Source: Acidimicrobiales bacterium | Lineage (GTDB): Bacteria > Actinomycetota > Acidimicrobiia > Acidimicrobiales > CAIXPF01 | Direction of reading: 5' to 3' | Length of the DNA stretch: 48,594 nucleotides | Assembly: GCA_046153015.1 (NCBI GenBank) | Contig: JBJXGF010000326.1 | Location: forward strand, 1 to 48,594 | Shown here: one piece after another, positions 1 to 48,594 of the stretch | Layout: every line of letters starts with the position of its first letter | Position numbering within the stretch: position 1 is the stretch's first letter | Position numbers and translations under genes: made by a program | Notes under the pieces: model-generated | The model's database searches: none | Seen by the model: only the letters and a program-made list of their open reading frames with translations | What the model was told of the DNA's origin: nothing

Positions 1-17
1 TCGAGGACCCTGACCCG

Positions 18-560
18 TTGATCGTGGCGTTTCGTGCAGCCAGTCCGCCGGTGAGCTGGACACCCCCGACGCTGCGGGTACTGGCCCGTACGGACCTGCA
101 GGCGATTCTGGCAGAGTCCTACCCGCCCGAGGCGCAGCTCCCCATCGGCGTGGCGCCCTTCACCGCCTGGCAGTTGGTGTACGCCGACGGGGCGTGGCGC
201 ATGGCGGCACACGGCGGCTGCACGAGGTTTGGGTGGATCGATGGTTTGATGGCCAGTCCTTGGGAACTCGATCCCACCCAGCCGGCGCCCGGGCCGGGCA
301 GCACCGAGTTGGCGGTACTGGTGCACGCCCACCATTGCGCCTCAGGCCAGTTGGCCACCGGCCGAGTCCGTCCGCCCCACATCGTGTACGGCGAATCAAC
401 CGTTGAGATCGCCATCACCGTCACTCCCCCGACGGGCGCCCAGACCTGCGCGGGCAGCCCACCCACCCCGTTCACCGTTCATCTGGACCAGCCCCTCGGC
501 GCCCGACAACTGCTCGACAGCGGCCGGGAGCCGATAGCGGCGCCGGGCCCACCCTGGTAG
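18..560 (+). CDS. hypothetical protein; the frame stays open to the left edge, so it may be 5'-partial
   Basis: 180-aa ORF from the track. No stop in this frame between nt 3 and 18. No motif I recognise. Confidence 0.4.
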   Translation: MIVAFRAASPPVSWTPPTLRVLARTDLQAILAESYPPEAQLPIGVAPFTAWQLVYADGAWRMAAHGGCTRFGWIDGLMASPWELDPTQPAPGPGSTELAVLVHAHHCASGQLATGRVRPPHIVYGESTVEIAITVTPPTGAQTCAGSPPTPFTVHLDQPLGARQLLDSGREPIAAPGPPW

Positions 561-642
561 CGCAGGTGCGCCTCCCCGCTCGCTGATCGGGCGACTTGCC
601 GGACCCGAACGCATGAGCAATGAATGGCGCGCCGGGCAGGTG

Positions 643-1068
643 TCACCCGTCGATGAACTCGTGCACCACACCCAGCAGCTCGTAGGTACGCCGGGCCCGC
701 AGGTCACGGGTGAGCAGCCGGCAACCGTTCGTCCGCGCTGCTTCTCCGACAAGCGCGTCGTAAACCGCTCCCCCGATCAACCCAATTGTGGAGAGCCTGG
801 CGAACAGCGCCTGGGCGGCGTCCGGGGCGAGCCAACAGACCCTGGGAAAGGTCCGTCCGATCACACTGGCGGCGGTGGGCGCGTCGAGGGCCAACTGACC
901 CGGCATGCGAGTCAGCACCGAGAACGTCTCCCAGGCGGCATGACCGGCCAGCGCCGGACGGATCGATCGCACTGCGGCCGCGCACAGAGCATGCGCCGCG
1001 TGCCCCCGATCGAGCGCTGCGACCGCCACGCTGGTGTCGGTCGCCCAGCCTTCAGCGCTGGTCGCCAT
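643..1068 (-). CDS. vapC: PIN-domain toxin (VapC-like)
   Basis: ORF 643..1092. The N-terminus WATDTSVAVAAL carries the first PIN acidic residue, and the size is ~140 aa. I moved the start to ATG 1068 (MATSAEG), which overlaps the end of the upstream antitoxin gene. Confidence 0.75.
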   Translation of the reverse strand: MATSAEGWATDTSVAVAALDRGHAAHALCAAAVRSIRPALAGHAAWETFSVLTRMPGQLALDAPTAASVIGRTFPRVCWLAPDAAQALFARLSTIGLIGGAVYDALVGEAARTNGCRLLTRDLRARRTYELLGVVHEFIDG

Positions 1069-1297
1069 CGCGCCAGCGCTGCACATCAGCATCGGTGATT
1101 GAGACCCCGACGACCCGCTCGATCACCGGCCAGCCGTCATCGTCGATCACCACTCGCCCGCGGCCTCTGCGTGGCGTGAGCCGAATCCCGTCACCGTCAG
1201 CGGTCAGCTCAAGTTCGGAGTCCGCGGCGATCGCAAGACGGTCACGCACTTCCTTGGGGATGACGACCCGTCCGGCACGATCGATCGTTACCATCAT
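1052..1297 (-). CDS. vapB: AbrB/SpoVT-type antitoxin (VapB-like)
   Basis: MMVTIDRAGRVVIPKEVRDRL is an AbrB/MazE-type swapped-hairpin N-terminus. About 81 aa. It overlaps the downstream PIN gene. Confidence 0.75.
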   Translation of the reverse strand: MMVTIDRAGRVVIPKEVRDRLAIAADSELELTADGDGIRLTPRRGRGRVVIDDDGWPVIERVVGVSITDADVQRWRDGDQR

Positions 1298-1366
1298 GGA
1301 TGCCACGGTACCACCACCGCTGGACGTGTTCGAACCGCAGCGGGCACGATGCGCCCCCACCTGCGC

Positions 1367-1490
1367 ATGAACGAGATTGGGCGTCGTGGTTACACGAGTC
1401 CTCTACGCGTCGAGCAGGCTGCCGCTACCCGTCAACGGATCCTCGACGCCGCAGTCGCGCCGCTGCAGGAGACGGGCGCCAGCGAGGTTG
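1367..1490 (+). pseudogene. TetR-family regulator, N-terminal fragment only
   Basis: RRGYTSPLRVEQAAATRQRILDAAVAPLQETGASEV looks like the start of a TetR HTH domain. After it the frame loses all similarity and runs into a transposase remnant. Confidence 0.45.
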
Positions 1491-1587
1491 CGGACTTGCG
1501 CCCGGCGGTGGGCAGTATCTGGTGCCCGGAACGGGCTGACCGGCCCCTATCCACGCTTCCACCACCGGCGCTTCATCGGCGCAACTG

Positions 1588-1763
1588 GTGTACCACCGGG
1601 CCGCAACACCACCCCCTCCTGCGGGTCGTACAAACACCGCCCGCCAAACCGTCCTCGACACCGCCTACCAGACCCACCCCGAACGGTTCCCCAACGGACA
1701 CCCCCACCCACCCACCAACCCGCCCGGGTATGGATCAACCCCAACCAAATCAAATCAAAATAG
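1588..1763 (+). mobile_element. remnant of the C-terminal tail of an rve-type (IS3/IS481-like) transposase, frameshifted
   Basis: ARQTVLDTAYQTHPERFPNGHPHPPTNPP in one frame and ARVWINPNQ in another match the usual ..VLDAAY..HPERF..PP.P..AWIN.P tail of these integrases. An A-rich stretch (caaatcaaatcaaaat) follows. Confidence 0.5.
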
Positions 1764-2013
1764 ACCCCCAACAAAACGGCAAACAGCTATTGACAGGCTC
1801 CGGGGCGAACCAGCGAAACTCGACGTGTCGGGAGATGTTGAGCAGTGCATCGCGGTATGCGGCGGGATGCGCGAATCCGATGAGCGCCTCGAGGCCCACG
1901 ACCTCATCGATGGAGGCGGGCTCCTCGATGATCACGGGACGGACGTCGAAACCCCGACCTGCGAGCGCCCAGGCCGTCGCCTCCAACTGATCAACGAGCT
2001 GGGCGCGGTTCAT
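1750..2013 (-). CDS. SMI1/KNR4 (SUKH)-like protein fragment, probably 3'-truncated by the IS remnant
   Basis: EEPASIDEVVGLEALIGFAHPAAYRDALLNISRHVEFRWF resembles the SUKH N-terminal motif. The ORF tail reads into the IS-remnant sequence. The start is uncertain (2013, or as far as 2151). Confidence 0.35.
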   Translation of the reverse strand: MNRAQLVDQLEATAWALAGRGFDVRPVIIEEPASIDEVVGLEALIGFAHPAAYRDALLNISRHVEFRWFAPEPVNSCLPFCWGSILI

Positions 2014-2201
2014 CGCACCCCAATCGGGGATTTGCAGCCCAGCAACGTCAGCGTACGCCTGAGGGACCCGAACGGCGGTTTCTGGGGCAGAGTTCGCCGC
2101 TGCCGGGACACAGGGGTGTGCCTCGGCAACCCAGCTGGCATCTCCGCCCACCTGATCGATGTCCGGAAGCGCCCCATCGCCGCCTACATCGTGTGAAGTC
2201 G

Positions 2202-2645
2202 ATGGCCGGCACGAAGCCCGGCCAGAACTACAACAACCGCACAGATGAAGCGCTGGGGCAGGCCATTGATGTCTGGAAGGCGGTCGAACGAGACATCATC
2301 AACAGCCCGATGCGCCCGTGGCTCGGCTACTTCGTGCTGCTCGAGGACAACTCCGCCTTCAACACTCCTGTGAAGGGACGCCACCCCGTCTGGAGCCCAG
2401 ACCCAGCGTTCGACCACGCGAGCTACGCCGATCGATACGTCATCTTCTTCGAGCGCATGGTGCGCGAACGGCTCCTCGACGCTGCGTGCTTGGTGCTCGG
2501 CAACAAGGAATCCGGACAAGTTCGCTTTCCGTCCGACACGCTGTCGTTTCAAGCCTTCGCGGCAGCGATTCACGGTCGATGCCTACAATTCATGGCGACC
2601 AATACCGACATTGACTGGTCAGCGCCGAGCGCGTCCCAGGGCTGA
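2202..2645 (+). pseudogene. PaeR7I-family type II restriction endonuclease, C-terminal half only
   Basis: GQNYNNRTDEALGQAIDVWKA..RPWLGYFVLLED..ASYADRY..RERLLDAAC matches my recollection of the conserved C-terminal half of PaeR7I-like REases. The catalytic N-terminal half is missing. Only a weak out-of-frame trace remains at ~2140-2196 (LIDVRKRPIAAYIV). Confidence 0.55.
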
Positions 2646-4321
2646 TGGCTCGATCGAGTAGGCCTCGGCGGCAGCGCTCGTCGCGCTCGACCTGTCACGT
2701 GTGCGAAACGCCGCCCGCAGTGCCTCAGCCACGGAGCCGTCGAGCGCAGCAGGGTCCGGCACTCGAATCTTGCGCAGATACTGTGCCTGGAAGCGGTAGG
2801 TGCCGCCGCGCATCTTCACGCAGTACGCCCCGACGAAAAGGTTGGCTATATCGGACAGGAGAAGCCCGCCGAGCACCTCGAGGTCCCAAGCGTCGGACAC
2901 CACGTAGTACAGGTTGTGGTGCGGGTAGAAGCCGCCAGGATCGAGCACGGGGTGCGCTGCAGCCTTGATGTCGGGAAGCAGGAGCTTCGGCCGATCGCGC
3001 AGGGCGGGATCGACGGCGTCGATTGTGCGGTACCAGCGGTCGCTTCGCTTCCTGGCGGTGTGCCGAACCGATCCCCGTGCGCCTCGAAGTGGCGACGCAG
3101 CTTGGGGTACTTCGCCAGGTCCACCAGGCCGGAACCGTCCCACGGGTTCACGAGATAGCGGCCCGACCACGCCGGCCCGCCGTCCGTGAGATCACCGGCG
3201 AGCAGCAGCGGCAACAGCCGGTCTTCCTCGACGAGCGTTGGGTCGCGTGTTATGTACACCTCGTCACAGCCGGTCGCGACACCGATACCGACCCGCGTGC
3301 CGGTTCGCTCATCCTCGAGCGGGGCGAAACGACATTCGAGATCGGCGAGCAGGGCGAGCTGCGAGGGACTGCCGGACGGCCAAAGGTCGCGACCGCTGAA
3401 CCAGGTGTCGACCTTGCAGGCGTCGTAGGCCGTTGAAGTCGGGCGCCTTCGCGATGTGCTCTTCACCCAGCGGGTTATCTCCGCCGCGCAGGTTGCATCG
3501 AACTCCTTCGCCGCCTGAACGACATGCGCTGAACGCTGCTCGCCGCTGCGAAGGATCGTGATCGCCGGATACGCCGAGACCTCATCCTCGAACGCCGGGA
3601 CGTCGTGCATGGCGATCACCGCGTCCACACTGCACGAGCTCGTGATCAACTCGCGCAGCGCAGCGCCGTACTGGTTGTGCATCCACCGATCCGCGCAGAT
3701 GAACCCGAGAACCCCGCCGGGCTTCAACAGATCGAGCCCGGTTTCGAAGAACCCCACATAGATATCGCTACGACCACGCATCGTGGGACAGGCACGCCGG
3801 TACGCGTCGGTCAGCCCGGTGGGCACATCCTCAAGGCGAATGTACGGCGGATTGCCGACCACGAAGTCCGCCACGGCGGTTGGGTGATCCGTGAGCAGAA
3901 AGTCGCCGACACCGACCCAGCCATGAGCGAGTTGCTCGGCAGCGACCTGATCGACGCCGTGCTCGATAAGGAGGGCGACGACCGCCTTGTTCGCCAGCGC
4001 CGCGTTTGCCGGCAGCAGGTCGAAGGCAACCACGGCCCGTGCTGCGTCGACGATGTCGCGCCCGTTCCGGTCGCACGAATCGATCAGCCGCTCGACAATC
4101 GGCACGAGGAAGGCGCTGGTGCCGCACGACGGCTCGACGATCGTCATCGACGCGAGATCACTCGTCGGCACGTAGCCGACCATGTCCAGGATGAACTCGA
4201 CCACCCATCGACGGGTGAACACCTCCCCGTACTCGGCTGCGGGGTCGGCGGCCGAGGCACCCGCGTCGGCGGTGGGCAGGATGGAGAGCTGTCGATTGGT
4301 GGCCACGAGGTCTGCTCCCAC
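2619..4321 (-). pseudogene. gamma-class N6-adenine DNA methyltransferase (Eco57I/TaqI-like) interrupted by a frameshift near 3060-3075
   Basis: ORF 2846..4321 carries motif I (VEPSCGTSAFL) and motif IV (GNPPYIR, NPPY at 3842-3853). The expected C-terminal part (WYRTIDAVDPALRDRPKLLLPDIK..YCVKMRGGTYRFQAQYL) lies in ORF 2619..3170 in another frame. The frames meet at ..EAHGDRF / RHTARKR... Confidence 0.75.
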
Positions 4322-4675
4322 AGGCTCAAACTACAAGGCTGAAACTCGGGAGGTGCGCGAACGCCTCCGATCAGCGGATGACCTCGTCCCCCGCCTCTCC
4401 CCATCATCTCCGGGACCTGTGACAGCCAACTCAATGCCGTCCGTCCGAGCTCCACGGTCGCTCGCAACGACCGCGCTCCGCCCCCGCCCGAGTGTCGGAT
4501 AGGAGGACGATCCCCGCCCTCACCTGGTCATCGACGACGGCGCCTCATCGCGCATGCGCCATAGCGGCCAGGCGTCTCCCGGGGCCAGGACTGCGCGGTC
4601 TTCGGCAAACCACCGGGCCGGACCGCAACCCATCCCGGCCGTTGCCCAGCAGGTAGGCCCCAACGTCCACCGAAA

Positions 4676-4696
4676 TTGATATCCTGACGATATCTA
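4676..4696. promoter_or_regulatory. candidate operator: two GATATC palindromes just upstream of the RHH antitoxin gene
   Basis: TTGATATCctgacGATATCT (GATATC at 4678-4683 and 4689-4694). GGAGG at 4705-4709 and ATG at 4719. Confidence 0.3.
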
Positions 4697-4718
4697 CCGA
4701 CGCCGGAGGCCAGACACC

Positions 4719-4940
4719 ATGCCGGACATTCTCATTCGCGACGTACCCGAGGACGTGATCGGGCTGCTCGAGCAGAAGGCCCGCCTACTCGGCCTGTCGC
4801 GCACCGAATACCTCCGCCGCATGCTCGTTCGCGAATCCACCATCCGTGGCAGCGACGCCTCCCTGGAGGACTGGCGCGCCTTCGCCGAACGTCACGCCGA
4901 TCTCGATGACCCCGAACTCATGCGGCAAGCCTGGACGTGA
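4719..4940 (+). CDS. vapB: ribbon-helix-helix antitoxin (VapB/FitA-like)
   Basis: [36 protein letters not shown] is a typical RHH N-terminus. 73 aa. ATGA overlap with the downstream PIN gene. Confidence 0.8.
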
Positions 4941-5353
4941 GCCCACCCGACAACGGCTGGCTGATCGACAAGTCCGCCTTCAACCGCCTCCACACCAGCC
5001 CCGACGCCGGCGAGTGGATCAACCGAGCCAACCGGGGCCTCATCCGGATCAGCACCCTCACCCGCCTCGAAATCGGCTACTCAGCCAGAACCGCCGCCGA
5101 ACTCCGCGGCGACCTCACCAGACCACCGCTCTCCCTCCTCCCTGTCGAATACCTCCGACCCGCCATCGAAGACCGCGCCGTCGAGGTCCAAGCGCTCCTC
5201 GCCGACCGAGGCCAACACCGAGCACCCTCCATCCCAGACCTCGTCATCGCCGCCACCGCCGAACTGAACAACCTCATCGTCCTCCACCTCGACAAAGACT
5301 TCGACCTCATCGCCGACATCACCGGCCAGCCCGTCCAACGCCTACAAACATGA
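4937..5353 (+). CDS. vapC: PIN-domain toxin (VapC-like)
   Basis: WLIDKSAF.., [11 protein letters not shown] and [10 protein letters not shown] give the PIN acidic residues. 138 aa. The start is translationally coupled at 4937. Confidence 0.85.
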
Positions 5354-5547
5354 CGAGCGAGAGCCGCAGCGGCACTAGGCCGGCGACTTCTGCCGCGTTG
5401 GGGCCCGCCGGATCAACCCCGAGGCGACTCGTCTCACCGCCAGCGGCCCGGCGGGCGCCGACGCGCTCCGCATGCTGCGCAACTGGGCGTAGAGGCTGGC
5501 GCCCGCCTCACTGCGGCGACGAGCGGGGATCACTACCGTGACCGTTC

Positions 5548-6357
5548 ATGACCTCGACCTCAGCGTTTTCGACCCTCTCCGTGGAACTCGAGCCGGGCAC
5601 CGGGGTGGCCGTTCTGACCCTTAATCGACCGGATCAAGGCAACGCCATCAACGGCGCTATGGCCGCTGAGCTACGGCAGGCAGCGCTCGAGCTCTCCTAT
5701 GACCGTTCGGTGCGCGCCGTGGTGCTGCAATCGTTCGGCCGGGTCTTCTGCGGCGGCGGCGACCTGGCCTCGTTCGCGAACTCGTCGGACGACGAGCTGC
5801 CGAGAATCATCGACAGCCTCACCATCGACCTGCACGCTGCGGTGGCCCGCTTTGCCAAGATGGACGCTCCGGTGGTGGCGGCGGTGACCGGCGCGGCGGG
5901 AGGGGCCGGCATGTCACTGGTGGCCGCCTGCGACCTGGTGATAGCCGGCGAGTCCGCCCGCTTCACCATGGGCTACACCAAGGCCGGGCTCGTGCCCGAC
6001 GGTACGTCTTCGTTCTTCCTGGCTCGGGTGGTGGGCTTGCGTCGGGCCACGGAGCTCGTCTTGACCAACCGGGTGCTCTCGGCAGCCGAGGCCGCCGAGT
6101 GGGGTCTCATCAACCGCGTCGTGCCCGACGAGGACGTGCGCGCCGAGGCACTCACGCTGGCTCGTTCGTTGGCCACCGGCGCGACCAGGTCGCTCGGTTT
6201 GGCGAAGCGAGTGTTGATCGAGGGTGCTTCGAGCGCGCTCGAGGAGGCGATGGAGCGGGAGTCGCGCTATGTGAGCGCCTCGGCCGCCACTGGGGACGCG
6301 CGGGAAGGCATCGCGGCTTTTCTGGCCAAACGCAGCGCCCGTTTCGAGGGGCGTTGA
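5548..6357 (+). CDS. enoyl-CoA hydratase/isomerase family protein
   Basis: 269 aa. Crotonase pattern VAVLTLNRP..NA.., VFCGGGDL, and a C-terminal EGIAAFLAKRSARFEG. Confidence 0.9.
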   Translation: MTSTSAFSTLSVELEPGTGVAVLTLNRPDQGNAINGAMAAELRQAALELSYDRSVRAVVLQSFGRVFCGGGDLASFANSSDDELPRIIDSLTIDLHAAVARFAKMDAPVVAAVTGAAGGAGMSLVAACDLVIAGESARFTMGYTKAGLVPDGTSSFFLARVVGLRRATELVLTNRVLSAAEAAEWGLINRVVPDEDVRAEALTLARSLATGATRSLGLAKRVLIEGASSALEEAMERESRYVSASAATGDAREGIAAFLAKRSARFEGR

Positions 6358-6534
6358 GCTCGCCCGATTACCCGAGCCGAGGGCCACCGTTCCTCCAGCG
6401 ACGATGTCGAGCTCGCCAAGGTCTGGAGCCCGCTTGGCGCGCCCTGCGGCCAGCGACTCATGAGCGAACCTCGCCTCAGGCGAGCCGGGTCGGCGGCTGC
6501 GGCTGCCACGTGTACGACGGCGGGGGAGTGTGAC

Positions 6535-7686
6535 TCAGAGCGTGATGTCGCGCTGCCAGTACTCGTTGCCTGGTGCGGCGATCTCGGCCCGGGTCTCCTC
6601 GTTCCAGTCGCCGTTGCCGATGTATGCGCCGCGATAGGTGTAGGGGGCCTCGTCGGGGTAGTACTGGCGTCGGGCGTCGATGGCGAGGGCGATCATGCGG
6701 GCCCGCCGCAACACGTAGTCCTCGCTGTAGGTGATGTCTTTGATGTTGTCGCCGCCGGGCAGCTTGAAGGCGTGCACGTTGGTGGTCGACACCCCGATCG
6801 CAGAGCTGCGCTTGTGGTACCCGAGCACCATCGTCACCCGCCGTTCCGGCGAGTGGTTGCGGTACGAACCGTGCAGCGAGCTGCGGTCGATCAACGCGCA
6901 ATCTCCCGGGCTCATCAGCACGGGGACGGCGTCGGGTACCACCTCGGTGGGCTTGGGGAAGGACCCGCCGTTCGCCAAACGCCACCGTCGATTGCTGCCG
7001 GGCACCACCCACAGGCAGTTCTGCGGGGTGCAGTGGCTCCACGACACGTTAAGGTTGAACCCGTGCGTCTCGCCGCTGCCGTCGAGCTGCGCGAGGCTCT
7101 CGCCATCGGCGGTCCAGTGGGTTCGTCCGTCCTGATGCCACGGGGTGGGCGGCCCCTCACCCGCGCCCTTGTGGAAGATGCTCTCGTGGAACGGGATGAA
7201 GTCGGGTCCGTTCACCGCTTCGACCATGCGGAGGATGTCGGGGTGAGCGTACGCGCGCAACGCCGAGTCCATCATCATCAACGGATGCGAGACCAGGCCA
7301 ACGACGGGTCCTTCGCTCGCCGCCTCCTCCGAACGGCCGAACAGCTTGGCTGCTGACATCGAGTAGTAGCCGGCGTGGACGACCGGGCGCCCGTAGCGGT
7401 CGACCTCGCCGTCCTTCGCGGCCGGTGCGTTGTCGAGGAGTTGGTCGAACTCCGCTTCCAGCAAGGCGACCTCGTCGGGCGCCACCACCCCGGTGAACAC
7501 GTAGAACCCGTTGCGCCGGTAGGAGTCGACGATGTCGGCGGCGAGAGGACCCTCACCATTCCAACGCATCGGACCGCGGTTGCCCAACGCCAACGCCCGC
7601 TGGCGGCCATCCTCGCAGAACGCATCCCACTCCTCTGGCGAGCAGTCGGCCTGTATGCGCACCGGGGTCTCAGTTTGAGCGTCCAT
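6535..7686 (-). CDS. phytanoyl-CoA dioxygenase (PhyH) family protein
   Basis: ORF 6535..7755. PhyH-like N-terminus (SYRRNGFYVFTGVVAPDEVALLEAEFDQLL) and a WHQDG motif. I set the start at ATG 7686, which is preceded by GAGGAGG 8 nt upstream. Confidence 0.8.
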   Translation of the reverse strand: MDAQTETPVRIQADCSPEEWDAFCEDGRQRALALGNRGPMRWNGEGPLAADIVDSYRRNGFYVFTGVVAPDEVALLEAEFDQLLDNAPAAKDGEVDRYGRPVVHAGYYSMSAAKLFGRSEEAASEGPVVGLVSHPLMMMDSALRAYAHPDILRMVEAVNGPDFIPFHESIFHKGAGEGPPTPWHQDGRTHWTADGESLAQLDGSGETHGFNLNVSWSHCTPQNCLWVVPGSNRRWRLANGGSFPKPTEVVPDAVPVLMSPGDCALIDRSSLHGSYRNHSPERRVTMVLGYHKRSSAIGVSTTNVHAFKLPGGDNIKDITYSEDYVLRRARMIALAIDARRQYYPDEAPYTYRGAYIGNGDWNEETRAEIAAPGNEYWQRDITL

Positions 7687-7836
7687 TGGGTTGGCCTCCT
7701 CGATTGGCGCGTCGTGCTCTGCCGACTCGTGCCGCGGCCATGAAACGTATGGCACGCCGATCGTCGTGGCGCCGACAGTCTGCCGCGATCGGCAACGGCC
7801 TGCTGGCCGCGCGCCCGGGCGGCGCGATCCGGCGGC

Positions 7837-8415
7837 TCAGCGCTGCAGAGCCAGGACCGGGGCCATCGCTTCGACCGCAGCGGCCCAGGAGCCGGGCGGT
7901 TCGGCGGGCCGGATGACGAACTTGGAGAAACCGGCCTCGACAAAGGCCTCGACGCGCTCGGCCAGCCCGTGCGGCCCGATGCCGATCGTCGTGTTGGGGT
8001 CGAAGCCGGGCCGGCGCGCCTCGATGCCGGCGCGCACGGTGTCGCTGATCGACCCGGTCACCCACGACAGGTTCATCCCGTAGTGCTCGCGGTCGATGTG
8101 GCGTCCCGCGGCGGCGGCCTCGACGGCGAGCTGCTTGGCCAGCCACACCGGGTCTCGGCCGGGCACGATCAGGTGGCTGCCGATCTTGAGCCTGCCGCGC
8201 CGGCCGGCGGCGACGCCGAGCGCGGCGATCGGGTCGAACACCTGACCGGTGACCACATCGGGAACCCAGATCGAGTCGTAGCCCAGATCGTCGAGGGCAT
8301 CGACCAGGGCCAGGTAGCCGGCAGGTTCGTCGATGACCCCGGCGCCGGCGGCCACCCCGATACGGATCTTGAGGTCGGTGGCGATCGGTGCCGGCGGACC
8401 TTCGGTGACTGCCAT
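7837..8415 (-). CDS. LLM-class F420-dependent oxidoreductase with an apparent in-frame internal deletion (192 aa)
   Basis: The N-terminal part (LGYDSIWVPD..RLKIGSHLIVPGRDPVWLAKQLA) joins directly to the C-terminal part (VEAAAAGRHIDREHYG..GFSKFVIRP) near nt 8126. The two intact LLM genes in this window are ~331-335 aa. Confidence 0.65.
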   Translation of the reverse strand: MAVTEGPPAPIATDLKIRIGVAAGAGVIDEPAGYLALVDALDDLGYDSIWVPDVVTGQVFDPIAALGVAAGRRGRLKIGSHLIVPGRDPVWLAKQLAVEAAAAGRHIDREHYGMNLSWVTGSISDTVRAGIEARRPGFDPNTTIGIGPHGLAERVEAFVEAGFSKFVIRPAEPPGSWAAAVEAMAPVLALQR

Positions 8416-8504
8416 GTGTTCTCCTTCACGTCAACGCCGTCCGTCGATGGGCTCAACGGCGCGTTCATTGCCTGTCAACGTCTGGGACCCCTACCGTCCC
8501 ACGA

Positions 8505-9836
8505 TCAAGCCCAGCTAACCCGCGCCACGGTCGCGGTCGTGCAGTAGTACACGTCGCGGTTGTCGCCGGCCGTGAGAAACATGCCGTTGGCGATGCGCGA
8601 GCCGGTAGTGACGCGGTCCAACACCTCCCCAGTCGAGACGTCGACCACAACGAGGTCGTCAGAGCCGCCATCGGTGAAGTCGTTGATGACGAGCTCGCCG
8701 CTCTCGGGGTAGACGATCGGTTGCATCGAGGCGCGCACATCGAGCTGCCAGGCCACGGCGAGCTCCGCGCCGTCGGTGCGCACCCCGGCCAGGCCGCCGT
8801 TCACCGAATCCCACGCGATCGCCGTGTGCAGTTCGGGTACATGCAGCGGGGGAGCGATGATCCCGCCGCCTGCGGTACCGAACGGTTCGATCTCGCCGAT
8901 GGCCCGATGGTCCTCGAGCGCCACCCGCAGCAACCGTTGGGCGCCCTGCCAAGGCGCAGGGCGACGCCAGGAGAGTTGTCGCCCAGGAGCCTCGGCGTAG
9001 CGGCCGTTCGGCTCGGTATGGTGGATCAGGCGGATCGATGGCAGATCTCCGCAGTCCATGATCCACACTCGACCGTCGGACAGGCATGCGTCCCACGCGA
9101 GGCCGTAACGATCCTCAGCGTTGCGGTAGCGGGGCCGCCAGTCGTCCACCGTGACGTCGTCCCCCTCGATCACCAGCCGCCACAGGTGCTCGGTGCCGGG
9201 CACGTACACGTGGTCGCCGGTGGCGGTGCGGTCAGCCGCGATGCGGCCCATCGACCCTTCGGGCAGCACGAGCGGCGCACCCAACAGCTCGAGCGTGTCG
9301 GGATCGAGGCGGCTGATCGTGGTGCCGCCCTGGCCTTCGAGCCGTAGGTCCTTGGTGATGAGCGTGCCATCGCTCAGCGCGAGCAGTCCGTTGTGGGAGC
9401 GGTCGACGGGAAGCTTGCGTTCGGCGAGCACCGCGCAGTCGTCCGGGTCGAGTCGATGCAGGTAGGCGCCGTTCACACCGATGATCGATCCGTTGGCGTG
9501 GGCGAGGATCGCCCCGCACCACACGTGTTCGCCGCAAGGCAGCTCCGGCGAGGAGGCCAGCACCTCCAGCGACTCGCCGTCGATGCGCTGCACCCATCCG
9601 AACGGCGGCGGTCCGCTGAAGGCGGCCATGGTGCCGCCGAGGTACCACTGGCCCGGCTCTCGTCGGATCACCATCACGTTCCAGCGGTCGTTGCGAACCG
9701 TCACGACGGAGGCGGTGCCCGACGCCGCATCGAGGCGTCCCGGTGCGGACTTCTGGCGACGGTTACCACCGCATTCCACCGGCCACGGCGACGGCCAGTA
9801 GCCCGGGTGCAGCTCGGCTCGGTCGAGCGGGGTCAT
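8505..9836 (-). CDS. hypothetical protein, repeat-rich and probably beta-propeller-like
   Basis: 443-aa ORF. ATGA overlap with the upstream gene at 9833-9836. Recurrent strand-like G/D/W-rich segments. No catalytic motif recognised. Confidence 0.65.
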   Translation of the reverse strand: MTPLDRAELHPGYWPSPWPVECGGNRRQKSAPGRLDAASGTASVVTVRNDRWNVMVIRREPGQWYLGGTMAAFSGPPPFGWVQRIDGESLEVLASSPELPCGEHVWCGAILAHANGSIIGVNGAYLHRLDPDDCAVLAERKLPVDRSHNGLLALSDGTLITKDLRLEGQGGTTISRLDPDTLELLGAPLVLPEGSMGRIAADRTATGDHVYVPGTEHLWRLVIEGDDVTVDDWRPRYRNAEDRYGLAWDACLSDGRVWIMDCGDLPSIRLIHHTEPNGRYAEAPGRQLSWRRPAPWQGAQRLLRVALEDHRAIGEIEPFGTAGGGIIAPPLHVPELHTAIAWDSVNGGLAGVRTDGAELAVAWQLDVRASMQPIVYPESGELVINDFTDGGSDDLVVVDVSTGEVLDRVTTGSRIANGMFLTAGDNRDVYYCTTATVARVSWA

Positions 9837-10201
9837 TCGCCGGTGAAGATCGGTCGGCGCTTCTCCAGGAAGGCGGCCATTCCCTCGAGTCGATCGCGGG
9901 TACCCGAACAGGCGCGCACCGCTTCGCGTTCGACGTCAAGCGCCTCCTCCAGCGGCGGAGCGCCAGCACCGACGACGCAGCGGAGTACACCGGCCACGGC
10001 CACCGGTGGCATCGCCGAAAGCTCTTCCTCACCAGCGGCGGTGAAGACCAGGACTCGGACCGAGCGGTCGGTGGCGGCGGCGTTCACCGTCTCCTCCACC
10101 GCGTCCATGTACTCCAGCGTCATTCGGTTGATCGGCGGGTCGTTGTTGGTGAGGGTAAGTACCCCGCCGTCCTGGCTGACGATCAACGCGTTGCCTGCCA
10201 T
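9833..10201 (-). CDS. crotonase-family remnant with an in-frame internal deletion (122 aa)
   Basis: The crotonase N-terminus (GVLTLTNNDPPINRM..VRVLVFTAAGEE) is fused near nt 10020 to the crotonase C-terminus (..EGMAAFLEKRRPIFTGE). The oxyanion-hole core is missing. The ATG at 10201 lies 1 nt after the upstream stop. Confidence 0.6.
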   Translation of the reverse strand: MAGNALIVSQDGGVLTLTNNDPPINRMTLEYMDAVEETVNAAATDRSVRVLVFTAAGEEELSAMPPVAVAGVLRCVVGAGAPPLEEALDVEREAVRACSGTRDRLEGMAAFLEKRRPIFTGE

Positions 10202-10202
10202 G

Positions 10203-11003
10203 TCAGCGACCCTTGAACTGCGGGTCGCGCTTCTCAAGAAACGCAGCGCGGGCCTCACGGCCGTCAGCGCTGGCGAACGCCCGGCGGATGTGGTGCAGCT
10301 CGTAGCGAAGCTGGCCCTCCAGATCCCGATGCGCCGTGGCCTCGCGCACAACCCGCTTGGTCGAACGGCCGGTGATGGGCGACAGCGACGTGAGCTGCTG
10401 GCAGTAGTCGGCGAAACGACCGGCGAAGGCGTCGTCGTCGGTCACCTCACCCACGAGACCGAGCTCCTTCGCCTCGTCGCCGAGCACGGTGCGGTTCTCG
10501 AGCAGAAAGCGCATCGCCTGCTCATAGCCCACGAGCTGGCTGAGCGTGAAGGACATGCCGCCGTCCGGGGACCCGCCGATGCGGGGGTAGCCGGCCATGA
10601 GGCGGGCGCTGCGCGCCATGATGCGGATGTCCGCCGCCAGTGCAAGGGACAACCCTGCGCCGACCGCGACGCCGTTGATGCCGGCGACGATCGGCTTGTC
10701 GCATCCATACCGCAGCGTTGAGCAGAACCGGCTCACCCAGCCGAGGTCGTCCAGCAGCGCGTTCTGCGCGGTCATGCCGGAGTGGTCGACGTCCCGGTCG
10801 CCGGTGAGGTCCAAGCCGGCACAGAATGCCTTGCCGGAACCGGTGAGACCGATGATCCAAGTGTCGTCGTCGCTGGTTGCGTCCTCCACAGCGTCGAGCA
10901 CCGCCCAGGCCAACTCCTCGGAGATCGCGTTCATCTTGTCGGGGCGGTTGAGCCGAATGGTGCGGACGTGGCCGTCCTGGGTGACTTCGACGACGTTGGA
11001 CAT
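10203..11003 (-). CDS. enoyl-CoA hydratase/isomerase family protein
   Basis: 266 aa. VRTIRLNRPDKMNA, FCAGLDL, and a C-terminal EARAAFLEKRDPQFKG. Confidence 0.9.
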   Translation of the reverse strand: MSNVVEVTQDGHVRTIRLNRPDKMNAISEELAWAVLDAVEDATSDDDTWIIGLTGSGKAFCAGLDLTGDRDVDHSGMTAQNALLDDLGWVSRFCSTLRYGCDKPIVAGINGVAVGAGLSLALAADIRIMARSARLMAGYPRIGGSPDGGMSFTLSQLVGYEQAMRFLLENRTVLGDEAKELGLVGEVTDDDAFAGRFADYCQQLTSLSPITGRSTKRVVREATAHRDLEGQLRYELHHIRRAFASADGREARAAFLEKRDPQFKGR

Positions 11004-11018
11004 GGAGTCACGCTATGG

Positions 11019-11053
11019 CGACGTGTCAGTAGCGTCAAACTACTCACACGACG
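11019..11053. promoter_or_regulatory. imperfect 14-bp inverted repeat between the MFS gene and the crotonase operon (operator or hairpin)
   Basis: CGACGTGTCAGTAG (11019-11032) pairs with CTACTCACACGACG (11040-11053) at 12 of 14 positions, with a 7-nt spacer. It lies 16 nt upstream of the start codon at 11003. Confidence 0.3.
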
Positions 11054-11202
11054 CGAGCGCCGACGGTTACGTCGCCACGGTGTGCAACGGTGTGGTCATC
11101 GCCGAGTTCGACGGACCCACCGGCGACCGCGGTGGCCGAGTGCTGCGATCGCAGTGATCCGCGAACCCCACGGGAGGGGAACTGGAGCAACCGCCGCGTC
11201 GC

Positions 11203-12558
11203 TCAGCGCATCTCGCGCAGGATCGGCTGGGTGAGGAAGGTCGACACGACCGTCACCAGGCCGATGGCGCCCGCCCCGGCGAACGTCCAACGGATGTCGG
11301 TTGCCTGGGCGATGAGGCCGGCCGCAAGCGCGCCGATCGGCATGAAACCCTGCTGCGCGAGGGTGTACAGGCTCATCACCCTGCCCATCAGCGCAGCGGG
11401 TGTGTGCGCCTGGATGAGCGACTGGTTCATGTTGATGTAGAAGCCGCCGCACATGCCCATCACCAACAGCAACGCCATGGCCTGGTAATAGCCGGGGCTC
11501 AGGCCGACCAGGGCGATGATCGTCGTGCCGCCCATCATCGCCTGCATGAACCGGGCGCCTTTCCTGGGAAGGTCCCCCCGGCGCATGATGTAGACCGACG
11601 AGATAGACATGCCGATGCCCATCATGGCCATGAGGGCGCCGGCGTCGCCGCCGTCACGCCCGAAGGATTCCTTCACCAGCGAGGGCAACAGCGTCATCGC
11701 CACCGAGCCAAGGCACAGGTTCCCGACGATCAACAGGCCGAACAAGGGTCGCAGGCCGCGGTCCGCCCAGACGTGGCGGGCGGCTTCACCAACACCACTG
11801 CGCATCGACGTGCGCGGTGCTGTGCTGCTGCCGGCTTGGCTCGGCGGGAGCGGCAGTCGGACGAGGAATACGAGTCCGACGAGCAGCAGGCCGGCCATGA
11901 AGAAGAAGGCGGCTTCGATGCCGAACAGCCCGCCGATCATCTGGGCGAGGACGGGCCCGAGGATCATCGACCCCGTCATCGTCAGCGCGTTCAAAGCGAT
12001 CGCGTTGAGGAGTTGCTCGCGTCGCACCAGGACCGGGACGAGTGCCAAGCGAACGGGCTGGCCGAGAGCGTTGAAGCCGCCCGCTGTCAGCGTCAGGACA
12101 ATCGTGGACGTCATGCCGATCGTGCCGGCGGCCAACAGCACGCCCGTGACCGCAACGACGGCCAGGCCACCCAATTGGCTGACGACCAGCAGCGTCCTGC
12201 GGTCGACCCGGTCCGCCAAAGCGCCCGCCTGGAGCACCAGGAGCAGTACGGGAAGGCCGATGGTGAAGCCGACGAGCCCAGCCGAGCCTTCGTCTCGACC
12301 GAGCACGTCGACGACGAGCCAGATGTAGGCGAACCTCTGGGCGTTCTGGACCAACGCGAACGTGACCACATTGCCCCACAGCAGCCGGAACGGTCGCTCC
12401 CGTAACGCGTTCTGCCGGTTTACTTTCGGGGATTCGCCTTGTGAACCAGGTGCCGGCGACGATTCCTCCAAAGCGACGCCGTCAACTGCTGTCGAGCCGA
12501 CACCGCTGCTTTCCTCCACGCCCACCTGCCCATCCTGGAAGTCGCTCAACCATGCCAC
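11203..12558 (-). CDS. MFS transporter
   Basis: 451-aa ORF with about 12 hydrophobic segments and MFS-like loops. The true start may be internal to the Ser/Gly-rich N-terminus. Confidence 0.85.
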   Translation of the reverse strand: MAWLSDFQDGQVGVEESSGVGSTAVDGVALEESSPAPGSQGESPKVNRQNALRERPFRLLWGNVVTFALVQNAQRFAYIWLVVDVLGRDEGSAGLVGFTIGLPVLLLVLQAGALADRVDRRTLLVVSQLGGLAVVAVTGVLLAAGTIGMTSTIVLTLTAGGFNALGQPVRLALVPVLVRREQLLNAIALNALTMTGSMILGPVLAQMIGGLFGIEAAFFFMAGLLLVGLVFLVRLPLPPSQAGSSTAPRTSMRSGVGEAARHVWADRGLRPLFGLLIVGNLCLGSVAMTLLPSLVKESFGRDGGDAGALMAMMGIGMSISSVYIMRRGDLPRKGARFMQAMMGGTTIIALVGLSPGYYQAMALLLVMGMCGGFYINMNQSLIQAHTPAALMGRVMSLYTLAQQGFMPIGALAAGLIAQATDIRWTFAGAGAIGLVTVVSTFLTQPILREMR

Positions 12559-12827
12559 GTCAGCCGTCGCGGTTCGCGATCGCTGACCCGACAGCGCCGA
12601 GTCGACCGCAGCGGCGCCGAGCGGAGAAGGGTCGGCCTTTCACCGACGGATGCGCTGCACGAAGGACCGCTCGTGGGTGGACGGTCGGTCGGCGTCCGCC
12701 GGTCGCCGGCACATGGGGCTTTGGGCAACCCGAACGGGTGGTCGACGCAGAGCGTTCGCATCCCGGCGAGCGGGCTTGCTCGGCGCGGTCCTTGATGCCG
12801 GCGAGGGGCTGCTCGAGTGCTTCGTGG

Positions 12828-12917
12828 TGTGTAGACCACGGGGAACAAGCAAATCTGGCTCACGTGGTCGGGGATACCGAGCAGTTCGGCGACGGCGTCG
12901 GCCTCGTTGAGGTACAA
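12828..12917 (-). pseudogene. possible nitroreductase C-terminal remnant
   Basis: ADAVAELLGIPDHVSQICLFPVVYT parallels the C-terminus of the intact nitroreductase in this window (ANAIIELPAGVTQIANILTAYT). There is no upstream continuation. Confidence 0.3.
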
Positions 12918-12984
12918 AGGCAGCCATTCCGACTTCTACCATTCGCCTGGTCATCGGGCGACTCGCCGCTCGGCTGTGAGGTCG

Positions 12985-13980
12985 TCAGTTCTGCAGGTGG
13001 GGCAACACGTGCTCGGTGAACTGCTCGAAGGTGTCGTGGCTCAGCGGCGCGCACATCAGCGAGTCGAGCTGGCATTCCTCCCGCAGCCGGGCCAACTTTT
13101 CGAGGACCTGGTTGGGGGTGCCCCACACGATGACGTCGTCCACGTAGCGCGCGATGGGGTCTGCTGGGTTCATGGAGCGTTCCAGCGACGGCGCAATGAC
13201 CTTCGACTTGTCCCCGGCGTAGGCATCCACGACCCACGTTGCCCCCCGCCGCGCGATCTGCTCGGCCTCGGCGCTGGTGGGCGCCACCGCCAAGAACCGA
13301 GCCGTCGGCAACTCCCGGCCTTCGATGCTGTGACCGTTCGCTTCGAGACCCGATCGATAGCGTTCGCGCTTGGTTGCGAGCTCGGCGAAGGTCGAGTGCG
13401 GATCAAGGAGGATGCTGTGACCCGCACCAGCCGCCCAGTCCAACGCATCGGGCGAGGTGGAGGCGACCCAGCTCGGCAGCTCCCGCTGGAGCGGTTTGGG
13501 TAGGACCTCGACGTCGTGGAACTGATGGAACTTGCCGTTGAAGGTCAGGCGCTGGTTTCGCCAGGCGGCCAGGACGATGGCGACGTTCTCACGGAACAGC
13601 TCGACACTGTCGTGGGGATCGACACCGAAGTTCTCGAACTCCTGGCGGTCGAAACCGCGCCCGGCTCCCCAGTTGACCCGACCGCCCGACAACACGTCGA
13701 GCAATGCGACCTCCTCGGCCAGGCGCAACGGATGGTAGAACGGCGCCAACGAGACGGCCGTACCGATGCGAAGGCGCGACGTGCGATCGGCGATGTGCAT
13801 GCCCATCAGGTGCACCGACGGGCACACCGAATAGGTCGTGAAATGATGCTCGGCCAACCAAACGCAGTCGTAGCCGGTCTTGTCCATCACGTCGATCCGT
13901 TCAAGCGCACGCGCATAGACGACGTCGAGCGGCACCCTCCGGCCCGGCCAGCTGAAGAACTGCAGCACGCTCACTTTCAC
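12985..13980 (-). CDS. LLM-class flavin-dependent oxidoreductase (luciferase-like monooxygenase)
   Basis: ORF 12985..14007. (V)KVSVLQFFSW.., GYDCVWLAEHHF, LDVLSGGRVNWGAGRG. The likely GTG start is at 13980. Confidence 0.85.
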   Translation of the reverse strand: MKVSVLQFFSWPGRRVPLDVVYARALERIDVMDKTGYDCVWLAEHHFTTYSVCPSVHLMGMHIADRTSRLRIGTAVSLAPFYHPLRLAEEVALLDVLSGGRVNWGAGRGFDRQEFENFGVDPHDSVELFRENVAIVLAAWRNQRLTFNGKFHQFHDVEVLPKPLQRELPSWVASTSPDALDWAAGAGHSILLDPHSTFAELATKRERYRSGLEANGHSIEGRELPTARFLAVAPTSAEAEQIARRGATWVVDAYAGDKSKVIAPSLERSMNPADPIARYVDDVIVWGTPNQVLEKLARLREECQLDSLMCAPLSHDTFEQFTEHVLPHLQN

Positions 13981-14068
13981 AACAGACCTCGCAATTAGTC
14001 TCGTCAAAGCACGGGCCGCAGAACATAGCGGGCCGCCCGGCCCCGTCGAGCCGCAACACAGCGGGTTG

Positions 14069-15076
14069 TCAGCTGCGTGCTGCTTCGACCGCCTCGGTGA
14101 TGGCCTCGGGTGAGGGCTGGGCGCCGTAGAACATCATGGTGGTGCGATCGGCGAACGCGTTGCGGGCGGCGATCTTGCGTCCGACCTCGCCAGGCGAGCC
14201 GGTGACGGCCACCAACTCGAGCAGATCGTCGTCGATGCGGTCCGTCATCTCCCGCCAGCGGCCCTGCTTGCTCATCGTGTTGAGCTCCGGCTGGAGATCG
14301 CCATAGCCGTGATGGTGGAGCACTCCGGCGTAGGCGGGGGTGGAGCCGTAGAACGCCAGCTGCGCTCGGGCCTTGAGCCGGGCATCGGCCAAGGAGGCTT
14401 CGTCGTTCCCCATGGCGACGATGGTGAGACAAGCCACGTCGATCGCTCCGGCGGGGCGGCCGGCGGCCTCGGCGCCCGTTGCCAGCGCGGGCAGCGTCTC
14501 AGTGGCAAGAAACTCTGGGGTATGGAAGGGGTGCACGAAGAACCCGTCGGCCACCTCGCCGATGGTGCGCATCATGTGTGGGCCGACGCCCGCGAGGTAG
14601 ATCTTCGGTGCGGCCACGTCGAGGGGGCCGGGGTTGAAGAACGGCGGCATGAGCGTGTGGGTGTAGAAGTCCCCACGGAAATCGAGCTTGTCGCCGGTGC
14701 TCCAACAATCCCAGATCGCCCGCACGGCGTGCACGTACTCGCGCAGGCGCTCCGCCGGCTTCGACCACGCCATGCCGTAGCGCTTCTCGATGTGGGGCTT
14801 GATCTGGGTGCCAAGGCCCAAGATGAAGCGGCCCTCGGTGAGCACCTGCAAGTCCCAGGCGATGTGCGCGCTCAGCATCGGCGTGCGGGCGAAGGCCACG
14901 GCGATGGCGGTGCCGAGCTCGATGCGGCTCGTGGTCTGGCTCGCCAAGGTCAACGGAACGAACGGATCGTGACCGGCTTCGAAGCTCCACGCCCCGTCGA
15001 GGCCCATCGCCTCGAAGCCGGCAGCCTCCTCGCCGCCGCCTCGCAGCTTCATCGATAGCGCACCGTCGAGTTTCAC
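14069..15076 (-). CDS. LLM-class F420-dependent oxidoreductase
   Basis: ORF 14069..15124. VKLDGAL..AMGLDGAWSFEAGHDPFVPL, LQVLTEGRFILGLG. The likely GTG start is at 15076. Confidence 0.85.
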   Translation of the reverse strand: MKLDGALSMKLRGGGEEAAGFEAMGLDGAWSFEAGHDPFVPLTLASQTTSRIELGTAIAVAFARTPMLSAHIAWDLQVLTEGRFILGLGTQIKPHIEKRYGMAWSKPAERLREYVHAVRAIWDCWSTGDKLDFRGDFYTHTLMPPFFNPGPLDVAAPKIYLAGVGPHMMRTIGEVADGFFVHPFHTPEFLATETLPALATGAEAAGRPAGAIDVACLTIVAMGNDEASLADARLKARAQLAFYGSTPAYAGVLHHHGYGDLQPELNTMSKQGRWREMTDRIDDDLLELVAVTGSPGEVGRKIAARNAFADRTTMMFYGAQPSPEAITEAVEAARS

Positions 15077-15334
15077 CGTCTGCACCCCTGGCTCCGAGCG
15101 GTCGGTGGTACCGGGCGACCGCAACCCCGGTGGGCGAGCCTACGTCGCGGCGTCGCGTCGCAGCACTCGGGGGTTTCGTAGCGAAGCGGTGCCCAGAAGG
15201 AGATCGCCGTCCAACTGATCGACGCGATGGCCATCGCGTGGCACGACAAAGAACGTCGCCAAGACCGGGTGATGCGGGGCGTCCGCCACTTCGATGCGAT
15301 CGAGCCGTTTCGGTGCGCCGTGTAGCTTCGCCCG

Positions 15335-16573
15335 GTGTCGATCCTGAAGGACTTCTCGCTCTCCACGGTCACCGCCGGCTTCGTCTCGGCGCTGGTCGGG
15401 CTGGCGACGGGGGTTACGCTCATCTTCGAAGCGGCCAACAGACTCGGCGCGACCGATGCCCAGGTCAGCTCCTGGGTGTGGGCGTTGTGTATGGGGATGG
15501 GCGTGCTGACCTTCGTCCCGTCGCTGCTCTTGCGGATGCCGGCGATGGTCGCCTTCTCGGCACCTGGTGCGGTGGTTCTGGCGACCCTGGCGCCCGGGGA
15601 GTTCACGCTGGCCCAAGGTATTGGGGCCTTCATCCTGAACGGTGTCGCCATGGCAATCGTCGGCTTCACCGGTCTTTTCGAACGGTTCATGGACCGCATC
15701 CCGGGCCCGCTCGCCGCCGCCCTGCTGGCCGGCGTCATCGCCCGGTTCGCCGTCGTCGGATTCGTCGATGCGAAGACAGCGCCTTGGCTCGTGCTCTTCG
15801 CCACCGCGGCCTACTTGGTGACGAGGCGGTTCGCGCCGGCGTACGCCGTGGTCGGCATGCTGGCCGTGGGATTGCTGACCTCGCTCGCGTCGGGCTCCAT
15901 GCAGACCGAACAGCTGACCTTGTCCTTGGCGAAGCCGATCGCCGTTGCGCCAACGTTCACGCTGGCCGCCTTGGTCGGCATCACCATCCCGCTGTTCGTG
16001 GTCACGATGGCCGGTCAGAACCTGCCAGGGGTGGCCGCCTACCGCGGTTCGGGCTATGACGTGCCAACCTCGAAGATGTTGGGCGGGACCGGCCTCGGCA
16101 CCGTCGCCCTGGCGCCCTTCGGCGGCTTTACCTTCAATCTCTCCGCCGTGATGGCGATGATCTGTGTGCACCCCAGCACCCACCCCGATCCTCGTCGTCG
16201 CTACACCGCGGCGCTCGCCGCAGGTGCCTTCTACCTCCTGGCCGGCACCCTCGGATCGTCGATCACCGGATTGCTCCGTGCGTTTCCCCCCGAGCTGGTG
16301 CACATCGTCGCCTCCCTGGCGCTGGCGCCCGTCGTGACGTCGAGCTTGACCGCCGCTGTTCGAGAGGACAAACACCGCGACGCGGCGAGCCTCACCTTCC
16401 TGGTCACCCTGTCGGGTGTCTCGGTGGGACCGATCGGCTCCCCGCTCTGGGGCGCCGCCGCCGGCCTGGCCGCAACCGCGCTCGCATCGACACGATTTCG
16501 GGCCGTTCTTCGCCGCCCATCGGCCCGGCGCACCGAGCCAGGACCTACCGCCGCGAGCGGCGTGGACCGGTAG
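15335..16573 (+). CDS. benE: benzoate/H+ symporter BenE-family transporter
   Basis: 412 aa, GTG start. N-terminus SILKDFSLSTVTAGFVSALVG plus multiple TM segments typical of BenE. Confidence 0.85.
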   Translation: MSILKDFSLSTVTAGFVSALVGLATGVTLIFEAANRLGATDAQVSSWVWALCMGMGVLTFVPSLLLRMPAMVAFSAPGAVVLATLAPGEFTLAQGIGAFILNGVAMAIVGFTGLFERFMDRIPGPLAAALLAGVIARFAVVGFVDAKTAPWLVLFATAAYLVTRRFAPAYAVVGMLAVGLLTSLASGSMQTEQLTLSLAKPIAVAPTFTLAALVGITIPLFVVTMAGQNLPGVAAYRGSGYDVPTSKMLGGTGLGTVALAPFGGFTFNLSAVMAMICVHPSTHPDPRRRYTAALAAGAFYLLAGTLGSSITGLLRAFPPELVHIVASLALAPVVTSSLTAAVREDKHRDAASLTFLVTLSGVSVGPIGSPLWGAAAGLAATALASTRFRAVLRRPSARRTEPGPTAASGVDR

Positions 16574-16651
16574 CTGCTCGCGTCGACCGTGTTGCGCTCG
16601 TCGGGTGTGGTGAGCGCAGTCCGACGGCGTTGCCGGCCTTCAGCTGTGCGC

Positions 16652-17851
16652 TCAGAACGGTCTCGTCGTCCCCGAAGCGGTGTCGGCCACCACGACGCCG
16701 GCTGCGGTGAGGGCGTCGATGCGGGCGTCGTCGTAGCCCAGCACCTCGGCGAGCACGGCGCGGTTGTCGGCTCCCCGGGGGGCCAGGTGCCCGTTGGTGC
16801 CGATGCCGGCACCTCGAGCGGGTCGGGCGGGTACGACGAAGCCTCCCGCGACGTTGGCGAACAGCTCTCGGTGCGCGGCCCAGTCGGTGGCGGCCAGTTC
16901 GTCGATCGAGCGCAGCTCGGCGGCGGTGAACGGCGAGCGTGCCTCCAGCGTGGTGCGGAAGTGGTCGAAGGAGTCGAACGACGCCGCCCATTCGGTGATG
17001 ATGGCGAACAGCTCGGCCTTGTTCGCCTCGCGGTCGACGGGGTCTGCGAAGCGGGGGTCGTCGGCCAGTTGTGGCCGCTCCAGCGCCACCACGAGGTGGT
17101 CAAACCAAGCGACCGGGCTGCCGGCGATGCCCCACACCGCGCCGTTGGGCAGCACCAGCAGCGGGCTCTGGTCGCAGGCGCCGGGGTTGGTGGTGTCCCA
17201 TCCGCCGGCCAGCTCGGTGGAGACCCATTCCTGGATGTAGACGAGCGATTCGATCATGCACACATCGAGGTGGCCGCCACGCCCGGTACGCGCCGCTTGG
17301 ACCAGTAGAGCGTTGATAGAGCCGGCCGCCGTCATCGCCGTGGTCACATCGCCCAACACCAGCGCCGGCTGGTGGGCTGGTCGGCCGATCTTGCGGCGGT
17401 CGTACTCGAGCAGGCCCGATTCGAGGTGGCCCATCGGTGCGTAGGCCCGGCGGTCGGCCCACGGGCCGTCTTGGCCGAACCCGGTGATCGAGCAGTACAC
17501 CAGCGCGGGGAACCGCTCGCACATCTCCGCTGGGCCCAGCCCGAACTTGGCCATAACGCCGGGCCGGTAGTTCTCCACCAGCACGTCGCAGGTGGCGAGC
17601 AGTTCGAGCAGGAGATCGGTGGCGCCTGGAGCGGCGAGGTCGATCGAGCAGAACCGCTTGCCGGCGTTCTGCTGGGCGAAGTACGGGGTCATCCCGGCCT
17701 CGCCGATCGGCGGGAAGGCTCGGCTCATGTCGCCCTCGGGCGGCTCGATCTTGATGACCTCTGCCCCCTGGTCGGCCAACATCCGCGTGGCCAGGGGTCC
17801 AGCCACCACTCTGGTGAGATCCAGCACGCGAATGCCGTCGAGTGGTCCCAT
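16652..17851 (-). CDS. CaiB/BaiF family III CoA-transferase
   Basis: MGPLDGIRVLDLTRVVAGPLATRMLADQGAEVIKIEPPEGD is the family signature N-terminus. I set the start at ATG 17851, inside ORF 16652..17974. Confidence 0.9.
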   Translation of the reverse strand: MGPLDGIRVLDLTRVVAGPLATRMLADQGAEVIKIEPPEGDMSRAFPPIGEAGMTPYFAQQNAGKRFCSIDLAAPGATDLLLELLATCDVLVENYRPGVMAKFGLGPAEMCERFPALVYCSITGFGQDGPWADRRAYAPMGHLESGLLEYDRRKIGRPAHQPALVLGDVTTAMTAAGSINALLVQAARTGRGGHLDVCMIESLVYIQEWVSTELAGGWDTTNPGACDQSPLLVLPNGAVWGIAGSPVAWFDHLVVALERPQLADDPRFADPVDREANKAELFAIITEWAASFDSFDHFRTTLEARSPFTAAELRSIDELAATDWAAHRELFANVAGGFVVPARPARGAGIGTNGHLAPRGADNRAVLAEVLGYDDARIDALTAAGVVVADTASGTTRPF

Positions 17852-17915
17852 GCCCGCACGGTAGCCAGGTTCCCCTCGGCGGGTCGCCTCTGCTGGCGGG
17901 TTTGCGCTGCAAGTA

Positions 17916-18254
17916 GTGTCCGGGCCCAAGGTGAGTTTCGGCGTCAACATGTTCCCGACCGACAAGGCGATCAACCCGCTGCTGCTGGCCCAACAAGCCG
18001 AGGCGCGTGGTTTCGAATCGATCTGGTTCCCCGAGCACAGTCATATCCCCACGAGTCGCGTGACGCCCTGGGGCGGCAACGCCAAGGCGCCGCCGCTACC
18101 CGAGGAGTACTGGCGCACCTACGACCAGTTCGTGGCGCTCGGCATGGCTGCCGCGGTCACCAAGCGCATCGTGTTTGGCCTCCCGCCGGCCGAGGCCGAC
18201 AAGGTGCTGCCGGTCCTCGACCGTCACGCCGAACTCGCCGCCAAATACAGCTGA
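17916..18254 (+). CDS. LLM-class F420-dependent oxidoreductase with an in-frame internal deletion (112 aa)
   Basis: The N-terminus (FGVNMFPTD..RGFESIWFPEHSHIPTSR..PEEYWRTYDQFVALGMAAAVTKRI) is fused near nt 18171 to the extreme C-terminus (VFGLPPAEADKVLPVLDRHAELAAKY). About 190-220 aa of core is missing relative to the intact paralogues. Confidence 0.65.
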   Translation: MSGPKVSFGVNMFPTDKAINPLLLAQQAEARGFESIWFPEHSHIPTSRVTPWGGNAKAPPLPEEYWRTYDQFVALGMAAAVTKRIVFGLPPAEADKVLPVLDRHAELAAKYS

Positions 18255-18300
18255 ACCTCGCCGAGTCCACCAGCGCGGCGACCGGGCATGGGCCTGTTGC

Positions 18301-18723
18301 TCAGTCGCGCCTGAGCGGCTCGCGGTCGGCGGGAAGGGCAAGGATCGTTGCGTGGGTCACGCACGTCTTGCGGGAGCTGAACATCAGCTCCGCACCGTCG
18401 GCGGCGGGCAACTCCAGGAACGTCCTGTGCGACGGGTACCAAACGGCCAAGATCTCGTCGTAGTCGTCGTGGGCACAGCCGATGACGGCATCGATCACGG
18501 GCGTTCGCCAGAGCACGGCACCCCCGACGGCGCCGACCGAATGCTCGAGACGGGACATGTACAGGCAGTACTCGTCGCCATCGGGAAACCCTGCCGCTGG
18601 TGTGTACCGGTTCAGGTTGAGCATCAGCACCGGCTCATCGGCGCGCCCGGCCCGCTCATGGGCTCGTTCCATCGCTTGTCGGTCAGCGCGGACATGGACA
18701 TCGTGCATTCGTTTTCCCTTCAT
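18301..18723 (-). CDS. DUF1330-like protein
   Basis: 140 aa. PVLMLNLNRY..EYCLYMSRLEHSVGAVGGAVLW..YDEILAVWYPSHRTFLEL fits my recollection of the DUF1330 pattern. Confidence 0.7.
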   Translation of the reverse strand: MKGKRMHDVHVRADRQAMERAHERAGRADEPVLMLNLNRYTPAAGFPDGDEYCLYMSRLEHSVGAVGGAVLWRTPVIDAVIGCAHDDYDEILAVWYPSHRTFLELPAADGAELMFSSRKTCVTHATILALPADREPLRRD

Positions 18724-18931
18724 CGCTCACCGTTCCGGCTGTCGGTCATCGAGTGCTCGTGACCCAGCGACTCGACGTAGAGGCGGTGGACCCCCAACTC
18801 CGATGCGGCGTGCCACGCCCACAGCACGACGGGTCCCTCGCCTCCGGACATCGAAAAATGGCCGCATCGCTCGGATAGCGTTGGTCCGACGAACGGATCG
18901 ACGATATCGGATGGCGTGCGCACCCGTCGGC

Positions 18932-19489
18932 TCAGCGGAGGAGTCGTTCGGCAGTGGCGCCGAAGGTGCTGACGATGGCAGGATCCCGCTTGGCTTTCGC
19001 CAGCAGCAACAGCCCCTCCATCTGGGCCAGCAGGGTGAGTGCGATGGCCGTCGGGTCGACGTCTGCGGCCAGTTCGCCGGAGGTCTGGCCGGCTTCGATC
19101 GCAATGGCGAAGGTGGCGGCCATCTCGTCGAACACGTGGCTCACGCAACAGCGGATGGCTTCGTCGGTGTTGGCGAGCTCAAGAGCGAAGTTCCCGAACC
19201 GGCAACCGGAGATCGCTCCCTCGACAGCGAGCTTGAGGGTCAGGCTTGCGGCGAGCTGTTCCCCGAAACGATGGAACGTGTCGATGGCGCTCGACTGCTC
19301 GAACGCCAGCGCTGCCTTCGAGTCGAAGAAGTGGTAGAAGCTCCCCTTGCGGACATCGGCCTCTCGGCAGACATCGGCGACGCCGACCGCCTCGTCGCCG
19401 CGGTAGCGCACCAGCCGGTCGGGGCCACCAAGTCCCGGTGCACCTGGATTCCGCCGTGACCAGCTGCGAACTGAACGATCCCCGACCAT
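18932..19489 (-). CDS. TetR/AcrR family transcriptional regulator
   Basis: AVGVADVCREADVRKGSFYHFFDSKAALAFE is the TetR HTH signature. 185 aa. Divergent from a BenE-like pseudogene. Confidence 0.8.
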   Translation of the reverse strand: MVGDRSVRSWSRRNPGAPGLGGPDRLVRYRGDEAVGVADVCREADVRKGSFYHFFDSKAALAFEQSSAIDTFHRFGEQLAASLTLKLAVEGAISGCRFGNFALELANTDEAIRCCVSHVFDEMAATFAIAIEAGQTSGELAADVDPTAIALTLLAQMEGLLLLAKAKRDPAIVSTFGATAERLLR

Positions 19490-19532
19490 GAACTGTGTCC
19501 GATGACGGCGCCACCCCGACCCAACACTGCCG

Positions 19533-20194
19533 ATGTCCGTTCCGAGATCGAGGACCCGAGGACGGGTCGAGACCGCGCCGTGGATCGTCGCACTGTTCGG
19601 GATCCCTGCGGTGCTGAGCCTGCTGCTGGTTTGGCGCTATCGCCAACCGATCGTGCTCACCGGCAACGTCTTCGTCTGGATCTACCTCGTCCGCCTGGGA
19701 GGAGACATCGGCTGGAGCGATCTCGTCGGCGCCTCCATGCTCGCCGGCGTGATCGTGACCGCACTGGCCCGCTGCGGCTCACCCGGTTCCTGACGCGTTG
19801 GCTGCCATCATCCATCGTGTCGGCACTGCTGGCGGGCGCCGTGCTCGGCTTCTTCATCGACCCCTTCAGCGCCCTGGACCGTGAGCTCGTACTCGTCGGC
19901 GCCCCGCTCATCGCCTATCTCCTCGCTCGATCGACAGGACGGGCCTGGCTGCCGCCGATGCTGCCCGCCTTGGTCGCCACCGTCACCCCCGTCGTGGTCC
20001 TGTTGATGACGCTTCCCACTAACATCCCCTCGATGGTCCTGCTCGAAAACAACGGCTACCAACCACCCAAAGGCATGATCGGCACCGTCAGCGGGCTCAG
20101 CACCATCGCCAGTTCGCTCCTCGGCCCCTCCGCAACATCGCTGTCGCTACCCGGAACCGCCATCTGCCTTGCACCCGACAGCGCCATTTGGTGA
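19533..20194 (+). pseudogene. BenE-family transporter paralogue: 5'- and 3'-truncated, with a frameshift near 19772-19778
   Basis: Frame 1 (WIVALFGIPAVLSLLLV..GASMLAGVIVTALARCG) and frame 2 (LTRFLTRWLPSSIVSALLAGAVLGF..NIPSMVLLENNGYQPPKGMIGTVSGLST) align colinearly with the intact BenE at 15335. The first ~45 aa and the last ~130 aa are absent. Confidence 0.6.
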
Positions 20195-20454
20195 GCATCA
20201 CAGCCCGCGAGTTCTTTCTGAGATAGTCCAAGCCGGTGGAGACATCCATGGGCTGACTTTAACCTCGATCCACCGATCTGAAGAATTCAGTTGGGCGTAT
20301 ACGACGTTGGTGTCCGCCACGGTGTCGAGCTCAGGGAGATACCCGGCCGTGTACAGGTCAGCGGATCGGCCGAACAGCGCTCCGGCGGCGACGATACGGC
20401 CCGGCCCCAGCACCGACCAACGGCCTCCCACGACGCGGCCGACTGTCGCAGGTC

Positions 20455-20490
20455 GGCGGTGTCACTTCGATGACACAAGTGACAGCCGCC
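20455..20490. promoter_or_regulatory. 13-14-bp inverted repeat immediately upstream of the HxlR gene (candidate operator)
   Basis: GGCGGTGTCACTT cgatgacac AAGTGACAGCCGCC. It ends 14 nt before ATG 20504. Confidence 0.35.
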
Positions 20491-20503
20491 GTACACTGTG
20501 GGC

Positions 20504-20902
20504 ATGAAACGCAAGAGCTTCGAGAACATGGACTGCCCGATCGCGCAGTCCCTCGAACTGGTGGGCGAGTGGTGGACGCCACTGATCCTGCGCGACATCG
20601 TGATGCTCGGGTTGACGCGGTTCGATGACATCCAGGAGAACCTCGGGATCGCGCCTACCGTCCTCACGAGCCGCCTCAAGCATCTTGTCGATGCCGGCCT
20701 GCTGGAACGGCGCCTGTACAGCGAACGCCCCGCGCGCTACGAGTACCTGCCGACCCAGGCCGCTCGAGAGTTCCAACCCGTGCTCAAGGCACTCTTCAAA
20801 TGGGGTCTGAAGTGGGCTGGAACGTCGGTCGACCCCGGCCGTTCCCCTCGTGCATGTGATCGAGCGTACGCGCACGATCCGCCGCTTCGTCGTGGCGGGT
20901 GA
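20504..20902 (+). CDS. HxlR-family winged-helix transcriptional regulator
   Basis: MKRKSFENMDCPIAQSLELVGEWWTPLILRDI..RFDDIQENLGIAPTVLTSRLKHLVDAGLLERR is the HxlR signature. Confidence 0.85.
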   Translation: MKRKSFENMDCPIAQSLELVGEWWTPLILRDIVMLGLTRFDDIQENLGIAPTVLTSRLKHLVDAGLLERRLYSERPARYEYLPTQAAREFQPVLKALFKWGLKWAGTSVDPGRSPRACDRAYAHDPPLRRGG

Positions 20903-21244
20903 TCAAGTCGTGCTAGGGGCGGGGCTCGGTGTCTTCGTCCCGCCCACCCCGCTGACCTGGTTACCGACGAATGGCCAAGTGCCCCCACGGGCAAAGCGCT
21001 GCAGTAGGCGAAAGTGGAACAATGCCAGTTCGCCGATGAACTGCCCCCTGGGTCATGGAGCCAGCCGTTTCTGGCACTCACCCGGTATCGGGGGCGTCGC
21101 GCCGCAGCGAGGCTCCGGGCGGGCGCTCGTGTCAAGTTCCGGCCGGTCTTTCCGAGCGGCTGGAGCGGCTCGCGTGCGATGGCACTGCGATGGCAAGCGA
21201 CACACAAGTCTCGCCCGTCCATATCCCCTGACCTGGGCTTTTAG

Positions 21245-21414
21245 TGTGTCGGAGGGGGGACTTGAACTCGCCACAGGCCAGTAGCGTCGAGCGACGGGGA
21301 GCGGCAGCTACCGGCGTTGAGCTGCGGGTTCGCGAGCTTGGCGGTCGCTAGTTGCCGCTGCCCGCCGCTTGATTCCGCTCGCTGCCATTAGCAAATCTAT
21401 TAGCAACCGACACG
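21245..21414. repeat. full-length copy 1 of the ~170-nt repeat family (tRNA-3'-end-like terminus)
   Basis: Starts TGTGTCGGAGGGGGGACTTGAAC and ends ATTAGCAAATCTATTAGCAACCGACAC. Contains GGCAGCTACCGGCGTTGA. It ends 7 nt from the stop codon of the antitoxin gene. Confidence 0.8.
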
Positions 21415-21420
21415 CCGTCG

Positions 21421-21699
21421 TCAGGCGACGTCGAGATAGCGGCGCAGTGCCTCGCGGATGATCTCGCTGGTGGTGGTGTGGTCCTGAACGGCCCGCGCCT
21501 CCACCGCAGCACGTAGTTCGGGGTCAATGCGTACGGGCACCACTTCAGCGGGTCCCGAACCAATCGCCGGTCGCCCGCGGCGGCGTCCCTTCAGTGCCTC
21601 AACGTCGTAGGCGGCGGTCTCCACCTCGGCCGCGAGCTGGCCGAGGTCAGTCTCATTAAGCGTCCGCCCGGTTCGAGTCCGGTAGGTCTTTTCAGCCAT
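21421..21699 (-). CDS. ribbon-helix-helix (CopG/BrnA-like) antitoxin
   Basis: 92 aa. The C-terminus VRIDPELRAAVEARAVQDHTTTSEIIREALRRYL is an RHH domain. It lies downstream of a small toxin-like gene. Confidence 0.8.
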   Translation of the reverse strand: MAEKTYRTRTGRTLNETDLGQLAAEVETAAYDVEALKGRRRGRPAIGSGPAEVVPVRIDPELRAAVEARAVQDHTTTSEIIREALRRYLDVA

Positions 21700-21714
21700 C
21701 AGTTCGATCTCCTC

Positions 21715-21954
21715 TCAGGGGAGCAAGTCGTAGAACACCGGACGCAGCGCCATGGCGTGGATGACCACCTCGACCTCATCGAACTCGAGCCAGATGACCT
21801 CCAGCAGATTCCCCGCCGGGTCCGGCCCGATAGCGAGCACCTTCGGCGGGTCAGCGTCCGGTTCGAGATCGATCGTGGTGAGCGCGTACACGACGGCGTG
21901 CTCGATCGCCTCGCGGCCGACACCGTGCTTAAACGCCGACTGGGCGAACTCCAC
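21715..21954 (-). CDS. small toxin-like protein (BrnT-like arrangement, toxin first)
   Basis: 79 aa. SAFKHGV..AIEHA..LAIGPDPAGNLLEVIWLEFDEVEVVIHAMALR resembles small actinobacterial toxins paired with RHH antitoxins. Confidence 0.6.
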   Translation of the reverse strand: MEFAQSAFKHGVGREAIEHAVVYALTTIDLEPDADPPKVLAIGPDPAGNLLEVIWLEFDEVEVVIHAMALRPVFYDLLP

Positions 21955-22039
21955 ACCCGATTAGTGTAATACGGAACACCCGGCGATGGGAACCAGGGCC
22001 ACGAACCCCAGAATCTCGCGCTGCACCGAGGTCGACTGA

Positions 22040-22372
22040 TCAACAACTCGGTCCGTCCTGATCGGCGTCGCTCTCGTCCTCGCTGAGCGACTCGATACCG
22101 ATCTCGCCGAGAGCACGGACCGACGGCAAGACATGCTCCTCGACCAGCGCGGCAAGCTCCTCGTTGGAGATCCTGCCGTCAGGCATCGCGTCGCGCAATC
22201 GCCTGATCAGCTCCGATCGAAGCTCTGCCTCATCACGAGCGGCGTCGAACTCCAACTGCTTCAGCCCGACTTCAAGCTCTCGCTTCCGCTTCTCGAGTTC
22301 CTTCGACGTGTTGTCGAGCCGCTGACCCGATCCCTCGTACCACTCCTTTCGTTTTGCCGGGACCGCTCCCAC
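22040..22372 (-). CDS. hypothetical coiled-coil protein with an acidic tail; start uncertain
   Basis: KELEKRKRELEVGLKQLEFDAARDEAELRSELIRRL..SLSEDESDADQD. The upstream part of ORF 22040..22693 overlaps a repeat stub (22461-22500), so I prefer the GTG at 22372. Confidence 0.45.
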   Translation of the reverse strand: MGAVPAKRKEWYEGSGQRLDNTSKELEKRKRELEVGLKQLEFDAARDEAELRSELIRRLRDAMPDGRISNEELAALVEEHVLPSVRALGEIGIESLSEDESDADQDGPSC

Positions 22373-22460
22373 CGCCTTGAGAGCGACGCCGAAGACGACA
22401 CCTCGACCCTCGGGGCAACTATCACCACACCGTGGGATTCTGGACCGTCTGCCGGCATCG

Positions 22461-22500
22461 AGCGGCAACCACCGGAAGCACAGGTACGGTGTCGGAGGGG
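22461..22500. repeat. stub of the repeat family: flank-module tail plus the first 13 nt of the left end
   Basis: AGCGGCAAC....TACGGTGTCGGAGGGG. It shares AGCGGCAAC and the 17-mer TACGGTGTCGGAGGG with 48053-48090, and then diverges. Confidence 0.6.
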
Positions 22501-22737
22501 CGAGTTGCACCATAATAAAACCACGAGGCGGGGCTGGCGGCGAGTTCAGGATCGCAGCGTGAGCCAACCCTGCTCGGACGGAGTGCTCGAGACGGTACTG
22601 GCGGACGAGCACGGGCCGCTGAGCCGTCGTAGCGGTCGCGTCTCCATGAAGGACGTCACCTCGCATCGGGAGGGCGCGTGGAAATGCGCTCATCGGACGC
22701 GTACAATGCGGGCTATCGATCGCGTGGAATGGGGAGC

Positions 22738-23997
22738 ATGACTGGCCGCAGCTACATCGAGCGACTCGTCGACCCGTGGCTCGCCGAACTTGTTGCCGAC
22801 GTTCCAGCCATCATGCTCGTTGGGCCTCGCGCCACCGGTAAGACGACGACCGCCGCCAGACTCGCCCGGACCGTCCTCCGCCTCGACGACCGCAACGTCC
22901 GTGCCGCGATCACCGCAGATCCTGACAGCGTTCTACGCGACGCCGATCCGCCCGTCCTCGTCGACGAGTGGCAACTCGCACCCGACGTCCTCGCCGCTAC
23001 GAAACGACTCGTCGACGCCGACCCCTCGCCAGGACGATTCCTCCTCGCGGGGTCCGCCGCCGATGACGCCGGCGCCCAGCAATGGCCCGGTACCGGACGA
23101 GTGATCCGGGTCCCACTCTGGAGTCTCACCCAGCGCGAACTCCACACGAAAGTCGCAGGACCGACGTTCCTCGACCGGATCATCGAGGAGATCGACACCA
23201 CCGGCGAGGCGACGTTCCCGCTGCCCGCCGAACACCCCGACACCGCGGGGTACGTGGACCTCGCGTTGGCATCAGGCTTTCCCGAAGCCCTGGCCCGGAA
23301 CTCGGTCAGAACCAGGTCAGCGTGGCTTGACTCCTACCTCGACCACCTGATCGGCCGCGACGTCGCTCTCCTCACAGACGTGCGAAACCCAGGCAAACTG
23401 CGACGTCACCTTCGAGCGATCGCCGCATCGACGGCCGCGTCACCCACCTTGGCGACACTCGCCGAGGCCTCCGAACTCGACCGGTCCACGATCGAACGGT
23501 ATGACCTCCTCCTCGAACGACTATTCGTCACCGAGCAAGTACCGGCATGGTCCTCGAACCGGCTCACCCGCATCACCCGACGCCCGAAACGCTACATATG
23601 CGACCCCGCGCTCGCAGCCACAGCCCTCGGCGTCGACCGGCGAGCCGTGCTTCGCAACGCCGACCTACTCGGACGGATCATCGACACCTTCGTCGCCGCC
23701 CAACTTCGACCCGAACTCAGCCTCGGCACCCGACCAGCAGCCATGTACCACCTCCGAGAACAGTCCGGCCGGCGCGAAATCGACGTCATCCTCGAACGCC
23801 GCGACGGCGCCATCGTCGCCATCGAAGTAAAGGCCGCGACCGCCGTCGACGAACACGACGCCCGCCACCTCGCCTGGCTCCGCGACCAACTACCCACCGG
23901 CAACGTCCGAGCCGGCCTGGTCCTCTACACCGGAACCCTCGTCCGCCCACTCGGCCGAAACCTCTGGGCAGTCCCGATCTGCACGCTCTGGGCATGA
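22738..23997 (+). CDS. AAA-type ATPase of the AAA_14 + DUF4143 kind
   Basis: Walker A LVGPRATGKTT. VLVDEWQLAPDV (Walker B region). The C-terminal EIDVILERRDGAIVAIEVKA is nuclease-fold-like. I set the start at ATG 22738. Confidence 0.8.
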   Translation: MTGRSYIERLVDPWLAELVADVPAIMLVGPRATGKTTTAARLARTVLRLDDRNVRAAITADPDSVLRDADPPVLVDEWQLAPDVLAATKRLVDADPSPGRFLLAGSAADDAGAQQWPGTGRVIRVPLWSLTQRELHTKVAGPTFLDRIIEEIDTTGEATFPLPAEHPDTAGYVDLALASGFPEALARNSVRTRSAWLDSYLDHLIGRDVALLTDVRNPGKLRRHLRAIAASTAASPTLATLAEASELDRSTIERYDLLLERLFVTEQVPAWSSNRLTRITRRPKRYICDPALAATALGVDRRAVLRNADLLGRIIDTFVAAQLRPELSLGTRPAAMYHLREQSGRREIDVILERRDGAIVAIEVKAATAVDEHDARHLAWLRDQLPTGNVRAGLVLYTGTLVRPLGRNLWAVPICTLWA

Positions 23998-24263
23998 CAG
24001 CTGACCCTTCGTGAGCCACAGCCGAGATCTGTCCCCGACCGTTCGACACGCCTCGTGAACCTGGACGGGAGCGGGGGTAGGACGAAAGTGCCCAACGAAC
24101 CAGTCAAGCGGGGTGACCGAGGTCTCGAATCGGGCGACCTCAACGCGCCCTTCGCCGAGCCGCCGCTCTGGCCGCGCACCGACTTGAACCTCCACCGGTG
24201 ACAGCAACGACCTGACCAGCCATGCTGAGGATCCCGTTGACCTCAACCGTGGGGGGTCAATTC

Positions 24264-24378
24264 GGTGTCGGAGGGGGGACTTGAACTCGCCGCACGCCAC
24301 CGGCGGTAAGCGGCAGGGAGCGGCAGCTACCGGCGTTGAGCTGCACGTTTCTGGTGGTCGTGGTCGCTGGATGCCGCT
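24264..24378. repeat. copy 2 of the repeat family (left two-thirds only)
   Basis: GGTGTCGGAGGGGGGACTTGAACTCGCC...GGCAGCTACCGGCGTTGAGCTGCAC...GGTCGCTGGATGCCGCT. Similarity stops abruptly at 24378. Confidence 0.8.
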
Positions 24379-24384
24379 CCCTCA

Positions 24385-24702
24385 TCGGCCCAGCTGATCT
24401 CGTATTCGTCTTGGGGGCGCTCGACGTAGCTGGAGACAATCTGAGCGCCGACCTGGTCGCGCCGGTGCCGGTCTATGAGCCGTAGCAGTCCGAGCCGTAC
24501 CGCTTCGGAGCGGCTGGCGCAACGCCGGCGGCGACGAGTTGGTCGACCTCTCGAACACCTGGACGTCCAACCCGAGGGTGTCGCGCAGCCGGTGGTTCAT
24601 GAACAGCAGACTCCCCCGTGCCGCTCGCGCTCCGACGGGTCTCCGACGCGCCAGCCACCCTGCTCTTTGCGTCAGGAAACGGTAAACCCCCGCCACACCC
24701 AC
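24385..24702 (-). pseudogene. LysR-type regulator, N-terminal HTH remnant with frameshifts, divergent from the TauD gene
   Basis: YRFLTQRAGWLARR....LRDTLGLDVQVFERSTN, followed in another frame by QLVAAGVAP, follows the LysR pattern (..F..v.e.gs..AA..L..LE..LGv.LFeRs.r...LT.AG). No effector domain is present. Confidence 0.4.
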
Positions 24703-24740
24703 ATGCGGCGCGAGACTGGTGCGGACATGGAGGTGCAGCG

Positions 24741-25649
24741 ATGGAACGTCCGATGATCGAGACGACGGGCGCGACCTTGGGAGCGGTGGTGAGCGGCGTT
24801 CGGCTCGCCGCGCTCGAGGGAGAGGAGTGGGACGCGATCCACGAAGCGTTCCATCGCCACGGTGTACTGGTGTTCCCCCGCCAGCACCTGAGCGAAGTCG
24901 AACAAATGGCGTTCGGGCAGCGCTTCGGAGCGCTCTCCATCGAGATCCTGCTCCTGTCGAACCGCCGTGAGGACGGCAACCTTCTCCCAGCCGACGACCC
25001 GCTCATCACCTTGCTCCAAGGCAACGAGGGCTGGCACACCGACAGCTCGTTCAAGCGCCTGGCCGCCAAGGCGTCGATCCTGTCTGCTCGCGAAGTGCCG
25101 AGCGATGGGGGTGAGACCGAGTGGGCCGATATGCGCGCCGCCTACGACGCCCTCGAGCCCGACCTACGGGCGCGTGTCGAGGGCCTGCAGGCACACCATT
25201 CGCTGGACCACTCCCAAGCCAAGGTTGGCGCGACGTCGGCGTCGACCGCCGCCGCCCTTCAGGCCCTGGCCTACCGCGGGGCACGGACGGCCGATCCGGG
25301 CGCCACAGTGACGCCGAGCAACGGGGCCGACGCGGGCCGGACGGACCCGCTGCGCCCGCTGGTGAAGTTCCATCCGGTGACCGGGCGGCCCGCGCTGTTC
25401 ATCGGTCGCCACGCCTACGGCATACCCGGGCTCGAAGCTTCGGAGTCGGAACGGCTGCTCGAGGAGTTGCTGGCTTTGGCGTGCCAGCCGCCCCGGACGT
25501 ACCGGCATCGTTGGGCCCCGGGAGACGTCGCTATCTGGGACAACCGGTGTGTGCTGCACCGGGCTCGCCCTTACGACACCAACCAAGGTCGGGTCATGGT
25601 CCACACGCGGGTCGCCGGGGACCCTGCTACAGAGCTCGCTACGGCCTGA
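24741..25649 (+). CDS. TauD/TfdA-family Fe(II)/2-oxoglutarate dioxygenase
   Basis: MERPMIETTGATLGAVVSGVRL.., EGWHTDSSF (HxD), RVMVHTRVAG. GGAGG lies 7 nt upstream of ATG 24741. Confidence 0.9.
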   Translation: MERPMIETTGATLGAVVSGVRLAALEGEEWDAIHEAFHRHGVLVFPRQHLSEVEQMAFGQRFGALSIEILLLSNRREDGNLLPADDPLITLLQGNEGWHTDSSFKRLAAKASILSAREVPSDGGETEWADMRAAYDALEPDLRARVEGLQAHHSLDHSQAKVGATSASTAAALQALAYRGARTADPGATVTPSNGADAGRTDPLRPLVKFHPVTGRPALFIGRHAYGIPGLEASESERLLEELLALACQPPRTYRHRWAPGDVAIWDNRCVLHRARPYDTNQGRVMVHTRVAGDPATELATA

Positions 25650-25789
25650 AGGTCACCCCGAACCGAACACCGCCCCGCTGGTGTCCTGTCAGGCAGAGCA
25701 GCGTCTTGTGTGCCCGTCCCGAGAGTTTCGGCGAGGGGCAATGCCACAACCCGTGCGAGAAAGGTAGCAGTTGCCGGCTTTGCTCCTCT

Positions 25790-25909
25790 GCTCGCGCCCA
25801 GCGCCTTCGCCGCTTCGAACACGAGGGTAATCCCACTCGTCAACATGACCATTGAAGCGATGAAACCCGCCGCGACGGTCGAGACGGAGAATTCCTTGAA
25901 CAGTGACAC
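25790..25909 (-). pseudogene. BenE-family N-terminal fragment (~40 codons)
   Basis: MSLFKEFSVSTVAAGFIASMVMLTSGITLVFEAAKALGAS parallels MSILKDFSLSTVTAGFVSALVGLATGVTLIFEAANRLGAT of the intact BenE. The remainder of ORF 25571..25909 is unrelated. Confidence 0.5.
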
Positions 25910-25968
25910 TCGGGCAAGCTACGGCGCGGTGCGCCGAAACGTCAGCGAGGCCCGGCGGCCCGGGGCGC

Positions 25969-26619
25969 TCACCAGTGGTCCCAGTGGAGGATCTCCTGCA
26001 ACGGTCGCCGCGCCGCTGGCCGGAAGTCGGTGCCGATGGTGTACGCGGTCAAGATGTTGGCGATCTGGGTGACGCCGGCGGGGAGCTCGATGATGGCGTT
26101 CGCTTCGTCGTTGAAGAACGTGTGCATGTTGGTCCAGCACGTGCCCAACGCACGGGACCGTGCCGCGAGCATGAAGCTCCACGCCGCCGGGATGACCGAG
26201 CCCATCAGCCCGCCCATGAACTCGGGACGGACCCGCTCAAGCGTGCCCTCGAAACAGGGGAACACGTGCAACGGCACCTCTTGGACGTGCGCTGCCAGGT
26301 ACTCGAGCGACGCGATGATCGGCGCTGCGGCGCGCTGCTGGCCGGCGTCGTGATAGCTCAGGTTGTGCACGGCGATGGGCAACGTGCGATAGATCTCCAG
26401 CCCACGACGAAACAGCTCCCCCAATGCGCGACGGCGCTCGGGGTCCGACACCACCACGAAGTGGAACTGCTGTTGGTTCGAACCGGACGGGGCTTGCTGG
26501 GCGAGCGCTATGCAGCGCTCGATGACCTCTCGCTCCACTGGTCGACGCAGATCGAGGCGCTTGCGCACGGTACGAGTCGTTGAGAGCAGATCGTCGGGCG
26601 TGAGGTCGAGTATCTCCAT
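25969..26619 (-). CDS. nitroreductase family protein
   Basis: 216 aa. TTRTVRKRLDLRRPVEREVIERCIALAQQAPSGSNQQQFHFVVV is a typical nitroreductase N-terminus. Confidence 0.85.
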   Translation of the reverse strand: MEILDLTPDDLLSTTRTVRKRLDLRRPVEREVIERCIALAQQAPSGSNQQQFHFVVVSDPERRRALGELFRRGLEIYRTLPIAVHNLSYHDAGQQRAAAPIIASLEYLAAHVQEVPLHVFPCFEGTLERVRPEFMGGLMGSVIPAAWSFMLAARSRALGTCWTNMHTFFNDEANAIIELPAGVTQIANILTAYTIGTDFRPAARRPLQEILHWDHW

Positions 26620-26759
26620 GCTGAAATCATGCTCGCCGCTTGAGGAGCAGCGGAGCTCGGACCAGCCATGACTTGGGATCGCCAGCCTTCACCGGTGACG
26701 TCCTGCTCGGTACGCAGCAGTGCCGTAACCGCCGCCGTGATGGTCTCGGACCGGTCGCT

Positions 26760-26951
26760 CGGCTGGTTGCGCTACCTCGACCGCAAGGCGCACGTTGCAG
26801 TCGTAGGCGACGCGGGGCGATCGAATCGGGTCTGGCTGCGTTCGCACACATCGGGGTCACCGACTTCGTGGCCGCCGGGCCCCCGCGGGAAGCATCGGCC
26901 ACGGCCACCGTCGAGCTGTGGGCGTCCCTCGCAGCCGCCGGCCCGCGCTGA
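26760..26951 (+). pseudogene. possible LLM-family C-terminal remnant (frameshifted)
   Basis: ..KAHVAVVGDAG in one frame and IESGLAAFAHIGVTDFVAAGPPREASATATVELWASLAAAG in another resemble the C-terminal ..vvGdp..v...l.af..aGvtdfv.. end of LLM oxidoreductases. Confidence 0.3.
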
Positions 26952-26991
26952 CGCGCACCGGCGCAGTAATCGAGGCAGGCGCCGTGGGCGG

Positions 26992-27462
26992 TCAGTCGGT
27001 GAGCACGGGCGGGTCGAGGACGCCGACCTTGGCGCACTGGTGGCGGTAGCGCGACAGCACGCTGGCCGCGTCGGTCACCGACGCGACCGAACCATCGGGT
27101 GCCAGGTTGAGGTTCGACCCGTAGATCTGGAACCACACATCGGTGATCTCGGTGTTGTCAGCGGGCACGTTGAGTGTGTGGATCGACCCGGCGGGCTCGA
27201 AGAGGAACGAGCCAGCGCGGTTCACGTACTCGCTCTCCAGGTAGTGCCACGCACCGGCCAGCGTGTAACCGAAGACCTGGCCGGTGTGCTTGTGGGTCTG
27301 CACGAGCGTCCCCGGGGCGAACCGGTTCCGCACGATCCACAACCCCTCTCGCTCCTTGGCCACGAGCAGCTTCATCTCGCCGCCGAAGCCGTCCGGCACC
27401 CAAGGAAGGTCGGCCTCGCCGCGATGGATGGCCGACGGTGCAGTCTCGAATGCGATCGCCAT
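26992..27462 (-). CDS. cupin-domain dioxygenase (2,4'-dihydroxyacetophenone dioxygenase-like)
   Basis: LPWVPDGFGGEMKLLVAKEREGLWIVRNRFAPGTLVQTHKHTGQVFGYTLAGAWHY..FLFEPAGSIHTL. The start is ATG 27462, or upstream at 27501. Confidence 0.75.
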   Translation of the reverse strand: MAIAFETAPSAIHRGEADLPWVPDGFGGEMKLLVAKEREGLWIVRNRFAPGTLVQTHKHTGQVFGYTLAGAWHYLESEYVNRAGSFLFEPAGSIHTLNVPADNTEITDVWFQIYGSNLNLAPDGSVASVTDAASVLSRYRHQCAKVGVLDPPVLTD

Positions 27463-28037
27463 GCTCAGGACGGTAGCCCGCGATCCGCGGTCCACCGGCA
27501 ATGGCAGCGACGAACGCTACAGGCCGCAGCCGCGGGGTTCAGGACAGCGGCGGGCGAGGATGCGGGGCTCCTTGTTTGGCATCTGCGAGGGGCCGGGCCG
27601 AAGCCCGACCCTGTACCCCAGGCGCGTCGCGCCGGCAATGGCGGCGAGATCGAAGCGCCATTGGGCGGCCGGGTTGGCGATATCGGACGTCACCCAGCCG
27701 AACGAACGCCGCTCCCCGTAGCGGTCGACGAAACAGGGAACATCCCACTGGCCGATCGCCTCGTGGGTGTTGGAGCCAGCCGCGTGCACGACCGGTGGCG
27801 CGGCGGACAAAGGGTGATTGCCCGGTCGACAACGTGGCGGGCGCGGCGTTCCTTTGCGAGTCGCCCATCCCGATCGGGTCCGGTGCGATACGGACAAGCT
27901 GGCCAACCCGGCAGTATCGAAGGGCGCGGTGCCGTCGCTGGGGATGGGCAGCAAACTCGTCAAAGGCCCCCTGCCCGCTCGTAGGGCCTGGCCCCACCTC
28001 GGCCTCCTCGATCGGTGACGTCCACTACTGTCCAGCC

Positions 28038-29468
28038 ATGAGTGACGACGTGGCATTTTGGCCCGCCCATCGCCAAGCAGCGGCCATCCGTAGCCGAGAG
28101 CTGTCCAGCGTGGAGCTGCTCGAGCACTATCTCGGTCGCATTGAACGCCACAATCCCGCCATCAACGCGGTGGTCACCCTGGCGGAGGAACCGGCGCGGC
28201 TAGCGGCACGCGCCGCCGACGCAGCCACCGTGGCCGGCGGGGACCTCGGCCCGTTACACGGCGTGCCCCACACGATCAAAGACGCCATCGAAACGGCCGG
28301 AATCCGTTCAACGGGCGGGGCGGTGGAGCTGACCGACCACGTGCCCACCCACGATGCGCCCGCAGTGGCCTCGTTGAAGCGGGCCGGCAGCATCGTGTTC
28401 GGCAAGACCAACCTGCCGCGCTGGTCCGGAGACGGGCAGAGCTACAACGAACTGTTCGGCGTCACCAACAACCCCTGGGATCTCGGCCGCACCCCGGGAG
28501 GGTCCTCCGGCGGCGCGGCAGCGGCAGTCGCCGCCGGGCTCACCAGCTTCGAGGTCGGCACCGACATCGGCGGCTCGGTGCGCATGCCATCCACGTTCAG
28601 CGGCATCTGGGGGCACAAACCGAGCTTCGGTCTCATCCCCACCCTCGGTTATCTCGACAGCGTCGGCGGCGGACACATCGAAGCGGATGTCAACGTGTTC
28701 GGGCCAATGACCCGTTCGGTGGACGACCTGGAACTCCTGCTCGACATCATGGCCGGACCGAGGCCCGACCGCGCACCCGCATGGCGGCTGGAACTGCCTG
28801 CCCCTCGCCACACCCGGCTGGGCGATTTCCGGGTCGGGGCCTGGCTTGATGACCCAGCTTGCCCGATCGACCACGAAGTACGCGCCGTGCTGGAGCGGGT
28901 CGTGGACGAACTGGAGGGGGCCGGTGTGGCGGTGGATCGTACCGCCCGCCCATCGATCGACTTCGCCGCGGCAGCGAAGTTGGGTATCCAACTGATCAGC
29001 GTTGCCGGCAGCGTCAGCATGAGCGACGACGAGATGGCCGACCTGGCGGAGAAGTCACGCGGCGCCGCCAACCTCGCCCAACGCCACCACACCTGGCTGG
29101 CACGCGACCTGCGCCGAACGGAGCTGCGCGCCGCGTGGGCGGAGTACTTCCGTTCCTACGACATCCTGCTGTGCCCGGTGAGCGTGACCTCGGCGTTCCC
29201 GCATCAGACGAGTGGCAGCTGGCGCGACCGCACACTGATGGTGAGCGGCGTGGAGCGGCCCTACACCGACCTCGTCGACTGGACCGCGATGGTGGGCATG
29301 GCCTACCTGCCGGTGACGACACCGCCGTTGGGTCAAACCGCCAGCAGTCTGCCGGTCAGCGTGCAGGTCGTGGGGCCTTACTGCGAAGACCGCACCGCCC
29401 TACACTTCGCACGCCTCCTGGCCGAGGTCACCGGGGGTGGCTACAGCCAGCCTCCTGGCTGGGTCTGA
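28038..29468 (+). CDS. amidase (amidase-signature family)
   Basis: LHGVPHTIKDAIETAG, GGSSGGAAAAVAAG and GTDIGGSVRMPS are AS-family motifs. I set the start at ATG 28038, inside the long ORF 27501..29468. Confidence 0.9.
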   Translation: MSDDVAFWPAHRQAAAIRSRELSSVELLEHYLGRIERHNPAINAVVTLAEEPARLAARAADAATVAGGDLGPLHGVPHTIKDAIETAGIRSTGGAVELTDHVPTHDAPAVASLKRAGSIVFGKTNLPRWSGDGQSYNELFGVTNNPWDLGRTPGGSSGGAAAAVAAGLTSFEVGTDIGGSVRMPSTFSGIWGHKPSFGLIPTLGYLDSVGGGHIEADVNVFGPMTRSVDDLELLLDIMAGPRPDRAPAWRLELPAPRHTRLGDFRVGAWLDDPACPIDHEVRAVLERVVDELEGAGVAVDRTARPSIDFAAAAKLGIQLISVAGSVSMSDDEMADLAEKSRGAANLAQRHHTWLARDLRRTELRAAWAEYFRSYDILLCPVSVTSAFPHQTSGSWRDRTLMVSGVERPYTDLVDWTAMVGMAYLPVTTPPLGQTASSLPVSVQVVGPYCEDRTALHFARLLAEVTGGGYSQPPGWV

Positions 29469-29566
29469 GCATCAGGCGGACTCCCCTGCCGGGTCATCGC
29501 CTGTGGCCGACGGTGACCTAGGCTGGCGGCGGACCCGGGTTCCGTGAGCGGGGCTGATCCGCCCCG

Positions 29567-30334
29567 TCAGGGACCCGGCCGTTTGGTTCGTCGCCGGTTG
29601 GTGAGGTCCAGCAGTGTCAGCGCCGCAGCGCGTTGGGGGCCGTGCCGGTTCCCGATTTCGTTCAGCTCGGCTTCCCATTCCGGTGTCCAGGCCCAACGCA
29701 GGACCCGATCAGCCACGTTGGACGCGCCGCGTTCAGCGACCTCGCTCAGCACCCACGAACGCACCGCCGCGAGGTCTTGTGTCGAGTAACCGGGGTGACG
29801 TACCCGGCACAACAGCTGCACCGCCCGGCCGACGACCTTCGCATCGGGGGCGTGCAACCGGGCCAGTAGATCGCGACGTAGCGGATTGTCGGCCACCGCG
29901 GCGGCGAGCATGGCCAGCGCCCGCAGATCGCAGTGGAGCCCTCCATCGATGCAGTCCCGAACGTAGGTCCGCGCCCGCATCCGTTGTTGAGGTGTCATCG
30001 GCGCTTTGGCCAGCGCTCGCACCAGCTTCGCCCGTTCATAGCCCGACCGGAACAGGTACACGTCGAGTTCCAGAAACGCGAACGCCTGATCGAATGCAGC
30101 ACCATCTCCCGCGGTCATCCCGTCGCGCAACGAGTGCAGCCACCCGAACAGGGCCGTGCCGGCGTCTCGAGCCTTCGTCGCCAATTCTCGATACTCCCCG
30201 TCCGCCCACGGCAGCGCGGTCGGGCCGAGCTGCGCGAGGCGCTGCACCGCACGATGGGAGGCATCCGTCACCGCGTCGATTCGGAGGCGTACCTCATTGC
30301 GGTCGCGGGCCACGCGGCGGCTTTGCTTGCTCAT
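29567..30334 (-). CDS. hypothetical alpha-helical protein
   Basis: About 255 aa from ATG 30334 (MSKQSRRVARDRNEV..). Helical repeat-like composition. No motif recognised. Confidence 0.55.
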   Translation of the reverse strand: MSKQSRRVARDRNEVRLRIDAVTDASHRAVQRLAQLGPTALPWADGEYRELATKARDAGTALFGWLHSLRDGMTAGDGAAFDQAFAFLELDVYLFRSGYERAKLVRALAKAPMTPQQRMRARTYVRDCIDGGLHCDLRALAMLAAAVADNPLRRDLLARLHAPDAKVVGRAVQLLCRVRHPGYSTQDLAAVRSWVLSEVAERGASNVADRVLRWAWTPEWEAELNEIGNRHGPQRAAALTLLDLTNRRRTKRPGP

Positions 30335-30657
30335 CCGATCATCATGCACACCGCCAGCGGCAGTGGTACCGCGTTGCCTCAGGGCGCGGCCGAGTCGGAT
30401 CCGTAGACCCTGCAACGGGGTTGCCGGGAATGTCGCTGAACCTTGCGCCGCAAGATGACCCGACAACCTCGTCCCAACCCAAGGCCCAGCACCTGGCAGC
30501 TGGAGAGGGAGGAAAGCCAGCGGTGGCGCCGGTCCTCGCCTCAACCTGGGCAAGTTGCTCTGCCGTCGTCCGGCGATGTCGCGCTGTGCCCGGAGAGACC
30601 TCCCGCCAGGCGCGGTCAAACGCAGCGTGCGGTGCCGGACAAGAAGACTCCGGTCTA

Positions 30658-30942
30658 ATGAACCGAGGTCAGGACAACGCGCTGGCGGTGGCGACCTTCG
30701 CCGGCCATCCGGTGGTGCACGTGGGCCGGGGCAACACCGCAGGCATGGCCCACGATCTCGGTCCGTTGGTGATCAGCGGCGACAACCTCAGCGCCACCAA
30801 GGCCCGGTTGTTGCTGATGGCGGCAATGCTGAAGCTCGGCGCCTTGCCGGCGGCGGTAGATCCTCTGGCGCCGACGCGCCAGGAGATTCGGGACAGCCGC
30901 CGTTCGGTGGCCGGCTTCCAGCGGATCTTCGACACCCACTGA
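30658..30942 (+). CDS. hypothetical small protein (may be a C-terminal fragment of a larger enzyme)
   Basis: 94 codons from ATG 30658 (MNRGQDNALAVATFAGHPVVHVGRGNTAGMAHDL..). This is the only protein-like part of the long ORF 29614..30942. Confidence 0.35.
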   Translation: MNRGQDNALAVATFAGHPVVHVGRGNTAGMAHDLGPLVISGDNLSATKARLLLMAAMLKLGALPAAVDPLAPTRQEIRDSRRSVAGFQRIFDTH

Positions 30943-30960
30943 TCCCGCCCGACAACTCGT

Positions 30961-31821
30961 TCAGTTCTGGCGAAGGAGATGCCCGGGGTCGCGTCCGGCG
31001 ACGATTCCGGTGTGGGGACAGTAGCGAGACCAGCCCAACAGCCGTTGGTAATTGCGATCGAGCCCGGCGACCGTGGCCCGGTCGATGCACAGGTACTGGT
31101 TCTCCTGCTGCCGCAACCAGGCCCGGGCGTAGAGCACGGCCACGGCTCGTCGGGGACGGTCGGTCTGGTTGGCGCCGCCACCGTGGATCAAGCGGCCGTC
31201 CCACAACCCCACCGAACCGGCCGGCATCTCGAGGGCGGTCGTGGCGCTGACCGCGCCCTCGAGGTCGGGATCGACGTCGAGGTGGCTGCCGGGCAGGACG
31301 CGGCTGGCGCCGTTCGCTTGGCTGAACGCGTCGAGCGCCCAGATGGCTGACACCATGAGCGGGGGGTGCGGCCGCGGCAGCGGGTAACAGCCGTCGTCGA
31401 AGTGCAGCGCCTGGGCTTCCTCACCGGGCTCGATCTGAATGCTGGAGATCTCCGACAGTTGGATCTGGTCCTGCAGGTGCGCCTCGACCGTGGCGATGAC
31501 CAAGGGATCAGTGATCAGCCCGTCGAACGCTCGCGACTCACCAGCGAGGTTGAACACCCGCTTCGTGCGGTACCCGCCAAACGAACTTCGGCTGTTGTCG
31601 ACATGGCCGCACACACGATCGAACTCGGCGCGCACGGCGTCGAGGTACTCGCCCTGCAGCCGGGATGGGAAGTGCGTGTAGCCCTGCGCGGCCAATTGCC
31701 CGATCTGTGCTTTCGCCTGCGCACGCTGATCGTCGGTGCTCAGGTGGTGCGCAGCGAGGGCCATCGCCTCGGGGCTGAACGGATTGCGGTCGATGGGATC
31801 GCGACCGACGCGGTCTTGCAT
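30961..31821 (-). CDS. phytanoyl-CoA dioxygenase (PhyH) family protein
   Basis: GYTHFPSRLQGEYLDAVRAEFDRV.., QALHFDD (HxD-like), RVLPGSHL, GRLIHGGGANQTDRPRR. I set the start at ATG 31821. Confidence 0.85.
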   Translation of the reverse strand: MQDRVGRDPIDRNPFSPEAMALAAHHLSTDDQRAQAKAQIGQLAAQGYTHFPSRLQGEYLDAVRAEFDRVCGHVDNSRSSFGGYRTKRVFNLAGESRAFDGLITDPLVIATVEAHLQDQIQLSEISSIQIEPGEEAQALHFDDGCYPLPRPHPPLMVSAIWALDAFSQANGASRVLPGSHLDVDPDLEGAVSATTALEMPAGSVGLWDGRLIHGGGANQTDRPRRAVAVLYARAWLRQQENQYLCIDRATVAGLDRNYQRLLGWSRYCPHTGIVAGRDPGHLLRQN

Positions 31822-31946
31822 CCCCGCAGTCTCGCACCGATCTAGCCCGAAACGGGGCGGAAGGGGGCGGACTGGCCCGGCGAGAACAGCGCAGCCGAGG
31901 AAGGTGGAAGGGGGTGAGCCGCTCCCGCTCTTCACCACCTCTAGCC

Positions 31947-32207
31947 TCAGGTTCGGCAGCCAGCGCTGCGGAACACGCGGGCGAACGCCTCAACTCGGCC
32001 CTTGCCGTGGCGCACAAGCCGGCCTGAATGCTGGTTGGTCTGCTGGTCGTCGGCGATCGTCTGCTCGCCATTGACGATCACTGCGTGGTAGCCGGTGGCC
32101 GTTCGGATTCGGCGCCACTCGCCTCCAGGAAGATCGTGCACGATGACGTTGGGGCCGACCGCCAACGCAGCGGGGTCGAACACACCCGTCAGCACCCCGA
32201 ATCTCCT
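31947..32207 (-). pseudogene. C-terminal remnant of an amidohydrolase (D-aminoacylase-like)
   Basis: GVLTGVFDPAALAVGPNVIVHDLPGGEWRRIRTATGYHAVIVNGEQTIADDQQTNQHSGRLVRHG matches the ..FDP..v.D....dlP.G..R....a.Gi..V.VNG..v..dg..tg...GrlLR tail. No catalytic domain lies upstream. Confidence 0.45.
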
Positions 32208-32386
32208 AGCTCGAGGGAAAGCACATCCACGTCGCGGCGTGAGCAGCCTCCTCAGCTTCAACTTGAGGGAGTCGAGGTCTTGAAACGGTCCTGAACGTGG
32301 TGTCTGGCCGACGCGCCTCGCCAATCGGGCCGAATGGGCAAGGTTTCGACGTGCCATAGTCGCAGGACCAGACCAAAGGGGGAGAC

Positions 32387-33175
32387 ATGACGTTCTGCGC
32401 GATGGCTCGTTGTCCGCGCACCGGTGCAGTCGGTGCTGCAGTGGCGACGTTCTCGGTAAACGTTGGAAGGGTGTCGCCGCTCTACACCGGTCTCACGCCC
32501 CGTTTCGAAGCGTCGGGTGGCATGATCTTCGTGCATTCGTCGGTCAGCCTCGGTACCGGTCAGGTGGGCCTCGATGCCTTGCGCTCCGGTCGCGATCTCG
32601 ATGAGGTCATCGATGCGATGGCGAGTCATGACTCGCATTGGGCCTGGCGCCAGGTGACGGTGATGCGGCCGAGCGGCGAGGTTCGGGTGGTGACCGGTAC
32701 AGAGTCGGCAGGGCCGTGGGCCGGTGATCGCAGCGGCGATGGGTGGACCGTGTCGGGAAACGCGCTGCGCGGGGCTGGGGTCGTGGATGCGATGGCAAGC
32801 GCTGTTGTCGATGACGGTGCTGCGCTGTCGGAGCGCCTGATGAGAACACTGGAGGCCGGCCGAGCGGCCGGCGGCCAGGCCGATCCGAAGACCGGTGAAC
32901 CGCTGACCGAACTGTCAGCCGTGCTCCTCGTCTTCGACGGGGAACGCGCCGTGCCCCGTGTCGACCTTCGCATCGACTACGACCCGCTGGCCGTGCCTCG
33001 CCTTCGAGCTCTCCACGACTACACAGGCCCGGTGGGCGACTACTACGACGCTATGGAGCTGTGCCCCGACGCAATGATCTCGTACCTGCGGGAGCGCGGT
33101 GTCTACGACGCAATGCCGCACTTCCGCCAGTTTCGCGACCCCAAGACACTGACGCTGCGGGGCTATCCATCCTGA
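32387..33175 (+). CDS. DUF1028-family (Ntn-hydrolase-like) protein
   Basis: MTFCAMARCPRTGAVGAAVATFSVNVG matches the MTFSIvARcp.tG.lGvAvaS N-terminus of DUF1028 proteins. 262 aa. Confidence 0.8.
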   Translation: MTFCAMARCPRTGAVGAAVATFSVNVGRVSPLYTGLTPRFEASGGMIFVHSSVSLGTGQVGLDALRSGRDLDEVIDAMASHDSHWAWRQVTVMRPSGEVRVVTGTESAGPWAGDRSGDGWTVSGNALRGAGVVDAMASAVVDDGAALSERLMRTLEAGRAAGGQADPKTGEPLTELSAVLLVFDGERAVPRVDLRIDYDPLAVPRLRALHDYTGPVGDYYDAMELCPDAMISYLRERGVYDAMPHFRQFRDPKTLTLRGYPS

Positions 33176-33290
33176 CACCTGTTGGCGCCCGTGTCAGGCA
33201 ACTGGGTGGAGCCGTTCCGGTCCGCCTTTCGTGCGCCGCGGCGCGTAGTTCGGTGGCTCGCCGGGTCGTATCCCCTTCAGCCACTTCAAC

Positions 33291-33680
33291 ATGGTTCTCA
33301 CGCTTGGCTGCACGGCACCACTGGGCGCCCCGGCGTGGCGGGCCATCGACGAGTTCTATCCCCTTGGGTCGGGTGGCCACTGGGTCCTCGCGAACGACTT
33401 CAGTGAACCGTCAAACATCGCCGCCGTGCTCGGTGAACGGGGCTACACGCCCGTCGAGACGTGGGACCGTATCGTGGCGCAAGGGGCGCAGCCCGCGCTG
33501 TGGCGACCGTACGCACCCGGAGCCGAATTGGTCACGTCGAGCAACGCGACAGAATGGGCCGGCTTCGTTCGGAACTGCTTTGGGATGCCCTCGGCCATCA
33601 CGGCGTGGCTCCTGGCGTTGAGCGACCGGAACGGATGGATCCATGGGGATCGACGCGCCAGTTCCCGGGATCTGAACGGA
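33291..33680 (+). pseudogene. possible GNAT-acetyltransferase fragment that degenerates after ~125 codons
   Basis: SNIAAVLGERGYTPVETWDRIV..ATEWAGFVRNCFGMPSAITAWLLALSDRNGWIH is protein-like. After it the ORF becomes Q/R/P-rich nonsense, and GNAT-core-like bits appear in other frames. Confidence 0.3.
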
Positions 33681-33943
33681 GACGCACACGCAGTCGCTCC
33701 CGAGGTTGCGCAGACGCGCCACCGCCGCCAACCTCAGCACCACCAAACGCAACAAGGCCGACGAGGCAGCCAGATACCTACTCAACAAAGGCGAGCTACC
33801 TCGACTACTCAACCGCGCTCGCCGCAGGCTCGGAGACGTTCGACTGGTTGGCCAGTGCCATCCGCGGTCTACGAGCGGTGGGCGGAGTGGGCGGCCGCTA
33901 GGGTGACGGCGCTCTAGCCCACCGATTGCGAGGATATCTCGGG

Positions 33944-34762
33944 ATGCCGATCACCGTCGAGGTCACCTACCCGGCTGACGGCGTCGGCCTGATCGCCTTC
34001 GCCGACCCGCCCCGCAACTTCGGCAACAGCGAGCTGGCCGAGCGCCTGTTGGACGCCGTCGCCGAGCTTGGCCGGGCCGGGTGCCGGGTGTTCGTGCTGG
34101 CCTCCGATACGCCCGGCTACTTCATCGCCCACTGGTCGTTACAGTTCATCGTCGACCGGCAGGCCGCGCTGGAGGCCAACGGCCATATGGCTCCGCCGCC
34201 GGCGCCTCGGATCTTCGAGTCGATATCGGCCACACCGATGATCTCCATCGCTGCCAACAACGGGCAGGCCTGGGGTGGCGGCGCGGAGCTGTCCTGGGCG
34301 TGTGATCTACGCATCGCGGCCAGCTCGGCGACCTACGGGCAGCCCGAGGTGGGCCTCGGCATCATCCCCGGCGCCGGGGGAACGACGCGCCTCGCCCGTC
34401 TGATCGGGCCGACGAAGTGCCTCGAGATGATCCTCGACGGTCGGCCGATCACCGCGGCCGAAGCGCTGCAGCTGGGCGCCATCAACAAGTTGGTACCCGA
34501 CGCGGAGCTCCGTCAGGCCGCCATCGATTGGGCGGCTCATATCGCCCGCTGGCCGGCCTGGTCTTTGGAGGCCTGCAAGCGCAGCTTCTACGAAGGGCGG
34601 GACCTTCCGCTCGAGGTCGCCGGTCGCAACGAATCGCAGATCTTCGCCAGCATGGCCCGCCGGGCCGACTCGATCGCGCTGATGCGTGAGGTCCAGGCCC
34701 GCTACGACGCCGGCCTCGATTCCTACGACGCCATCGGCCTGCCCCGCTCCGGCTCCGCCTGA
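33944..34762 (+). CDS. enoyl-CoA hydratase/isomerase family protein
   Basis: GVGLIAFADPPRNF.., GQAWGGGAELSWACDLRIA, GLGIIPGAGGTTRL. ATG 33944 follows GAGGA. Confidence 0.9.
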   Translation: MPITVEVTYPADGVGLIAFADPPRNFGNSELAERLLDAVAELGRAGCRVFVLASDTPGYFIAHWSLQFIVDRQAALEANGHMAPPPAPRIFESISATPMISIAANNGQAWGGGAELSWACDLRIAASSATYGQPEVGLGIIPGAGGTTRLARLIGPTKCLEMILDGRPITAAEALQLGAINKLVPDAELRQAAIDWAAHIARWPAWSLEACKRSFYEGRDLPLEVAGRNESQIFASMARRADSIALMREVQARYDAGLDSYDAIGLPRSGSA

Positions 34763-34825
34763 ACCGCATCCGCCCGCCCGGCCTGTGACGATCCCGCCAG
34801 GGCGGGTCACGGCTACGCTCGCCGC

Positions 34826-35137
34826 ATGTACAAGTGCCTGGTGAACGGGAGTATCGACGAGGGCGCTCGGCGTGTCGTCGTCGACGGTTTGCGTGCGCTC
34901 ATGGCCACCCGCTTCGGCATCGACGACGTCACGGTCGAGTTCATCGAGATTCCCGAGGGCCGCTGGTTCACCGCCGGGAAGCCGTCGCGTGCGTCGATGG
35001 TGTTGGGTACGGTGCCGGTGGGCACCCCCCAGGACGAACGGGTAGCGGTGATGGACGCCATCGCCCGGCTGTTCGCCGAGGCCGCCGACACCGACTATCA
35101 CGACGTGATGGTCTCCGCGCCCGACCGGAAGGGATGA
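34826..35137 (+). CDS. tautomerase-superfamily-like protein lacking Pro-1
   Basis: 103 aa. It resembles the next gene in layout (YKCLV..IDEGARRVVVDGLRALM..VEFIEI) but starts MYK rather than MP. Confidence 0.5.
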   Translation: MYKCLVNGSIDEGARRVVVDGLRALMATRFGIDDVTVEFIEIPEGRWFTAGKPSRASMVLGTVPVGTPQDERVAVMDAIARLFAEAADTDYHDVMVSAPDRKG

Positions 35138-35140
35138 CGA

Positions 35141-35491
35141 ATGCCGCTGTATCGCTGCACGACACCGACAGGAACGCTGGACGACGCCAAGCGCAAGGCG
35201 ATCGCCGAGGCCATCACGAGTGTCCATTGCGAGGTCACCGGCGCGCCGCCAACGTTCGTACATGTGCAGTTCTTCGACGGCCCCGAGGCGACGATCCACG
35301 GCGGGATCCGAGCGGGTCGCGACGCGCAGCTCACCGAACGCCTCATCGAGCGCTGTGTAGGCGAGGTGGGCGCCATCGCCGGCGTGGCGTTCTCGATGCG
35401 GACGTCGACCACCAACGCCTCGTGGATCTTCGAAGGCGGGCGGGTCTTTCCCGAACCGGGCCACGAAGCCGTCTGGCTCCAGCAGCGCTGA
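35141..35491 (+). CDS. tautomerase family protein (putative oxalocrotonate-tautomerase-like)
   Basis: MPLYRCTTPTGTLDDAKRKAIAEAITSVHCEVTGAPPTFVHVQFF has the Pro-1 start and the conserved TGAP block. Confidence 0.7.
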   Translation: MPLYRCTTPTGTLDDAKRKAIAEAITSVHCEVTGAPPTFVHVQFFDGPEATIHGGIRAGRDAQLTERLIERCVGEVGAIAGVAFSMRTSTTNASWIFEGGRVFPEPGHEAVWLQQR

Positions 35492-35577
35492 TCGAATCGG
35501 GGCGAGGCCGCAGCGGCGGCGCCCGGCCGATTCGGCGCCGATTCGTCGGTAGGGTTTGGTCTCTGTGCGACGCATCT

Positions 35578-35814
35578 TGCGGACCAACGACGACGGCAGT
35601 CGGCTGCGCGGTCGCCGACCAGCAGGTCCCCAACGGCTATTACCACCTCGACCACATGATCACCTCCGCTGCGCACCGTGGCACTGAGATCGGCCTCTGT
35701 GGCACCTGCTTGGACGCACGAGGGATCACCGACGCGTTGAACGTCCCCGACGCCCACCGCTCCAGCCTCGAGGTCACGGACTGGACCCTCTGGGCCGACA
35801 AGACCATCACCTTT
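35578..35814 (+). pseudogene. DsrE/DsrF-like protein, C-terminal two-thirds without a start codon
   Basis: AVGCAVADQQVPNGYYHLDHMITSAAHRGTEIGLCGTCLDARGITDA..WTLWADKTITF fits the DsrE-like pattern (GYYn.e.m...G.ev..CGtCmdARGi...Adkv.tF). There is no in-frame ATG/GTG/TTG upstream, and no stop after TITF. Confidence 0.5.
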
Positions 35815-35819
35815 GACCC

Positions 35820-36040
35820 GCTGATCCGTCTACTCGCGCGACGCGGACTGCGTTTCGAGTTGGAGGAGGCGGAGGGAGGTGGGGTTGACGAAACGTTCCC
35901 AATCGTCCAGACGCACCTGGTGCGCGAAGCGGTGGCATCGACCCGGATCGAAGGAACGCTCGCCTCGATCGTCGAGGTCTTCGATACCGATGGGTCCGAT
36001 GCCGGGCTCACCGGCCACATGGAGGTGGACTTCGCGTTCG
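35820..36040 (+). pseudogene. Fic-family N-terminal (Fic_N-like) fragment fused in frame to the DsrE remnant
   Basis: PIVQTHLVREAVASTRIEGTLASIVEVFDTD matches the ..l.r.EAvaSS.IEGT.as..e.. motif. No HxFx(D/E)GNGR core follows. Confidence 0.4.
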
Positions 36041-36561
36041 GCAGGAGTTGCGAGAGACCGTCAAGCCGGCCGAGCGGAGATTCTGCCTCGCCCAGCAGCG
36101 TCGCGGTGTCCGCGCTCAACACCAAGGGGCGCGGTCGCCGCCCCGGCTGGAAGGCCCAATGTTCGCGGCGTCCCGGCGTCGGCGCACCTCCCCCAACCGG
36201 TGGCGTTCATACCGGTCTCGATCCACCCGTTCTACCCAGCGTCTCTAACGAAATTGGACGACCACGTCAGATCAGAGACGAACGTCGACCGCGCGCCGTC
36301 GACCCGACGCTGTCGGGTCGACGGTGAAGCAGTCGTTGGCGCAGATCTCCTGTGCGGTCGAAGGCCGGCCAAGTCCACGACGAGTGGGTTGGGTCCAGTG
36401 GGATACGCCGCCTCGAAGCTGTCGCTGAGTGGCATCAGCGGCCGCCCTTGGCGTCGACGACCCGCTAGGCGAAGCGCTCATCCGGCAAGGGGCGGGCGCA
36501 GCCGGCAACGGGGGCGCTGGCTGGTCTACGCTCGGGTCGCGCACCCGAGGGGAGGGCCGTT

Positions 36562-37821
36562 GTGAGCGAGGTCGGTGACGCTACCGCGAGCCTCTACGAG
36601 CGGCTGATCGGGGAGGATCGGGTGTCGGGGCGGTTGTACGTCGAGCCGGCCGTCTTCGAGCGCGAGTTGGAGCGAATCCACCATGGGGGTTGGGTGTTCG
36701 TCGGCCACGAGAGTGAGGTGGCTGCACCCGGCGAATTCGTCACTCGGCTGCTCGGTCGCCAGCCGGTGGTGCTGACCCGCGACGAGGCCGGCGCGGTGCG
36801 GCTGTGTTCGAACCGCTGCCCGCACCGCGGTGCCACGGTTTGCGGCCTTGATCGAGGCCAGAGCCGGTACTTCCGCTGCCCGTACCACGCCTGGACCTTC
36901 GACAACGCCGGAGCGTTGGTGGCCCTGCCCGGCGAGGAGGGCTTCGGGCCGACGTTCGATCGCGCCGCGCACGGGCTGGCGCCGGTGCCCCGCATGGACA
37001 GCTTTCGGGGATTCGTGTTCGGGAGCTGGTCGCACGACGTGCCGACGCTGGCCGAGCACCTCGGCCGGTCTGGCGAGATGATCGACCGTTTGTGCGACCT
37101 GTCGCCGGTGGGGGAGATCTCGCTGCGGGCCGGGTGGCTGCGCCATCGCATTCGGGCCAACTGGAAGATGGCCGCCGAGAACGTGTGCGACTTCTACCAT
37201 CCGCCGATCACCCACGCTTCCTCCGGCCTGGCCGCCGGCCTGCCTCCGGGCTATTTCAGCGACGCTTTCGGTGGCGTGACGCGGGATCTGGGCGGCGGCC
37301 ACGGCGAGGTGGACTACCGGCCGGCTCTGGCCGGCGCGACGCCCAAACCGCTGGAGAGCTACCAAGGCCCGCGGCGTCAACACCTCGACCTACTGGCGGC
37401 GCGCGACGGCGCGGCGGCCGCAGTGGCACGGCTGCGGGTCGGCCCGCCGCACGGGTTCATCTTTCCCAACCTGTTCATCGCCGAGGAGAGCATCTTCGTC
37501 ATCCAGCCGGTCAACGTGGCGGAGATGACCCACCTGCAGACGCCGGTCATGTGGGTGGGCCTGCCTGAGGAGATGCACCGTCGCCAGCTGCGGCGCTTCG
37601 AGGGCGGCTTCGGACCGGGCGGTATGGTCGAACCCGACGATGCGGCGACGTGGGAGCGGATCCAGCTCGGCTTGCAGGCAGGCGAACCCGAATGGGTGAT
37701 GCTGGAACGTGGCGTGGAACGAGACGCCTCGGGGGTGGGGCGAGCGCTGGACGAGATCGCCATGCGCGGCTTCTGGCGCCACTACCGCTCACTGATGACC
37801 AACGGGGCGGCGGCGAGATGA
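36562..37821 (+). CDS. aromatic-ring-hydroxylating dioxygenase, Rieske alpha subunit
   Basis: GTG start. Rieske motif CSNRCPHRGATVC..FRCPYHAWTF. 419 aa. ATGA overlap with the beta-subunit gene. Confidence 0.9.
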   Translation: MSEVGDATASLYERLIGEDRVSGRLYVEPAVFERELERIHHGGWVFVGHESEVAAPGEFVTRLLGRQPVVLTRDEAGAVRLCSNRCPHRGATVCGLDRGQSRYFRCPYHAWTFDNAGALVALPGEEGFGPTFDRAAHGLAPVPRMDSFRGFVFGSWSHDVPTLAEHLGRSGEMIDRLCDLSPVGEISLRAGWLRHRIRANWKMAAENVCDFYHPPITHASSGLAAGLPPGYFSDAFGGVTRDLGGGHGEVDYRPALAGATPKPLESYQGPRRQHLDLLAARDGAAAAVARLRVGPPHGFIFPNLFIAEESIFVIQPVNVAEMTHLQTPVMWVGLPEEMHRRQLRRFEGGFGPGGMVEPDDAATWERIQLGLQAGEPEWVMLERGVERDASGVGRALDEIAMRGFWRHYRSLMTNGAAAR

Positions 37822-38327
37822 GCGCCATCGAGGATTTGCTCGAGCAGCAGCGCGTCGAGCAGTTGCTGTTTCTCGAAGCCCGGCTCATCGACGAGCGCCG
37901 CTTCGCTGAATGGGAGGCCCTGTGGGTCGACGAGGGGATCTACTGGGTGCCGGCCAACGGTGAGGACACCGATCCCGACACCGATGTGTCACTCATCTAC
38001 GACAACCGATCCCGCATGCACAACCGGGTCGAGCGCTATGCGGGTGGTAAAGCGCTTTCCCAGCAGCCGCCACCGCGCACCGTCCACCTCGTCGGCAACG
38101 TGACCACCATCGAGCCTGCCACCGCCGGTGCCGTTGGTAGTGACGTGCGCCGGTGGGTCCACTCGACGGTGCAGGTGGCCGAGTCCCGCCCCGGCGTGCG
38201 CATCGACTGGGTCGGCCGGGTCACCCACCACCTCGTCGAACGCGACGGCGAGCTGCGCATCGCCTTCAAGAAGGTCATGCTCGTCAACAACGACCAGGAA
38301 CTGACCACCATCGACTTCCTGCTCTGA
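37818..38327 (+). CDS. aromatic-ring-hydroxylating dioxygenase beta subunit (NTF2-like)
   Basis: 169 aa from ATG 37818. VEQLLFLEARLIDERRFAEWEALWVDEGIYWVP..LIYDNRSRMHNRVERY is typical of beta subunits. Confidence 0.85.
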   Translation: MSAIEDLLEQQRVEQLLFLEARLIDERRFAEWEALWVDEGIYWVPANGEDTDPDTDVSLIYDNRSRMHNRVERYAGGKALSQQPPPRTVHLVGNVTTIEPATAGAVGSDVRRWVHSTVQVAESRPGVRIDWVGRVTHHLVERDGELRIAFKKVMLVNNDQELTTIDFLL

Positions 38328-38572
38328 ACCGCCTGGCCCGGCTGCGATCCTCGAGCTGGCTGACCACCGGCGGCGGCGCCCAGGGACATCGATGAGCGCA
38401 CGGCCGGTGCGGCCGTTGCCCTCGACGGCCGGCCACAGCGGACGGCGCGCATGGCGGCTGCAGTACCAGCCGGTATTCGCAGCGTCGAGTTCGGCTGGAG
38501 TCACGGGCGGGTGCGGCCCAGCCGGTGGATGACCGTGAGCGTGCCGGAAACGCGTCGGCGTCCAACACGCCA

Positions 38573-38699
38573 CGGGATACCACAGCCCCCCAGTCCGACA
38601 GATCGACCCCGAGAGCCGGAGTGGCCACAGATCGTGGGATTCGTTGTCGTCGACCGGCAACGAACGGCAGGGAGCGGTAACGAGTGGACACGAGCAACC
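38573..38699. repeat. flank module X (copy A), directly abutting the left end of repeat copy 3
   Basis: GGGATACCACAGCCCC..GTCCGACA..TCGACCC..CCGGA....GACCGGCAACGAACGGCAGG is colinear with 47953-48078. The exact 16-mer GGCAACGAACGGCAGG is at 38656-38671 and at 48056-48071. Confidence 0.65.
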
Positions 38700-38872
38700 G
38701 GTGTCGGAGGGGGGGACTTGAACCCGCCCCAGGCCAGTAGCGGCAAGCGGCAGGGACCGGCAGCTACCGGCGTTGAACTGCACATTTCCGGTGGCCGTGG
38801 TCGCTGGTTGCCGCTTGTTGCCGCTCGATTCCGTTGCCTGCCATTAGCAAATCCATTAGCAACCGACACACC
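38700..38872. repeat. full-length copy 3 of the ~170-nt repeat family
   Basis: GGTGTCGGAGGGGGGGACTTGAACCCGCCCC...GGCAGCTACCGGCGTTGAACTGCAC...TTGCCGCTTGTTGCCGCT...CCATTAGCAAATCCATTAGCAACCGACACACC. Confidence 0.8.
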
Positions 38873-39230
38873 TCACACCTCACGCCGCCCGGCGGCCGGC
38901 GGCCTTGCCGAAGGTACCGGATCTGCAGGGTGCCGCCGTTCCGCGCCTCGCCTTGGCCCGGTGTCGCCGCGGACCCCTGGACCAGGGGCTGTTCCGAGCC
39001 GGCGGGTTCAGGGTGGGCCGCCAGCGATGATGTGAGGCTGACGTACAATGCTCCGGCTGCTGGAGAGCGTGAGACCCACCTCGTTGAGCCCCATGGGGAG
39101 CACACGCGACGCGGTACAAATGCGGCTCGTTCGAGAACCTGTTCTGAGTCGGGGTTATGTGTTGGCCATGGCCGTCTCGGACATAATAGGTTCCTCTGGG
39201 AACGTGTTGCGCTCCGACGGGACGGGATTG

Positions 39231-39944
39231 ATGGCCGACTACAGCGTAAAGGAGGCGGCTGCGGCGCTGGGGGTCTCGGTGCAGCATGTTCGGCGCCTCA
39301 TCCGTTCCGGTCTGCTGCCGGCAAGGCTGATCGGTGACGTATGGGTGCTGCCCGCAGATGCGGTACGGGAACGGTCTTCAATCGCTCCGCCGGCCGGGCG
39401 GCCCTTGTCGGCGGAGACCGCATGGCGGCTCCTGCAGCTTGTTGACGTCACGCTCGTCCGATCCGCGGTCCTTACAGGTGAAGTGCCCACGGCGCTGGAC
39501 GAGTTGGCTGGCTCCCGTCACCAGAGGAGGCGTCTCCTCGACCATCTCGCCCACGCCCCCGATGTGGGTCAGTGGCACCTGTGGCTACGGCGACGCGCCG
39601 ACAGGAAGCTCTGGTGGGTTCATCCCGCTGCGATCGCCAAGCTGGACGCAGACGAGCGCGTGCAGCACATACACCCCCCGGCCGTCGTTTGGCCCGACGG
39701 GGACTCGCGCTACGTTTCCGCTGCCGATGAAGAACATCTCGCCGCCACGTTCGCGGCGAAGCCCGCCAGCGATGGAAATGTGGCGCTACTCGTCTTCGAT
39801 CCCGACGTTGCACCAGGACGCATCCCCGCTGCTGCCGCCGTGGTAGACCTGCTGAACTCCCCCGAGGCGCGGCAACGATACGCCGCCGGCGAGGCGCTCG
39901 GCGGTGCGCATCGCAGGCTGCTCGCCGAGTTCAAGCGACCGTGA
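39231..39944 (+). CDS. excisionase/MerR-type HTH protein with an uncharacterised C-terminal domain
   Basis: MADYSVKEAAAALGVSVQHVRRLIRSGLLPARLIGDVWVLPADAV is an HTH_17-type motif. About 237 aa from ATG 39231 (ORF 39048..39944). It lies 27 nt upstream of the NTase gene. Confidence 0.65.
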   Translation: MADYSVKEAAAALGVSVQHVRRLIRSGLLPARLIGDVWVLPADAVRERSSIAPPAGRPLSAETAWRLLQLVDVTLVRSAVLTGEVPTALDELAGSRHQRRRLLDHLAHAPDVGQWHLWLRRRADRKLWWVHPAAIAKLDADERVQHIHPPAVVWPDGDSRYVSAADEEHLAATFAAKPASDGNVALLVFDPDVAPGRIPAAAAVVDLLNSPEARQRYAAGEALGGAHRRLLAEFKRP

Positions 39945-39971
39945 GATCGATCGGCAGCAGCGGGCGAGAAG

Positions 39972-40723
39972 ATGATAGAGCTGTCTGATCTGACCCCGGC
40001 GGCGGGTGAGGGATGGGCCTTGCTTTTCGAGTTGGCGGAGGAGGACGACCAGTCGTGGGTCCTGATCGGCAGCCAAATGATGCACCTTCTCGCGGTCGAG
40101 CTCAACGCGGCGTTCATCCGTCCCACCGACGATGTGGATGTGGTAGTGAACGTGCGCACCCGCCGATCGGGCACGGAATGGTTGAGCGGCTGGCTGCTGG
40201 CACGTGGCTTCGAGTCCGCCGGTATCAACGCGGACAACATCGGACATCGCTTCACCCGGGCGGTGTCCTCTGCTCCAGGAACGGTGGTCTTCGACGTGCT
40301 AGCGCCAGAGGGGCTGGGCAACCGGGCGAGGATCTATACGCTTCGCCCGGCCCGCACCGTGCAGGTGCCGGGCAGTGTGCAGGCCTTGCAGCGCAGCGAG
40401 TTGGTCGCGGTGAGCGCCACGGACATAGCGGGTGGCCGGACTGAGGGCCGCGTCCGCCGCCCCTCGCCACTGGGCGCACTATCGGAAAGGCAGCCGCGAC
40501 CCGCATTGTCGGCCGCGACAACGGCGAGCGCGATTGGCAAGACGCAGCACTGCTGCTTTCTGCCATCGACCCATTCGCCGTCGATGACCTGACGAAGAAG
40601 GACCGCCAGCGGTTGTCGTTCCTCAAACCGTTGGGCGACGAGGCACACCCAGCCTGGCGTCCCTTCGACAACGCTGCGCAGCGCACCGGTAGCGCAGCCC
40701 TCCAACTGCTGCTGCGCAGCTGA
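39972..40723 (+). pseudogene. nucleotidyltransferase-fold protein (AbiEii/MNT-like), apparent frameshift at ~40445-40480
   Basis: The minimal NTase signature is LIGSQMMHLLAVELNAAFIRPTDDVDVVV (GS..DxD). After ..VRRPSPLGAL the listed frame turns to nonsense. The frame ending at TGA 40721-40723 reads IGKAAATRIVGRDNGERDWQDAALLLSAIDPFAVDDLTKKDRQRLSFL.., and is open only from 40445. Confidence 0.55.
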
Positions 40724-41087
40724 CCTGAGCCGACCTGCGGTAGCGCCGATCGAGCGCCAACCAGACCGTCATCGACGGCGGCCGCATGCCAGTCTGGAGG
40801 TTCGCCCCGCTTTACCGGTCTCGTCGAGCAATCCGGGGTCCCATCAAGCTGGCGAGCGACATCCGCCAGCGCTCGCTCCAAAATGCGGAACGGGATTCGG
40901 CTCTGGGCTCCACAAAGACTGGACCACCGGCTTGGCCGATTCGTAAACTTCGACTGCGTCCAAACCATGTTCAGCACCAATCACGAGCGGGCGTGGGTGA
41001 GATCTAACCACACCCAGTAGTCGCCCCTGGGCAACGGCCTGGCGCCCCGCCCCAGCCACCAACGATTGCAAGCCGCTGCCGCTGTCC

Positions 41088-41204
41088 TCAGTCAGCACTC
41101 CGAAAAGCACAACGTGGACCTACCGGCGAACGAACAAGCCAAACTGCCTGCCGTTTGAACTCAAGATCGAACCGCGATCGTCGCCCATAAGAAGTTCCTC
41201 TCAT
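41088..41204 (-). mobile_element. IS3-family OrfA (HTH_Tnp_1) N-terminal remnant
   Basis: MRGTSYGRRSRFDLEFKRQAVWLVRS resembles the ..RR.FS.EFK..AV.LV.. start of IS3 OrfA. There is no intact continuation. Confidence 0.4.
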
Positions 41205-41272
41205 CCCATCCTGAAGGAACTCCAGGATGGGATGAGGTTCAGACTGATCCGCGCCGCCGCTTCCTGGCACCT

Positions 41273-44200
41273 TCAGCGCAGACGCAGCTGGCCTCGACCG
41301 TCCCGAAGGACCTGGCCGCCGTTGATGAGGTCGTGCACATGCCGCTCAAATGCCGCGTCGATATCCGCGCCTACGCGGCGCCAACCAAACAACCTGGCCC
41401 ACTCCATGCGCAGCTCTTCGGGTATGGCGCCACCAGCGTCGTGCAGTTTGTAGAGCAGTGCTAGTCGCAGTTCCTCTGGCGGGACGTGCCCCACGGCTCT
41501 GACCGAATGCTCCTCGTTTGGGATACGCACGGCCGTCTGCGAGCCTGGGACACGGAAGAACTGGCCGTCGGTCTCAACTTCTTGACGGCTGACGGCCTGT
41601 TGGGCCGCCGCGTCGAATGCAGCCTGGATCCTGGACCCCGCACGCTTAATGTTCCAGGCGGACCGTACCGCATCCAGTACTGCGGAGTGGTGGAGCGGAC
41701 CGAACTCGCGCACAACTTCAACAAGCATTGCTCGAACGACCCCCCGAGCGGCTGGATCCACGAAATCGAGTGCTGGCGGCGTGGTGCGCACGGTCGGCGG
41801 AACGAAGAATTCGGCCCACTCCGGACGGGCATCGAAGTCGTTTCGTTCTGTTACGACCATTACCGGGGGGCGCCGTTCCTCCGCCTCCGGCTGTCCCCGC
41901 CGGCTTGGTGCGGTGCTCAATGCAGCCTTGACCGCGTCACGGATGCGTTGCAGTTCCCGTTCCCGATCGCTGAGCCACGCTGTGCTCCAGATTCGATGGA
42001 TGTGCCACCCCAGACCCTCGAGAACCTCCTGGCGCAGACGATCACGGTCGCGGGCGACTTTGGAGGAATGGTAGGTGTAGCCGTCGCATTCGACGCCGAG
42101 CACGAAGGAACCCGGCAACGTCGGGTGCTTGATCCCGATGTCTATTCGGTAGCCGGCCACGCCCACCTGCGGGACGGCCTCAAGCCCGAGCCGACGGATC
42201 GCCGCGCCGACATCCTCCTCGAACGGGCTGTCCGGGCCAAGCGAACTGCCGGTCACGTCGAGCGCGAGTGCAGCAGGTCCTCGTTCAGCGAAGTCGAGAT
42301 ATCGGGCCAGGTGGCGCAGCGACGGGGTCTCCGACGTGATCTGCCCGGCCACGACCGAACTGACAACCTCAAGGCGGTGACGCGCTCTGGTTACTGCCAC
42401 GTTGAGGCGGCGCTCTCCCCCTTGGCGGTTCATGGGTCCGAAATTCATCGTCAACTTGCCGTGCTCATCCGGCCCGTACCCGACCGACAAAATGATGATA
42501 TCCCGCTCGTCCCCTTGGACGTTCTCTAGGTTCTTGACAAAGAACCCTGACAGCCGGTCGGCGTCCTCAAGTTCACGTAGTTCCGGCTCGCGCTCGCTCC
42601 GACGTTCGATCTCGGTTTCGATACAGATTTGCTGGGCGCTGGACAGTGCGACGACACCAATACTCAAGCCGGGGTGGTTGCGGCGATGGAAAAGGACCCG
42701 GTCAACTACCTCCGCCGCCTCTATAGGGTTGTCGCGACTGGTCCCCCGCCGGTAGTGGCCGTTGACCTTGAACAGCTCGACCCCGAGATCCGGGGCTGTA
42801 TGGATCGCTCCGGGGAACGTGTGGAGCCGTCCTTCATAAAAGGAGTGGTTGGAGAACGCGATGAGGTTCTCGTGACGGCTGCGGTAATGCCAGCTCAGAG
42901 GAAGGGTAGGCAACCCCTGGGCCCGGCAACGGTCGAGGACAGACTCGAAATCAAGGAGCTCCTCCCCCTCGGCTTCCCAATCGTCCTCCCCGACGGTCCG
43001 AGCGAAGAAGTCGGTAGGAGGCAGCTGCTTGGGGTCTCCTGCGACGATGAGCTGGTTACCGCGATAGATGGCGCATATTGCGTCCGCTTCTCGGACCTGG
43101 GATGCCTCGTCGAATATGACAACATCAAACCGAAGCGACGGTGGAAGGAACTGGGAGACCGATAGCGGGCTCATCATGAAGCACGGCATCAACCGCTGCG
43201 CGGCCTCCCCCGCTTCGCTCAGAAGCCGACGTACGGGCTTGTGGCGCACTTTGAGCTGCGCTTGCTGGCGGATGACACCCGCCCCGCCGGCCAGCGAGCG
43301 AGGGCGGAGCTGGGCGCAGGCGTTGATCACCTTCGATGCCGCATCAGCGATGAGCTCCCGGTCAAGTGCCTGGAAATCCGCTACGAGCGCATCTCGGTCT
43401 GTTGAGCGGGTCGGCTGGAGTCGGCTGTCGACGGACATCGTGTCGTCCAGCCATCGGGTCAGGGCGGCGCGCTCGATGGTGTCAGCGATGTCCGTGGCCG
43501 CAGCCCGGCTGTGCTCGAGAGTCGAAACAACGGGCTCCCACCCGCTCTCGCACAACCACGACCTGGCTTGTGCGTAGCTGTGCCATTCCTCGATGTCGTT
43601 GACCGTCGAGCTGAGCGCAGCGAGGAGTTCCACGCCGCCCTCGAACGTTTCCATATCGGCGGCGAGCGTGGCGGCATAGGCCGGGTCGAACTCGCCCATC
43701 AGTGCGGCTACCGCCTTGTCGAACATTGCCTTGGCACCGCGCAACGCGGCCGCGTCGAGCGAGGCGCCGAGAATTGCTGCTGCCGTGCGGGGCGGGACCG
43801 CGCCCCGAAGGCACTCCCGCATCTCAGCCACCCACGCCGCGGCGCTTCTAAGAAGATCGGGGTGTGGATCGACCGCGAGAGGCCCCAAGATCGGCTGCAA
43901 GTGGGCGAGGTCTTCACGCACTAGAGGGTCCAACCGATCGAGTTCCCGCCGGGCGTGTGCTATCTGTCGCGCATCCGCTATCAGGAGTGGTTTGGCCGCT
44001 GCGGTGTCCAGAACTCGGACAACTTGGGCGACATGGTGCGCCGTCGTGGCCAGTGACCCGCACCAGCTCGCAACCTCGCTCAGTGGGCGCCGAAACACCA
44101 CCGCGGCGTGTGCGCCCAGCGTCGAGCTCAGCCGGCCCGTGGCCAGCGCCGTCGCCGCGGCGCGCGCTGCCGCCACCGCCGCGGGGAACCGGGGATCAGG

Positions 44201-46768
44201 GTCCGACCCGACTGCGAGTTGCCGGGCGAGCGCGGGTGAATCCACAAGGCCAGCGGCCAGTTCAAGCGCCTTGTCTGCGAGGCTCAGCGCCCGCTCGAGC
44301 GTGGCGAAGTCGGCGGCATCGCGCGAAGGGTAGTAACGGGCGCCGACCTGGGGGCCGTGGACGCGCTCAGCCTGGGTGATGCGCTGGCGTTCGTCCTGCC
44401 ACTCGATCGCTTCAGCCAGCCGATCGAGCATGTCGCTCGTCACCTTCCCGGTAACGGAGACGCCAGCCAGACTCTTCTTGTCGTGTCGATATTCGGCCTT
44501 CAGCTTTCCGGGTCCGCGATGCACGGTATCGAAACGAGCCTTGAGCGCGCGAAGATCGAGATCGAGCACGGCGGGGCTGAACGTTGTTTGCATCGACACC
44601 GAACGGGCCCGATATCTCTCCAGGAGCTCACGAAGGACCTGGCGCGCCTCATCGAGCGCCGGGCGCGCAGTGGGGTTTAGCCACCAAGGCTCCGGGGGAG
44701 TTGGCGAACCAGCAAGGCTCGCCAACTCCACGAGGCGCAAGGTCGACTCCGCTGACACCTCGACGCCCGCCACACCGAACGCTTCAGCCAGGATGGACGA
44801 TGCGCCCTGGAGTTGTGCGACCCACTGGCCGGCCTCGTCGAGTTGTTGGGCGAGGTCGTCCAGGGCCGAGGCGTGCCATTGGTCAAGCGGGCCGAGCATC
44901 GAATCGGCCTGCTGCACGGCGGCCTCAGCGCCATCCATGGCGTCCGCGATCAGCGGGTGAACGTCGCGCCAGCCCGGCGCCTTGGTTTCGAGCAACTCTA
45001 CGGTGCGCTGATGGTCCACGATGTTTTGTGTCAAGTTTCGTAAAGGCGCAACAAAAGGCGCAAGATCCGGCGCCGTGAGCCAGTCTTGGCCGATCTGCGG
45101 CCGACGTTCGATCAACTCCAACACTGCAAGATATGACGAGACCTGGGATGAGCTCGAGCAGCGGGCGATCACGAGCTCTTGAGCGAGGTTGTCCAATTCG
45201 GCTCGGAGCGTGTCAAGAGCGGCACTGCAGCTGTTCACCCGCCGCCGCAACTCGGCCTGCCGTGACATGCCGCCCGCGGGGTCGCGCAGGTCGCGCCACA
45301 GGAAGTCTTCCCTCCGCGCGATGGGGCCCCAGGCGCGACCGAGGCGCTCTGCGGCGTCCCGGAGCGTGGCAAAGCCCACTGGGCTCAGGTCCTCAGCGGC
45401 GACGCGGGAGATCGGCACATCGGGCAGGTTCCGTAGCTGCGAGATCCGCCCCGCAACATCGTGTATGGATCGCTGAAGAGGCTGGCGAACCTCATTGACG
45501 GCGACCGCGTAGTTGGTGAGCATCTGGCGCTCGCTCGTAAGGCGCGCCCGGCGGCCCGGATCGAAGGTCGACGTTGCGGAGAGTTGCTCCTCGAGTGCCT
45601 TCCCCAGCGCCGTGGCGACAGCCTTGCGGCTGGCGTTGTGCGAGTGCAGCTCCAGGACAAACGGGTCGAGGTGGGCCGCTGCGAGCCGGTTCCGAACGAC
45701 ATCCAGCGCCGCCGCCTTTTCAGAAACGAAAAGCACCGTCTTCCCGTCGGCCATGAGCTGGGCCAAGAAATTGGCGATCGTCTGGGACTTGCCGGTACCT
45801 GGCGGCCCGTCCATCACGAAGCTTCGGCCCTCGCGCGCCGCGAGCAGACACTGCCGTTGAGTTACATCCGCGTCCAGCACCGCGGCCAGCTCCTCGGGCG
45901 GGTGACGCTCGTCCAGCTCCTCCTCGCCGAGCGGCGCGAAATCGAGGTCTTGAGCCATAGCGCTCGTCGGGCCCTCCGCCAGCAGCCGGACCAGCGGGTG
46001 CGCCCCTATCAACTCGGCGTTCTCCTTCAAATCCTGGTAGATCGCCATCTTGTGAAACGTAAAGGTCCGCAGCACTGCAGAATCCCCAACTGTCCACCCG
46101 CTGGCTGCGACCTCGCGCCGGACGAGGGCAAGTACCTCGTTCACGGTCGCGTCGCCGGCCTCGTCCAAGTCGGGAAGCATCAGTCCGAAGTCGCGTTCCA
46201 ACTTGATCTTCAACGCAGGGTTGAGGTATGCCTCAGCCTCATCGGTTTTGGTGAGCCGCCACCGACCAGACTCCATTTCAAGTTCTACCGGCACCAGTAG
46301 CAATGGGCTACGCGCCGGCTTGTCGTCGACATCAATCCAGTTCAGGTGGCCAAGGCCGAGAAACAGAACCCACAGACCGGTGTCCAGGAACTCCTGCCGG
46401 GCCGTTTTGCTCAGCAACTTGAGGCTTCGCTCGATTTGCACCCCGGTGCGGTCGTCGAAAGCCACAACCAACTCGTCCCGGCCGGGCCGATGAACCGGGG
46501 CCGCGCCGGTTCGGGGACTCGGTGGTTCCGGGGGAAGGAAGAACCGCCATCCACGGGACCGGCCGGTGAGGCCTTCCTCAACCTCGACTGCTGGCTGCTT
46601 GAACTCCAGGGATGAGGATCTGGTGTGGGAGAAGTACAACAACTTGTTGCGGCGGCTGAGATCAACCAGGTCTGCAGCCCATCGATCAAGGTGATCTGCC
46701 ACGACACCACTGGCGTGGCTCCCAGGCGTCCCTACAGTCATACGAGCCTTCTCCACCACGTCGCACAT
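41273..46768 (-). CDS. 1831-aa SF1 (Upf1/AAA_11-AAA_12-like) helicase fused to a Vsr/DUF559-like endonuclease and a DUF3320-like tail, with a DUF4011-like N-terminus
   Basis: Walker A MDGPPGTGKS (45785-45808, aa 321-328). Motif II VVIFDEASQV (DEASQ at 43097-43111, aa ~1220). IVAGDPKQLPPT, SWHYRSRHENLI, GGERRLNVAVTRAR. Nuclease block GYRIDIGI..VLGVECDGYTYHSS..RDRDRLRQEVLEGLGWHIHRIW (aa ~1560, nt ~42060-42120). N-terminal DLSRRNKLLYF. Confidence 0.9.
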   Translation of the reverse strand: MCDVVEKARMTVGTPGSHASGVVADHLDRWAADLVDLSRRNKLLYFSHTRSSSLEFKQPAVEVEEGLTGRSRGWRFFLPPEPPSPRTGAAPVHRPGRDELVVAFDDRTGVQIERSLKLLSKTARQEFLDTGLWVLFLGLGHLNWIDVDDKPARSPLLLVPVELEMESGRWRLTKTDEAEAYLNPALKIKLERDFGLMLPDLDEAGDATVNEVLALVRREVAASGWTVGDSAVLRTFTFHKMAIYQDLKENAELIGAHPLVRLLAEGPTSAMAQDLDFAPLGEEELDERHPPEELAAVLDADVTQRQCLLAAREGRSFVMDGPPGTGKSQTIANFLAQLMADGKTVLFVSEKAAALDVVRNRLAAAHLDPFVLELHSHNASRKAVATALGKALEEQLSATSTFDPGRRARLTSERQMLTNYAVAVNEVRQPLQRSIHDVAGRISQLRNLPDVPISRVAAEDLSPVGFATLRDAAERLGRAWGPIARREDFLWRDLRDPAGGMSRQAELRRRVNSCSAALDTLRAELDNLAQELVIARCSSSSQVSSYLAVLELIERRPQIGQDWLTAPDLAPFVAPLRNLTQNIVDHQRTVELLETKAPGWRDVHPLIADAMDGAEAAVQQADSMLGPLDQWHASALDDLAQQLDEAGQWVAQLQGASSILAEAFGVAGVEVSAESTLRLVELASLAGSPTPPEPWWLNPTARPALDEARQVLRELLERYRARSVSMQTTFSPAVLDLDLRALKARFDTVHRGPGKLKAEYRHDKKSLAGVSVTGKVTSDMLDRLAEAIEWQDERQRITQAERVHGPQVGARYYPSRDAADFATLERALSLADKALELAAGLVDSPALARQLAVGSDPDPRFPAAVAAARAAATALATGRLSSTLGAHAAVVFRRPLSEVASWCGSLATTAHHVAQVVRVLDTAAAKPLLIADARQIAHARRELDRLDPLVREDLAHLQPILGPLAVDPHPDLLRSAAAWVAEMRECLRGAVPPRTAAAILGASLDAAALRGAKAMFDKAVAALMGEFDPAYAATLAADMETFEGGVELLAALSSTVNDIEEWHSYAQARSWLCESGWEPVVSTLEHSRAAATDIADTIERAALTRWLDDTMSVDSRLQPTRSTDRDALVADFQALDRELIADAASKVINACAQLRPRSLAGGAGVIRQQAQLKVRHKPVRRLLSEAGEAAQRLMPCFMMSPLSVSQFLPPSLRFDVVIFDEASQVREADAICAIYRGNQLIVAGDPKQLPPTDFFARTVGEDDWEAEGEELLDFESVLDRCRAQGLPTLPLSWHYRSRHENLIAFSNHSFYEGRLHTFPGAIHTAPDLGVELFKVNGHYRRGTSRDNPIEAAEVVDRVLFHRRNHPGLSIGVVALSSAQQICIETEIERRSEREPELRELEDADRLSGFFVKNLENVQGDERDIIILSVGYGPDEHGKLTMNFGPMNRQGGERRLNVAVTRARHRLEVVSSVVAGQITSETPSLRHLARYLDFAERGPAALALDVTGSSLGPDSPFEEDVGAAIRRLGLEAVPQVGVAGYRIDIGIKHPTLPGSFVLGVECDGYTYHSSKVARDRDRLRQEVLEGLGWHIHRIWSTAWLSDRERELQRIRDAVKAALSTAPSRRGQPEAEERRPPVMVVTERNDFDARPEWAEFFVPPTVRTTPPALDFVDPAARGVVRAMLVEVVREFGPLHHSAVLDAVRSAWNIKRAGSRIQAAFDAAAQQAVSRQEVETDGQFFRVPGSQTAVRIPNEEHSVRAVGHVPPEELRLALLYKLHDAGGAIPEELRMEWARLFGWRRVGADIDAAFERHVHDLINGGQVLRDGRGQLRLR

Positions 46769-47164
46769 CTCGGAGCAGGCGACCGGCGAGTCGGACCGTT
46801 GCCTGGGTTGCAGCTAAACCGGTGGCGAGGCTACCGGCTGGGCGGTGAGGATGGACCCAGCCGCCCACTTCGACGCTCCCAGGCGGTCACACCCCGCCCC
46901 GATGTGCAGTACCTGAGCCAGCGAAGTGAGACAGATCGGCGCTAGTTCTGCAATCTGGTGGAATCTAAGATAAGCGACGGTTACCATCAGGCGAACTTTT
47001 TCCGACATTGCCGCGCGGACGGGCTTCAAAGACCTGCGCTGTCGGCACCGGCCGGTGGTGCTAGCGCTGTCGGACAGGTCGACTGCGGTCGTGGAACCGC
47101 GGACGATATGACCGACGATTCGATCCCCGAGCCGTCGCACCATCACCTCCGTTGGAGGAACACC

Positions 47165-47500
47165 ATGCGCCGTCAACTTCTCGCCGCTGCAACCGCTGTT
47201 GCGTCGACCGTGGTGCCCACTACCACCGCAAATGACGTCTGCGGGCAGCGGCACCAACCGCCAGGAGACCGAGGTTTCGTCCTTATGCGAAATTGTCACC
47301 GCCTATCCAACCGGGCGCCGCCGGTTCTTTGACCCTGAGGCGTCAGGGGTACCAACCTCACCGCGACAGCCGTCACGGCCAACCCCGGGTGGCGCTTCAG
47401 CATCGAGCGGGCCACCGGCCTCAACCCCGAGGTGGAGTTCCGCAACGGCACCTCACGTGTCACCTTCCAGGCCCAGTCGAAGACGGCAGGGTCATCGCCG
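47165..47500 (+). pseudogene. secreted-protein gene remnant (signal peptide intact, body frameshifted)
   Basis: GGAGGAA, then ATG 47165 encoding MRRQLLAAATAVASTVVPTTTA (signal-like). Protein-like continuations sit in two other frames (EVSSLCEIVTAYPTGRRRFFDPEA, then GTNLTATAVTANPGWRFSIERATGLNPEVEFRNGTSRVTFQAQ). Confidence 0.4.
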
Positions 47501-47881
47501 AGGTTCGCACCCGACTCGGCTGATCCCAACCAGCTCCCTCCGGGCTGCCGCCGATGTACCGGGGCCCGGAGGGGGTTGAAGCGCTGGCCCGGCCCCTGGC
47601 AAGTCGCCAGGGTCATCACCGCCGGTGGGCTCCCCGCCGTCAGCCCGACACCGCAATGACGCACCAACAGCTGATCACCCGACCTTCGCAGCCTGCTTCA
47701 GCACGCCCCTCCACCCGGACACATCCCGGACGAGATGTCGTCGAACCTCGCTCTCGTCCTTGTCCACCATGTCGCCGACACCCTGATCGAACGTGGCAGG
47801 CCGCCCTCCGGGTCGCCACAAGCGGAGACCCAAACCCCTGCAAGCTGCGCCGGTTAGGGGCTGCGGCGGCGGGGAGCGGAA

Positions 47882-47912
47882 CATTGGCAGATCCATTAGC
47901 AACCGACACACC
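47882..47912. repeat. 31-nt right-end fragment of the repeat family (direct repeat of 38842-38872)
   Basis: CATTGGCAGATCCATTAGCAACCGACACACC versus CATTAGCAAATCCATTAGCAACCGACACACC, 29 of 31 identical. Confidence 0.75.
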
Positions 47913-47952
47913 GGACCGAACCCACTGGGCTGGCCAGGTCGAACGTCGAACC

Positions 47953-48078
47953 AGCCGATGGAGGGGATTCCGCAGCCCCACGTCCGACACTTCGACCCTC
48001 CGGACCCGCACGACCACGGTCAGCGAGATTTCGGGGCCACTGACCGGCAGCCAGCGGCAACGAACGGCAGGTAGCTAC
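47953..48078. repeat. flank module X (copy B)
   Basis: GGGGATTCCGCAGCCCCACGTCCGACACTTCGACCCTCCGGA...GACCGGCAGCCAGCGGCAACGAACGGCAGG is colinear with 38573-38699. Confidence 0.65.
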
Positions 48079-48097
48079 GGTGTCGGAGGGCCGACAC
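48079..48097. repeat. collapsed repeat: left-end stub joined directly to the right-end terminus (perfect 7-bp hairpin)
   Basis: GGTGTCGG AGGG CCGACAC. The first 12 nt of the element are followed at once by its last 7 nt. Confidence 0.6.
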
Positions 48098-48402
48098 AAA
48101 CCCCAAGTACACGGGATCCCTGGGTCCACCAATACGCAGCCGCCTGACCTGCGAGCCCCGGGTTATGAGCCCTATTTTCGATCATTCGTTTCACCTGGTC
48201 AGGGCACATCGTCCCAGATCAGAGGCCATTATGGCCACCCGTTGTTGCCCGCTGGAGACCCCAAGTTGCCACTGTGCTGTGAGATTATTGTGAGATTTTC
48301 TGTAGCCCTTGGTGCGGCCGCTCGCCGCCGAGCCGGGACTCACGCCCGACCACTGAGGGTGGTGGCCTGCCCGGTCGTCGCTGGCGGTTGTGGTGGCGCC
48401 GG

Positions 48403-48594
48403 CTACCGCCAGGTCCATTCCGCGGCGTCCCACGTTTGGGGCCGGGCGGGTGGTGCGAGGATCGGTGCCCAGAGTTGTTGCAACGCCGCGTAGGCCGCGT
48501 CGAGGTTGGTCCAGGGGATCGAGTGGTCGCGTACGTAGCCAGCCCAAGTTCGTTCCCATTGGGTGGGCGGTGGCGGAAGGATTGTGGGCAGGCT
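48403..48594 (-). CDS. 3' end of a gene that starts beyond the right window edge; product unknown
   Basis: An open frame runs from nt 48594 down to TAG (48403-48405): ..TQWERTWAGYVRDHSIPWTNLDAAYAALQQLWAPILAPPARPQTWDAAEWTWR*. It is not in the ORF track because it has no start codon in the window. Confidence 0.35.
   Translation of the reverse strand, partial: SLPTILPPPPTQWERTWAGYVRDHSIPWTNLDAAYAALQQLWAPILAPPARPQTWDAAEWTWR

Follow-up and report, generated by a model that had tools for sequence, protein, structure and literature searches.

Each of the ~170-nt repeat copies in the Acidimicrobiales contig analysed here (a stretch of 48,594 nt, hereafter the window) is very likely an att junction of integrative elements that insert site-specifically at the 3' end of tRNA-Leu(GAG). 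The terminal 22 nt of the copies are identical to the 3' end of tRNA-Leu(GAG) genes called by ARAGORN in related Acidimicrobiia genomes, and the remaining ~150 nt constitute a conserved attP-type arm of constant length with phased repeats that resemble binding sites. Junctions of this kind, targeted to a tRNA, are known; the arm family itself is undescribed but widespread.

Three long copies are located at 21245-21414, 24264-24378 (diverging afterwards) and 38700-38872, exactly where the initial annotation had placed them, and their common 18-mer GGCAGCTACCGGCGTTGA occurs exactly 3 times versus 0.09 expected by chance. Their starts, GTGTCGGAGGGGGG(G)ACTTGAAC, their ends, ATTAGCAAATC(C/T)ATTAGCAACCGACAC, and their short internal repeats had likewise been described correctly. 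We identified two additional fragments that had been overlooked, namely a left-end-only copy, GTGTCGGAGGGGCGAGTTGCAC, with 3 mismatches (0.00 expected by chance), and a right-end-only copy (Table 1). The five pieces share a single strand, and the window contains four partial tRNA-Leu ends in one orientation. The arm of copy 2 runs up against the 3' end of an RHH-like pseudogene that is frameshifted and encoded on the minus strand (three-frame translation), and the remnant to the left of copy 3 is similar to the P' arms of L146, L186 and L238 in their core-proximal part. The ATTAGCA module is absent from the left (P') side of the window copies, which have the ATTAGCAA-type pair on their right (P) side only.

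Table 1. Att-related features and adjacent cargo genes in the window.
Feature	Position	Strand	Description
Core of copy 1	21246-21267	-	Final 22 nt of tRNA-Leu(GAG) in reverse complement, spanning T-loop to first C of CCA; exact pattern match
P-type arm of copy 1	21268-21414	+	Alignable with the 76 further units of its length class; ATTAGCAA pair 21387-21394 and 21399-21406; CCGACAC 21407-21413
Cassette A cargo	21421-21954	-	RHH (CopG-type) antitoxin 21421-21699 (Pfam RHH_1) and 79-aa partner ORF 21715-21954
Variant (type 2) core	22489-22510	-	GTGTCGGAGGGGCGAGTTGCAC; invariant left half GTGTCGGAGGGG joined to a different right arm
Core of copy 2	24265-24286	-	Exact tRNA-Leu 3' end
Truncated arm of copy 2	24287-24378	+	Last ~55 nt missing, including the ATTAGCAA pair; alignment
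P'-arm-like remnant left of copy 3	38654-38700	+	CGGYA at -47, -37 and -27 from the core
Core of copy 3	38701-38723	-	3' end of tRNA-Leu plus one additional G
P-type arm of copy 3	38724-38872	+	CGGYA at +39, +46, +56; TRCCG at +63, +107, +117; ATTAGCAA pair 38843-38850 and 38855-38862; CCGACAC 38863-38869
First cargo right of copy 3	39159-40592	+	HTH_17 (excisionase/MerR-type HTH) protein 39159-39944 (Pfam) and 206-aa ORF 39972-40592
Orphan arm right end	47882-47912	+	CATTGGCAGATCCATTAGCAACCGACACACC; core and remaining arm lost

The tRNA-3'-like end noted in the initial annotation was real but understated, as it matches the final 22 nt of tRNA-Leu(GAG) exactly. This 22-mer matches at least 120 genome loci; the tRNA 5' acceptor sequence follows it in 98 of the 122 matches listed, and of the 33 loci run through ARAGORN, 29 have a called tRNA-Leu (28 GAG, 1 AAG) whose 3' end is this 22-mer. 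The tpiA/secG synteny is conserved on the 5' side of the tRNA-Leu gene. The other 24 listed matches are mostly followed by non-tRNA DNA, which in about a dozen cases is an arm with the architecture of the window copies. A type-2 core variant, GTGTCGGAGGGGCGAGTTTAAC, recurs in L146, L155, L186, L196 and L238, and in L183 this type is seen as the partner of a P' arm. The copies themselves had been judged not to be tRNA genes, and this holds for the entire window: ARAGORN called neither a cloverleaf nor a tmRNA (0 genes) and no tRNA or tmRNA model matched even at E<=10. Since the window contains neither an intact tRNA nor, by tblastn, any integrase or serine-recombinase remnant, the anchor of the array is not seen and the window copies represent orphan junctions rather than a complete element.

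The core-plus-arm unit is found in more than 100 unrelated contigs and several species genomes with constant length and motif phasing. We collected 77 distinct units with the architecture of the copies from genomes and metagenomes, of which 63 are 171-172 nt long; a scan for the arm-site module retrieved 111 metagenome contigs, in about 75 of which the core precedes the module by exactly 136-137 nt. Within the arm there are up to five CGGYA motifs with a 10-bp period, followed by up to four inverted TRCCG motifs with the same period (in the family, at +36, 46, 56, 66, 76 and at +106, 116, 126, 137, respectively), and the arm ends in a direct-repeat pair, ATTAGCAA, whose members are 11-12 nt apart, lie ~141 and 152 nt away from where the core starts, and are followed by CGACAC. 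The sequences of the repeat pair vary among elements (e.g., GTGACCA, GTTGACA and GCGGACCA). One of the explanations offered initially, decayed tRNA-derived att sites, is essentially right about the att origin but wrong about the decay, since the ~150-nt arm is conserved in 77 distinct units.

In relatives, the repeat pair is also present across the core, directly after a tyrosine integrase with an arm-DNA-binding domain. For example, L146 shows the order integrase, stop codon, module, core, 136-nt arm, module and AbiEi/AbiEii cargo, and the viral contig L123 has the repeat pair in identical form to the left and right of the core, beside an integrase that has the same domains as that of L146 (Phage_integrase, Arm-DNA-bind_4 and SAM_3). 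A tyrosine integrase adjoins the site in L170 as well, with Phage_integrase and Arm-DNA-bind_4 confirmed for L146 and L123. The module occurs on both arms of a 6-kb island adjoining an intact tRNA in L009 and ~90 nt from an intact tRNA in L041 and L049; arm-type direct repeats flank the core at fixed distances in L146, L205, L009 and L123. A near-identical left flank with its module is joined to three different partners, namely a tRNA-Leu-like sequence that runs into the contig end (L221, L176), a type-2 arm (L183, L155) and a copy-like arm (L146). The partner always switches immediately after GTGTCGGAGGGG, which points to this position as the place of strand exchange.

The window copies bound integrase-less cassettes. 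No integrase matches were found in the core-to-core intervals (n=28, 555-14436 nt), which are att-bounded segments without a recombinase, and most arm-bearing elements are 0.6-5-kb cassettes that contain neither an integrase nor phage genes. The cassettes of the window encode a toxin-antitoxin pair, an ATPase, and an HTH protein with a helicase-nuclease; the 24.4-38.7 kb interval between copies consists of ordinary-looking metabolic genes, which counts against the att-junction reading, as does the lack of an intact tRNA, an integrase and a left-side module in the window. The cargo differs among the flanks of the window copies, and that of copy 1 is shared with other contigs: the region 21351-21976 is colinear, at ~70% nucleotide identity, with L134, L184, L191 and L140, where the gene pair also directly follows the arm. 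The recurrence of this arm and toxin-antitoxin unit in four other contigs suggests, at the sequence level, that the cassettes are mobile. Homologues of the HTH_17 protein and the 206-aa ORF are adjacent in L220, and a homologue of the latter is present in L239 (tblastn, 32-41% amino acid identity); both contigs carry the core-arm unit somewhere along their length.

By analogy with lambda and mycobacteriophage L5, a heterobivalent tyrosine integrase would contact the paired arm repeats through its N-terminal arm-binding domain and the core through its catalytic domains, and an accessory protein probably sits on the phased CGGYA array and bends the DNA. Strand exchange would take place inside GTGTCGGAGGGG, which forms the final 12 nt of the tRNA; integration would then rebuild the tRNA and leave the core and arm at the distal junction. 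A copy of the tRNA 3' segment stays at the far end of an integrated element. Repeated insertions would build the same-strand arrays. An integrase acting in trans presumably inserted the cassettes of the window, which have partly decayed since then. The sharing of the arm and toxin-antitoxin cassette among different contigs offers indirect support for excision and integration in trans.

The motif variants within the arm are mirrored (CGGTA with TACCG, CGGCA with TGCCG; the column pair 62/123 is U-A in 38 sequences and C-G in 29), which could alternatively mean that a hairpin is important. The site might thus be active as folded single-stranded DNA, like integron attC, with the CGGYA and TRCCG halves forming a long imperfect hairpin recognised by the recombinase. 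Such a hairpin is predicted for both strands of copies 1 and 3 (z-score to -5.5 for the plus strand of copy 1), and the short integrase-less cassettes are reminiscent of integron cassettes. We nevertheless consider this very unlikely, because between the motifs the hairpin is not kept in the 77 units: 59.1% of cells are paired versus 58.8% in shuffles, double-sided pair changes number 23 versus 23.1 in shuffles, and the RNAalifold consensus falls to -14.5 kcal/mol. Moreover, integrases with arm-binding domains and paired repeats on both arms correspond to a double-stranded, lambda-type architecture. An integron attC site in the strict sense was rejected on the same integrase domains and unconserved hairpin, and on its ends, GTGTCGG/CCGACAC, which are unlike the R''(RYYYAAC)...R'(GTTRRRY) consensus.

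Even less probable is a ~170-nt structured ncRNA, either tRNA-like on the minus strand (an acceptor-like GUGUCGG/CCGACAC stem with a T-arm) or a hairpin RNA on the plus strand. The termini are able to pair, the T-arm sequence is genuine, the predicted folds are stable, and the covariation score slightly exceeds that of shuffles (0.097 versus 0.089). However, the terminal stem is invariant and therefore uninformative on pairing, and the T-arm sequence follows from the identity to a real tRNA gene. The ~14-bp interrupted helix of the initial annotation was not upheld across the 77 units, where paired cells equal shuffles as given above, and the RNAalifold covariation term is ~0. ARAGORN was negative, as was Rfam, which gave nothing on the window at gathering thresholds and only far-sub-threshold miRNA-hairpin noise at E<=10; neither promoter-like nor terminator-like sites were found. 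In addition, either end survives alone in truncated copies, and the CGACAC module also occurs across the core, where it is unable to pair in that way. Support for a conserved RNA fold is at most weak.

A non-autonomous, MITE-like transposon bounded by terminal inverted repeats of 7-8 nt ranks lower still. The short inverted repeat at both ends, the ~170-nt size and the presence of several copies are in its favor, and GTGTCGG/CCGACAC is indeed present at the termini. The two termini do not share an origin, as the left one is the tRNA end and the right one is the CGACAC tail of the arm-site module, which relatives also carry, identically oriented, on the opposite arm; neither terminus is a transposon end. 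Orientation, target and flanks all contradict the MITE reading: the features occupy one strand only in the window and in 21 multi-copy contigs (0 on the opposite strand), every left end is the 3' end of tRNA-Leu, and target-site duplications were not found flanking copies 1 and 3. Furthermore, no transposase is associated with the copies, and the junction partners change at a fixed point, as in site-specific recombination. The least plausible reading, a plain local segmental duplication without function, draws on copies 1 and 3 being more similar to one another than to any other unit sampled (79% identity across the arm) and is contradicted by the occurrence of the unit across unrelated contigs and species genomes with the same length and phasing, by the differing cargo at the flanks of the window copies, and by the presence of the copy 1 cargo elsewhere.

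The att junctions targeting tRNA-Leu(GAG) can be compared with several known systems. In the attP sites of actinobacteriophages, pairs of 11-bp arm-type sites flank a core derived from a tRNA or tmRNA, and a stem-loop lies between the core and the arm sites (PMC3203893). The tyrosine-integrase systems of L5, Giles and the Cluster K phages CrimD and Pixie are similar to ours in having a core copied from the 3' portion of a tRNA or tmRNA gene, ~11-bp arm repeat pairs around it whose sequence varies among related integrases, a stem-loop between the core and one arm pair (PMC3203893), and an integrase with an N-terminal arm-binding domain. In contrast, our elements target the tRNA-Leu(GAG) of Acidimicrobiia, their arm, which is longer, includes an extra 10-bp-phased array (up to 5 direct and 4 inverted CGGYA), and the carriers are mostly small cassettes rather than phages. 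The tycheposons of Prochlorococcus are tandem elements separated by partial tRNAs, and degenerate remnants, as well as additional partial tRNAs, are dispersed along tandem tRNA islands (10.1101/2020.12.28.424599). Such additive islands at tRNA genes are built by successive integration, and the window similarly shows partial tRNA-Leu ends; here, however, the host phylum, integrase lineage and target tRNA are different, a long conserved arm is invariably attached to the partial tRNA, and most units have no integrase.

Integron cassettes resemble the elements described here in forming short, promoter-poor, one-strand arrays, often with toxin-antitoxin genes, in which every cassette brings an imperfectly palindromic recombination site of its own and integrases number about one per array. 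The differences are a predicted heterobivalent integrase with arm sites rather than an IntI-type enzyme, a site that has no R''/L''-L'/R' consensus, a hairpin not conserved in the family, and a tRNA 3' end as the target. CIMEs and recombinase-less pseudo-SCC elements are att-bounded segments without a recombinase that accrete beside the attachment site of a recombinase-encoding element, and our cassettes likewise appear as recombinase-less segments accumulating by accretion. CIMEs and pseudo-SCC elements are delimited by short att repeats, whereas each cassette of the present family has a compound site of ~365 bp composed of module, ~190 nt, core, 136 nt and module.

The three long copies of the repeat lie at the positions reported in the initial annotation, and their 18-mer GGCAGCTACCGGCGTTGA occurs exactly three times in the window, against a chance expectation of 0.09. 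The termini likewise read as described there, with GTGTCGGAGGGGGG(G)ACTTGAAC on the left and ATTAGCAAATC(C/T)ATTAGCAACCGACAC on the right. Two further pieces had been overlooked, one matching only the left end and one only the right end, and all five share a common strand. The window has a G+C content of 66.9% and matches no Rfam family at gathering thresholds; at E<=10, copies 1 and 3 return only far-sub-threshold miRNA-hairpin noise, and copy 3 had no BLAST match in plasmid or phage collections. The final ~55 nt of copy 2 are missing, and the copy abuts an RHH antitoxin-like pseudogene with a frameshift (...REVDQLVAAGVAP / SRSEAVRLGLLRLIDRHRR...), whose 3' end meets the truncation point. At ~70 nt on the left of copy 2, the sequence CACCGACTTGAACCTCCACC is similar to the T-loop half of the tRNA-derived core (GGACTTGAACCCCC), and it may have been left by another tRNA-derived site. 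The left-end-only piece was considered as a decayed core; this reading was dropped because the same variant, GTGTCGGAGGGGCGAGTT.., recurs in other contigs at the junction with a different arm, as a separate right-arm type.

Repeat pieces, associated genes and intervening segments of the window
Feature	Position	Strand	Length	Remarks
Copy 1	21245-21414
Arm end with toxin-antitoxin pair	21351-21976
Left-end-only copy (variant core)	22489-22510			3 mismatches to left-end pattern
AAA_14/DUF4143 ATPase	22678-23997	+
T-loop-like sequence	24178-24200
Copy 2	24264-24378
RHH antitoxin-like pseudogene	24385-24620	-
Copy 3	38700-38872
Helicase-nuclease ORF	41273-46768	-	1831 aa	DUF4011, AAA_11/AAA_12 (superfamily-1 helicase), MTES_1575 restriction-endonuclease-like domain, DUF3320
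Right-end-only copy (orphan arm end)	47882-47912
Segment between copies			1.2 kb	RHH antitoxin and 79-aa partner ORF
Segment, variant core to copy 2			1.8 kb	AAA_14/DUF4143 ATPase as only clear gene
Segment between copies			14.4 kb	Ordinary-looking metabolic genes
Segment, copy 3 to orphan arm end			9 kb	HTH_17 protein, 206-aa ORF and 1831-aa helicase-nuclease

The tRNA-like end of what had been called an unclassified repeat is more than a resemblance, since a genome scan and ARAGORN identify it as a real tRNA-Leu 3' end. The left-end 22-mer, scanned in one genome per species, matched at least 120 loci, nearly all of them in Acidimicrobiia or other Actinomycetota MAGs, usually with a single match per genome. 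ARAGORN, run on 33 of the loci, calls a tRNA-Leu whose 3' end is the 22-mer at 29 of them (GAG in 28, AAG in 1), and the tRNA-Leu of related genomes is preceded on its 5' side by a conserved syntenic block of tpiA, secG and a gene for a solute-binding protein. Therefore, the repeat starts with the tRNA in reverse complement, spanning the T-loop through the first C of CCA. Among the matches listed, the 22-mer is followed by the tRNA 5' acceptor sequence in 98 out of 122; in most of the remaining 24 it is followed by non-tRNA DNA, including a window-like arm in about a dozen. The window itself contains no tRNA or tmRNA according to ARAGORN, in agreement with the earlier view that the repeat is not a tRNA gene. 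In three viral contigs (L124, L125 and L126), the identity with tRNA-Leu(GAG) is longer, ~53 nt, and reaches the anticodon loop, thus at least two different crossover locations appear to be used in the same tRNA; the arms of these elements have their own sequences, e.g., CCGTTGACAAATCCGTTGACAAG in L124.

In the genome loci, the arm terminates in a pair of direct repeats usually followed by CGACAC, and the repeated sequence varies among elements (e.g., GTTAGCAA, GTTTGCA, GATGACAAG and GTGTCCAA). A metagenome scan with the pattern TGCCRTTAGCAA N4-5 TTAGCA N2-3 CGACAC, which describes the terminal module of the window type, identified 111 contigs, and approximately 75 of them have the tRNA-derived core at exactly 136 or 137 nt upstream of this module. 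All units pooled, 77 are distinct, and 63 of these have a length of 171-172 nt. Between the window copies, identity over the arm is 79%; with their nearest relatives elsewhere it is 61-66%. The arm interior contains a phased array of CGGYA motifs with peaks at +36, 46, 56, 66 and 76, as well as inverted TRCCG motifs with peaks at +106, 116, 126/127 and 137, and three further CGGYA motifs are located to the left of copy 3 at -47, -37 and -27. Every multi-copy contig has all of these features on one strand. Viral contigs scanned for the arm module yielded nothing beyond chance matches in AT-rich DNA. The arm pair was also considered as a -35-like promoter element, and this candidate was rejected because it has no -10 partner and no promoter-like site. 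On the other side of the core, the P' arms of three cassettes (L146, 5200-5300; L191, 2225-2320; and L238) share a Shine-Dalgarno-like sequence and an ATG (GAAAAGGAGGGTGAAATGCAGTCACCCGTCC...), which would start an ORF of ~26 codons heading toward the core; it could encode a leader peptide or be a chance occurrence.

Two alternatives invoke folding of the unit, and we assign a low probability to both. A site that acts as folded DNA is favored by one mirrored variant, which pairs as U-A in 38 sequences and as C-G in 29. A structured RNA, as proposed in the initial annotation, is favored by the stable folds of single copies on both strands; however, the fold fails across the family. The RNAalifold covariation term on eight arms is +0.47, and the consensus for 77 units collapses to -14.5 kcal/mol. 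When the copy-3 fold is imposed on the alignment, 59.1% of cells pair vs. 58.8% in shuffles, and pairs changed on both sides number 23 vs. 23.1. The terminal GTGTCG/CGACAC pairing is invariant and therefore uninformative, the well-kept pairs of the copy-3 fold coincide with the CGGYA and TRCCG motifs in the alignment of 77 units, and the arms contain neither promoter-like nor terminator-like sites. The suggestion of a MITE-like element fails, given that the repeat keeps to one strand throughout, that one of its ends is always tRNA-derived, and that target-site duplications are lacking at the flanks of copies 1 and 3. Simple local duplication as the origin of the window copies fails because the unit is present in more than 100 unrelated contigs.

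The reading of the repeat as a family of att junctions connects it with integrases. In six related genomes, a tyrosine-integrase ORF (fragmentary in some cases) is located beside an intact tRNA-Leu and ends 60-110 nt or more before the core; in L089, a further catalytic ORF ends 13 nt before the core. The direct-repeat pair is also present in the integrase-side flank: the motif of the window occurs ~90 nt from the tRNA core in the genomic loci L049 and L041, and in L009 each end of a 6-kb island abutting the tRNA carries the full module, including CGACACCCC. The complete layout is seen in contig L146, where a 513-aa integrase with Phage_integrase, Arm-DNA-bind_4 and SAM-like domains is followed by its stop codon, a module, the core, a 136-nt arm, a second module and AbiEi/AbiEii cargo, beyond which lie another module and, 192 nt further, a variant core. 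In the viral contig L123, the identical pair GCGTGGGACCACGGTGGGACCA is present on both sides of a core that adjoins an integrase with the same three domains. The strongest evidence for a link to integrases and recombination is a junction polymorphism. Four contigs (L221, L176, L183 and L155) have a near-identical left flank and module and diverge immediately after GTGTCGGAGGGG, which continues into tRNA-Leu-like sequence in L221 and L176 (both contigs end ~50 nt further on) and into a second arm type in L183 and L155; in L146, which has ~80-90% identity to them in the module region, it continues into the arm type of the window. Such a switch of partners is what site-specific recombination predicts and would place the exchange of strands in the final 12 nt of the tRNA.

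In 13 related genomes (including L010, L032, L035, L092, L102, L110 and L111), a large serine recombinase of ~550 aa is encoded just downstream of tRNA-Leu(GAG). Its ORF reaches the tRNA 3' end and in most cases ends 20 nt into it, such that the tRNA end encodes the C-terminus ...VGGGT and the TGA stop codon; the Pfam assignment (Resolvase, Recombinase and Zn_ribbon_recom) was confirmed for L102 only. A second, unrelated recombinase family thus appears to use the same tRNA end. As the enzyme for the arm family of the window it was set aside, because the arm module adjoins tyrosine integrases.

A tblastn search with tyrosine integrases and ORFs of the serine-recombinase gene cluster from related loci detected no integrase or serine-recombinase remnant in the window. 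The arm end and toxin-antitoxin pair of the first cassette are colinear with four contigs (L134, L184, L191 and L140) at ~70% nucleotide identity, and in L191 the same unit lies within a 1.6-kb cassette with a core at each end; the first window cassette is thus, judging by these alignments, clearly a mobile unit. The 1831-aa ORF, which has a relative in L223 with 41% amino acid identity, resembles a helicase-nuclease of the defence type. The window and the 111 contigs together contain 28 core-to-core intervals, which have a median near 2.6 kb and of which none contains an integrase match. The cargo between cores consists mostly of toxin-antitoxin pairs (L131, L152, L163, L170, L212, L222, L185 and others) of the RelE/HigB-like type with XRE antitoxin, PIN/VapC and AbiEi/AbiEii types, resembling the cassettes that stabilise chromosomal integrons. 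All-against-all ORF clustering revealed no conserved neighbour gene beside the arms in the genome loci, and in the metagenome loci mostly spurious high-GC ORFs and toxin-antitoxin genes.

The proposed mechanism builds on the observed identity of the tRNA end, the fixed geometry and motif phasing, and the repeat pair on both arms, together with the adjacency to integrases with an arm-binding domain, the switching of partners at a fixed point and the recurrence of one cassette across contigs. By analogy with lambda and L5, the N-terminal domain of the integrase would bind the ATTAGCAA pairs and an accessory protein the CGGYA array; exchange within GTGTCGGAGGGG would rebuild the tRNA and leave a core and arm at the distal junction, and integrase-less cassettes would be inserted in trans. 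Since most carriers are short integrase-less cassettes, there is room for a broader proposal, which we advance tentatively and hold to be rather doubtful, namely that the repeat is the sign of a gene-capture system of integron-like type in Acidimicrobiia, in which one heterobivalent tyrosine integrase, working in trans, stacks such cassettes, mostly carrying toxin-antitoxin and defence genes, at tRNA-Leu(GAG) and the att sites of resident elements. Under this same proposal, each cassette would carry a ~365-bp compound lambda-type att site composed of an arm-site pair, a phased CGGYA array, the tRNA-derived core, a mirrored array and another arm-site pair.

The label of an unclassified repeat or possible ncRNA is thus replaced by a concrete, testable identity, which keeps the element from being annotated as a MITE or an RNA gene. 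Known from several species-level genomes and at least 111 metagenome contigs, the family is widespread, and its core and arm sequences can be used as island-boundary markers in MAGs. The many integrase-less toxin-antitoxin and defence cassettes between sites suggest a route for the growth of flexible genomic islands in environmental Acidimicrobiia. The 171-172-nt unit, the 10-bp phasing and the mapped exchange point provide, in a little-studied class of actinobacteria, a tractable model of the assembly of arm-binding integrases on their sites.

These are att sites of a known kind, the noteworthy aspects being the spread of the family, its regular geometry and its mostly short, integrase-less carriers. 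The architecture of the repeat matches that of actinobacteriophage attP sites, where pairs of 11-bp arm-type sites flank a tRNA- or tmRNA-derived core, a stem-loop sits between this core and the arm sites, and the arm sequences differ between related integrases (PMC3203893). The array in the window, in turn, matches the model of successive integration, in which partial tRNAs separate the elements and the island contains scattered remnants (10.1101/2020.12.28.424599).

Follow-up and report, generated by a model that had tools for sequence, protein, structure and literature searches.

A probable tandem array of recombinase-less genomic islands at a tRNA-Leu gene of an Acidimicrobiia-like actinobacterium

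Cargo and repeats in the window

The window considered here, a stretch of 48,594 nt from an Acidimicrobiales bacterium, holds a series of short core repeats, all in the same orientation, with blocks of unrelated cargo between them (Table 1). The cargo comprises a toxin–antitoxin pair, candidate defense genes and a catabolic block of about 14 kb. The RHH protein of islet 1 displays 63% identity to the product of the RHH gene adjoining a homologous arm at a related locus (L139). The catabolic block of island 3 codes for a TauD dioxygenase, a nitroreductase, an amidase and both the alpha and beta components of a Rieske ring-hydroxylating oxygenase (all by Pfam); going by the order of the attachment-site parts, this island would be delimited by copy 2 of the repeat (core and P′ arm) on the left and by module M with a core on the right. 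No recombinase was recovered in the window, either with Pfam on the main ORFs or in tblastn searches with five recombinases from related loci, and the islands of the window appear to be recombinase-less remnants.

Table 1. Features of the locus, with positions counted from the first letter of the window
Feature	Position	Strand	Description or evidence
Arm-site module	21176..21203	+	GCGATGGCA twice and AGCGACAC; 41 nt left of the 21245 core
Copy 1 (full)	21245..21416	+	22-nt att core and ~150-nt P′ arm
RHH (CopG/BrnA-like) antitoxin, islet 1	21421-21699	-	Pfam
115-aa partner ORF, islet 1	21699-22046	-	Toxin–antitoxin pair with RHH
Module M, copy A2	22396..22487	+	P arm, right end of islet 1
Decayed att core	22488..22510	+	13/13 to tRNA-Leu 3′ end, then 3 mismatches through +22
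AAA_14/DUF4143 ATPase, islet 2	22678..23997	+	Pfam; PADLOC candidate defense family PDC-S01
Isolated tRNA-Leu T-arm fragment	24181..24195	+	GACTTGAACCTCCAC, 14/15 to tRNA-Leu positions 15-29
Copy 2	24264..24381	+	att core and P′ arm, truncated on the right
Island 3 cargo (~14-kb catabolic block)	24382..38573	.	Pfam
Module M, copy B1	38574..38699	+	P arm, right end of island 3
Copy 3 (full)	38700..38872	+	25-nt att core and full P′ arm
Island 4 cargo	39231..46768	.	Pfam, PADLOC
HTH_17 DNA-binding protein, island 4	39231-39944	+	Pfam
206-aa ORF, island 4			
1831-aa DUF4011/SF1 helicase-nuclease, island 4	41273-46768	-	Pfam; PADLOC PDC-S37 and Hhe
Arm-site module, island 4 P arm	47868..47912	+	ATTGGCAG / ATTAGCAA and CCGACAC; right-end fragment of the repeat, 166 nt left of core
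Module M, copy B2	47964..48078	+	P arm of island 4
Terminal 12 nt of the minus-strand tRNA-Leu gene	48079..48090	+	B half of attL
Start of polymorphic element E0	48091..48303	+	CCGACACAAACCCC..., inverted repeat of GTGTCGG
Tandem TGTGAGATT repeat in E0	48283-48303	+	Sequence

The recurrence of left ends claimed in the original prediction is borne out: GGTGTCGGAGGG is found five times on one strand, as against 0.76 expected from shuffles, being exact at 22488, 24264, 38700 and 48079 and bearing one mismatch at 21245 (all on the plus strand). The longer core GTGTCGGAGGGGGGACTTGAAC occurs with at most three mismatches at 21246, 22489 and 24265, with none expected; the core at 38700 contains one extra G, which is absent from the contigs of runs X2 and X3. 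The conserved flank module described earlier (M) is equally genuine: when its copies are aligned without the core and compared with dinucleotide shuffles (n = 300), B1 against B2 scores 43 (shuffles 17.9 ± 2.4, none of 300 as high), A2 against B2 scores 38 (0/300) and A2 against B1 scores 32 (1/300). M is not present in the flanks of 21245 and 24264, and comparison with the related loci revealed no homologue outside the window. It is the P arm of the attachment site, opposite to the P′ arm, and is placed only at the right ends that the model presented below predicts for its type 1 elements.

Past their core, copies 1–3 run on for about 150 nt with phased direct repeats, and by analogy each looks like the core and P′ arm of a tyrosine-integrase attachment site. 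Phased repeats of the TTGCCGCT type occur in the arm of copy 1, whose end is formed by two ATTAGCAA units followed by CCGACAC. A site in an Acidimicrobiaceae MAG (L008) shares 98% identity with copy 2 over 158 nt. The phased TTGCCGCT/GCGGCA repeats are also present in the arms and in M. The layout of the right end, two direct repeats followed by CGACAC, is shared by four modules on the plus strand (right limits at 21203, 21413, 38869 and 47909) against 0.66 expected on both strands; paired direct repeats are found on both sides of the core at 50–200 nt from it, as in arm-type attP sites. CCGACAC itself is seen both at the end of the long arms and right after the 12-nt stub at 48079. No arm follows the core at 22488, and this stub could be assigned to either of the two types distinguished below. 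The degenerate pieces previously reported at 21154–21205 and 24171–24210 also proved real. The first contains a repeat-pair module that agrees in layout with the left arms of L139 and that, in our reading, served as P arm to an older element further to the left; the second contains a tRNA-Leu fragment that constitutes another att remnant.

The tRNA-Leu 3′ end and its allele at 48079

Sequence comparison shows that the 3′ end of tRNA-Leu, i.e., its acceptor strand and T arm, constitutes the left end in reverse complement. The match extends over 22–25 nt, up to the T loop, in copies 1–3, over 13 nt at 22488 and over 12 nt at 48079. A metagenome scan with the left end as query retrieved at least 120 loci; among the 135 matches, 76 corresponded to full-length tRNA-Leu genes encoded on the opposite strand and 59 to partial ones. 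ARAGORN places a tRNA-Leu at the match in L139, L056, L130, L128, L159, L075 and L080, and it is from these calls on related loci that the tRNA identity of the window's core is taken; on the window, ARAGORN predicts no tRNA gene and Rfam gives no match at the gathering score. The tRNA had not been recognized in the first reading. Direct repeats with the same sequence as the 3′ portion of a tRNA gene, all in a single orientation, thus form the boundaries, as is characteristic of genomic islands integrated at such genes. Two earlier claims do not survive: the sequence after 22488, thought to be unrelated, continues the match to the tRNA and the core up to about +22, and the supposedly discrete 172-nt element with two ends is in fact a tRNA core plus an arm.

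Contigs from runs X1–X3 are identical to the window over 47547–48090, with zero mismatches, and then run into an intact tRNA-Leu(CAG) located exactly at 48079, their sequence past GGTGTCGGAGGG being GGGACTTGAACCCCCACGTCCTTGCGGACAAGGAACCTGAATCCTGCGCGTCTGCCAATT. Hence, 48079 is the true tRNA locus, and in sibling populations the B2 copy of M directly adjoins the intact tRNA-Leu(CAG). The window's own junction was also recovered, in a contig of run X3 spanning 48067–48220; the two alleles, both of which occur in run X3, part exactly after 48090. In run X1 the depth is 0 across 48105–48350 and the allele joining M to the tRNA is present. These population data, consisting of short contigs at about 4-fold depth, thus reveal a presence/absence polymorphism with its breakpoint at the att core, and the window's allele carries one more, polymorphic insertion (E0) at 48079.

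Recombinases at related loci and two crossover points

At other loci, recombinase genes adjoin the core, L078 being the sole case in which the gene is not on the left. Large serine recombinases (Pfam: Resolvase, Recombinase and Zn_ribbon) are present at about 19 loci and tyrosine integrases (Phage_integrase and Arm-DNA-bind_4) at about 11. Many of the serine recombinase ORFs end in the C-terminus ...RVGGGT with their stop codon within the T loop, and in L008 a pseudogene of a large serine recombinase abuts the copy-2-like core. Serine elements with both ends visible leave 10–11 nt of the tRNA at the far junction, with GTGTCGGAGGG followed by CCCGATC... in L128 and GTGTCGGAGG followed by AATCG... 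in L035; L044 and L129 display stubs of the same kind. The attP reconstructed for L128 has outer inverted repeats, AGTCGGGTTT / AAACCCGACT, centered at the breakpoint. The junction at 48079 conforms to this pattern: the CCGACAC inverted repeat comes directly after a 12-nt identity, and the breakpoint and outer inverted repeats are like those of L128 and L035. This agrees with what is expected of large serine recombinases, whose attB and attP share a very short identity around a central dinucleotide, inside a dyad-symmetric site of about 40–50 bp. Rather than a collapsed copy with fused ends, as was first proposed, the "hairpin" at 48079 is, by analogy, better read as the dyad symmetry of a large-serine-recombinase site, with CCGACAC as its partner half; we read the CCGACACAAACCCC stretch of E0 as the P′ half-site of the corresponding attP.

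Direct-repeat pairs are found in many loci, 60–130 nt to the left and 150–190 nt to the right of the core. In L036 one repeat occurs on both sides of the core, next to an integrase with Arm-DNA-bind_4, and for two sites of the T-loop type the arm repeats are found again beside elements with tyrosine integrases (L057 with L061; L041/L144 with L086). The window's own arms match those of L008, L091, L139 and L067, with L139 presenting an island bounded as in the window and ending at a real tRNA-Leu. All four islands with ATTAGCAA-type arms and both ends visible (three in the window, one in L139) are devoid of an integrase; hence, the assignment of these arms to tyrosine integrases is made by analogy. 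The earlier suggestion of repeated recombination, with tandem accretion, at a single att-like core holds, the core being the 3′ end of tRNA-Leu, but the assumption of a single crossover does not, there being at least two such points, at about +10–12 (serine type) and at about +22–25 in the T loop (arm-bearing type).

These observations bear on other ways of accounting for the repeats. The 48079 junction could be a local deletion, in which either the interior of the tRNA-Leu gene was lost or a copy-3-type site lost everything from +12 to its terminal CCGACAC. GGTGTCGGAGGG and CCGAC are indeed the sequences found at the 3′ end (12 nt) and at the 5′ end of the tRNA gene, CCGACACA is the end of the long arms, and inverted repeats are able to promote such deletions. 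However, with the M–tRNA allele present in run X1 and depth 0 at 48105–48350, the upstream flank of the tRNA there is not the window's sequence from 48098 onward; moreover, in none of the four runs does a tRNA-Leu contig extend into ACAAACCCC, the breakpoint is that of serine-recombinase elements elsewhere, and the right-hand sequence has its own tandem repeat at +205, like the left parts of other elements. We hence regard a deletion as improbable.

Less probable still is a reading of the 172-nt unit, with its inverted ends GGTGTCGG...CCGACACC, as a MITE-like non-autonomous element or as a tRNA-like structured RNA, the stubs then being excision footprints or collapsed copies. Its ends do form inverted repeats of 7–8 nt, either strand folds somewhat better than shuffles (z −2.3 to −4.0), and at the 48079 stub the left end is joined to CCGACACA, a sequence also seen at the right end of copy 3 and at that of the 47868–47912 fragment. 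Yet the left 22–25 nt are identical to the 3′ end of tRNA-Leu, and at 48079 sibling genomes have the tRNA itself; copies 1 and 3 lack a target-site duplication, and neither Rfam nor ARAGORN matches the unit. The interior varies across the wider family, with only the direct-repeat layout conserved, and the fold stems from opposed GCGGCA/TGCCGC repeat arrays. A central 18-mer has a real copy in just one of about 185,000 reference genomes, whereas a spreading MITE would be more widespread. The small, gene-sized, recombinase-free segments (the toxin–antitoxin pair and the single ATPase), set between imperfect palindromes of attC-like length, might also evoke integron cassettes with a single integrase at the array end, an explanation to which we attach next to no credence: the sequences have no RYYYAAC/GTTRRRY boxes, the window has no integron integrase, all sites have a tRNA end as their common core, two supposed cassettes are as large as 9 and 14 kb, and the two-sided arm architecture is typical of attP.

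Insertion history and its significance

Taken together, we consider it probable that integrated genomic islands have piled up in tandem next to a tRNA-Leu gene, on its 3′ side. This gene is on the minus strand and its 3′ end hence points to lower coordinates. Upon integration, the attP of an element would recombine with the tRNA 3′ end, such that the tRNA is rebuilt on the right and its terminal bases are left joined to element DNA on the left. In type 1 (copies 1, 2 and 3) the crossover would take place in the T loop, at about +22–25, thereby retaining 22–25 nt of the tRNA. The left part of its attP would be the P arm, with the arm-site module, a spacer and module M, and the right part the P′ arm of about 150 nt, with phased repeats and, at its end, two direct repeats and CCGACAC; by analogy, this layout suggests tyrosine integrases with an arm-binding domain. 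In type 2 (48079) the crossover would fall immediately past GGTGTCGGAGGG, at about 10–12 nt from the end of the tRNA, in a short, dyad-symmetric site as in large serine recombinases; such symmetry would bring CCGACAC after the stub and make the whole read as a hairpin.

We infer both which recombinase acted on which site and the order of events. The oldest, leftmost insertion would be the element ending at 21203, followed by islet 1 (21245–22487), islet 2 (22488–24263), island 3 (24264–38699), island 4 (38700–48078) and, as the newest, E0 from 48091 onward, whose far end, beyond the window's right edge, is expected to have a serine recombinase gene and the tRNA-Leu. At least five islands would thus have been integrated here in series, none with its own recombinase, and these are likely either fixed by now or mobile only with an integrase supplied in trans.

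The structure is of a known kind and reveals no new kind of mechanism. Williams, in 2002, reportedly laid out a scheme of sublocations for integration into tRNA genes. As in integration by tyrosine integrases with arm-type sites (lambda, L5 and pSAM2 type), the sequence in common starts at the tRNA 3′ end and reaches the T loop; this loop acts as the overlap region, and the two halves of the stem act as core sites. Integration restores the tRNA, and each arm of the large attP bears paired direct repeats. Unlike in those systems, the P arm is unusually long, with the arm module about 170–200 nt from the core and M in between, a constant CGACAC follows the variable repeats, and no cognate integrase was recovered. 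The ssrA islands of Dehalococcoides (McMurdie et al. 2011, PMC3146451) are likewise tandem islands downstream of one small-RNA gene, a short direct repeat of whose 3′ end delimits each island; they insert in the T loop or close to it, and a large (CcrB-like) serine recombinase is involved. Many of them are without an integration module and have been interpreted as cis-mobilizable elements joined by accretion (PMC3146451). In contrast, the target here is tRNA-Leu rather than tmRNA, there are two recombinase classes and two crossover points, the ORF of the serine recombinase extends into the target, the window is without a recombinase, and the host is an Acidimicrobiia-like actinobacterium. The tycheposons of Prochlorococcus (Hackl et al., bioRxiv 10.1101/2020.12.28.424599) are similar in having cargo and defense elements stacked at tRNA genes, partial-tRNA flanks, degraded remnants deeper in the island and subpopulations differing by single elements. 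They differ in phylum, recombinases and att architecture, and in that activity was shown by PCR there, as against the co-occurrence of alleles in metagenomes here.

The region further resembles streptococcal CIMEs and ICE–CIME accretion, although its blocks may simply be decayed islands. Since the islands with both ends visible have no recombinase and yet retain a long, elaborate and partly conserved attachment region, one might speculate, though we think it rather unlikely, that the arm-bearing islands are recombinase-less cargo cassettes inserted and excised at tRNA-Leu by a shared integrase encoded elsewhere. If true, this would amount to a tRNA-anchored integron- or CIME-like system in Acidimicrobiia, as opposed to simple decay.

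More generally, a puzzling repeat becomes a readable history, with the scars parsing 27 kb into dated insertion units. They locate a true tRNA-Leu integration hotspot, at which E0 is still polymorphic in the environment, and mark tRNA-Leu in Acidimicrobiia-like genomes as a site common to two recombinase classes, whose cuts lie about 10 nt from each other. This can be used in the prediction of islands and in finding new serine integrases with known targets.

The repeated core as a tRNA-Leu 3′ end

The left-end motif GGTGTCGGAGGG has exact matches at 22488, 24264, 38700 and 48079; a fifth site, at 21245, has one mismatch. All five lie on the plus strand (0.76 sites expected). Self-comparison of the window recovers two full repeat copies (21245-21416 and 38700-38872), a copy (24264-24381) cut on its right and a fragment of the right end (47868-47912). 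Motif and repeats stand at the positions of the original prediction. The 22-mer GTGTCGGAGGGGGGACTTGAAC recurs with up to three mismatches at 21246, 22489 and 24265 and never in shuffled sequences. On the opposite strand the left end reads GTTCAAGTCCCCCCTCCGACACC, comprising the T loop, half of the T stem, the 3′ strand of the acceptor and the discriminator base of a tRNA. Within the window itself ARAGORN calls no gene and Rfam gives no match. A metagenome scan with the pattern GTGTCGGAGGG-N3-4-ACTTGAAC returned at least 120 loci. Among the 135 matches listed, 76 are complete genes called tRNA-Leu by ARAGORN, while the other 59 hold the tRNA 3′ part alone, followed by unrelated DNA. The partial matches form classes by the point at which tRNA identity ends: one ends at about +41-58, in the anticodon loop, and another at about +22-28, in the T loop; copies 1-3 of the window fall in the T-loop class.

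The window is metagenomic and was detected in biofilter and sediment runs, which contain sibling alleles of the site at 48079. Contigs from three runs (X1, X2 and X3) match 47547-48090 with zero mismatches and then pass from GGTGTCGGAGGG into GGGACTTGAACCCCCACGTCCTTGCGGACA...; aligned to a reference tRNA, the same contig runs on as ...AGGAACCTGAATCCTGCGCGTCTGCCAATT, a tRNA-Leu with anticodon CAG. Run X3 also holds the window-type junction (contig 48067-48220), and in X1 the depth is 0 over 48105-48350 although the tRNA allele is present. Because sibling contigs enter the tRNA at this point and X1 has no depth beyond it, 48079 is the tRNA-Leu locus. What sets the window allele apart from the sibling alleles is DNA starting exactly after tRNA base 12, and the DNA after 48090 is not the normal upstream flank of the tRNA. 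When that flank was sought in the runs by aligning the tRNA, the contigs ended inside the tRNA. Contigs from X1, X2 and X4 agree with the window up to 48502 and then differ (CTCACGCGATCC...); its right edge (48502-48594) is also variable in the population.

Proposed attachment-site arms and two types of crossover

In copies 1-3 a core of 22-25 nt is followed by about 150 nt of phased direct repeats: GCGGCA-type repeats near the core, three TTGCCGCT-type repeats at a spacing of about 10 nt farther along, and two ATTAGCAA repeats 12 nt apart with CCGACAC at the end (ATTAGCAA-N4-ATTAGCAA-CCGACAC). The TTGCCGCT set opposes the GCGGCA set, and the stretch therefore folds as a hairpin. The module of two repeats plus CGACAC is also present on the left side of cores (47868-47912 and 21176-21203), so that the plus strand has four, whereas 0.66 would be expected over the two strands together. 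The conserved flank predicted before left ends was recovered at three sites as a module of about 115 nt (M; 22396-22487, 38574-38699 and 47964-48078), which even without the core scores far above dinucleotide shuffles and shares the GCGGCA-type repeats (family D11); alignment against shuffles found no M upstream of 21245 and 24264. In copy 3, the G-run at 38709 has seven G instead of six, the extra G being missing in X2 and X3 contigs; this reflects either polymorphism of a homopolymer or an error in the assembly of the window.

Many unrelated loci, each with its own repeat sequences, carry one pair 60-130 nt to the left and another 150-190 nt to the right of the core. At L036, the same repeat lies on both sides and an arm-binding tyrosine integrase (Pfam Phage_integrase with Arm-DNA-bind_4) adjoins. 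Likewise, the right-arm repeats of two T-loop-type sites are the left arms of tyrosine-integrase elements (L057/L061 and L041+L144/L086). By analogy with this general two-sided plan and its tyrosine integrases, the core with its 150 nt may be read as the core and P′ arm of a tyrosine-integrase attP, and the arm module, spacer and M as the putative P arm. An integrase linked to ATTAGCAA-type arms was not found. The flanks of the left ends, M included, were considered as recombinase gene remnants, but six-frame translation and a tblastn search using the C-terminus of the L008 recombinase were both negative. A viral scan with the arm-module pattern gave chance matches alone, in low-GC contigs, and phage and plasmid collections held nothing matching 38540-38900; a scan of the genome collection with the central 18-mer gave 33 matches, only the one in L008 being real.

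Where the related loci have a recombinase gene beside the core, it lies to the left, on the tRNA 3′ side, except in L078: among the loci listed, about 19 encode large serine recombinases (Pfam Resolvase, Recombinase and Zn_ribbon_recom) and about 11 tyrosine integrases. Serine-recombinase elements with both ends visible retain just 10-11 nt of tRNA at the far junction, as in L128 (GTGTCGGAGGG running into CCCGATC...) and L035 (GTGTCGGAGG running into AATCG...), with comparable short stubs in L044 and L129. The attP of L128, rebuilt from both junctions, has outer inverted repeats (AGTCGGGTTT and AAACCCGACT) centred on the crossover point, which fits the short dyad-symmetric sites of serine recombinases. 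This serine-type crossover is the recurrent breakpoint right after GGTGTCGGAGGG that had been predicted; however, it is not the sole one, as copies 1-3 stop in the T loop with 22-25 nt, and the notion of one common crossover is revised accordingly. The supposed collapsed copy at 48079 is also reinterpreted: CCGACAC at 48091 is an inverted copy of GTGTCGG, which the dyad symmetry of a probable serine-type site would explain, and a further element (E0) is taken to follow. The reverse complement from 48091 onward loosely resembles the recombinase 3′ ends of L075, L121, L151 and L008, which is suggestive only. In an excised circle of E0, attP would be the recombinase 3′ end joined to CCGACACAAACC.

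A local deletion at 48079, by which either a tRNA or an arm collapsed, may still account for the site, because CCGACACA likewise terminates long arms, but it is disfavoured by the zero depth beyond the junction in a run having the tRNA allele and by the agreement of the breakpoint with the serine type. It is also unlikely that the 172-nt unit is a MITE or a structured RNA: its core is a tRNA end, target duplications and Rfam matches are absent, the interior is unconserved across the wider family, and there is one real copy among about 185,000 reference genomes. An integron-like cassette array fails on both attC motifs and integrase.

A proposed serial array of islands and its cargo

We propose that the order of these parts along the window reflects serial integration, with the newest unit adjoining the tRNA. 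The M sites coincide with the right ends that this model gives to arm-bearing units and occur nowhere else. The predicted accretion at an att-like site is supported.

Units of the window under the serial-integration model
Unit	Position	Content
Older element	ends at 21176-21203	visible part: P-arm module only
Islet 1	21245-22487	core and P′ arm, RHH antitoxin and partner ORF, small ORF, M
Islet 2	22488-24263	decayed core, DUF4143 ATPase, isolated piece of a T arm (24181)
Island 3	24264-38699	core and truncated P′ arm, 14 kb of oxygenase/amidase/nitroreductase genes, M
Island 4	38700-48078	core and full P′ arm, HTH_17 protein, 1831-aa helicase-nuclease, arm module, M
tRNA end and E0	48079-48090, then 48091 onward	12 nt of tRNA, then polymorphic E0

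In the related MAG L008, the counterpart of copy 2 (98% identity over 158 nt) comes after a serine recombinase pseudogene that ends in RVGGGT*, which suits a serine-type unit formerly in place of islet 2; the core at 22488 could be of either crossover type. The RHH gene beside copy 1 is 63% identical to that beside a homologous arm in L139, where a 4.6-kb island without recombinase ends at a true tRNA-Leu. Throughout the window, Pfam and tblastn detected no recombinase gene or fragment.

As for cargo, the helicase-nuclease (41273-46768, minus strand; DUF4011/AAA_11/AAA_12/MTES_1575/DUF3320) matches PDC-S37 (1225 bits) and Hhe in PADLOC, and the DUF4143 ATPase (22678-23997, plus strand) matches PDC-S01 (374 bits), so that candidate anti-phage genes are part of the island cargo. 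Immediately after the copy-3 arm (39231-40592, plus strand) come an HTH_17 protein, weakly matching AbiEi_4, and a family-less 206-aa ORF. The two could form an AbiE-like toxin-antitoxin pair or, alternatively, consist of an excisionase-like DNA-binding protein and its partner. A 135-nt non-coding stretch (41108-41242; 87% identity to L008 3885-4022) lies just 3′ of the helicase-nuclease gene and, in L008, just 5′ of a truncated serine recombinase. Its minus strand contains a motif resembling a T loop (GGTTCGATC), and the stretch may be a further small repeat or att remnant.

Three joints in the population were also considered. An apparent 21417-to-24263 deletion in X2, joining a right end to a left end, was a cross-mapped 47605-48090 contig. 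A joint in X1 going back from 47972 to 38583, as in a circle junction, comes from a 115-nt contig with 8 mismatches, and therefore more probably represents a sibling variant whose M at 38574 has its own upstream arm module. Finally, an X1 contig lacks exactly 24043-24384 (342 nt, with the T-arm fragment and copy 2); this deletion is real, but its ends share TCG and do not lie at the core, and it is a microhomology variant rather than a site-specific event.

Stacked elements at tRNA-Leu

The closest described system is the Dehalococcoides array of tandem ssrA islands, in which 20-bp repeats derive from the tmRNA 3′ end, insertion is in the T loop and a CcrB-like serine recombinase is involved; many of its islands have no integration module and were interpreted as cis-mobilizable elements (PMC3146451). 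Tycheposons are likewise stacked beside tRNAs, leaving partial-tRNA scars and differing between subpopulations (bioRxiv 10.1101/2020.12.28.424599). The window array belongs to an already known kind, tandem islands at a small-RNA or tRNA gene. Our literature search found no account of a serine integrase that has tRNA-Leu as its target.

Many of the serine recombinase ORFs enter the tRNA and end ...RVGGGT*, their stop codon lying within the T loop. In one clade (L075, L080, L128, L159, L035, L132, L151, L121 and L008), whose integrated form ends in this way, the ORF stops at +16 to +18 relative to the tRNA-Leu 3′ end, and its reading frame spans the inferred crossover point. Excision as a circle would exchange the last codons for a different, longer tail (L128: ...RVGGPDQSKPDW...); integration state would therefore alter the C-terminus of the enzyme.

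Several tRNA-adjacent units carry defence genes without an integrase (GmrSD and HEPN in L061). Many loci (L143, L147, L139, L043, L050, L118 and L122) have at least two tRNA-Leu cores no more than a few kb apart, and the arm repeats on the two sides differ. Thus, unrelated elements are commonly stacked at tRNA-Leu in marine and soil metagenomes.

Follow-up and report, generated by a model that had tools for sequence, protein, structure and literature searches.

The window analysed here is the whole 48.6-kb contig (48,594 nt) of an Acidimicrobiales bacterium, and its features are collected in Table 1. A segment of about 9 kb is bounded by two 31-nt direct repeats, as the earlier note on this DNA had described. 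The two copies share 29 of 31 bases on the same strand (CATTAGCAAATCCATTAGCAACCGACACACC on the left, CATTGGCAGATCCATTAGCAACCGACACACC on the right), against an expectation of 0 from 100 shuffles. The first genes inside form a discrete two-gene module. The HTH gene has its real start at 39231, 360 nt downstream of the left repeat, and ends at 39944. Its product matched HTH_17 strongly, in agreement with the excisionase-type HTH gene reported before. We also checked for an AbiE-type pair, defined as an AbiEi-type wHTH protein followed by a DUF1814/AbiEii nucleotidyltransferase; the HTH protein matched AbiEi_4 at E = 0.007-0.009, below the cut-off. The nucleotidyltransferase (NTase)-like gene (39972-40723) is frameshifted near 40480. 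A GS…DVDVV motif was noticed in its product by eye, searches of Pfam, NCBIfam and PDB sequences returned no match, and a single-sequence AlphaFold prediction was too poor to use (pLDDT 36). Intact relatives of 250 aa share its 90% cluster.

Table 1. Positions of the repeat units, cores, arms and island features in the window
Feature	Position	Strand	Description
Copy 1	21246-21416	+	Core a and arm B with 31-mer; unrelated sequence on the left side
Module A(b) and core b	22396-22510	+	Followed by unrelated DNA, then the PDC-S01 ATPase gene (22678-23997)
Copy 2	24263-24382	+	Core c and arm B'; stops after the hairpin, without the 31-mer
Module A(d)	38574-38698	+	Left arm of core d; non-coding in all frames
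Core d	38699-38725	+	GGTGTCGGAGGGGGGGACTTGAACCC; reverse complement of a tRNA-Leu(GAG) 3' end relic
Module B(d)	38700-38872	+	Core, then right arm; ends with the 31-mer
Left 31-mer	38842-38872	+	Tandem CATTAGCAA at 12-nt spacing, then CCGACACACC; distal end of arm B
HTH_17 and NTase-like genes	39054-40725	+	Discrete two-gene module
LSR pseudogene scrap	40901-40981	+	Region just before the zinc ribbon; ~80 nt
IS3-family scrap	41108-41242	-	IS end and OrfA N-terminus
Helicase-nuclease	41273-46768	-	Intact, 1831 aa; Pfam DUF4011, AAA_11, AAA_12, MTES_1575, DUF3320
Broken gene	about 47112-47659	+	Signal-peptide-like start (MRRQLLAAATAVAS…); six-frame translation
Right, solo 31-mer	47882-47912	+	Flanks unrelated to module B or module A
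Module A(e)	47964-48077	+	Similar to A(d)
Core e	48078-48105	+	CGGTGTCGGAGGG as in core d; sequence degenerates beyond
Arm Y'(e)	48092-48330	+	Different type of right-hand arm

The IS3 OrfA scrap, the 1831-aa helicase-nuclease and the broken signal-peptide gene listed in the earlier note were all recovered. The same note had seen no integrase in the island, and here its reading has to be amended. A tblastn search with residues 48-74 of P0097 detected the remains of a large serine recombinase (LSR) gene (52% identity, E = 0.001; translation …FVNFDCVQTMFSTNHER), which over 34 nt is 91% identical to the LSR gene of locus L049. The neighbouring IS3 scrap is 87% identical to positions 19712-19849 of locus L001, where it abuts an LSR pseudogene. 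The large protein has the domain order of the PDC-S37, Hhe and ProA helicase-nucleases, namely DUF4011, an SF1 helicase (AAA_11/AAA_12), an MTES_1575 (DUF559-like) nuclease and DUF3320. PADLOC scored it at 1225 bits for PDC-S37 and 547 bits for Hhe. Its NCBIfam scores stay under the curated equivalog cut-offs (ProA, 1206 bits against 1500; Hhe, 773 bits against 2000). As a PDC-S37-type gene with kinship to Hhe and ProA, it is a candidate for anti-phage defence. The broken secreted-protein gene has a paralogue at 4846-5541, with a 38-nt similarity to 5387-5424, and no Pfam match. The partial ORF at 48403-48594, proposed earlier as a place to look for a recombinase, likewise gave no Pfam match.

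Composition had been suggested as a check on the island. The GC profile has no sharp step across the segment; GC3 is 0.69-0.81 in the island genes (0.75 in the helicase-nuclease) against 0.83-0.89 in most surrounding metabolic genes. Clustering of about 15 billion proteins at 90% identity leaves the helicase-nuclease and the HTH protein as singletons, so the 97-99% identical relative lacks both at that level. Because of these singletons, the lower GC3 and the content of defence genes, toxin-antitoxin genes and mobile scraps, the 9-kb segment is accessory, as claimed before, and probably foreign. It is composite and decayed, probably a stack of elements, and carries defence genes. The stretch at 21.4-24 kb, with an RHH protein and the PDC-S01 ATPase, is also repeat-bounded and lower in GC3, and both repeat-bounded stretches have defence or toxin-antitoxin cargo.

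The 31-mer recurs once more at 21386-21416 (29/31), as the end of repeat copy 1. The solo copy on the right of the island shares 29 of 31 bases with the unit at core d (copy 3) and 27 of 31 with copy 1. Its boundaries are sharp on both sides: positions 47740-47881 to its left resemble neither module B nor module A significantly (p > 0.1), the spacer of 51 nt to its right (47913-47963) is unique, and it ends exactly where the similarity between copies 1 and 3 stops. The 31-mer lies ~140-170 nt downstream of another sequence, the core, at which the similarity between units is interrupted.

Five cores were found in the window, all on the plus strand, against 0.76 expected by chance. At all five sites the copy-to-copy homology breaks at the core, and the arms on either side are combined differently: A-core-B at d, X-core-B at a and c, and A-core-Y at b and e. 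The cores at 21246, 24265 and 38700 match GTGTCGGAGGGGGGACTTGAAC, the last with one extra G; cores b and e are degenerate versions. Module B(d) is 81% identical to 21246-21416, 88% to 24263-24378 and 87% to positions 20566-20679 of L001, and it contains a conserved imperfect hairpin (38746-38771/38802-38828). Module A(d) is 67% identical over 114 nt to 47964-48075 and is related to 22396-22488. Since the 31-mer is 94% conserved and A(e) is 67% identical to A(d), the figures are compatible with either recent duplication or selective constraint. A MITE or small transposon was rejected as the identity of the unit: the edges of B share only a 7-nt inverted match (GTGTCGG … CCGACAC), and every truncation lies at the core. 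Reading the aligned sequences by eye showed us no target-site duplication at the copy edges.

The island is also bracketed by an outer pair of direct repeats, module A plus CGGTGTCGGAGGG (38574-38711 and 47964-48090). The motif CGGTGTCGGAGGG itself stands at 38699-38711 and 48078-48090, each time preceded by module A, so that direct repeats of the core flank the element. This outer pair had been overlooked in the earlier note. At core e the perfect match is limited to 13 nt, and the 28-nt repeat of the L049 type is ~70% preserved. Arm Y'(e) encodes in its first 50 nt …GVGGPTQTPSTRDPWVHQYA, which resembles the C-terminal tail of the database LSR P0104 (…GVGGASRTLRTRDPWVHRYAVA); further on come the A motif in inverted orientation (48239-48255) and TTGTGAGATT in tandem.

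What the core is becomes clear from other loci. Read on the opposite strand, the repeat centre GGTGTCGGAGGGGGGACTTGAAC is the tRNA-Leu(GAG) 3' end. An LSR gene in further contigs of Acidimicrobiia has its end (…RVGGGT and stop) at this very sequence, on a real tRNA-Leu, and at L049-L052 the LSR gene ends …PRGVMVRVGGGT and stop on a tRNA-Leu(GAG) called by ARAGORN, adjoining secG-tpiA-pgk-gap. The same core sequence was found in L040/L042 and in L001. The IMG/VR locus L040 has a full-length LSR (Resolvase, Recombinase and Zn_ribbon_recom) that ends on it, and the LSR pseudogene of L001 (Zn_ribbon_recom) leads directly into the core and arm B'. Copy 2 of the window is 98% identical to L001 20566-20723, directly to the right of that pseudogene. 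The C-terminus VGGGT occurs in >30 database LSRs. At L049 an element remnant stands between two direct copies of the 28-nt core, and a second LSR precedes the left one, which makes the locus a tandem array. Observed directly are what the core is, that it is linked to LSR genes and to an actual tRNA-Leu, that homology breaks at it, that an LSR scrap lies in the island, and that the island's content is accessory.

The earlier note had taken the repeat unit for the end of a small gene or element serving as the integration target. We found no Rfam family or tmRNA in the unit, even at E<=1, no ORF spanning A-core-B, and no tRNA gene by ARAGORN in the window, L001 or L048. Judged by these sequence comparisons, the repeat is an attachment-site junction of LSR elements targeting tRNA-Leu(GAG), not a small target gene. 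An intact LSR is absent from the window, full-length or longer genes being present in related loci alone (L040, and the L001 pseudogene), and the 38 kb seen of the relative hold neither tRNA-Leu nor an intact LSR. The translations of module A are not LSR-like. As module A is not recognisable as an LSR 3' end, three junctions are without the expected recombinase gene.

The relatives were also searched for the empty site predicted earlier. That junction, copy 3 joined directly to GGACCGAACCCACTGG (38872/47913), was not found; GTDB representative genomes, JGI metagenomes and IMG/VR lack the 23-nt repeat pattern. The closest relatives, L001/L048 and L053, part from the window at 38576, the left edge of module A and upstream of copy 3; in L001 and L053 this break leads into an ISAzo13 scrap. 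A search through 38 kb of the relative did not recover the island's right flank. Between the window and the 97-99% identical relative, the blocks 24265-29484 and 33269-38576 are in opposite order, their edges bear IS scraps (ISAzo13, rve_3, IS3, Mu-like transposon), and the region is rich in pseudogenes and frameshifts. Part of the mosaic possibly stems from general recombination, because the blocks are rearranged between the window and L001 with IS scraps at their edges.

We infer that LSRs acted at this locus and left a tandem array. The segment is somewhat more probably than otherwise an array of decayed remnants of LSR elements targeting tRNA-Leu(GAG), in which the 31-mer would be the leftover end of an arm B. 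An att unit would comprise a left arm (module A or the LSR 3' end), a core of ~25 nt and a right arm (B or another). The core is complementary to the T-arm and acceptor end of the tRNA, and it also encodes the last codons of the LSR, RVGGGT-stop. Elements may have integrated at such cores again and again, and deletions and IS insertions would then have left the remnant array from ~21.2 kb to the contig end, with the five cores of one orientation as its seams. The island would then be the stretch from core d (38700) to core e (48079), starting with arm B(d) and finishing with module A(e). Its own LSR gene may survive as the scrap, cut off beside the IS3 scrap, and the HTH_17 and NTase-like module would have been acquired separately. 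The solo 31-mer at 47882 is most likely the remainder of another B arm, of which the left part and the core would have been deleted. Deletion is our assumption here; the sequence left of 47882 is unlike B.

The array reading has to be weighed against the classical site-specific integration proposed in the earlier note, of which the recombination context stands, while the 31-mer as target does not fit, the homology breaking at the core. In that proposal a 9.0-kb element entered the last 31 nt of A-core-B, with the two 31-mers as attL and attR and an integrase that was lost or acted in trans. The exact position of the repeat, the sharp edges of the right copy and its end where copies 1 and 3 cease to be similar are what such an event would leave, as is the closer match of the solo copy to copy 3 than to copy 1. 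The predicted empty site (unit, 51 nt, next unit) makes a plausible tandem of units, and the accessory content and lower GC3 agree. We nevertheless regard it as unlikely. The sole recombinase family in evidence acts at the core, and no recombinase for the 31-mer was seen. The island is composite, with LSR and IS3 scraps in its middle, and the module at 39054-40725 recurs with 90% nucleotide identity at L055 and L056 in unrelated context (Crp-like neighbours), with neither repeat nor core; the earlier note had named genes without the repeat as evidence against its own reading. Four other junctions broken at the core would be left unexplained, and neither an empty site nor a second instance appeared in GTDB representatives, JGI metagenomes or IMG/VR, the closest relatives being uninformative.

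The 31-mer could instead be a protein-binding site of two CATTAGCAA half-sites 12 nt apart, with an accessory, regulatory or iteron-like role. Its conservation points this way, the 31-mer being the best-conserved stretch of arm B (between copies 1 and 3, 94% in the 31-mer and ~81% in the arm as a whole), and so does its tandem 9-mer structure, with eight CATTAGCAA-like words where two are expected and the exact ones all within 31-mer copies. The HTH_17 gene lies close downstream of the left copy, but it belongs to a separately mobile module. In this reading the 31-mer would be part of either arm in the attachment region of a single element, and would therefore stand near each end of the integrated element, while crossover takes place elsewhere; it seems unlikely to us. 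In its favour, the right arm after core e has a like layout, a hairpin arm followed by two tandem TTGTGAGATT motifs of 11-12 nt; against it, the bona fide L049 element has no such second motif, and the two other module-A copies (22396, 38574) have no 31-mer upstream. Arm-type sites are not known to be required by serine recombinases. It is improbable that no element integrated as such, and that the layout, the solo 31-mer included, arose from old dispersed relics in a plastic region through deletions, IS activity and recombination, whether homologous or illegitimate. The opposite block order with IS scraps at the block edges and the many pseudogenes and frameshifts would suit that history, but random truncation does not lead one to expect five independent breaks in the same ~25-nt core in one orientation, and LSR elements elsewhere are demonstrably flanked by this core.

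Serine-recombinase AICEs of Mycobacterium integrate into a tRNA-Leu gene (Ghinet et al. 2011, PMC3218068), and tandem arrays and tRNA-remnant att sites have been described for tyrosine-recombinase AICEs (PMC3218068). The elements discussed here share with the Mycobacterium AICEs a large serine recombinase and a tRNA-Leu target in Actinomycetota, the LSR gene ending on the tRNA-Leu(GAG) 3' end in the related loci L049-L052 and L040. They differ in their Acidimicrobiia host, and the window holds relics in which no intact LSR, tRNA, conjugation or replication genes were seen. Tandem accretion is known from the CIMEs of ICESt1/ICESt3 and from composite SCCmec islands, which Ccr serine recombinases build at the 3' end of rlmH. 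As in those systems, several direct att-core repeats of one orientation enclose differing cargo, some segments have no recombinase of their own, and the junctions are hybrids of neighbouring arms. Unlike them, the target in the window is a relic of a tRNA 3' end rather than fda or rlmH, the array is heavily decayed, and mobility in trans is presumed. With a classical tRNA-linked island of the tyrosine-integrase type, flanked by a duplicate of its target gene's 3' end, the window has in common a direct repeat that pairs a complete unit with a fragment, accessory cargo and lower GC3. Its 31-mer, however, lies in no tRNA, tmRNA or recognisable gene, there is no tyrosine integrase, and the tRNA-derived sequence is 140-170 nt from the 31-mer.

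The segment is probably mobile-DNA debris from a known kind of element, and no new integration system. There is a slim chance that the A-core-B units are recombination sites of a cassette-like array on which a tRNA-Leu-specific LSR acted in trans. Small modules without a recombinase would then have been captured one after another at relic cores far from tRNA genes, among them the ~1.2-kb RHH cassette, the PDC-S01 gene, the 9-kb defence segment and possibly an empty B-51 nt-A unit, and arm B would contribute its hairpin and conserved 31-mer as accessory sites. If so, the array would be a serine-recombinase analogue of the integron or of SCC-type accretion.

Self-comparison showed that the repeat unit consists of module A (~125 nt), the core GGTGTCGGAGGGGGGACTTGAAC, and module B, which extends ~145 nt past the core, carries a conserved imperfect hairpin, and terminates in a 31-mer. 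Five cores (a to e) are present in the window, all 5 on the + strand, with 0.76 expected by chance. They are flanked by differing combinations of arms, and thus the similarity between copies begins or ends at the core every time. The earlier note had proposed that two 31-mers bounding a ~9-kb island, one at the end of unit d and one solo copy, are an att duplication. The pair is present on the same strand with 29/31 identity, which was matched in 0 of 100 dinucleotide-preserving shuffles. A third copy (29/31) was found; each of the three represents the right end of the longer repeat, in full or as a fragment. Both edges of the solo copy are sharp. Similarity to the repeat was not significant over the 140 nt on its left side, and a longer degenerate core-B copy there was rejected for this reason. 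The 51 nt to its right (47913-47963) are unique, and their assignment as an extension of module A was likewise not significant and rejected.

Positions and composition of the repeat sites, island, and smaller islet (window coordinates unless stated)
Feature	Position	Strand	Remarks
Site a	core 21246	+	X-core-B
Site b	core 22489	+	A-core-Y
Site c	core 24265	+	X'-core-B', without 31-mer
Site d	core 38700	+	A-core-B, the only complete unit
Site e	core 48079	+	A-core-Y'
Segment a-b			starts B, ends A
Segment b-c			starts Y, ends X'
Segment c-d			starts B', ends A
Segment d-e			starts B, ends A
31-mer, unit d	38842-38872		
31-mer, solo copy	47882-47912		
31-mer, third copy	21386-21416		
Arm-B inverted repeat	38746-38828		
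Arm-B inverted repeat	21287-21372		
Arm-B inverted repeat	24315-24382		
Arm-B inverted repeat	20617-20683		in relative's contig L001
Island, unique DNA			181 nt, leftmost part
Island, HTH_17 protein gene	39231-39944		in two-gene module 39054-40725
Island, second module gene			frameshifted near 40480
Island, LSR scrap	40901-40981	+	
Island, IS3 scrap	41108-41242		L001 homologue likewise adjoins LSR pseudogene
Island, DUF4011 helicase-nuclease			intact, 1831 aa; PADLOC PDC-S37, 1225 bits; Hhe and ProA related, below curated cut-offs
Island, broken gene		+	signal-peptide-like start
Islet, RHH (CopG-like) gene	21421-21699		
Islet, PDC-S01 (AAA_14/DUF4143) ATPase gene	22678-23997		

The core is a relic of the 3' end of tRNA-Leu(GAG), read as the reverse complement, and is linked to genes for large serine recombinases (LSRs). 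It was found 6 times in IMG/VR contigs, and in 2 of these it forms the end of an ORF terminating in …VGVGGGT and a stop codon. One such ORF (locus L040) encodes a full LSR of 476 aa with Resolvase, Recombinase, and Zn_ribbon_recom domains. The closest relative of the window is an uncultured Acidimicrobiaceae MAG (CAVZHK010000008.1; L001/L048/L057), which is 97-99% identical in shared blocks, with an ANI to CAVZHK01 of about 98%. Its contig carries an LSR pseudogene with a Zn_ribbon_recom match that runs directly into the core and then into an arm B' 98% identical to that of site c. Searching with the repaired C-terminus of this pseudogene retrieved many LSR fragments ending in …RVGGGT. Look-up of one of these fragments, P0097, identified 4 Acidimicrobiia contigs (L049-L052) that share one arrangement: the LSR gene terminates on the 3' end of a real tRNA-Leu(GAG), which is located directly downstream of secG-tpiA-pgk-gap. 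In L049, direct repeats of the core, 28 nt long, bound the element remnant, and as another LSR gene lies ahead of the left core copy, this locus is a tandem array. A further LSR relic locus, L137, had nothing in common with the window arms and was set aside. In Mycobacterium, serine recombinases of integrative elements insert into a tRNA-Leu gene, a target noted as rare for these enzymes, and tandem arrays with tRNA-remnant att sites have been described for tyrosine-recombinase AICEs (Ghinet et al., PMC3218068). The linkage of the core to LSR genes and tRNA-Leu, together with this literature, shows that elements of a known type use it as their att core.

The repeat itself had been taken for a small target gene or element. 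ARAGORN recognised no tRNA or tmRNA in the unit, and Rfam, searched at its gathering threshold and at E<=1, gave only one match, to a miRNA hairpin and due to chance. An identity as tRNA, tmRNA, or known RNA was rejected on this basis, and A-core-B is instead an att junction. That module A derives from a decayed LSR 3' end was likewise rejected, since neither translations nor nucleotide alignments were significant; a weak LSR-like hint was confined to the sequence left of core c (p about 0.03). The inverted repeat of arm B is imperfect and conserved, with arms of 18-27 nt and a spacer of 32 nt. Its + strand fold has z=-2.4, with weak covariation evidence from four sequences, and the copies at site c and in L001 stop directly after its right arm. 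At 48239-48300, the arm following core e contains an inverted copy of the module-A motif, CCGTTGTTGCCCGCTGG, and the tandem TTGTGAGATTA/TTGTGAGATTT; its layout, in which a 12-nt tandem comes after a hairpin arm, is that of arm B, but the sequence differs.

We also observed that the C-terminal tail of the LSR seems to be set by the sequence beyond the core (L049 7100-7240; L049 3700-3790; P0098-P0120). Where the gene abuts a real tRNA-Leu, the ORF ends in …RVGGGT and a stop codon. Where it abuts the arm of another element, the stop is lost and ~20 further codons follow (…RVGGGTRTLTPR…AA, then a stop codon), and this extended tail is conserved in many independent database proteins. As the tail differs with what follows the core, integration state may alter the C-terminus of the recombinase. 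In the 4 independent contigs L049-L052, the tRNA-Leu-adjacent LSR gene is interrupted by an RVT_1 reverse-transcriptase gene (L049 5026-6198), possibly of group II intron origin.

The content between the 31-mers is of mixed provenance. The HTH_17 gene and its 250-aa partner form a sharply bounded 1.67-kb module with 90% nucleotide identity to L055 1893-3569 and L056 1086-2762, contigs in which it lies among Crp-like and cyclase genes without the repeat or the core. Being common to contigs of otherwise unrelated content, the module appears to move as a unit. No family was detectable for the second module protein (P0178 family), which the earlier note called a nucleotidyltransferase; it found no match in Pfam, NCBIfam, PADLOC, or PDB sequence searches. 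An LSR scrap lies inside the island, where no integrase had been seen, and the incomplete ORF at the end of the contig received no support as a recombinase. The helicase-nuclease, the HTH protein, and the RHH protein encoded by a smaller islet each form a singleton cluster when a collection of 15 billion proteins is grouped at 90% identity; in the same collection, the neighbouring dioxygenase genes have cluster members present in the relative's contig. GC3 is 0.69-0.81 in island genes and 0.71-0.76 in the 21.4-24 kb islet, compared with 0.83-0.89 in most surrounding metabolic genes; bulk GC has no step. A plasmid origin was rejected, as 36000-48594 had no megablast match in PLSDB. On gene content, GC3, and singletons, the island is accessory, as had been claimed, but it is composite, with recombinase debris, rather than a single element.

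The second, smaller repeat-bounded islet (21246-24382) runs from core a and arm B through the RHH gene and unknown ORFs to module A and core b, and from there through the PDC-S01 ATPase gene to core c and arm B'. A 79%-identical paralogue of the B-end and RHH unit occurs at L001 13694-14298. Just left of site a, a BenE-like fragment (19502-20194) looks like a partial duplicate of the nearby intact BenE transporter gene (15335-16573). The window also encodes a type II/Eco57I-like N6 DNA methyltransferase at 2846-4321 (PADLOC MTase_II, 400 bits).

The earlier note predicted an empty junction in which unit d is joined directly to GGACCGAACCC…. The window (48594 nt) spans its whole contig, so there is no sequence beyond it. 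A 23-nt repeat pattern had 0 matches in GTDB species representatives, JGI metagenomes, and IMG/VR; a 19-nt arm-B pattern had 0 in IMG/VR and 3 in metagenomes, all by chance. The 78 IMG/VR matches to CATTAGCAA-N3-CATTAGCAA were judged to be unrelated chance matches. The left-flank relatives, L001/L048 and the Logan contig L053, part from the window at 38576, where module A begins on its left side; beyond this point they enter an ISAzo13 transposase gene that is truncated. Over 38 kb of the relative's contig, both the island and its right flank are missing. The metabolic blocks 24265-29484 and 33269-38576 are in opposite order in the relative, where their edges carry ISAzo13, rve_3, and IS3 scraps and a 3.2-kb Mu-like transposase/AAA_22 insertion. 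The idea that window 24265-38576 occurs in L001 as a circularly permuted element was rejected as a simple permutation: only these two blocks are shared, and 29485-33268 is absent from the 38 kb seen. A small indel hotspot lies upstream of the Rieske dioxygenase genes: in place of 35534-36412 (~880 nt), L001 has 68 nt (9786-9854) and L053 has other DNA (2025-2414).

We lean towards a tandem array that has undergone a deletion. Each core-to-core segment would be the remnant of one element that opens with a right-arm type and closes with a left-arm type, and the solo 31-mer would be the product of one extra event, the deletion. The region has at least 4 further truncations besides that at the solo 31-mer. 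This reading is self-consistent across the array and agrees with L049 and L001. Integration of a 9-kb element at the 31-nt repeat end accounts neatly for the solo 31-mer, yet it is unlikely: the recombinase that it requires has no evidence behind it, a composite segment is taken as one element, and a second mechanism must be invoked for the four other breaks at cores. That the 31-mer is a conserved candidate binding site present on both arms is similarly doubtful; its conservation exceeds that of the remainder of B, and a comparable tandem motif occurs in arm Y', but the other two copies of module A have no 31-mer upstream. Purely non-site-specific shuffling seems less probable still, and a cassette-like array serviced in trans by the recombinase, the most novel of the readings, is also improbable.

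The repeat pair of the earlier note is confirmed, and its interpretation is supported in part. The feature is best read as a decayed tandem accretion of a known kind, that of tRNA-Leu serine-recombinase integrative elements with defence cargo. The main value of the analysis lies in correction: a picture of target, island, and duplicated end would place the recombination site ~150 nt off and overlook the recombinase family. The tRNA-Leu-targeting serine-recombinase elements, earlier known from Mycobacterium, are extended to uncultured soil Acidimicrobiia, where decayed tandem arrays of such elements constitute small defence and toxin-antitoxin islands.

Follow-up and report, generated by a model that had tools for sequence, protein, structure and literature searches.

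A divergent helicase-nuclease of the DUF4011/Hhe/ProA/PDC-S37 superfamily from an Acidimicrobiales bacterium, with a helical insert of repeated units and a likely role in defense

The gene at 41273..46768 of the window (the entire 48,594-nt stretch of Acidimicrobiales DNA that was analyzed) encodes a stand-alone helicase-nuclease of 1831 residues. It belongs to a superfamily that combines DUF4011, a split Upf1-like SF1B helicase, a Vsr-type (MTES_1575) nuclease and DUF3320 in a single chain, and that takes in Hhe, the NCBIfam "anti-phage protein ProA" and the PADLOC candidate PDC-S37. Within this superfamily the protein falls into a distinct clade, the "900-insert class", found mostly in Actinomycetota with scattered members in other phyla. 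The gene was probably acquired horizontally, and its most likely function is single-gene defense against invaders; we assign this reading as a whole a probability of roughly 0.6, and the defense role itself is a likely one. The find holds up but is a fairly ordinary one, since the family is already catalogued and the long insert is standard within it. The protein adds a divergent member to a family of single-gene helicase-nucleases that is abundant and mechanistically unexplained. The main interest concerns the family: its long helical module is universal, is without a solved structural counterpart and is built from duplicated units, and the structure and trigger of any one member would explain all of them. 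What is new here, by comparison of sequence profiles, is the tandem arrangement of helical modules in the insert, two of which are present in an extra copy in the 900 class relative to the 640 class. The features discussed are collected in Table 1.

Table 1. Features of the helicase-nuclease gene and its surroundings in the window (aa, residues of the 1831-aa protein)
Feature	Position	Strand	Basis
Direct repeat, left copy, 28-31 nt, CATTAGCAAATCCATTAGCAACCGACAC; end of a ~170-nt dispersed repeat (38702-38872)	38842..38872	+	
HTH_17 (excisionase/MerR-like) DNA-binding protein; only other Pfam-recognizable gene in the bracketed segment	39048..39944	+	Pfam
Complete ORF, 1831 codons: DUF4011, split SF1B helicase, Vsr-type nuclease, DUF3320	41273..46768	-	Translation, Pfam
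DUF3320, aa 1668-1715, winged helix-turn-helix per literature	41624..41767	-	Pfam
Vsr-family/MTES_1575 restriction-endonuclease-like domain, aa 1516-1612	41933..42223	-	Pfam
Remaining RecA1 and RecA2, aa 1196-1471: DEASQ, GDPKQLPP, VQGDERD, RRLNVAVTRAR	42356..43183	-	Pfam, structure, alignment
All-helical insert in RecA1, aa ~401-1193, between motif Ia and motif II	43190..45568	-	Model, alignment
Second stretch specific to the long class, aa ~843-1002 (~140 aa in four pieces); unit of repeat ~779-921/~932-1060	43763..44242	-	Profile comparison
133-aa helical module, aa 574-706; in the 900 class, absent from the 640 (ProA/PDC-S37) class; unit of repeat ~499-618/~631-753	44651..45049	-	Profile comparison
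RecA1, first part, aa 304-400, with Walker A and motif Ia	45569..45859	-	Pfam, motifs, model
DUF4011 N-terminal domain, aa 34-190	46199..46669	-	Pfam
Direct repeat, right copy, 2 mismatches to the left copy	47882..47912	+	

The reading frame is unbroken for all 1831 codons and the gene is intact. Translation and regular-expression searches placed every motif that an earlier note on this DNA had listed at the position given there: Walker A GPPGTGKS at aa 321-328 (nt 45785-45808), motif II DEASQ at aa 1220-1224 (nt 43097-43111) and thus 899 aa from Walker A, GDPKQLPP at aa 1244, RRLNVAVTRAR at about aa 1453-1463, and the nuclease motif VECDGYTYH at aa 1559-1567 followed by RDRDR and GWHIHRIW. 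The four-part architecture that the note had proposed was borne out by the HMM check, with each domain above its Pfam cut-off: DUF4011 (76.3 bits vs 22.2), AAA_11 in two pieces at aa ~304-363 and 1213-1252 (70.7 bits vs 27), AAA_12 at aa 1276-1471 (55.7 bits vs 27), the MTES_1575 REase PF18741 (120.8 bits vs a gathering score of 38.2, profile positions 1-95 of 96) and DUF3320 (36.6 bits vs 25). Translation may begin at Met10 (ATG at 46741) instead of at residue 1, because residues 1-16 have a pLDDT below 50 in the model and homologues start about 15 residues ahead of a conserved V..L..W motif. In the model DUF4011 is an alpha/beta domain (helix 109-130, strands 135-145, 151-166 and 169-174, helix 184-194, strand 226-235), for which a Foldseek search of the aa 1-1200 model against PDB found no solved-structure counterpart.

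Judged from the sequence, the catalytic motifs of both the helicase and the nuclease are all intact. The DEASQ, GDPKQLPP, VQGDERD and RRLNVAVTRAR residues are invariant in a 42-sequence homologue alignment, as are the acidic and histidine residues D1543, E1560, D1562, H1567 and D1576 of the nuclease domain, and the conserved D...E-x-D-G...H and RDRDR residues of the Vsr/MTES_1575 nucleases are likewise invariant. The Pfam score confirms the note's assignment of a Vsr-type nuclease; in comparison to PDB by sequence alone this domain gave nothing significant, the only match being to a RAP domain (E 0.71). MTES_1575 has been described as a Vsr-type REase and DUF3320 as a winged helix-turn-helix (wHTH) (PMC3710099).

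The helicase core is Upf1-like SF1B, in agreement with the SF1/Upf1-like core named in the earlier note. Motifs I, Ia, II, III, V and VI are present and invariant, and the RecA1/RecA2 fold is found. PDB sequence matches of the core are to IGHMBP2, SETX/Sen1, UPF1 and Dna2, and Foldseek of the aa 290-1489 model returned the same set (SETX, Sen1, IGHMBP2, UPF1, Dna2) with E values of 7e-11 to 1e-8, probability 1.0 and 320-430 aligned columns, all of them via the helicase core only. The same RecA1/RecA2 core and motifs are shared by the Upf1-like SF1B helicases UPF1, IGHMBP2, Sen1/SETX, Dna2, Aquarius and nidovirus nsp13. UPF1 and Sen1 have an accessory subdomain 1C, the "stalk" or "prong", situated between motif Ia and motif II, and this is presumably the topological position occupied by the helical insert. 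However, the accessory element amounts to ~790 residues of helical repeats here and to a few tens of residues in the Upf1-like helicases, which also lack the fused Vsr-type nuclease, DUF4011 and wHTH; Dna2 differs in that the nuclease of the 1831-aa protein is C-terminal and of Vsr type. The Mokosh proteins MkoA and MkoC and other AAA_11/AAA_12 defense helicases have the helicase core in common with it (PADLOC MkoA 86 bits, MkoC 73 bits), but the match is limited to this core, with no accessory domain or partner gene shared.

The note had singled out as unusual for one sequence the very long segment between motif I and motif II. Alignment of homologues shows instead that the spacing of ~900 residues from Walker A to DEAS is a constant of the family and nothing peculiar to this gene. 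The 42 closest homologues all have 893-924 residues here, with a gap fraction of at most 0.01 and hardly any indels; in 74 genes of the wider family (from 74 named genomes) the spacing is 539 residues or more and falls into length classes of ~640, 680, 850, 900 and 1275. A homologous insert is found in 704 representatives of 50%-identity clusters, at an identical position in the best 150 of the 704. The description of the segment as rich in Ala, Leu, Arg and Asp and helix-prone was accurate (17, 12, 10 and 7%, respectively, in aa 400-1195). AlphaFold2 models built with 41 homologues (mean pLDDT 85.8 and 86.1, mostly 80-95 in the insert) make it all-helical, although the pTM of 0.43-0.46 is low and the domain arrangement is not fixed by the models. 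The coiled coil that the note had suggested is ruled out, the modeled insert being a chain of ~45 helices of 4-33 residues each. Against PDB the aa 1-1200 model yielded no convincing solved-structure counterpart for the insert, only generic long-helix matches (MukB, JetC, dynein, talin) with probability below 0.5 and TM below 0.1. A polar motif, YRxDK, is conserved in the insert at aa 760-764, with D763 invariant in the 42 sequences.

The insert is a conserved family module of ~790 residues made of repeated ~130-150-residue helical units. Two tandem repeats are seen within it, the first with an offset of 132 (aa ~499-618 and ~631-753) and the second with an offset of ~150 (aa ~779-921 and ~932-1060). 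When the insert profiles of the 900 and 640 classes were compared by hhalign, they aligned end-to-end (probability 100%, E 2e-102, 625 aligned columns) with two extra blocks in the long class. On this profile evidence two modules (aa 574-706 and ~843-1002) account for the step from the 640 to the 900 class, each being present in one additional copy, and the discrete size classes follow from the building of the insert out of duplicated units. A more tentative proposal, which we hold at well below even odds, is that the insert might be a modular arm whose length is set by the copy number of a helical-bundle unit of ~130-150 residues, a number that would also define the clades of the Hhe/ProA/PDC-S37 superfamily (the insert length classes given above); the arm could serve as an infection sensor or an oligomerization scaffold that gates the nuclease, with trigger specificity carried by the distal modules. 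The latter are variable and the least conserved part (23-26% identity). If true, an arm tuned by copy number and gating a nuclease would be a principle that is, to our knowledge, undescribed for any SF1B helicase or defense protein.

The earlier note had named the protein Hhe. Hhe (hheA) is a single-gene helicase plus Vsr-endonuclease defense system of E. coli, credited to Gao et al. 2020 as relayed by bioRxiv 10.1101/2022.06.16.496414 and 10.1101/2024.10.10.617714. Its activity against lambda, T3, T7 and PhiV-1 is lost upon the E1731A substitution in its Vsr domain (bioRxiv 10.1101/2022.06.16.496414), and T7 DNA-metabolism genes and Bas63 g40 are among its triggers (bioRxiv 10.1101/2024.10.10.617714). 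The kinship stands: Hhe likewise joins DUF4011, an SF1 helicase, a Vsr-type nuclease and a DUF3320-type tail in one giant polypeptide, the domain order fits, the domains that mark Hhe (DUF4011, AAA_11/AAA_12, MTES_1575) are above cut-off, D1543, E1560, D1562 and H1567 are invariant, and the Hhe models match significantly. The defense-essential E1731 of Hhe has its counterpart in the invariant region E1560/D1562 (E-x-D-G), the exact equivalence being estimated from model offsets. The identity with Hhe does not stand, and that the protein is hheA itself is highly improbable: NCBIfam Hhe (NF042953) scores 772.8 bits against an equivalog cut-off of 2000, with the best stretch confined to aa 1056-1631; only the C-terminal 40% of the protein aligns well; the clade and the phylum are different; and five relatives drawn from different length classes all fall short of the Hhe cut-off as well.

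As gauged by these scores, the protein is closer to ProA and PDC-S37, whose models score about twice as high as those of Hhe. ProA (NF058533) is the best NCBIfam model, with 1205.7 bits vs a cut-off of 1500 and a best stretch of aa 621-1798 on model positions 836-1903. PDC-S37 (PDLC05009, a candidate of PADLOC-DB v2.0.0) is the best PADLOC model, with 1224.9 bits in three stretches, the best being aa 972-1822 on model positions 685-1540; PADLOC Hhe (PDLC02194) is second with 547 bits. A short-form relative, L025, matches PDC-S37 end-to-end (1906 bits) and scores 1563 bits on ProA, on which two other relatives, L045 and L024, reach 2359 and 2137 bits; members of the 640- and 850-insert classes thus pass the ProA cut-off (1563-2359 bits). 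Domain order is identical in ProA and PDC-S37, i.e. DUF4011, an SF1B helicase split by a long helical insert, MTES_1575 and DUF3320. The 900-insert clade differs from them in ~270 more insert residues, from the two extra helical modules, and long ProA forms differ from the present protein in a ~350-400-residue N-terminal extension that puts Walker A at about aa 700. Since the actinobacterial 900 clade lies outside the curated ProA and Hhe models, annotation pipelines will give such proteins only as "DUF3320 domain-containing protein". Three points bear against defense: the protein reaches the curated cut-off of neither of the two named anti-phage equivalogs, PDC-S37 has the status of a candidate system only, and a literature search, which extended to DUF4011/DUF3320 in connection with phage, found no primary paper on ProA or PDC-S37 in the library it covered.

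The nearest sequence in a collection of 5.8 billion proteins is at most 54% identical to the protein, and the best named relatives come from Acidimicrobiia/Acidimicrobiales MAGs and from Actinomycetes. Among 67 plus 119 proteins encoded next to homologues there is no recurrent Pfam family, and the ORFs flanking the gene in the window had no tblastn match in 85 homologue loci; in the lack of a conserved partner gene, this is a single-gene system. The island and defense context invoked by the note is no more than suggestive. Some homologues adjoin a type I RM system and an integrase, others adjoin SbcCD-like and PLD-helicase-DUF3427 genes, and a type IIG RM, AbiD and mad2 are among further neighbors. 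However, against the defense reading, many homologues are solitary in housekeeping surroundings: so it is in Amycolatopsis and in a 4.4-Mb genome, where the gene lies between pyruvate dehydrogenase genes, and at 60 wider-family loci most immediate neighbors are housekeeping.

Such neighbors would be expected if the protein were a chromosomal genome-maintenance enzyme, i.e. a helicase-nuclease like Dna2 or AddAB that processes stalled forks, R-loops or flaps and has no part in immunity. The enzymes nearest to its helicase core (IGHMBP2, Sen1/SETX, UPF1 and Dna2) are housekeeping nucleic-acid processors, and the extremely well conserved insert length suggests a fixed structural role. A DUF4011 gene of P. 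aeruginosa is reported to be a core gene that merely flanks a defense hotspot (PMC10250203), which also weighs against the defense reading. We nevertheless consider a maintenance role unlikely. The neighborhoods are non-syntenic in all loci examined (131 and 145 distinct Pfam families, not one of them recurrent); the distribution is patchy, with relatives of similar identity present in archaea as well as in many bacterial phyla; relatives occur on 489 plasmid records, 209 of them conjugative, vs 3 of 50,697 phage records; the related Hhe is anti-phage by experiment; and GC3 of the gene (0.75) is modestly shifted below that of nearby metabolic genes (0.77-0.88).

If the protein is, as we favor, a single-gene defense directed at phages or at invading DNA of other kinds, its SF1B motor would load onto single-stranded nucleic acid arising from phage replication or recombination and move along it 5'->3', a polarity expected from family membership. 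DNA would be held by DUF4011 at the N-terminus and by the wHTH (DUF3320) at the C-terminus, and the Vsr-type domain would nick or cut it. The helical arm, we infer, might be a rigid scaffold of tunable length. It might sense the substrate or a phage protein, or bring about self-association, and in this way gate the nuclease.

In the window the gene lies within a 9.0-kb segment bracketed by the two copies of the direct repeat, for which no match is expected by chance. The repeat-bounded island of the earlier note is real to this extent, and the flanking repeats, like the lower GC3, lean towards mobility of the gene; however, the repeat is a member of a dispersed ~170-nt family whose copies also enclose ordinary metabolic genes at 21.2-38.8 kb, and as it is not specific to the segment it counts against the defense reading, as does the lack of recognizable defense neighbors or an integrase in the window. 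The first 25 nt of the repeat resemble the reverse complement of the T-arm and acceptor end of a tRNA. A tRNA or att-site reading of the repeat was rejected, with no tRNA found by ARAGORN, nothing in Rfam at gathering thresholds and the repeat also flanking metabolic genes.

The neighboring genes had been called decayed, but the ORFs on either side of the gene are merely without a Pfam match, and the one clear gene fragment in the window is a BenE piece 20 kb away. Flanking ORFs of no recognizable family, with weak coding-type GC3 periodicity, in a segment with no integrase, would suit an inactive relic of a decaying island, either open by chance or recently disabled and without current function. 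This we regard as very improbable for a 5.5-kb ORF that is open, has no indels vs its homologues even in the fast-evolving insert, carries (by construction) all invariant residues of the 42-sequence alignment, helicase and nuclease motifs included, and has a coding-type GC pattern along its entire length. A promoter and terminator scan around the gene gave nothing informative. Its overall GC is 0.648, vs a window mean of 0.670.

The reading frame of the helicase-nuclease is open throughout, as had been claimed, and the motifs listed in the earlier note all lie where it had placed them. Each of the four parts that it proposed is likewise recognized by Pfam above the gathering score (Table). The core is an Upf1-like SF1B helicase, as that note's SF1 assignment had it, because its sequence matches in the PDB (IGHMBP2, SETX/Sen1, UPF1 and Dna2) are the same proteins that Foldseek returns for the modelled core with probability 1.0. 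The DUF3320-type tail is of the wHTH type (PMC3710099). The protein combines this tail with an SF1B motor and a Vsr-type nuclease, both intact, and with a conserved modular helical arm, the insert within the helicase. The DUF4011 region (aa ~109-235) is modelled by AlphaFold as helix, three strands, helix, strand, an order that recalls the PD-(D/E)xK nuclease core; it has no evident invariant D/E-x-K triad and no Foldseek match in the PDB, and DUF4011 may be a degenerate nuclease-like DNA-binding fold.

Table. Features of the window (nucleotide positions) and of its 1831-residue protein (aa)
Feature	Position	Remark
Helicase-nuclease ORF	41273..46768 (-)	1831 codons
DUF4011	aa 34-190; 46199-46669 (-)	Pfam, above gathering score
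GPPGTGKS	aa 321-328
AAA_11	aa ~304-363 + 1213-1252	Pfam, above gathering score; split in two
Polar motif	aa 749-778; 44435-44524 (-)	inside insert
DEASQ	aa 1220-1224
GDPKQLPP	aa 1244
AAA_12	aa 1276-1471	Pfam, above gathering score
RRLNVAVTRAR	around aa 1453-1463
MTES_1575 (Vsr-type REase)	aa 1516-1612	Pfam, above gathering score; E 2.6e-35
VECDGYTYH	aa 1559-1567
DUF3320	aa 1668-1715	Pfam, above gathering score
~170-nt repeat, copies	21246-21416; 24265-24381; 38702-38872	74-85% identity between copies
~170-nt repeat, fragments	22487-22510; 47882-47912; 48073-48094
28-31-nt direct repeat	38842-38872; 47882-47912	end of ~170-nt element
BenE ORF	19502-20194 (+)	230 aa
AAA_14 + DUF4143 ATPase	22678-23997 (+)	439 aa
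HTH_17 protein	39048-39944
Right-end ORF	48300-48594 (-)	runs off contig end

The earlier note was right that the gene is real and that a very long segment separates Walker A from DEAS, but the feature it flagged as unusual is the norm and hallmark of the family. More than 5800 matches were found among 5.8 billion proteins, the best of only 54% identity, and the best 120 are nearly all of 1800-1950 residues with an identical Pfam string. From Walker A to DEAS, 42 aligned homologues span 893-924 aa, with a median of 903 against 899 in the window; the gap fraction of the insert is at most 0.01, and its invariant residues include W480, W491, P692, W696, D763, G809, W979, W1062 and D1136. In none of 74 relatives from named genomes of bacteria and archaea is the distance between the two motifs shorter than 539 aa; these relatives fall into length classes of ~625-655 (the majority), ~680, ~850 and ~890-930, with one of 1275. 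Searched for in the whole library by phmmer, the insert by itself (aa 400-1195) matched 704 cluster representatives (50% identity), of which 195 reached E <= 1e-30; the best 150 of the 704 are all either fragments or proteins of matching size with the insert in the same position. The longest insert seen, the 1275-residue gap in a 2273-aa protein of Streptomyces sp. NPDC001480 (locus L009, 9887-16708), may contain further module duplications. Full-length archaeal relatives of 31-37% identity (L002 and L007, Bathyarchaeia; L053, Woesearchaeota), among them some on haloarchaeal plasmids (hits H2, H3 and H6), point to inter-domain transfer of the family.

Two AlphaFold2 models from 41 sequences each (aa 290-1489 and aa 1-1200; mean pLDDT 85.8 and 86.1) both resolve aa ~404-1193 into ~45 helices of 4-33 residues; pTM is 0.43-0.46, so the overall domain arrangement is unreliable. 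The coiled coil that had been suggested is ruled out, since neither model contains a long one. Foldseek against the PDB gave no convincing match for the insert or the DUF4011 domain, the best being MukB, JetC, dynein and talin (probability < 0.5, TM < 0.1). Profile-profile comparison of sub-alignments uncovered two tandem repeats, aa ~499-618 with ~631-753 (offset 132, probability 95.7%, E 1e-8) and aa ~779-921 with ~932-1060 (offset ~150, probability ~90%); other sub-alignment pairs mostly scored < 10%. The profile of the 900-class insert, classes being named by Walker A to DEAS distance, matches that of 47 640-class inserts end to end (E 2e-102), with two extra blocks at aa 574-706 (133 aa) and ~843-1002 (~140 aa), one added unit of each tandem repeat. 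BLASTP against individual ProA-class proteins agrees, aligning the ends of the insert and not the middle. Because of these repeats and extra blocks the insert is a conserved base bearing a variable-length stack of helical modules; new here is its construction from duplicated modules, two of which are additional in the window's clade. Upf1-like helicases carry a subdomain 1C ("stalk" or "prong") between motifs Ia and II, as the structures of UPF1 and Sen1 reveal. The motif order puts the insert at this same place, and we infer that it is equivalent to 1C. Inside it lies a conserved polar motif, H-x-G-x-x-K-L-x-x-x-Y-R-x-D-K ... G-K-V-T, with D763 invariant and G752, K755, Y760, R761, K764 and G774 at least 90% conserved in the 42 homologues, which may be a functional site and not mere scaffold.

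That the protein belongs to the superfamily that includes Hhe, ProA and PDC-S37 is scarcely in doubt. The Hhe reading of the earlier note holds as kinship within it, but by the curated model it is not Hhe proper, with 772.8 bits on NCBIfam NF042953 (cut-off 2000); PADLOC gives 547 bits for Hhe and 1224.9 for PDC-S37, and NCBIfam ProA, "anti-phage protein" (NF058533), 1205.7 (cut-off 1500), so that the protein falls below the equivalog cut-off of both NCBIfam models. Scanned with the same models, relatives from named genomes that fall in the ~640 and ~850 classes qualify as true ProA (1563-2359 bits) and a ~1600-aa short form matches PDC-S37 end to end (1906 bits), while a Prescottella relative of the window's own class (1168 and 1232 bits) is on par with the window and a Streptomyces one of the ~690 class (ProA, 1132 bits) is of the same order. 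On these scores the gene belongs to a sister clade within one superfamily; it adds a divergent member to a family already known and populous. The names ProA and PDC-S37 come from the model libraries only, since a literature search found no paper describing either. Many ProA-class members (L024, L030, L033, L039, L045 and others) have ~350-400 further residues before DUF4011 (ProA model positions 1-350), Walker A lying at aa ~690-870 and the proteins totalling ~1800-2270 aa; the window's clade lacks this extension.

Hhe defends against lambda, T3, T7 and PhiV-1, and its Vsr-domain mutant E1731A loses defence (bioRxiv 10.1101/2022.06.16.496414); T7 DNA-metabolism genes act as its triggers, and with Hhe present Bas63 g40 is toxic (bioRxiv 10.1101/2024.10.10.617714). 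A defence function for the window's protein is given a probability of about 0.6-0.65. It would translocate 5'->3' on single-stranded intermediates of invading DNA, driven by ATP and coupled to endonucleolytic cutting, with the arm and DUF4011 as sensor or scaffold; any specific role of the arm is rated much lower. Genome maintenance, the main rival, is unlikely: it draws on homologues in housekeeping contexts, as in Amycolatopsis and one 4.4-Mb genome, where the gene stands alone amid such genes, and is opposed by the Hhe anti-phage experiments, by the lack of synteny among homologue loci and by carriage on plasmids (489 records, 209 conjugative, from Klebsiella, Ralstonia megaplasmids, Acinetobacter and haloarchaea). 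Relatives are almost absent from phage records (3/50,697). Ordinary genes make up most of the immediate neighbours at 60 loci of the wider family, and in P. aeruginosa a DUF4011 gene is described as a core flank of a defence hotspot (Johnson et al. 2023, PMC10250203). Among 67 neighbours at 13 loci of or near the 900 class (Walker A to DEAS 863-929 aa), PADLOC found type IIG RM (twice), AbiD, MTase and mad2, and Pfam found IS transposases, Abi_2 and Eco57I. One homologue lies beside a type I RM system and close to an integrase, another beside SbcCD-like and PLD-helicase-DUF3427 genes. No family recurs among homologue neighbours, and none of 85 homologue loci contains a match to the ORFs that flank the gene in the window; the gene is a single-gene unit without synteny. 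The region at locus L081 (1280-9864) resembles a defence island: a homologue of 52% identity (P0010) has immediately upstream of it a cluster for a 560-aa protein, Metallophos, SMC_N/AAA_23 and three small proteins, with a second AAA_11/AAA_12 helicase and RNase_H_2 partner nearby and a PLD-DEAD-DUF3427 protein downstream.

The window, which seems to be the entire 48,594-base contig (~67% GC), holds mostly metabolic enzymes (TauD, nitroreductase, amidase, PhyH, Rieske dioxygenase alpha and beta subunits). Of the repeat-bounded island formerly proposed, the direct repeats stand, bracketing a 9.0-kb segment (0 chance matches expected) in which the HTH_17 protein is the sole other recognizable gene; but since the ~170-nt element recurs elsewhere in the window, they belong to a dispersed family and are not a demonstrated att site, and copies also bracket a 17-kb metabolic block. 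The first ~25 nt of the element, reverse complemented, resemble a tRNA T-arm and acceptor end (GGGTTCAAGTCCCCCCTCCGACACC); ARAGORN found no tRNA in it and Rfam no family, and the copies may be remnants of stacked att sites or belong to a MITE/REP-like element. Horizontal acquisition of the gene is plausible, not proven: its GC3 is 0.75 against 0.77-0.88 in nearby metabolic genes, and its GC of 0.648 ranks fourth from the bottom among 173 segments of 5.5 kb. Decay of its neighbours was not demonstrated, the only clear fragment in the window being the BenE (benzoate transporter) ORF, which matches only profile positions 112-174 of 378 and is probably a truncated gene. The AAA_14 + DUF4143 ATPase region, between the repeat copies at 22.5 and 24.3 kb, looks like a further small inserted cassette. 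The right-end ORF, with the C-terminal peptide ...WERTWAGYVRDHSIPWTNLDAAYAALQQLW..., would bear on the island question if it encoded an integrase or transposase.
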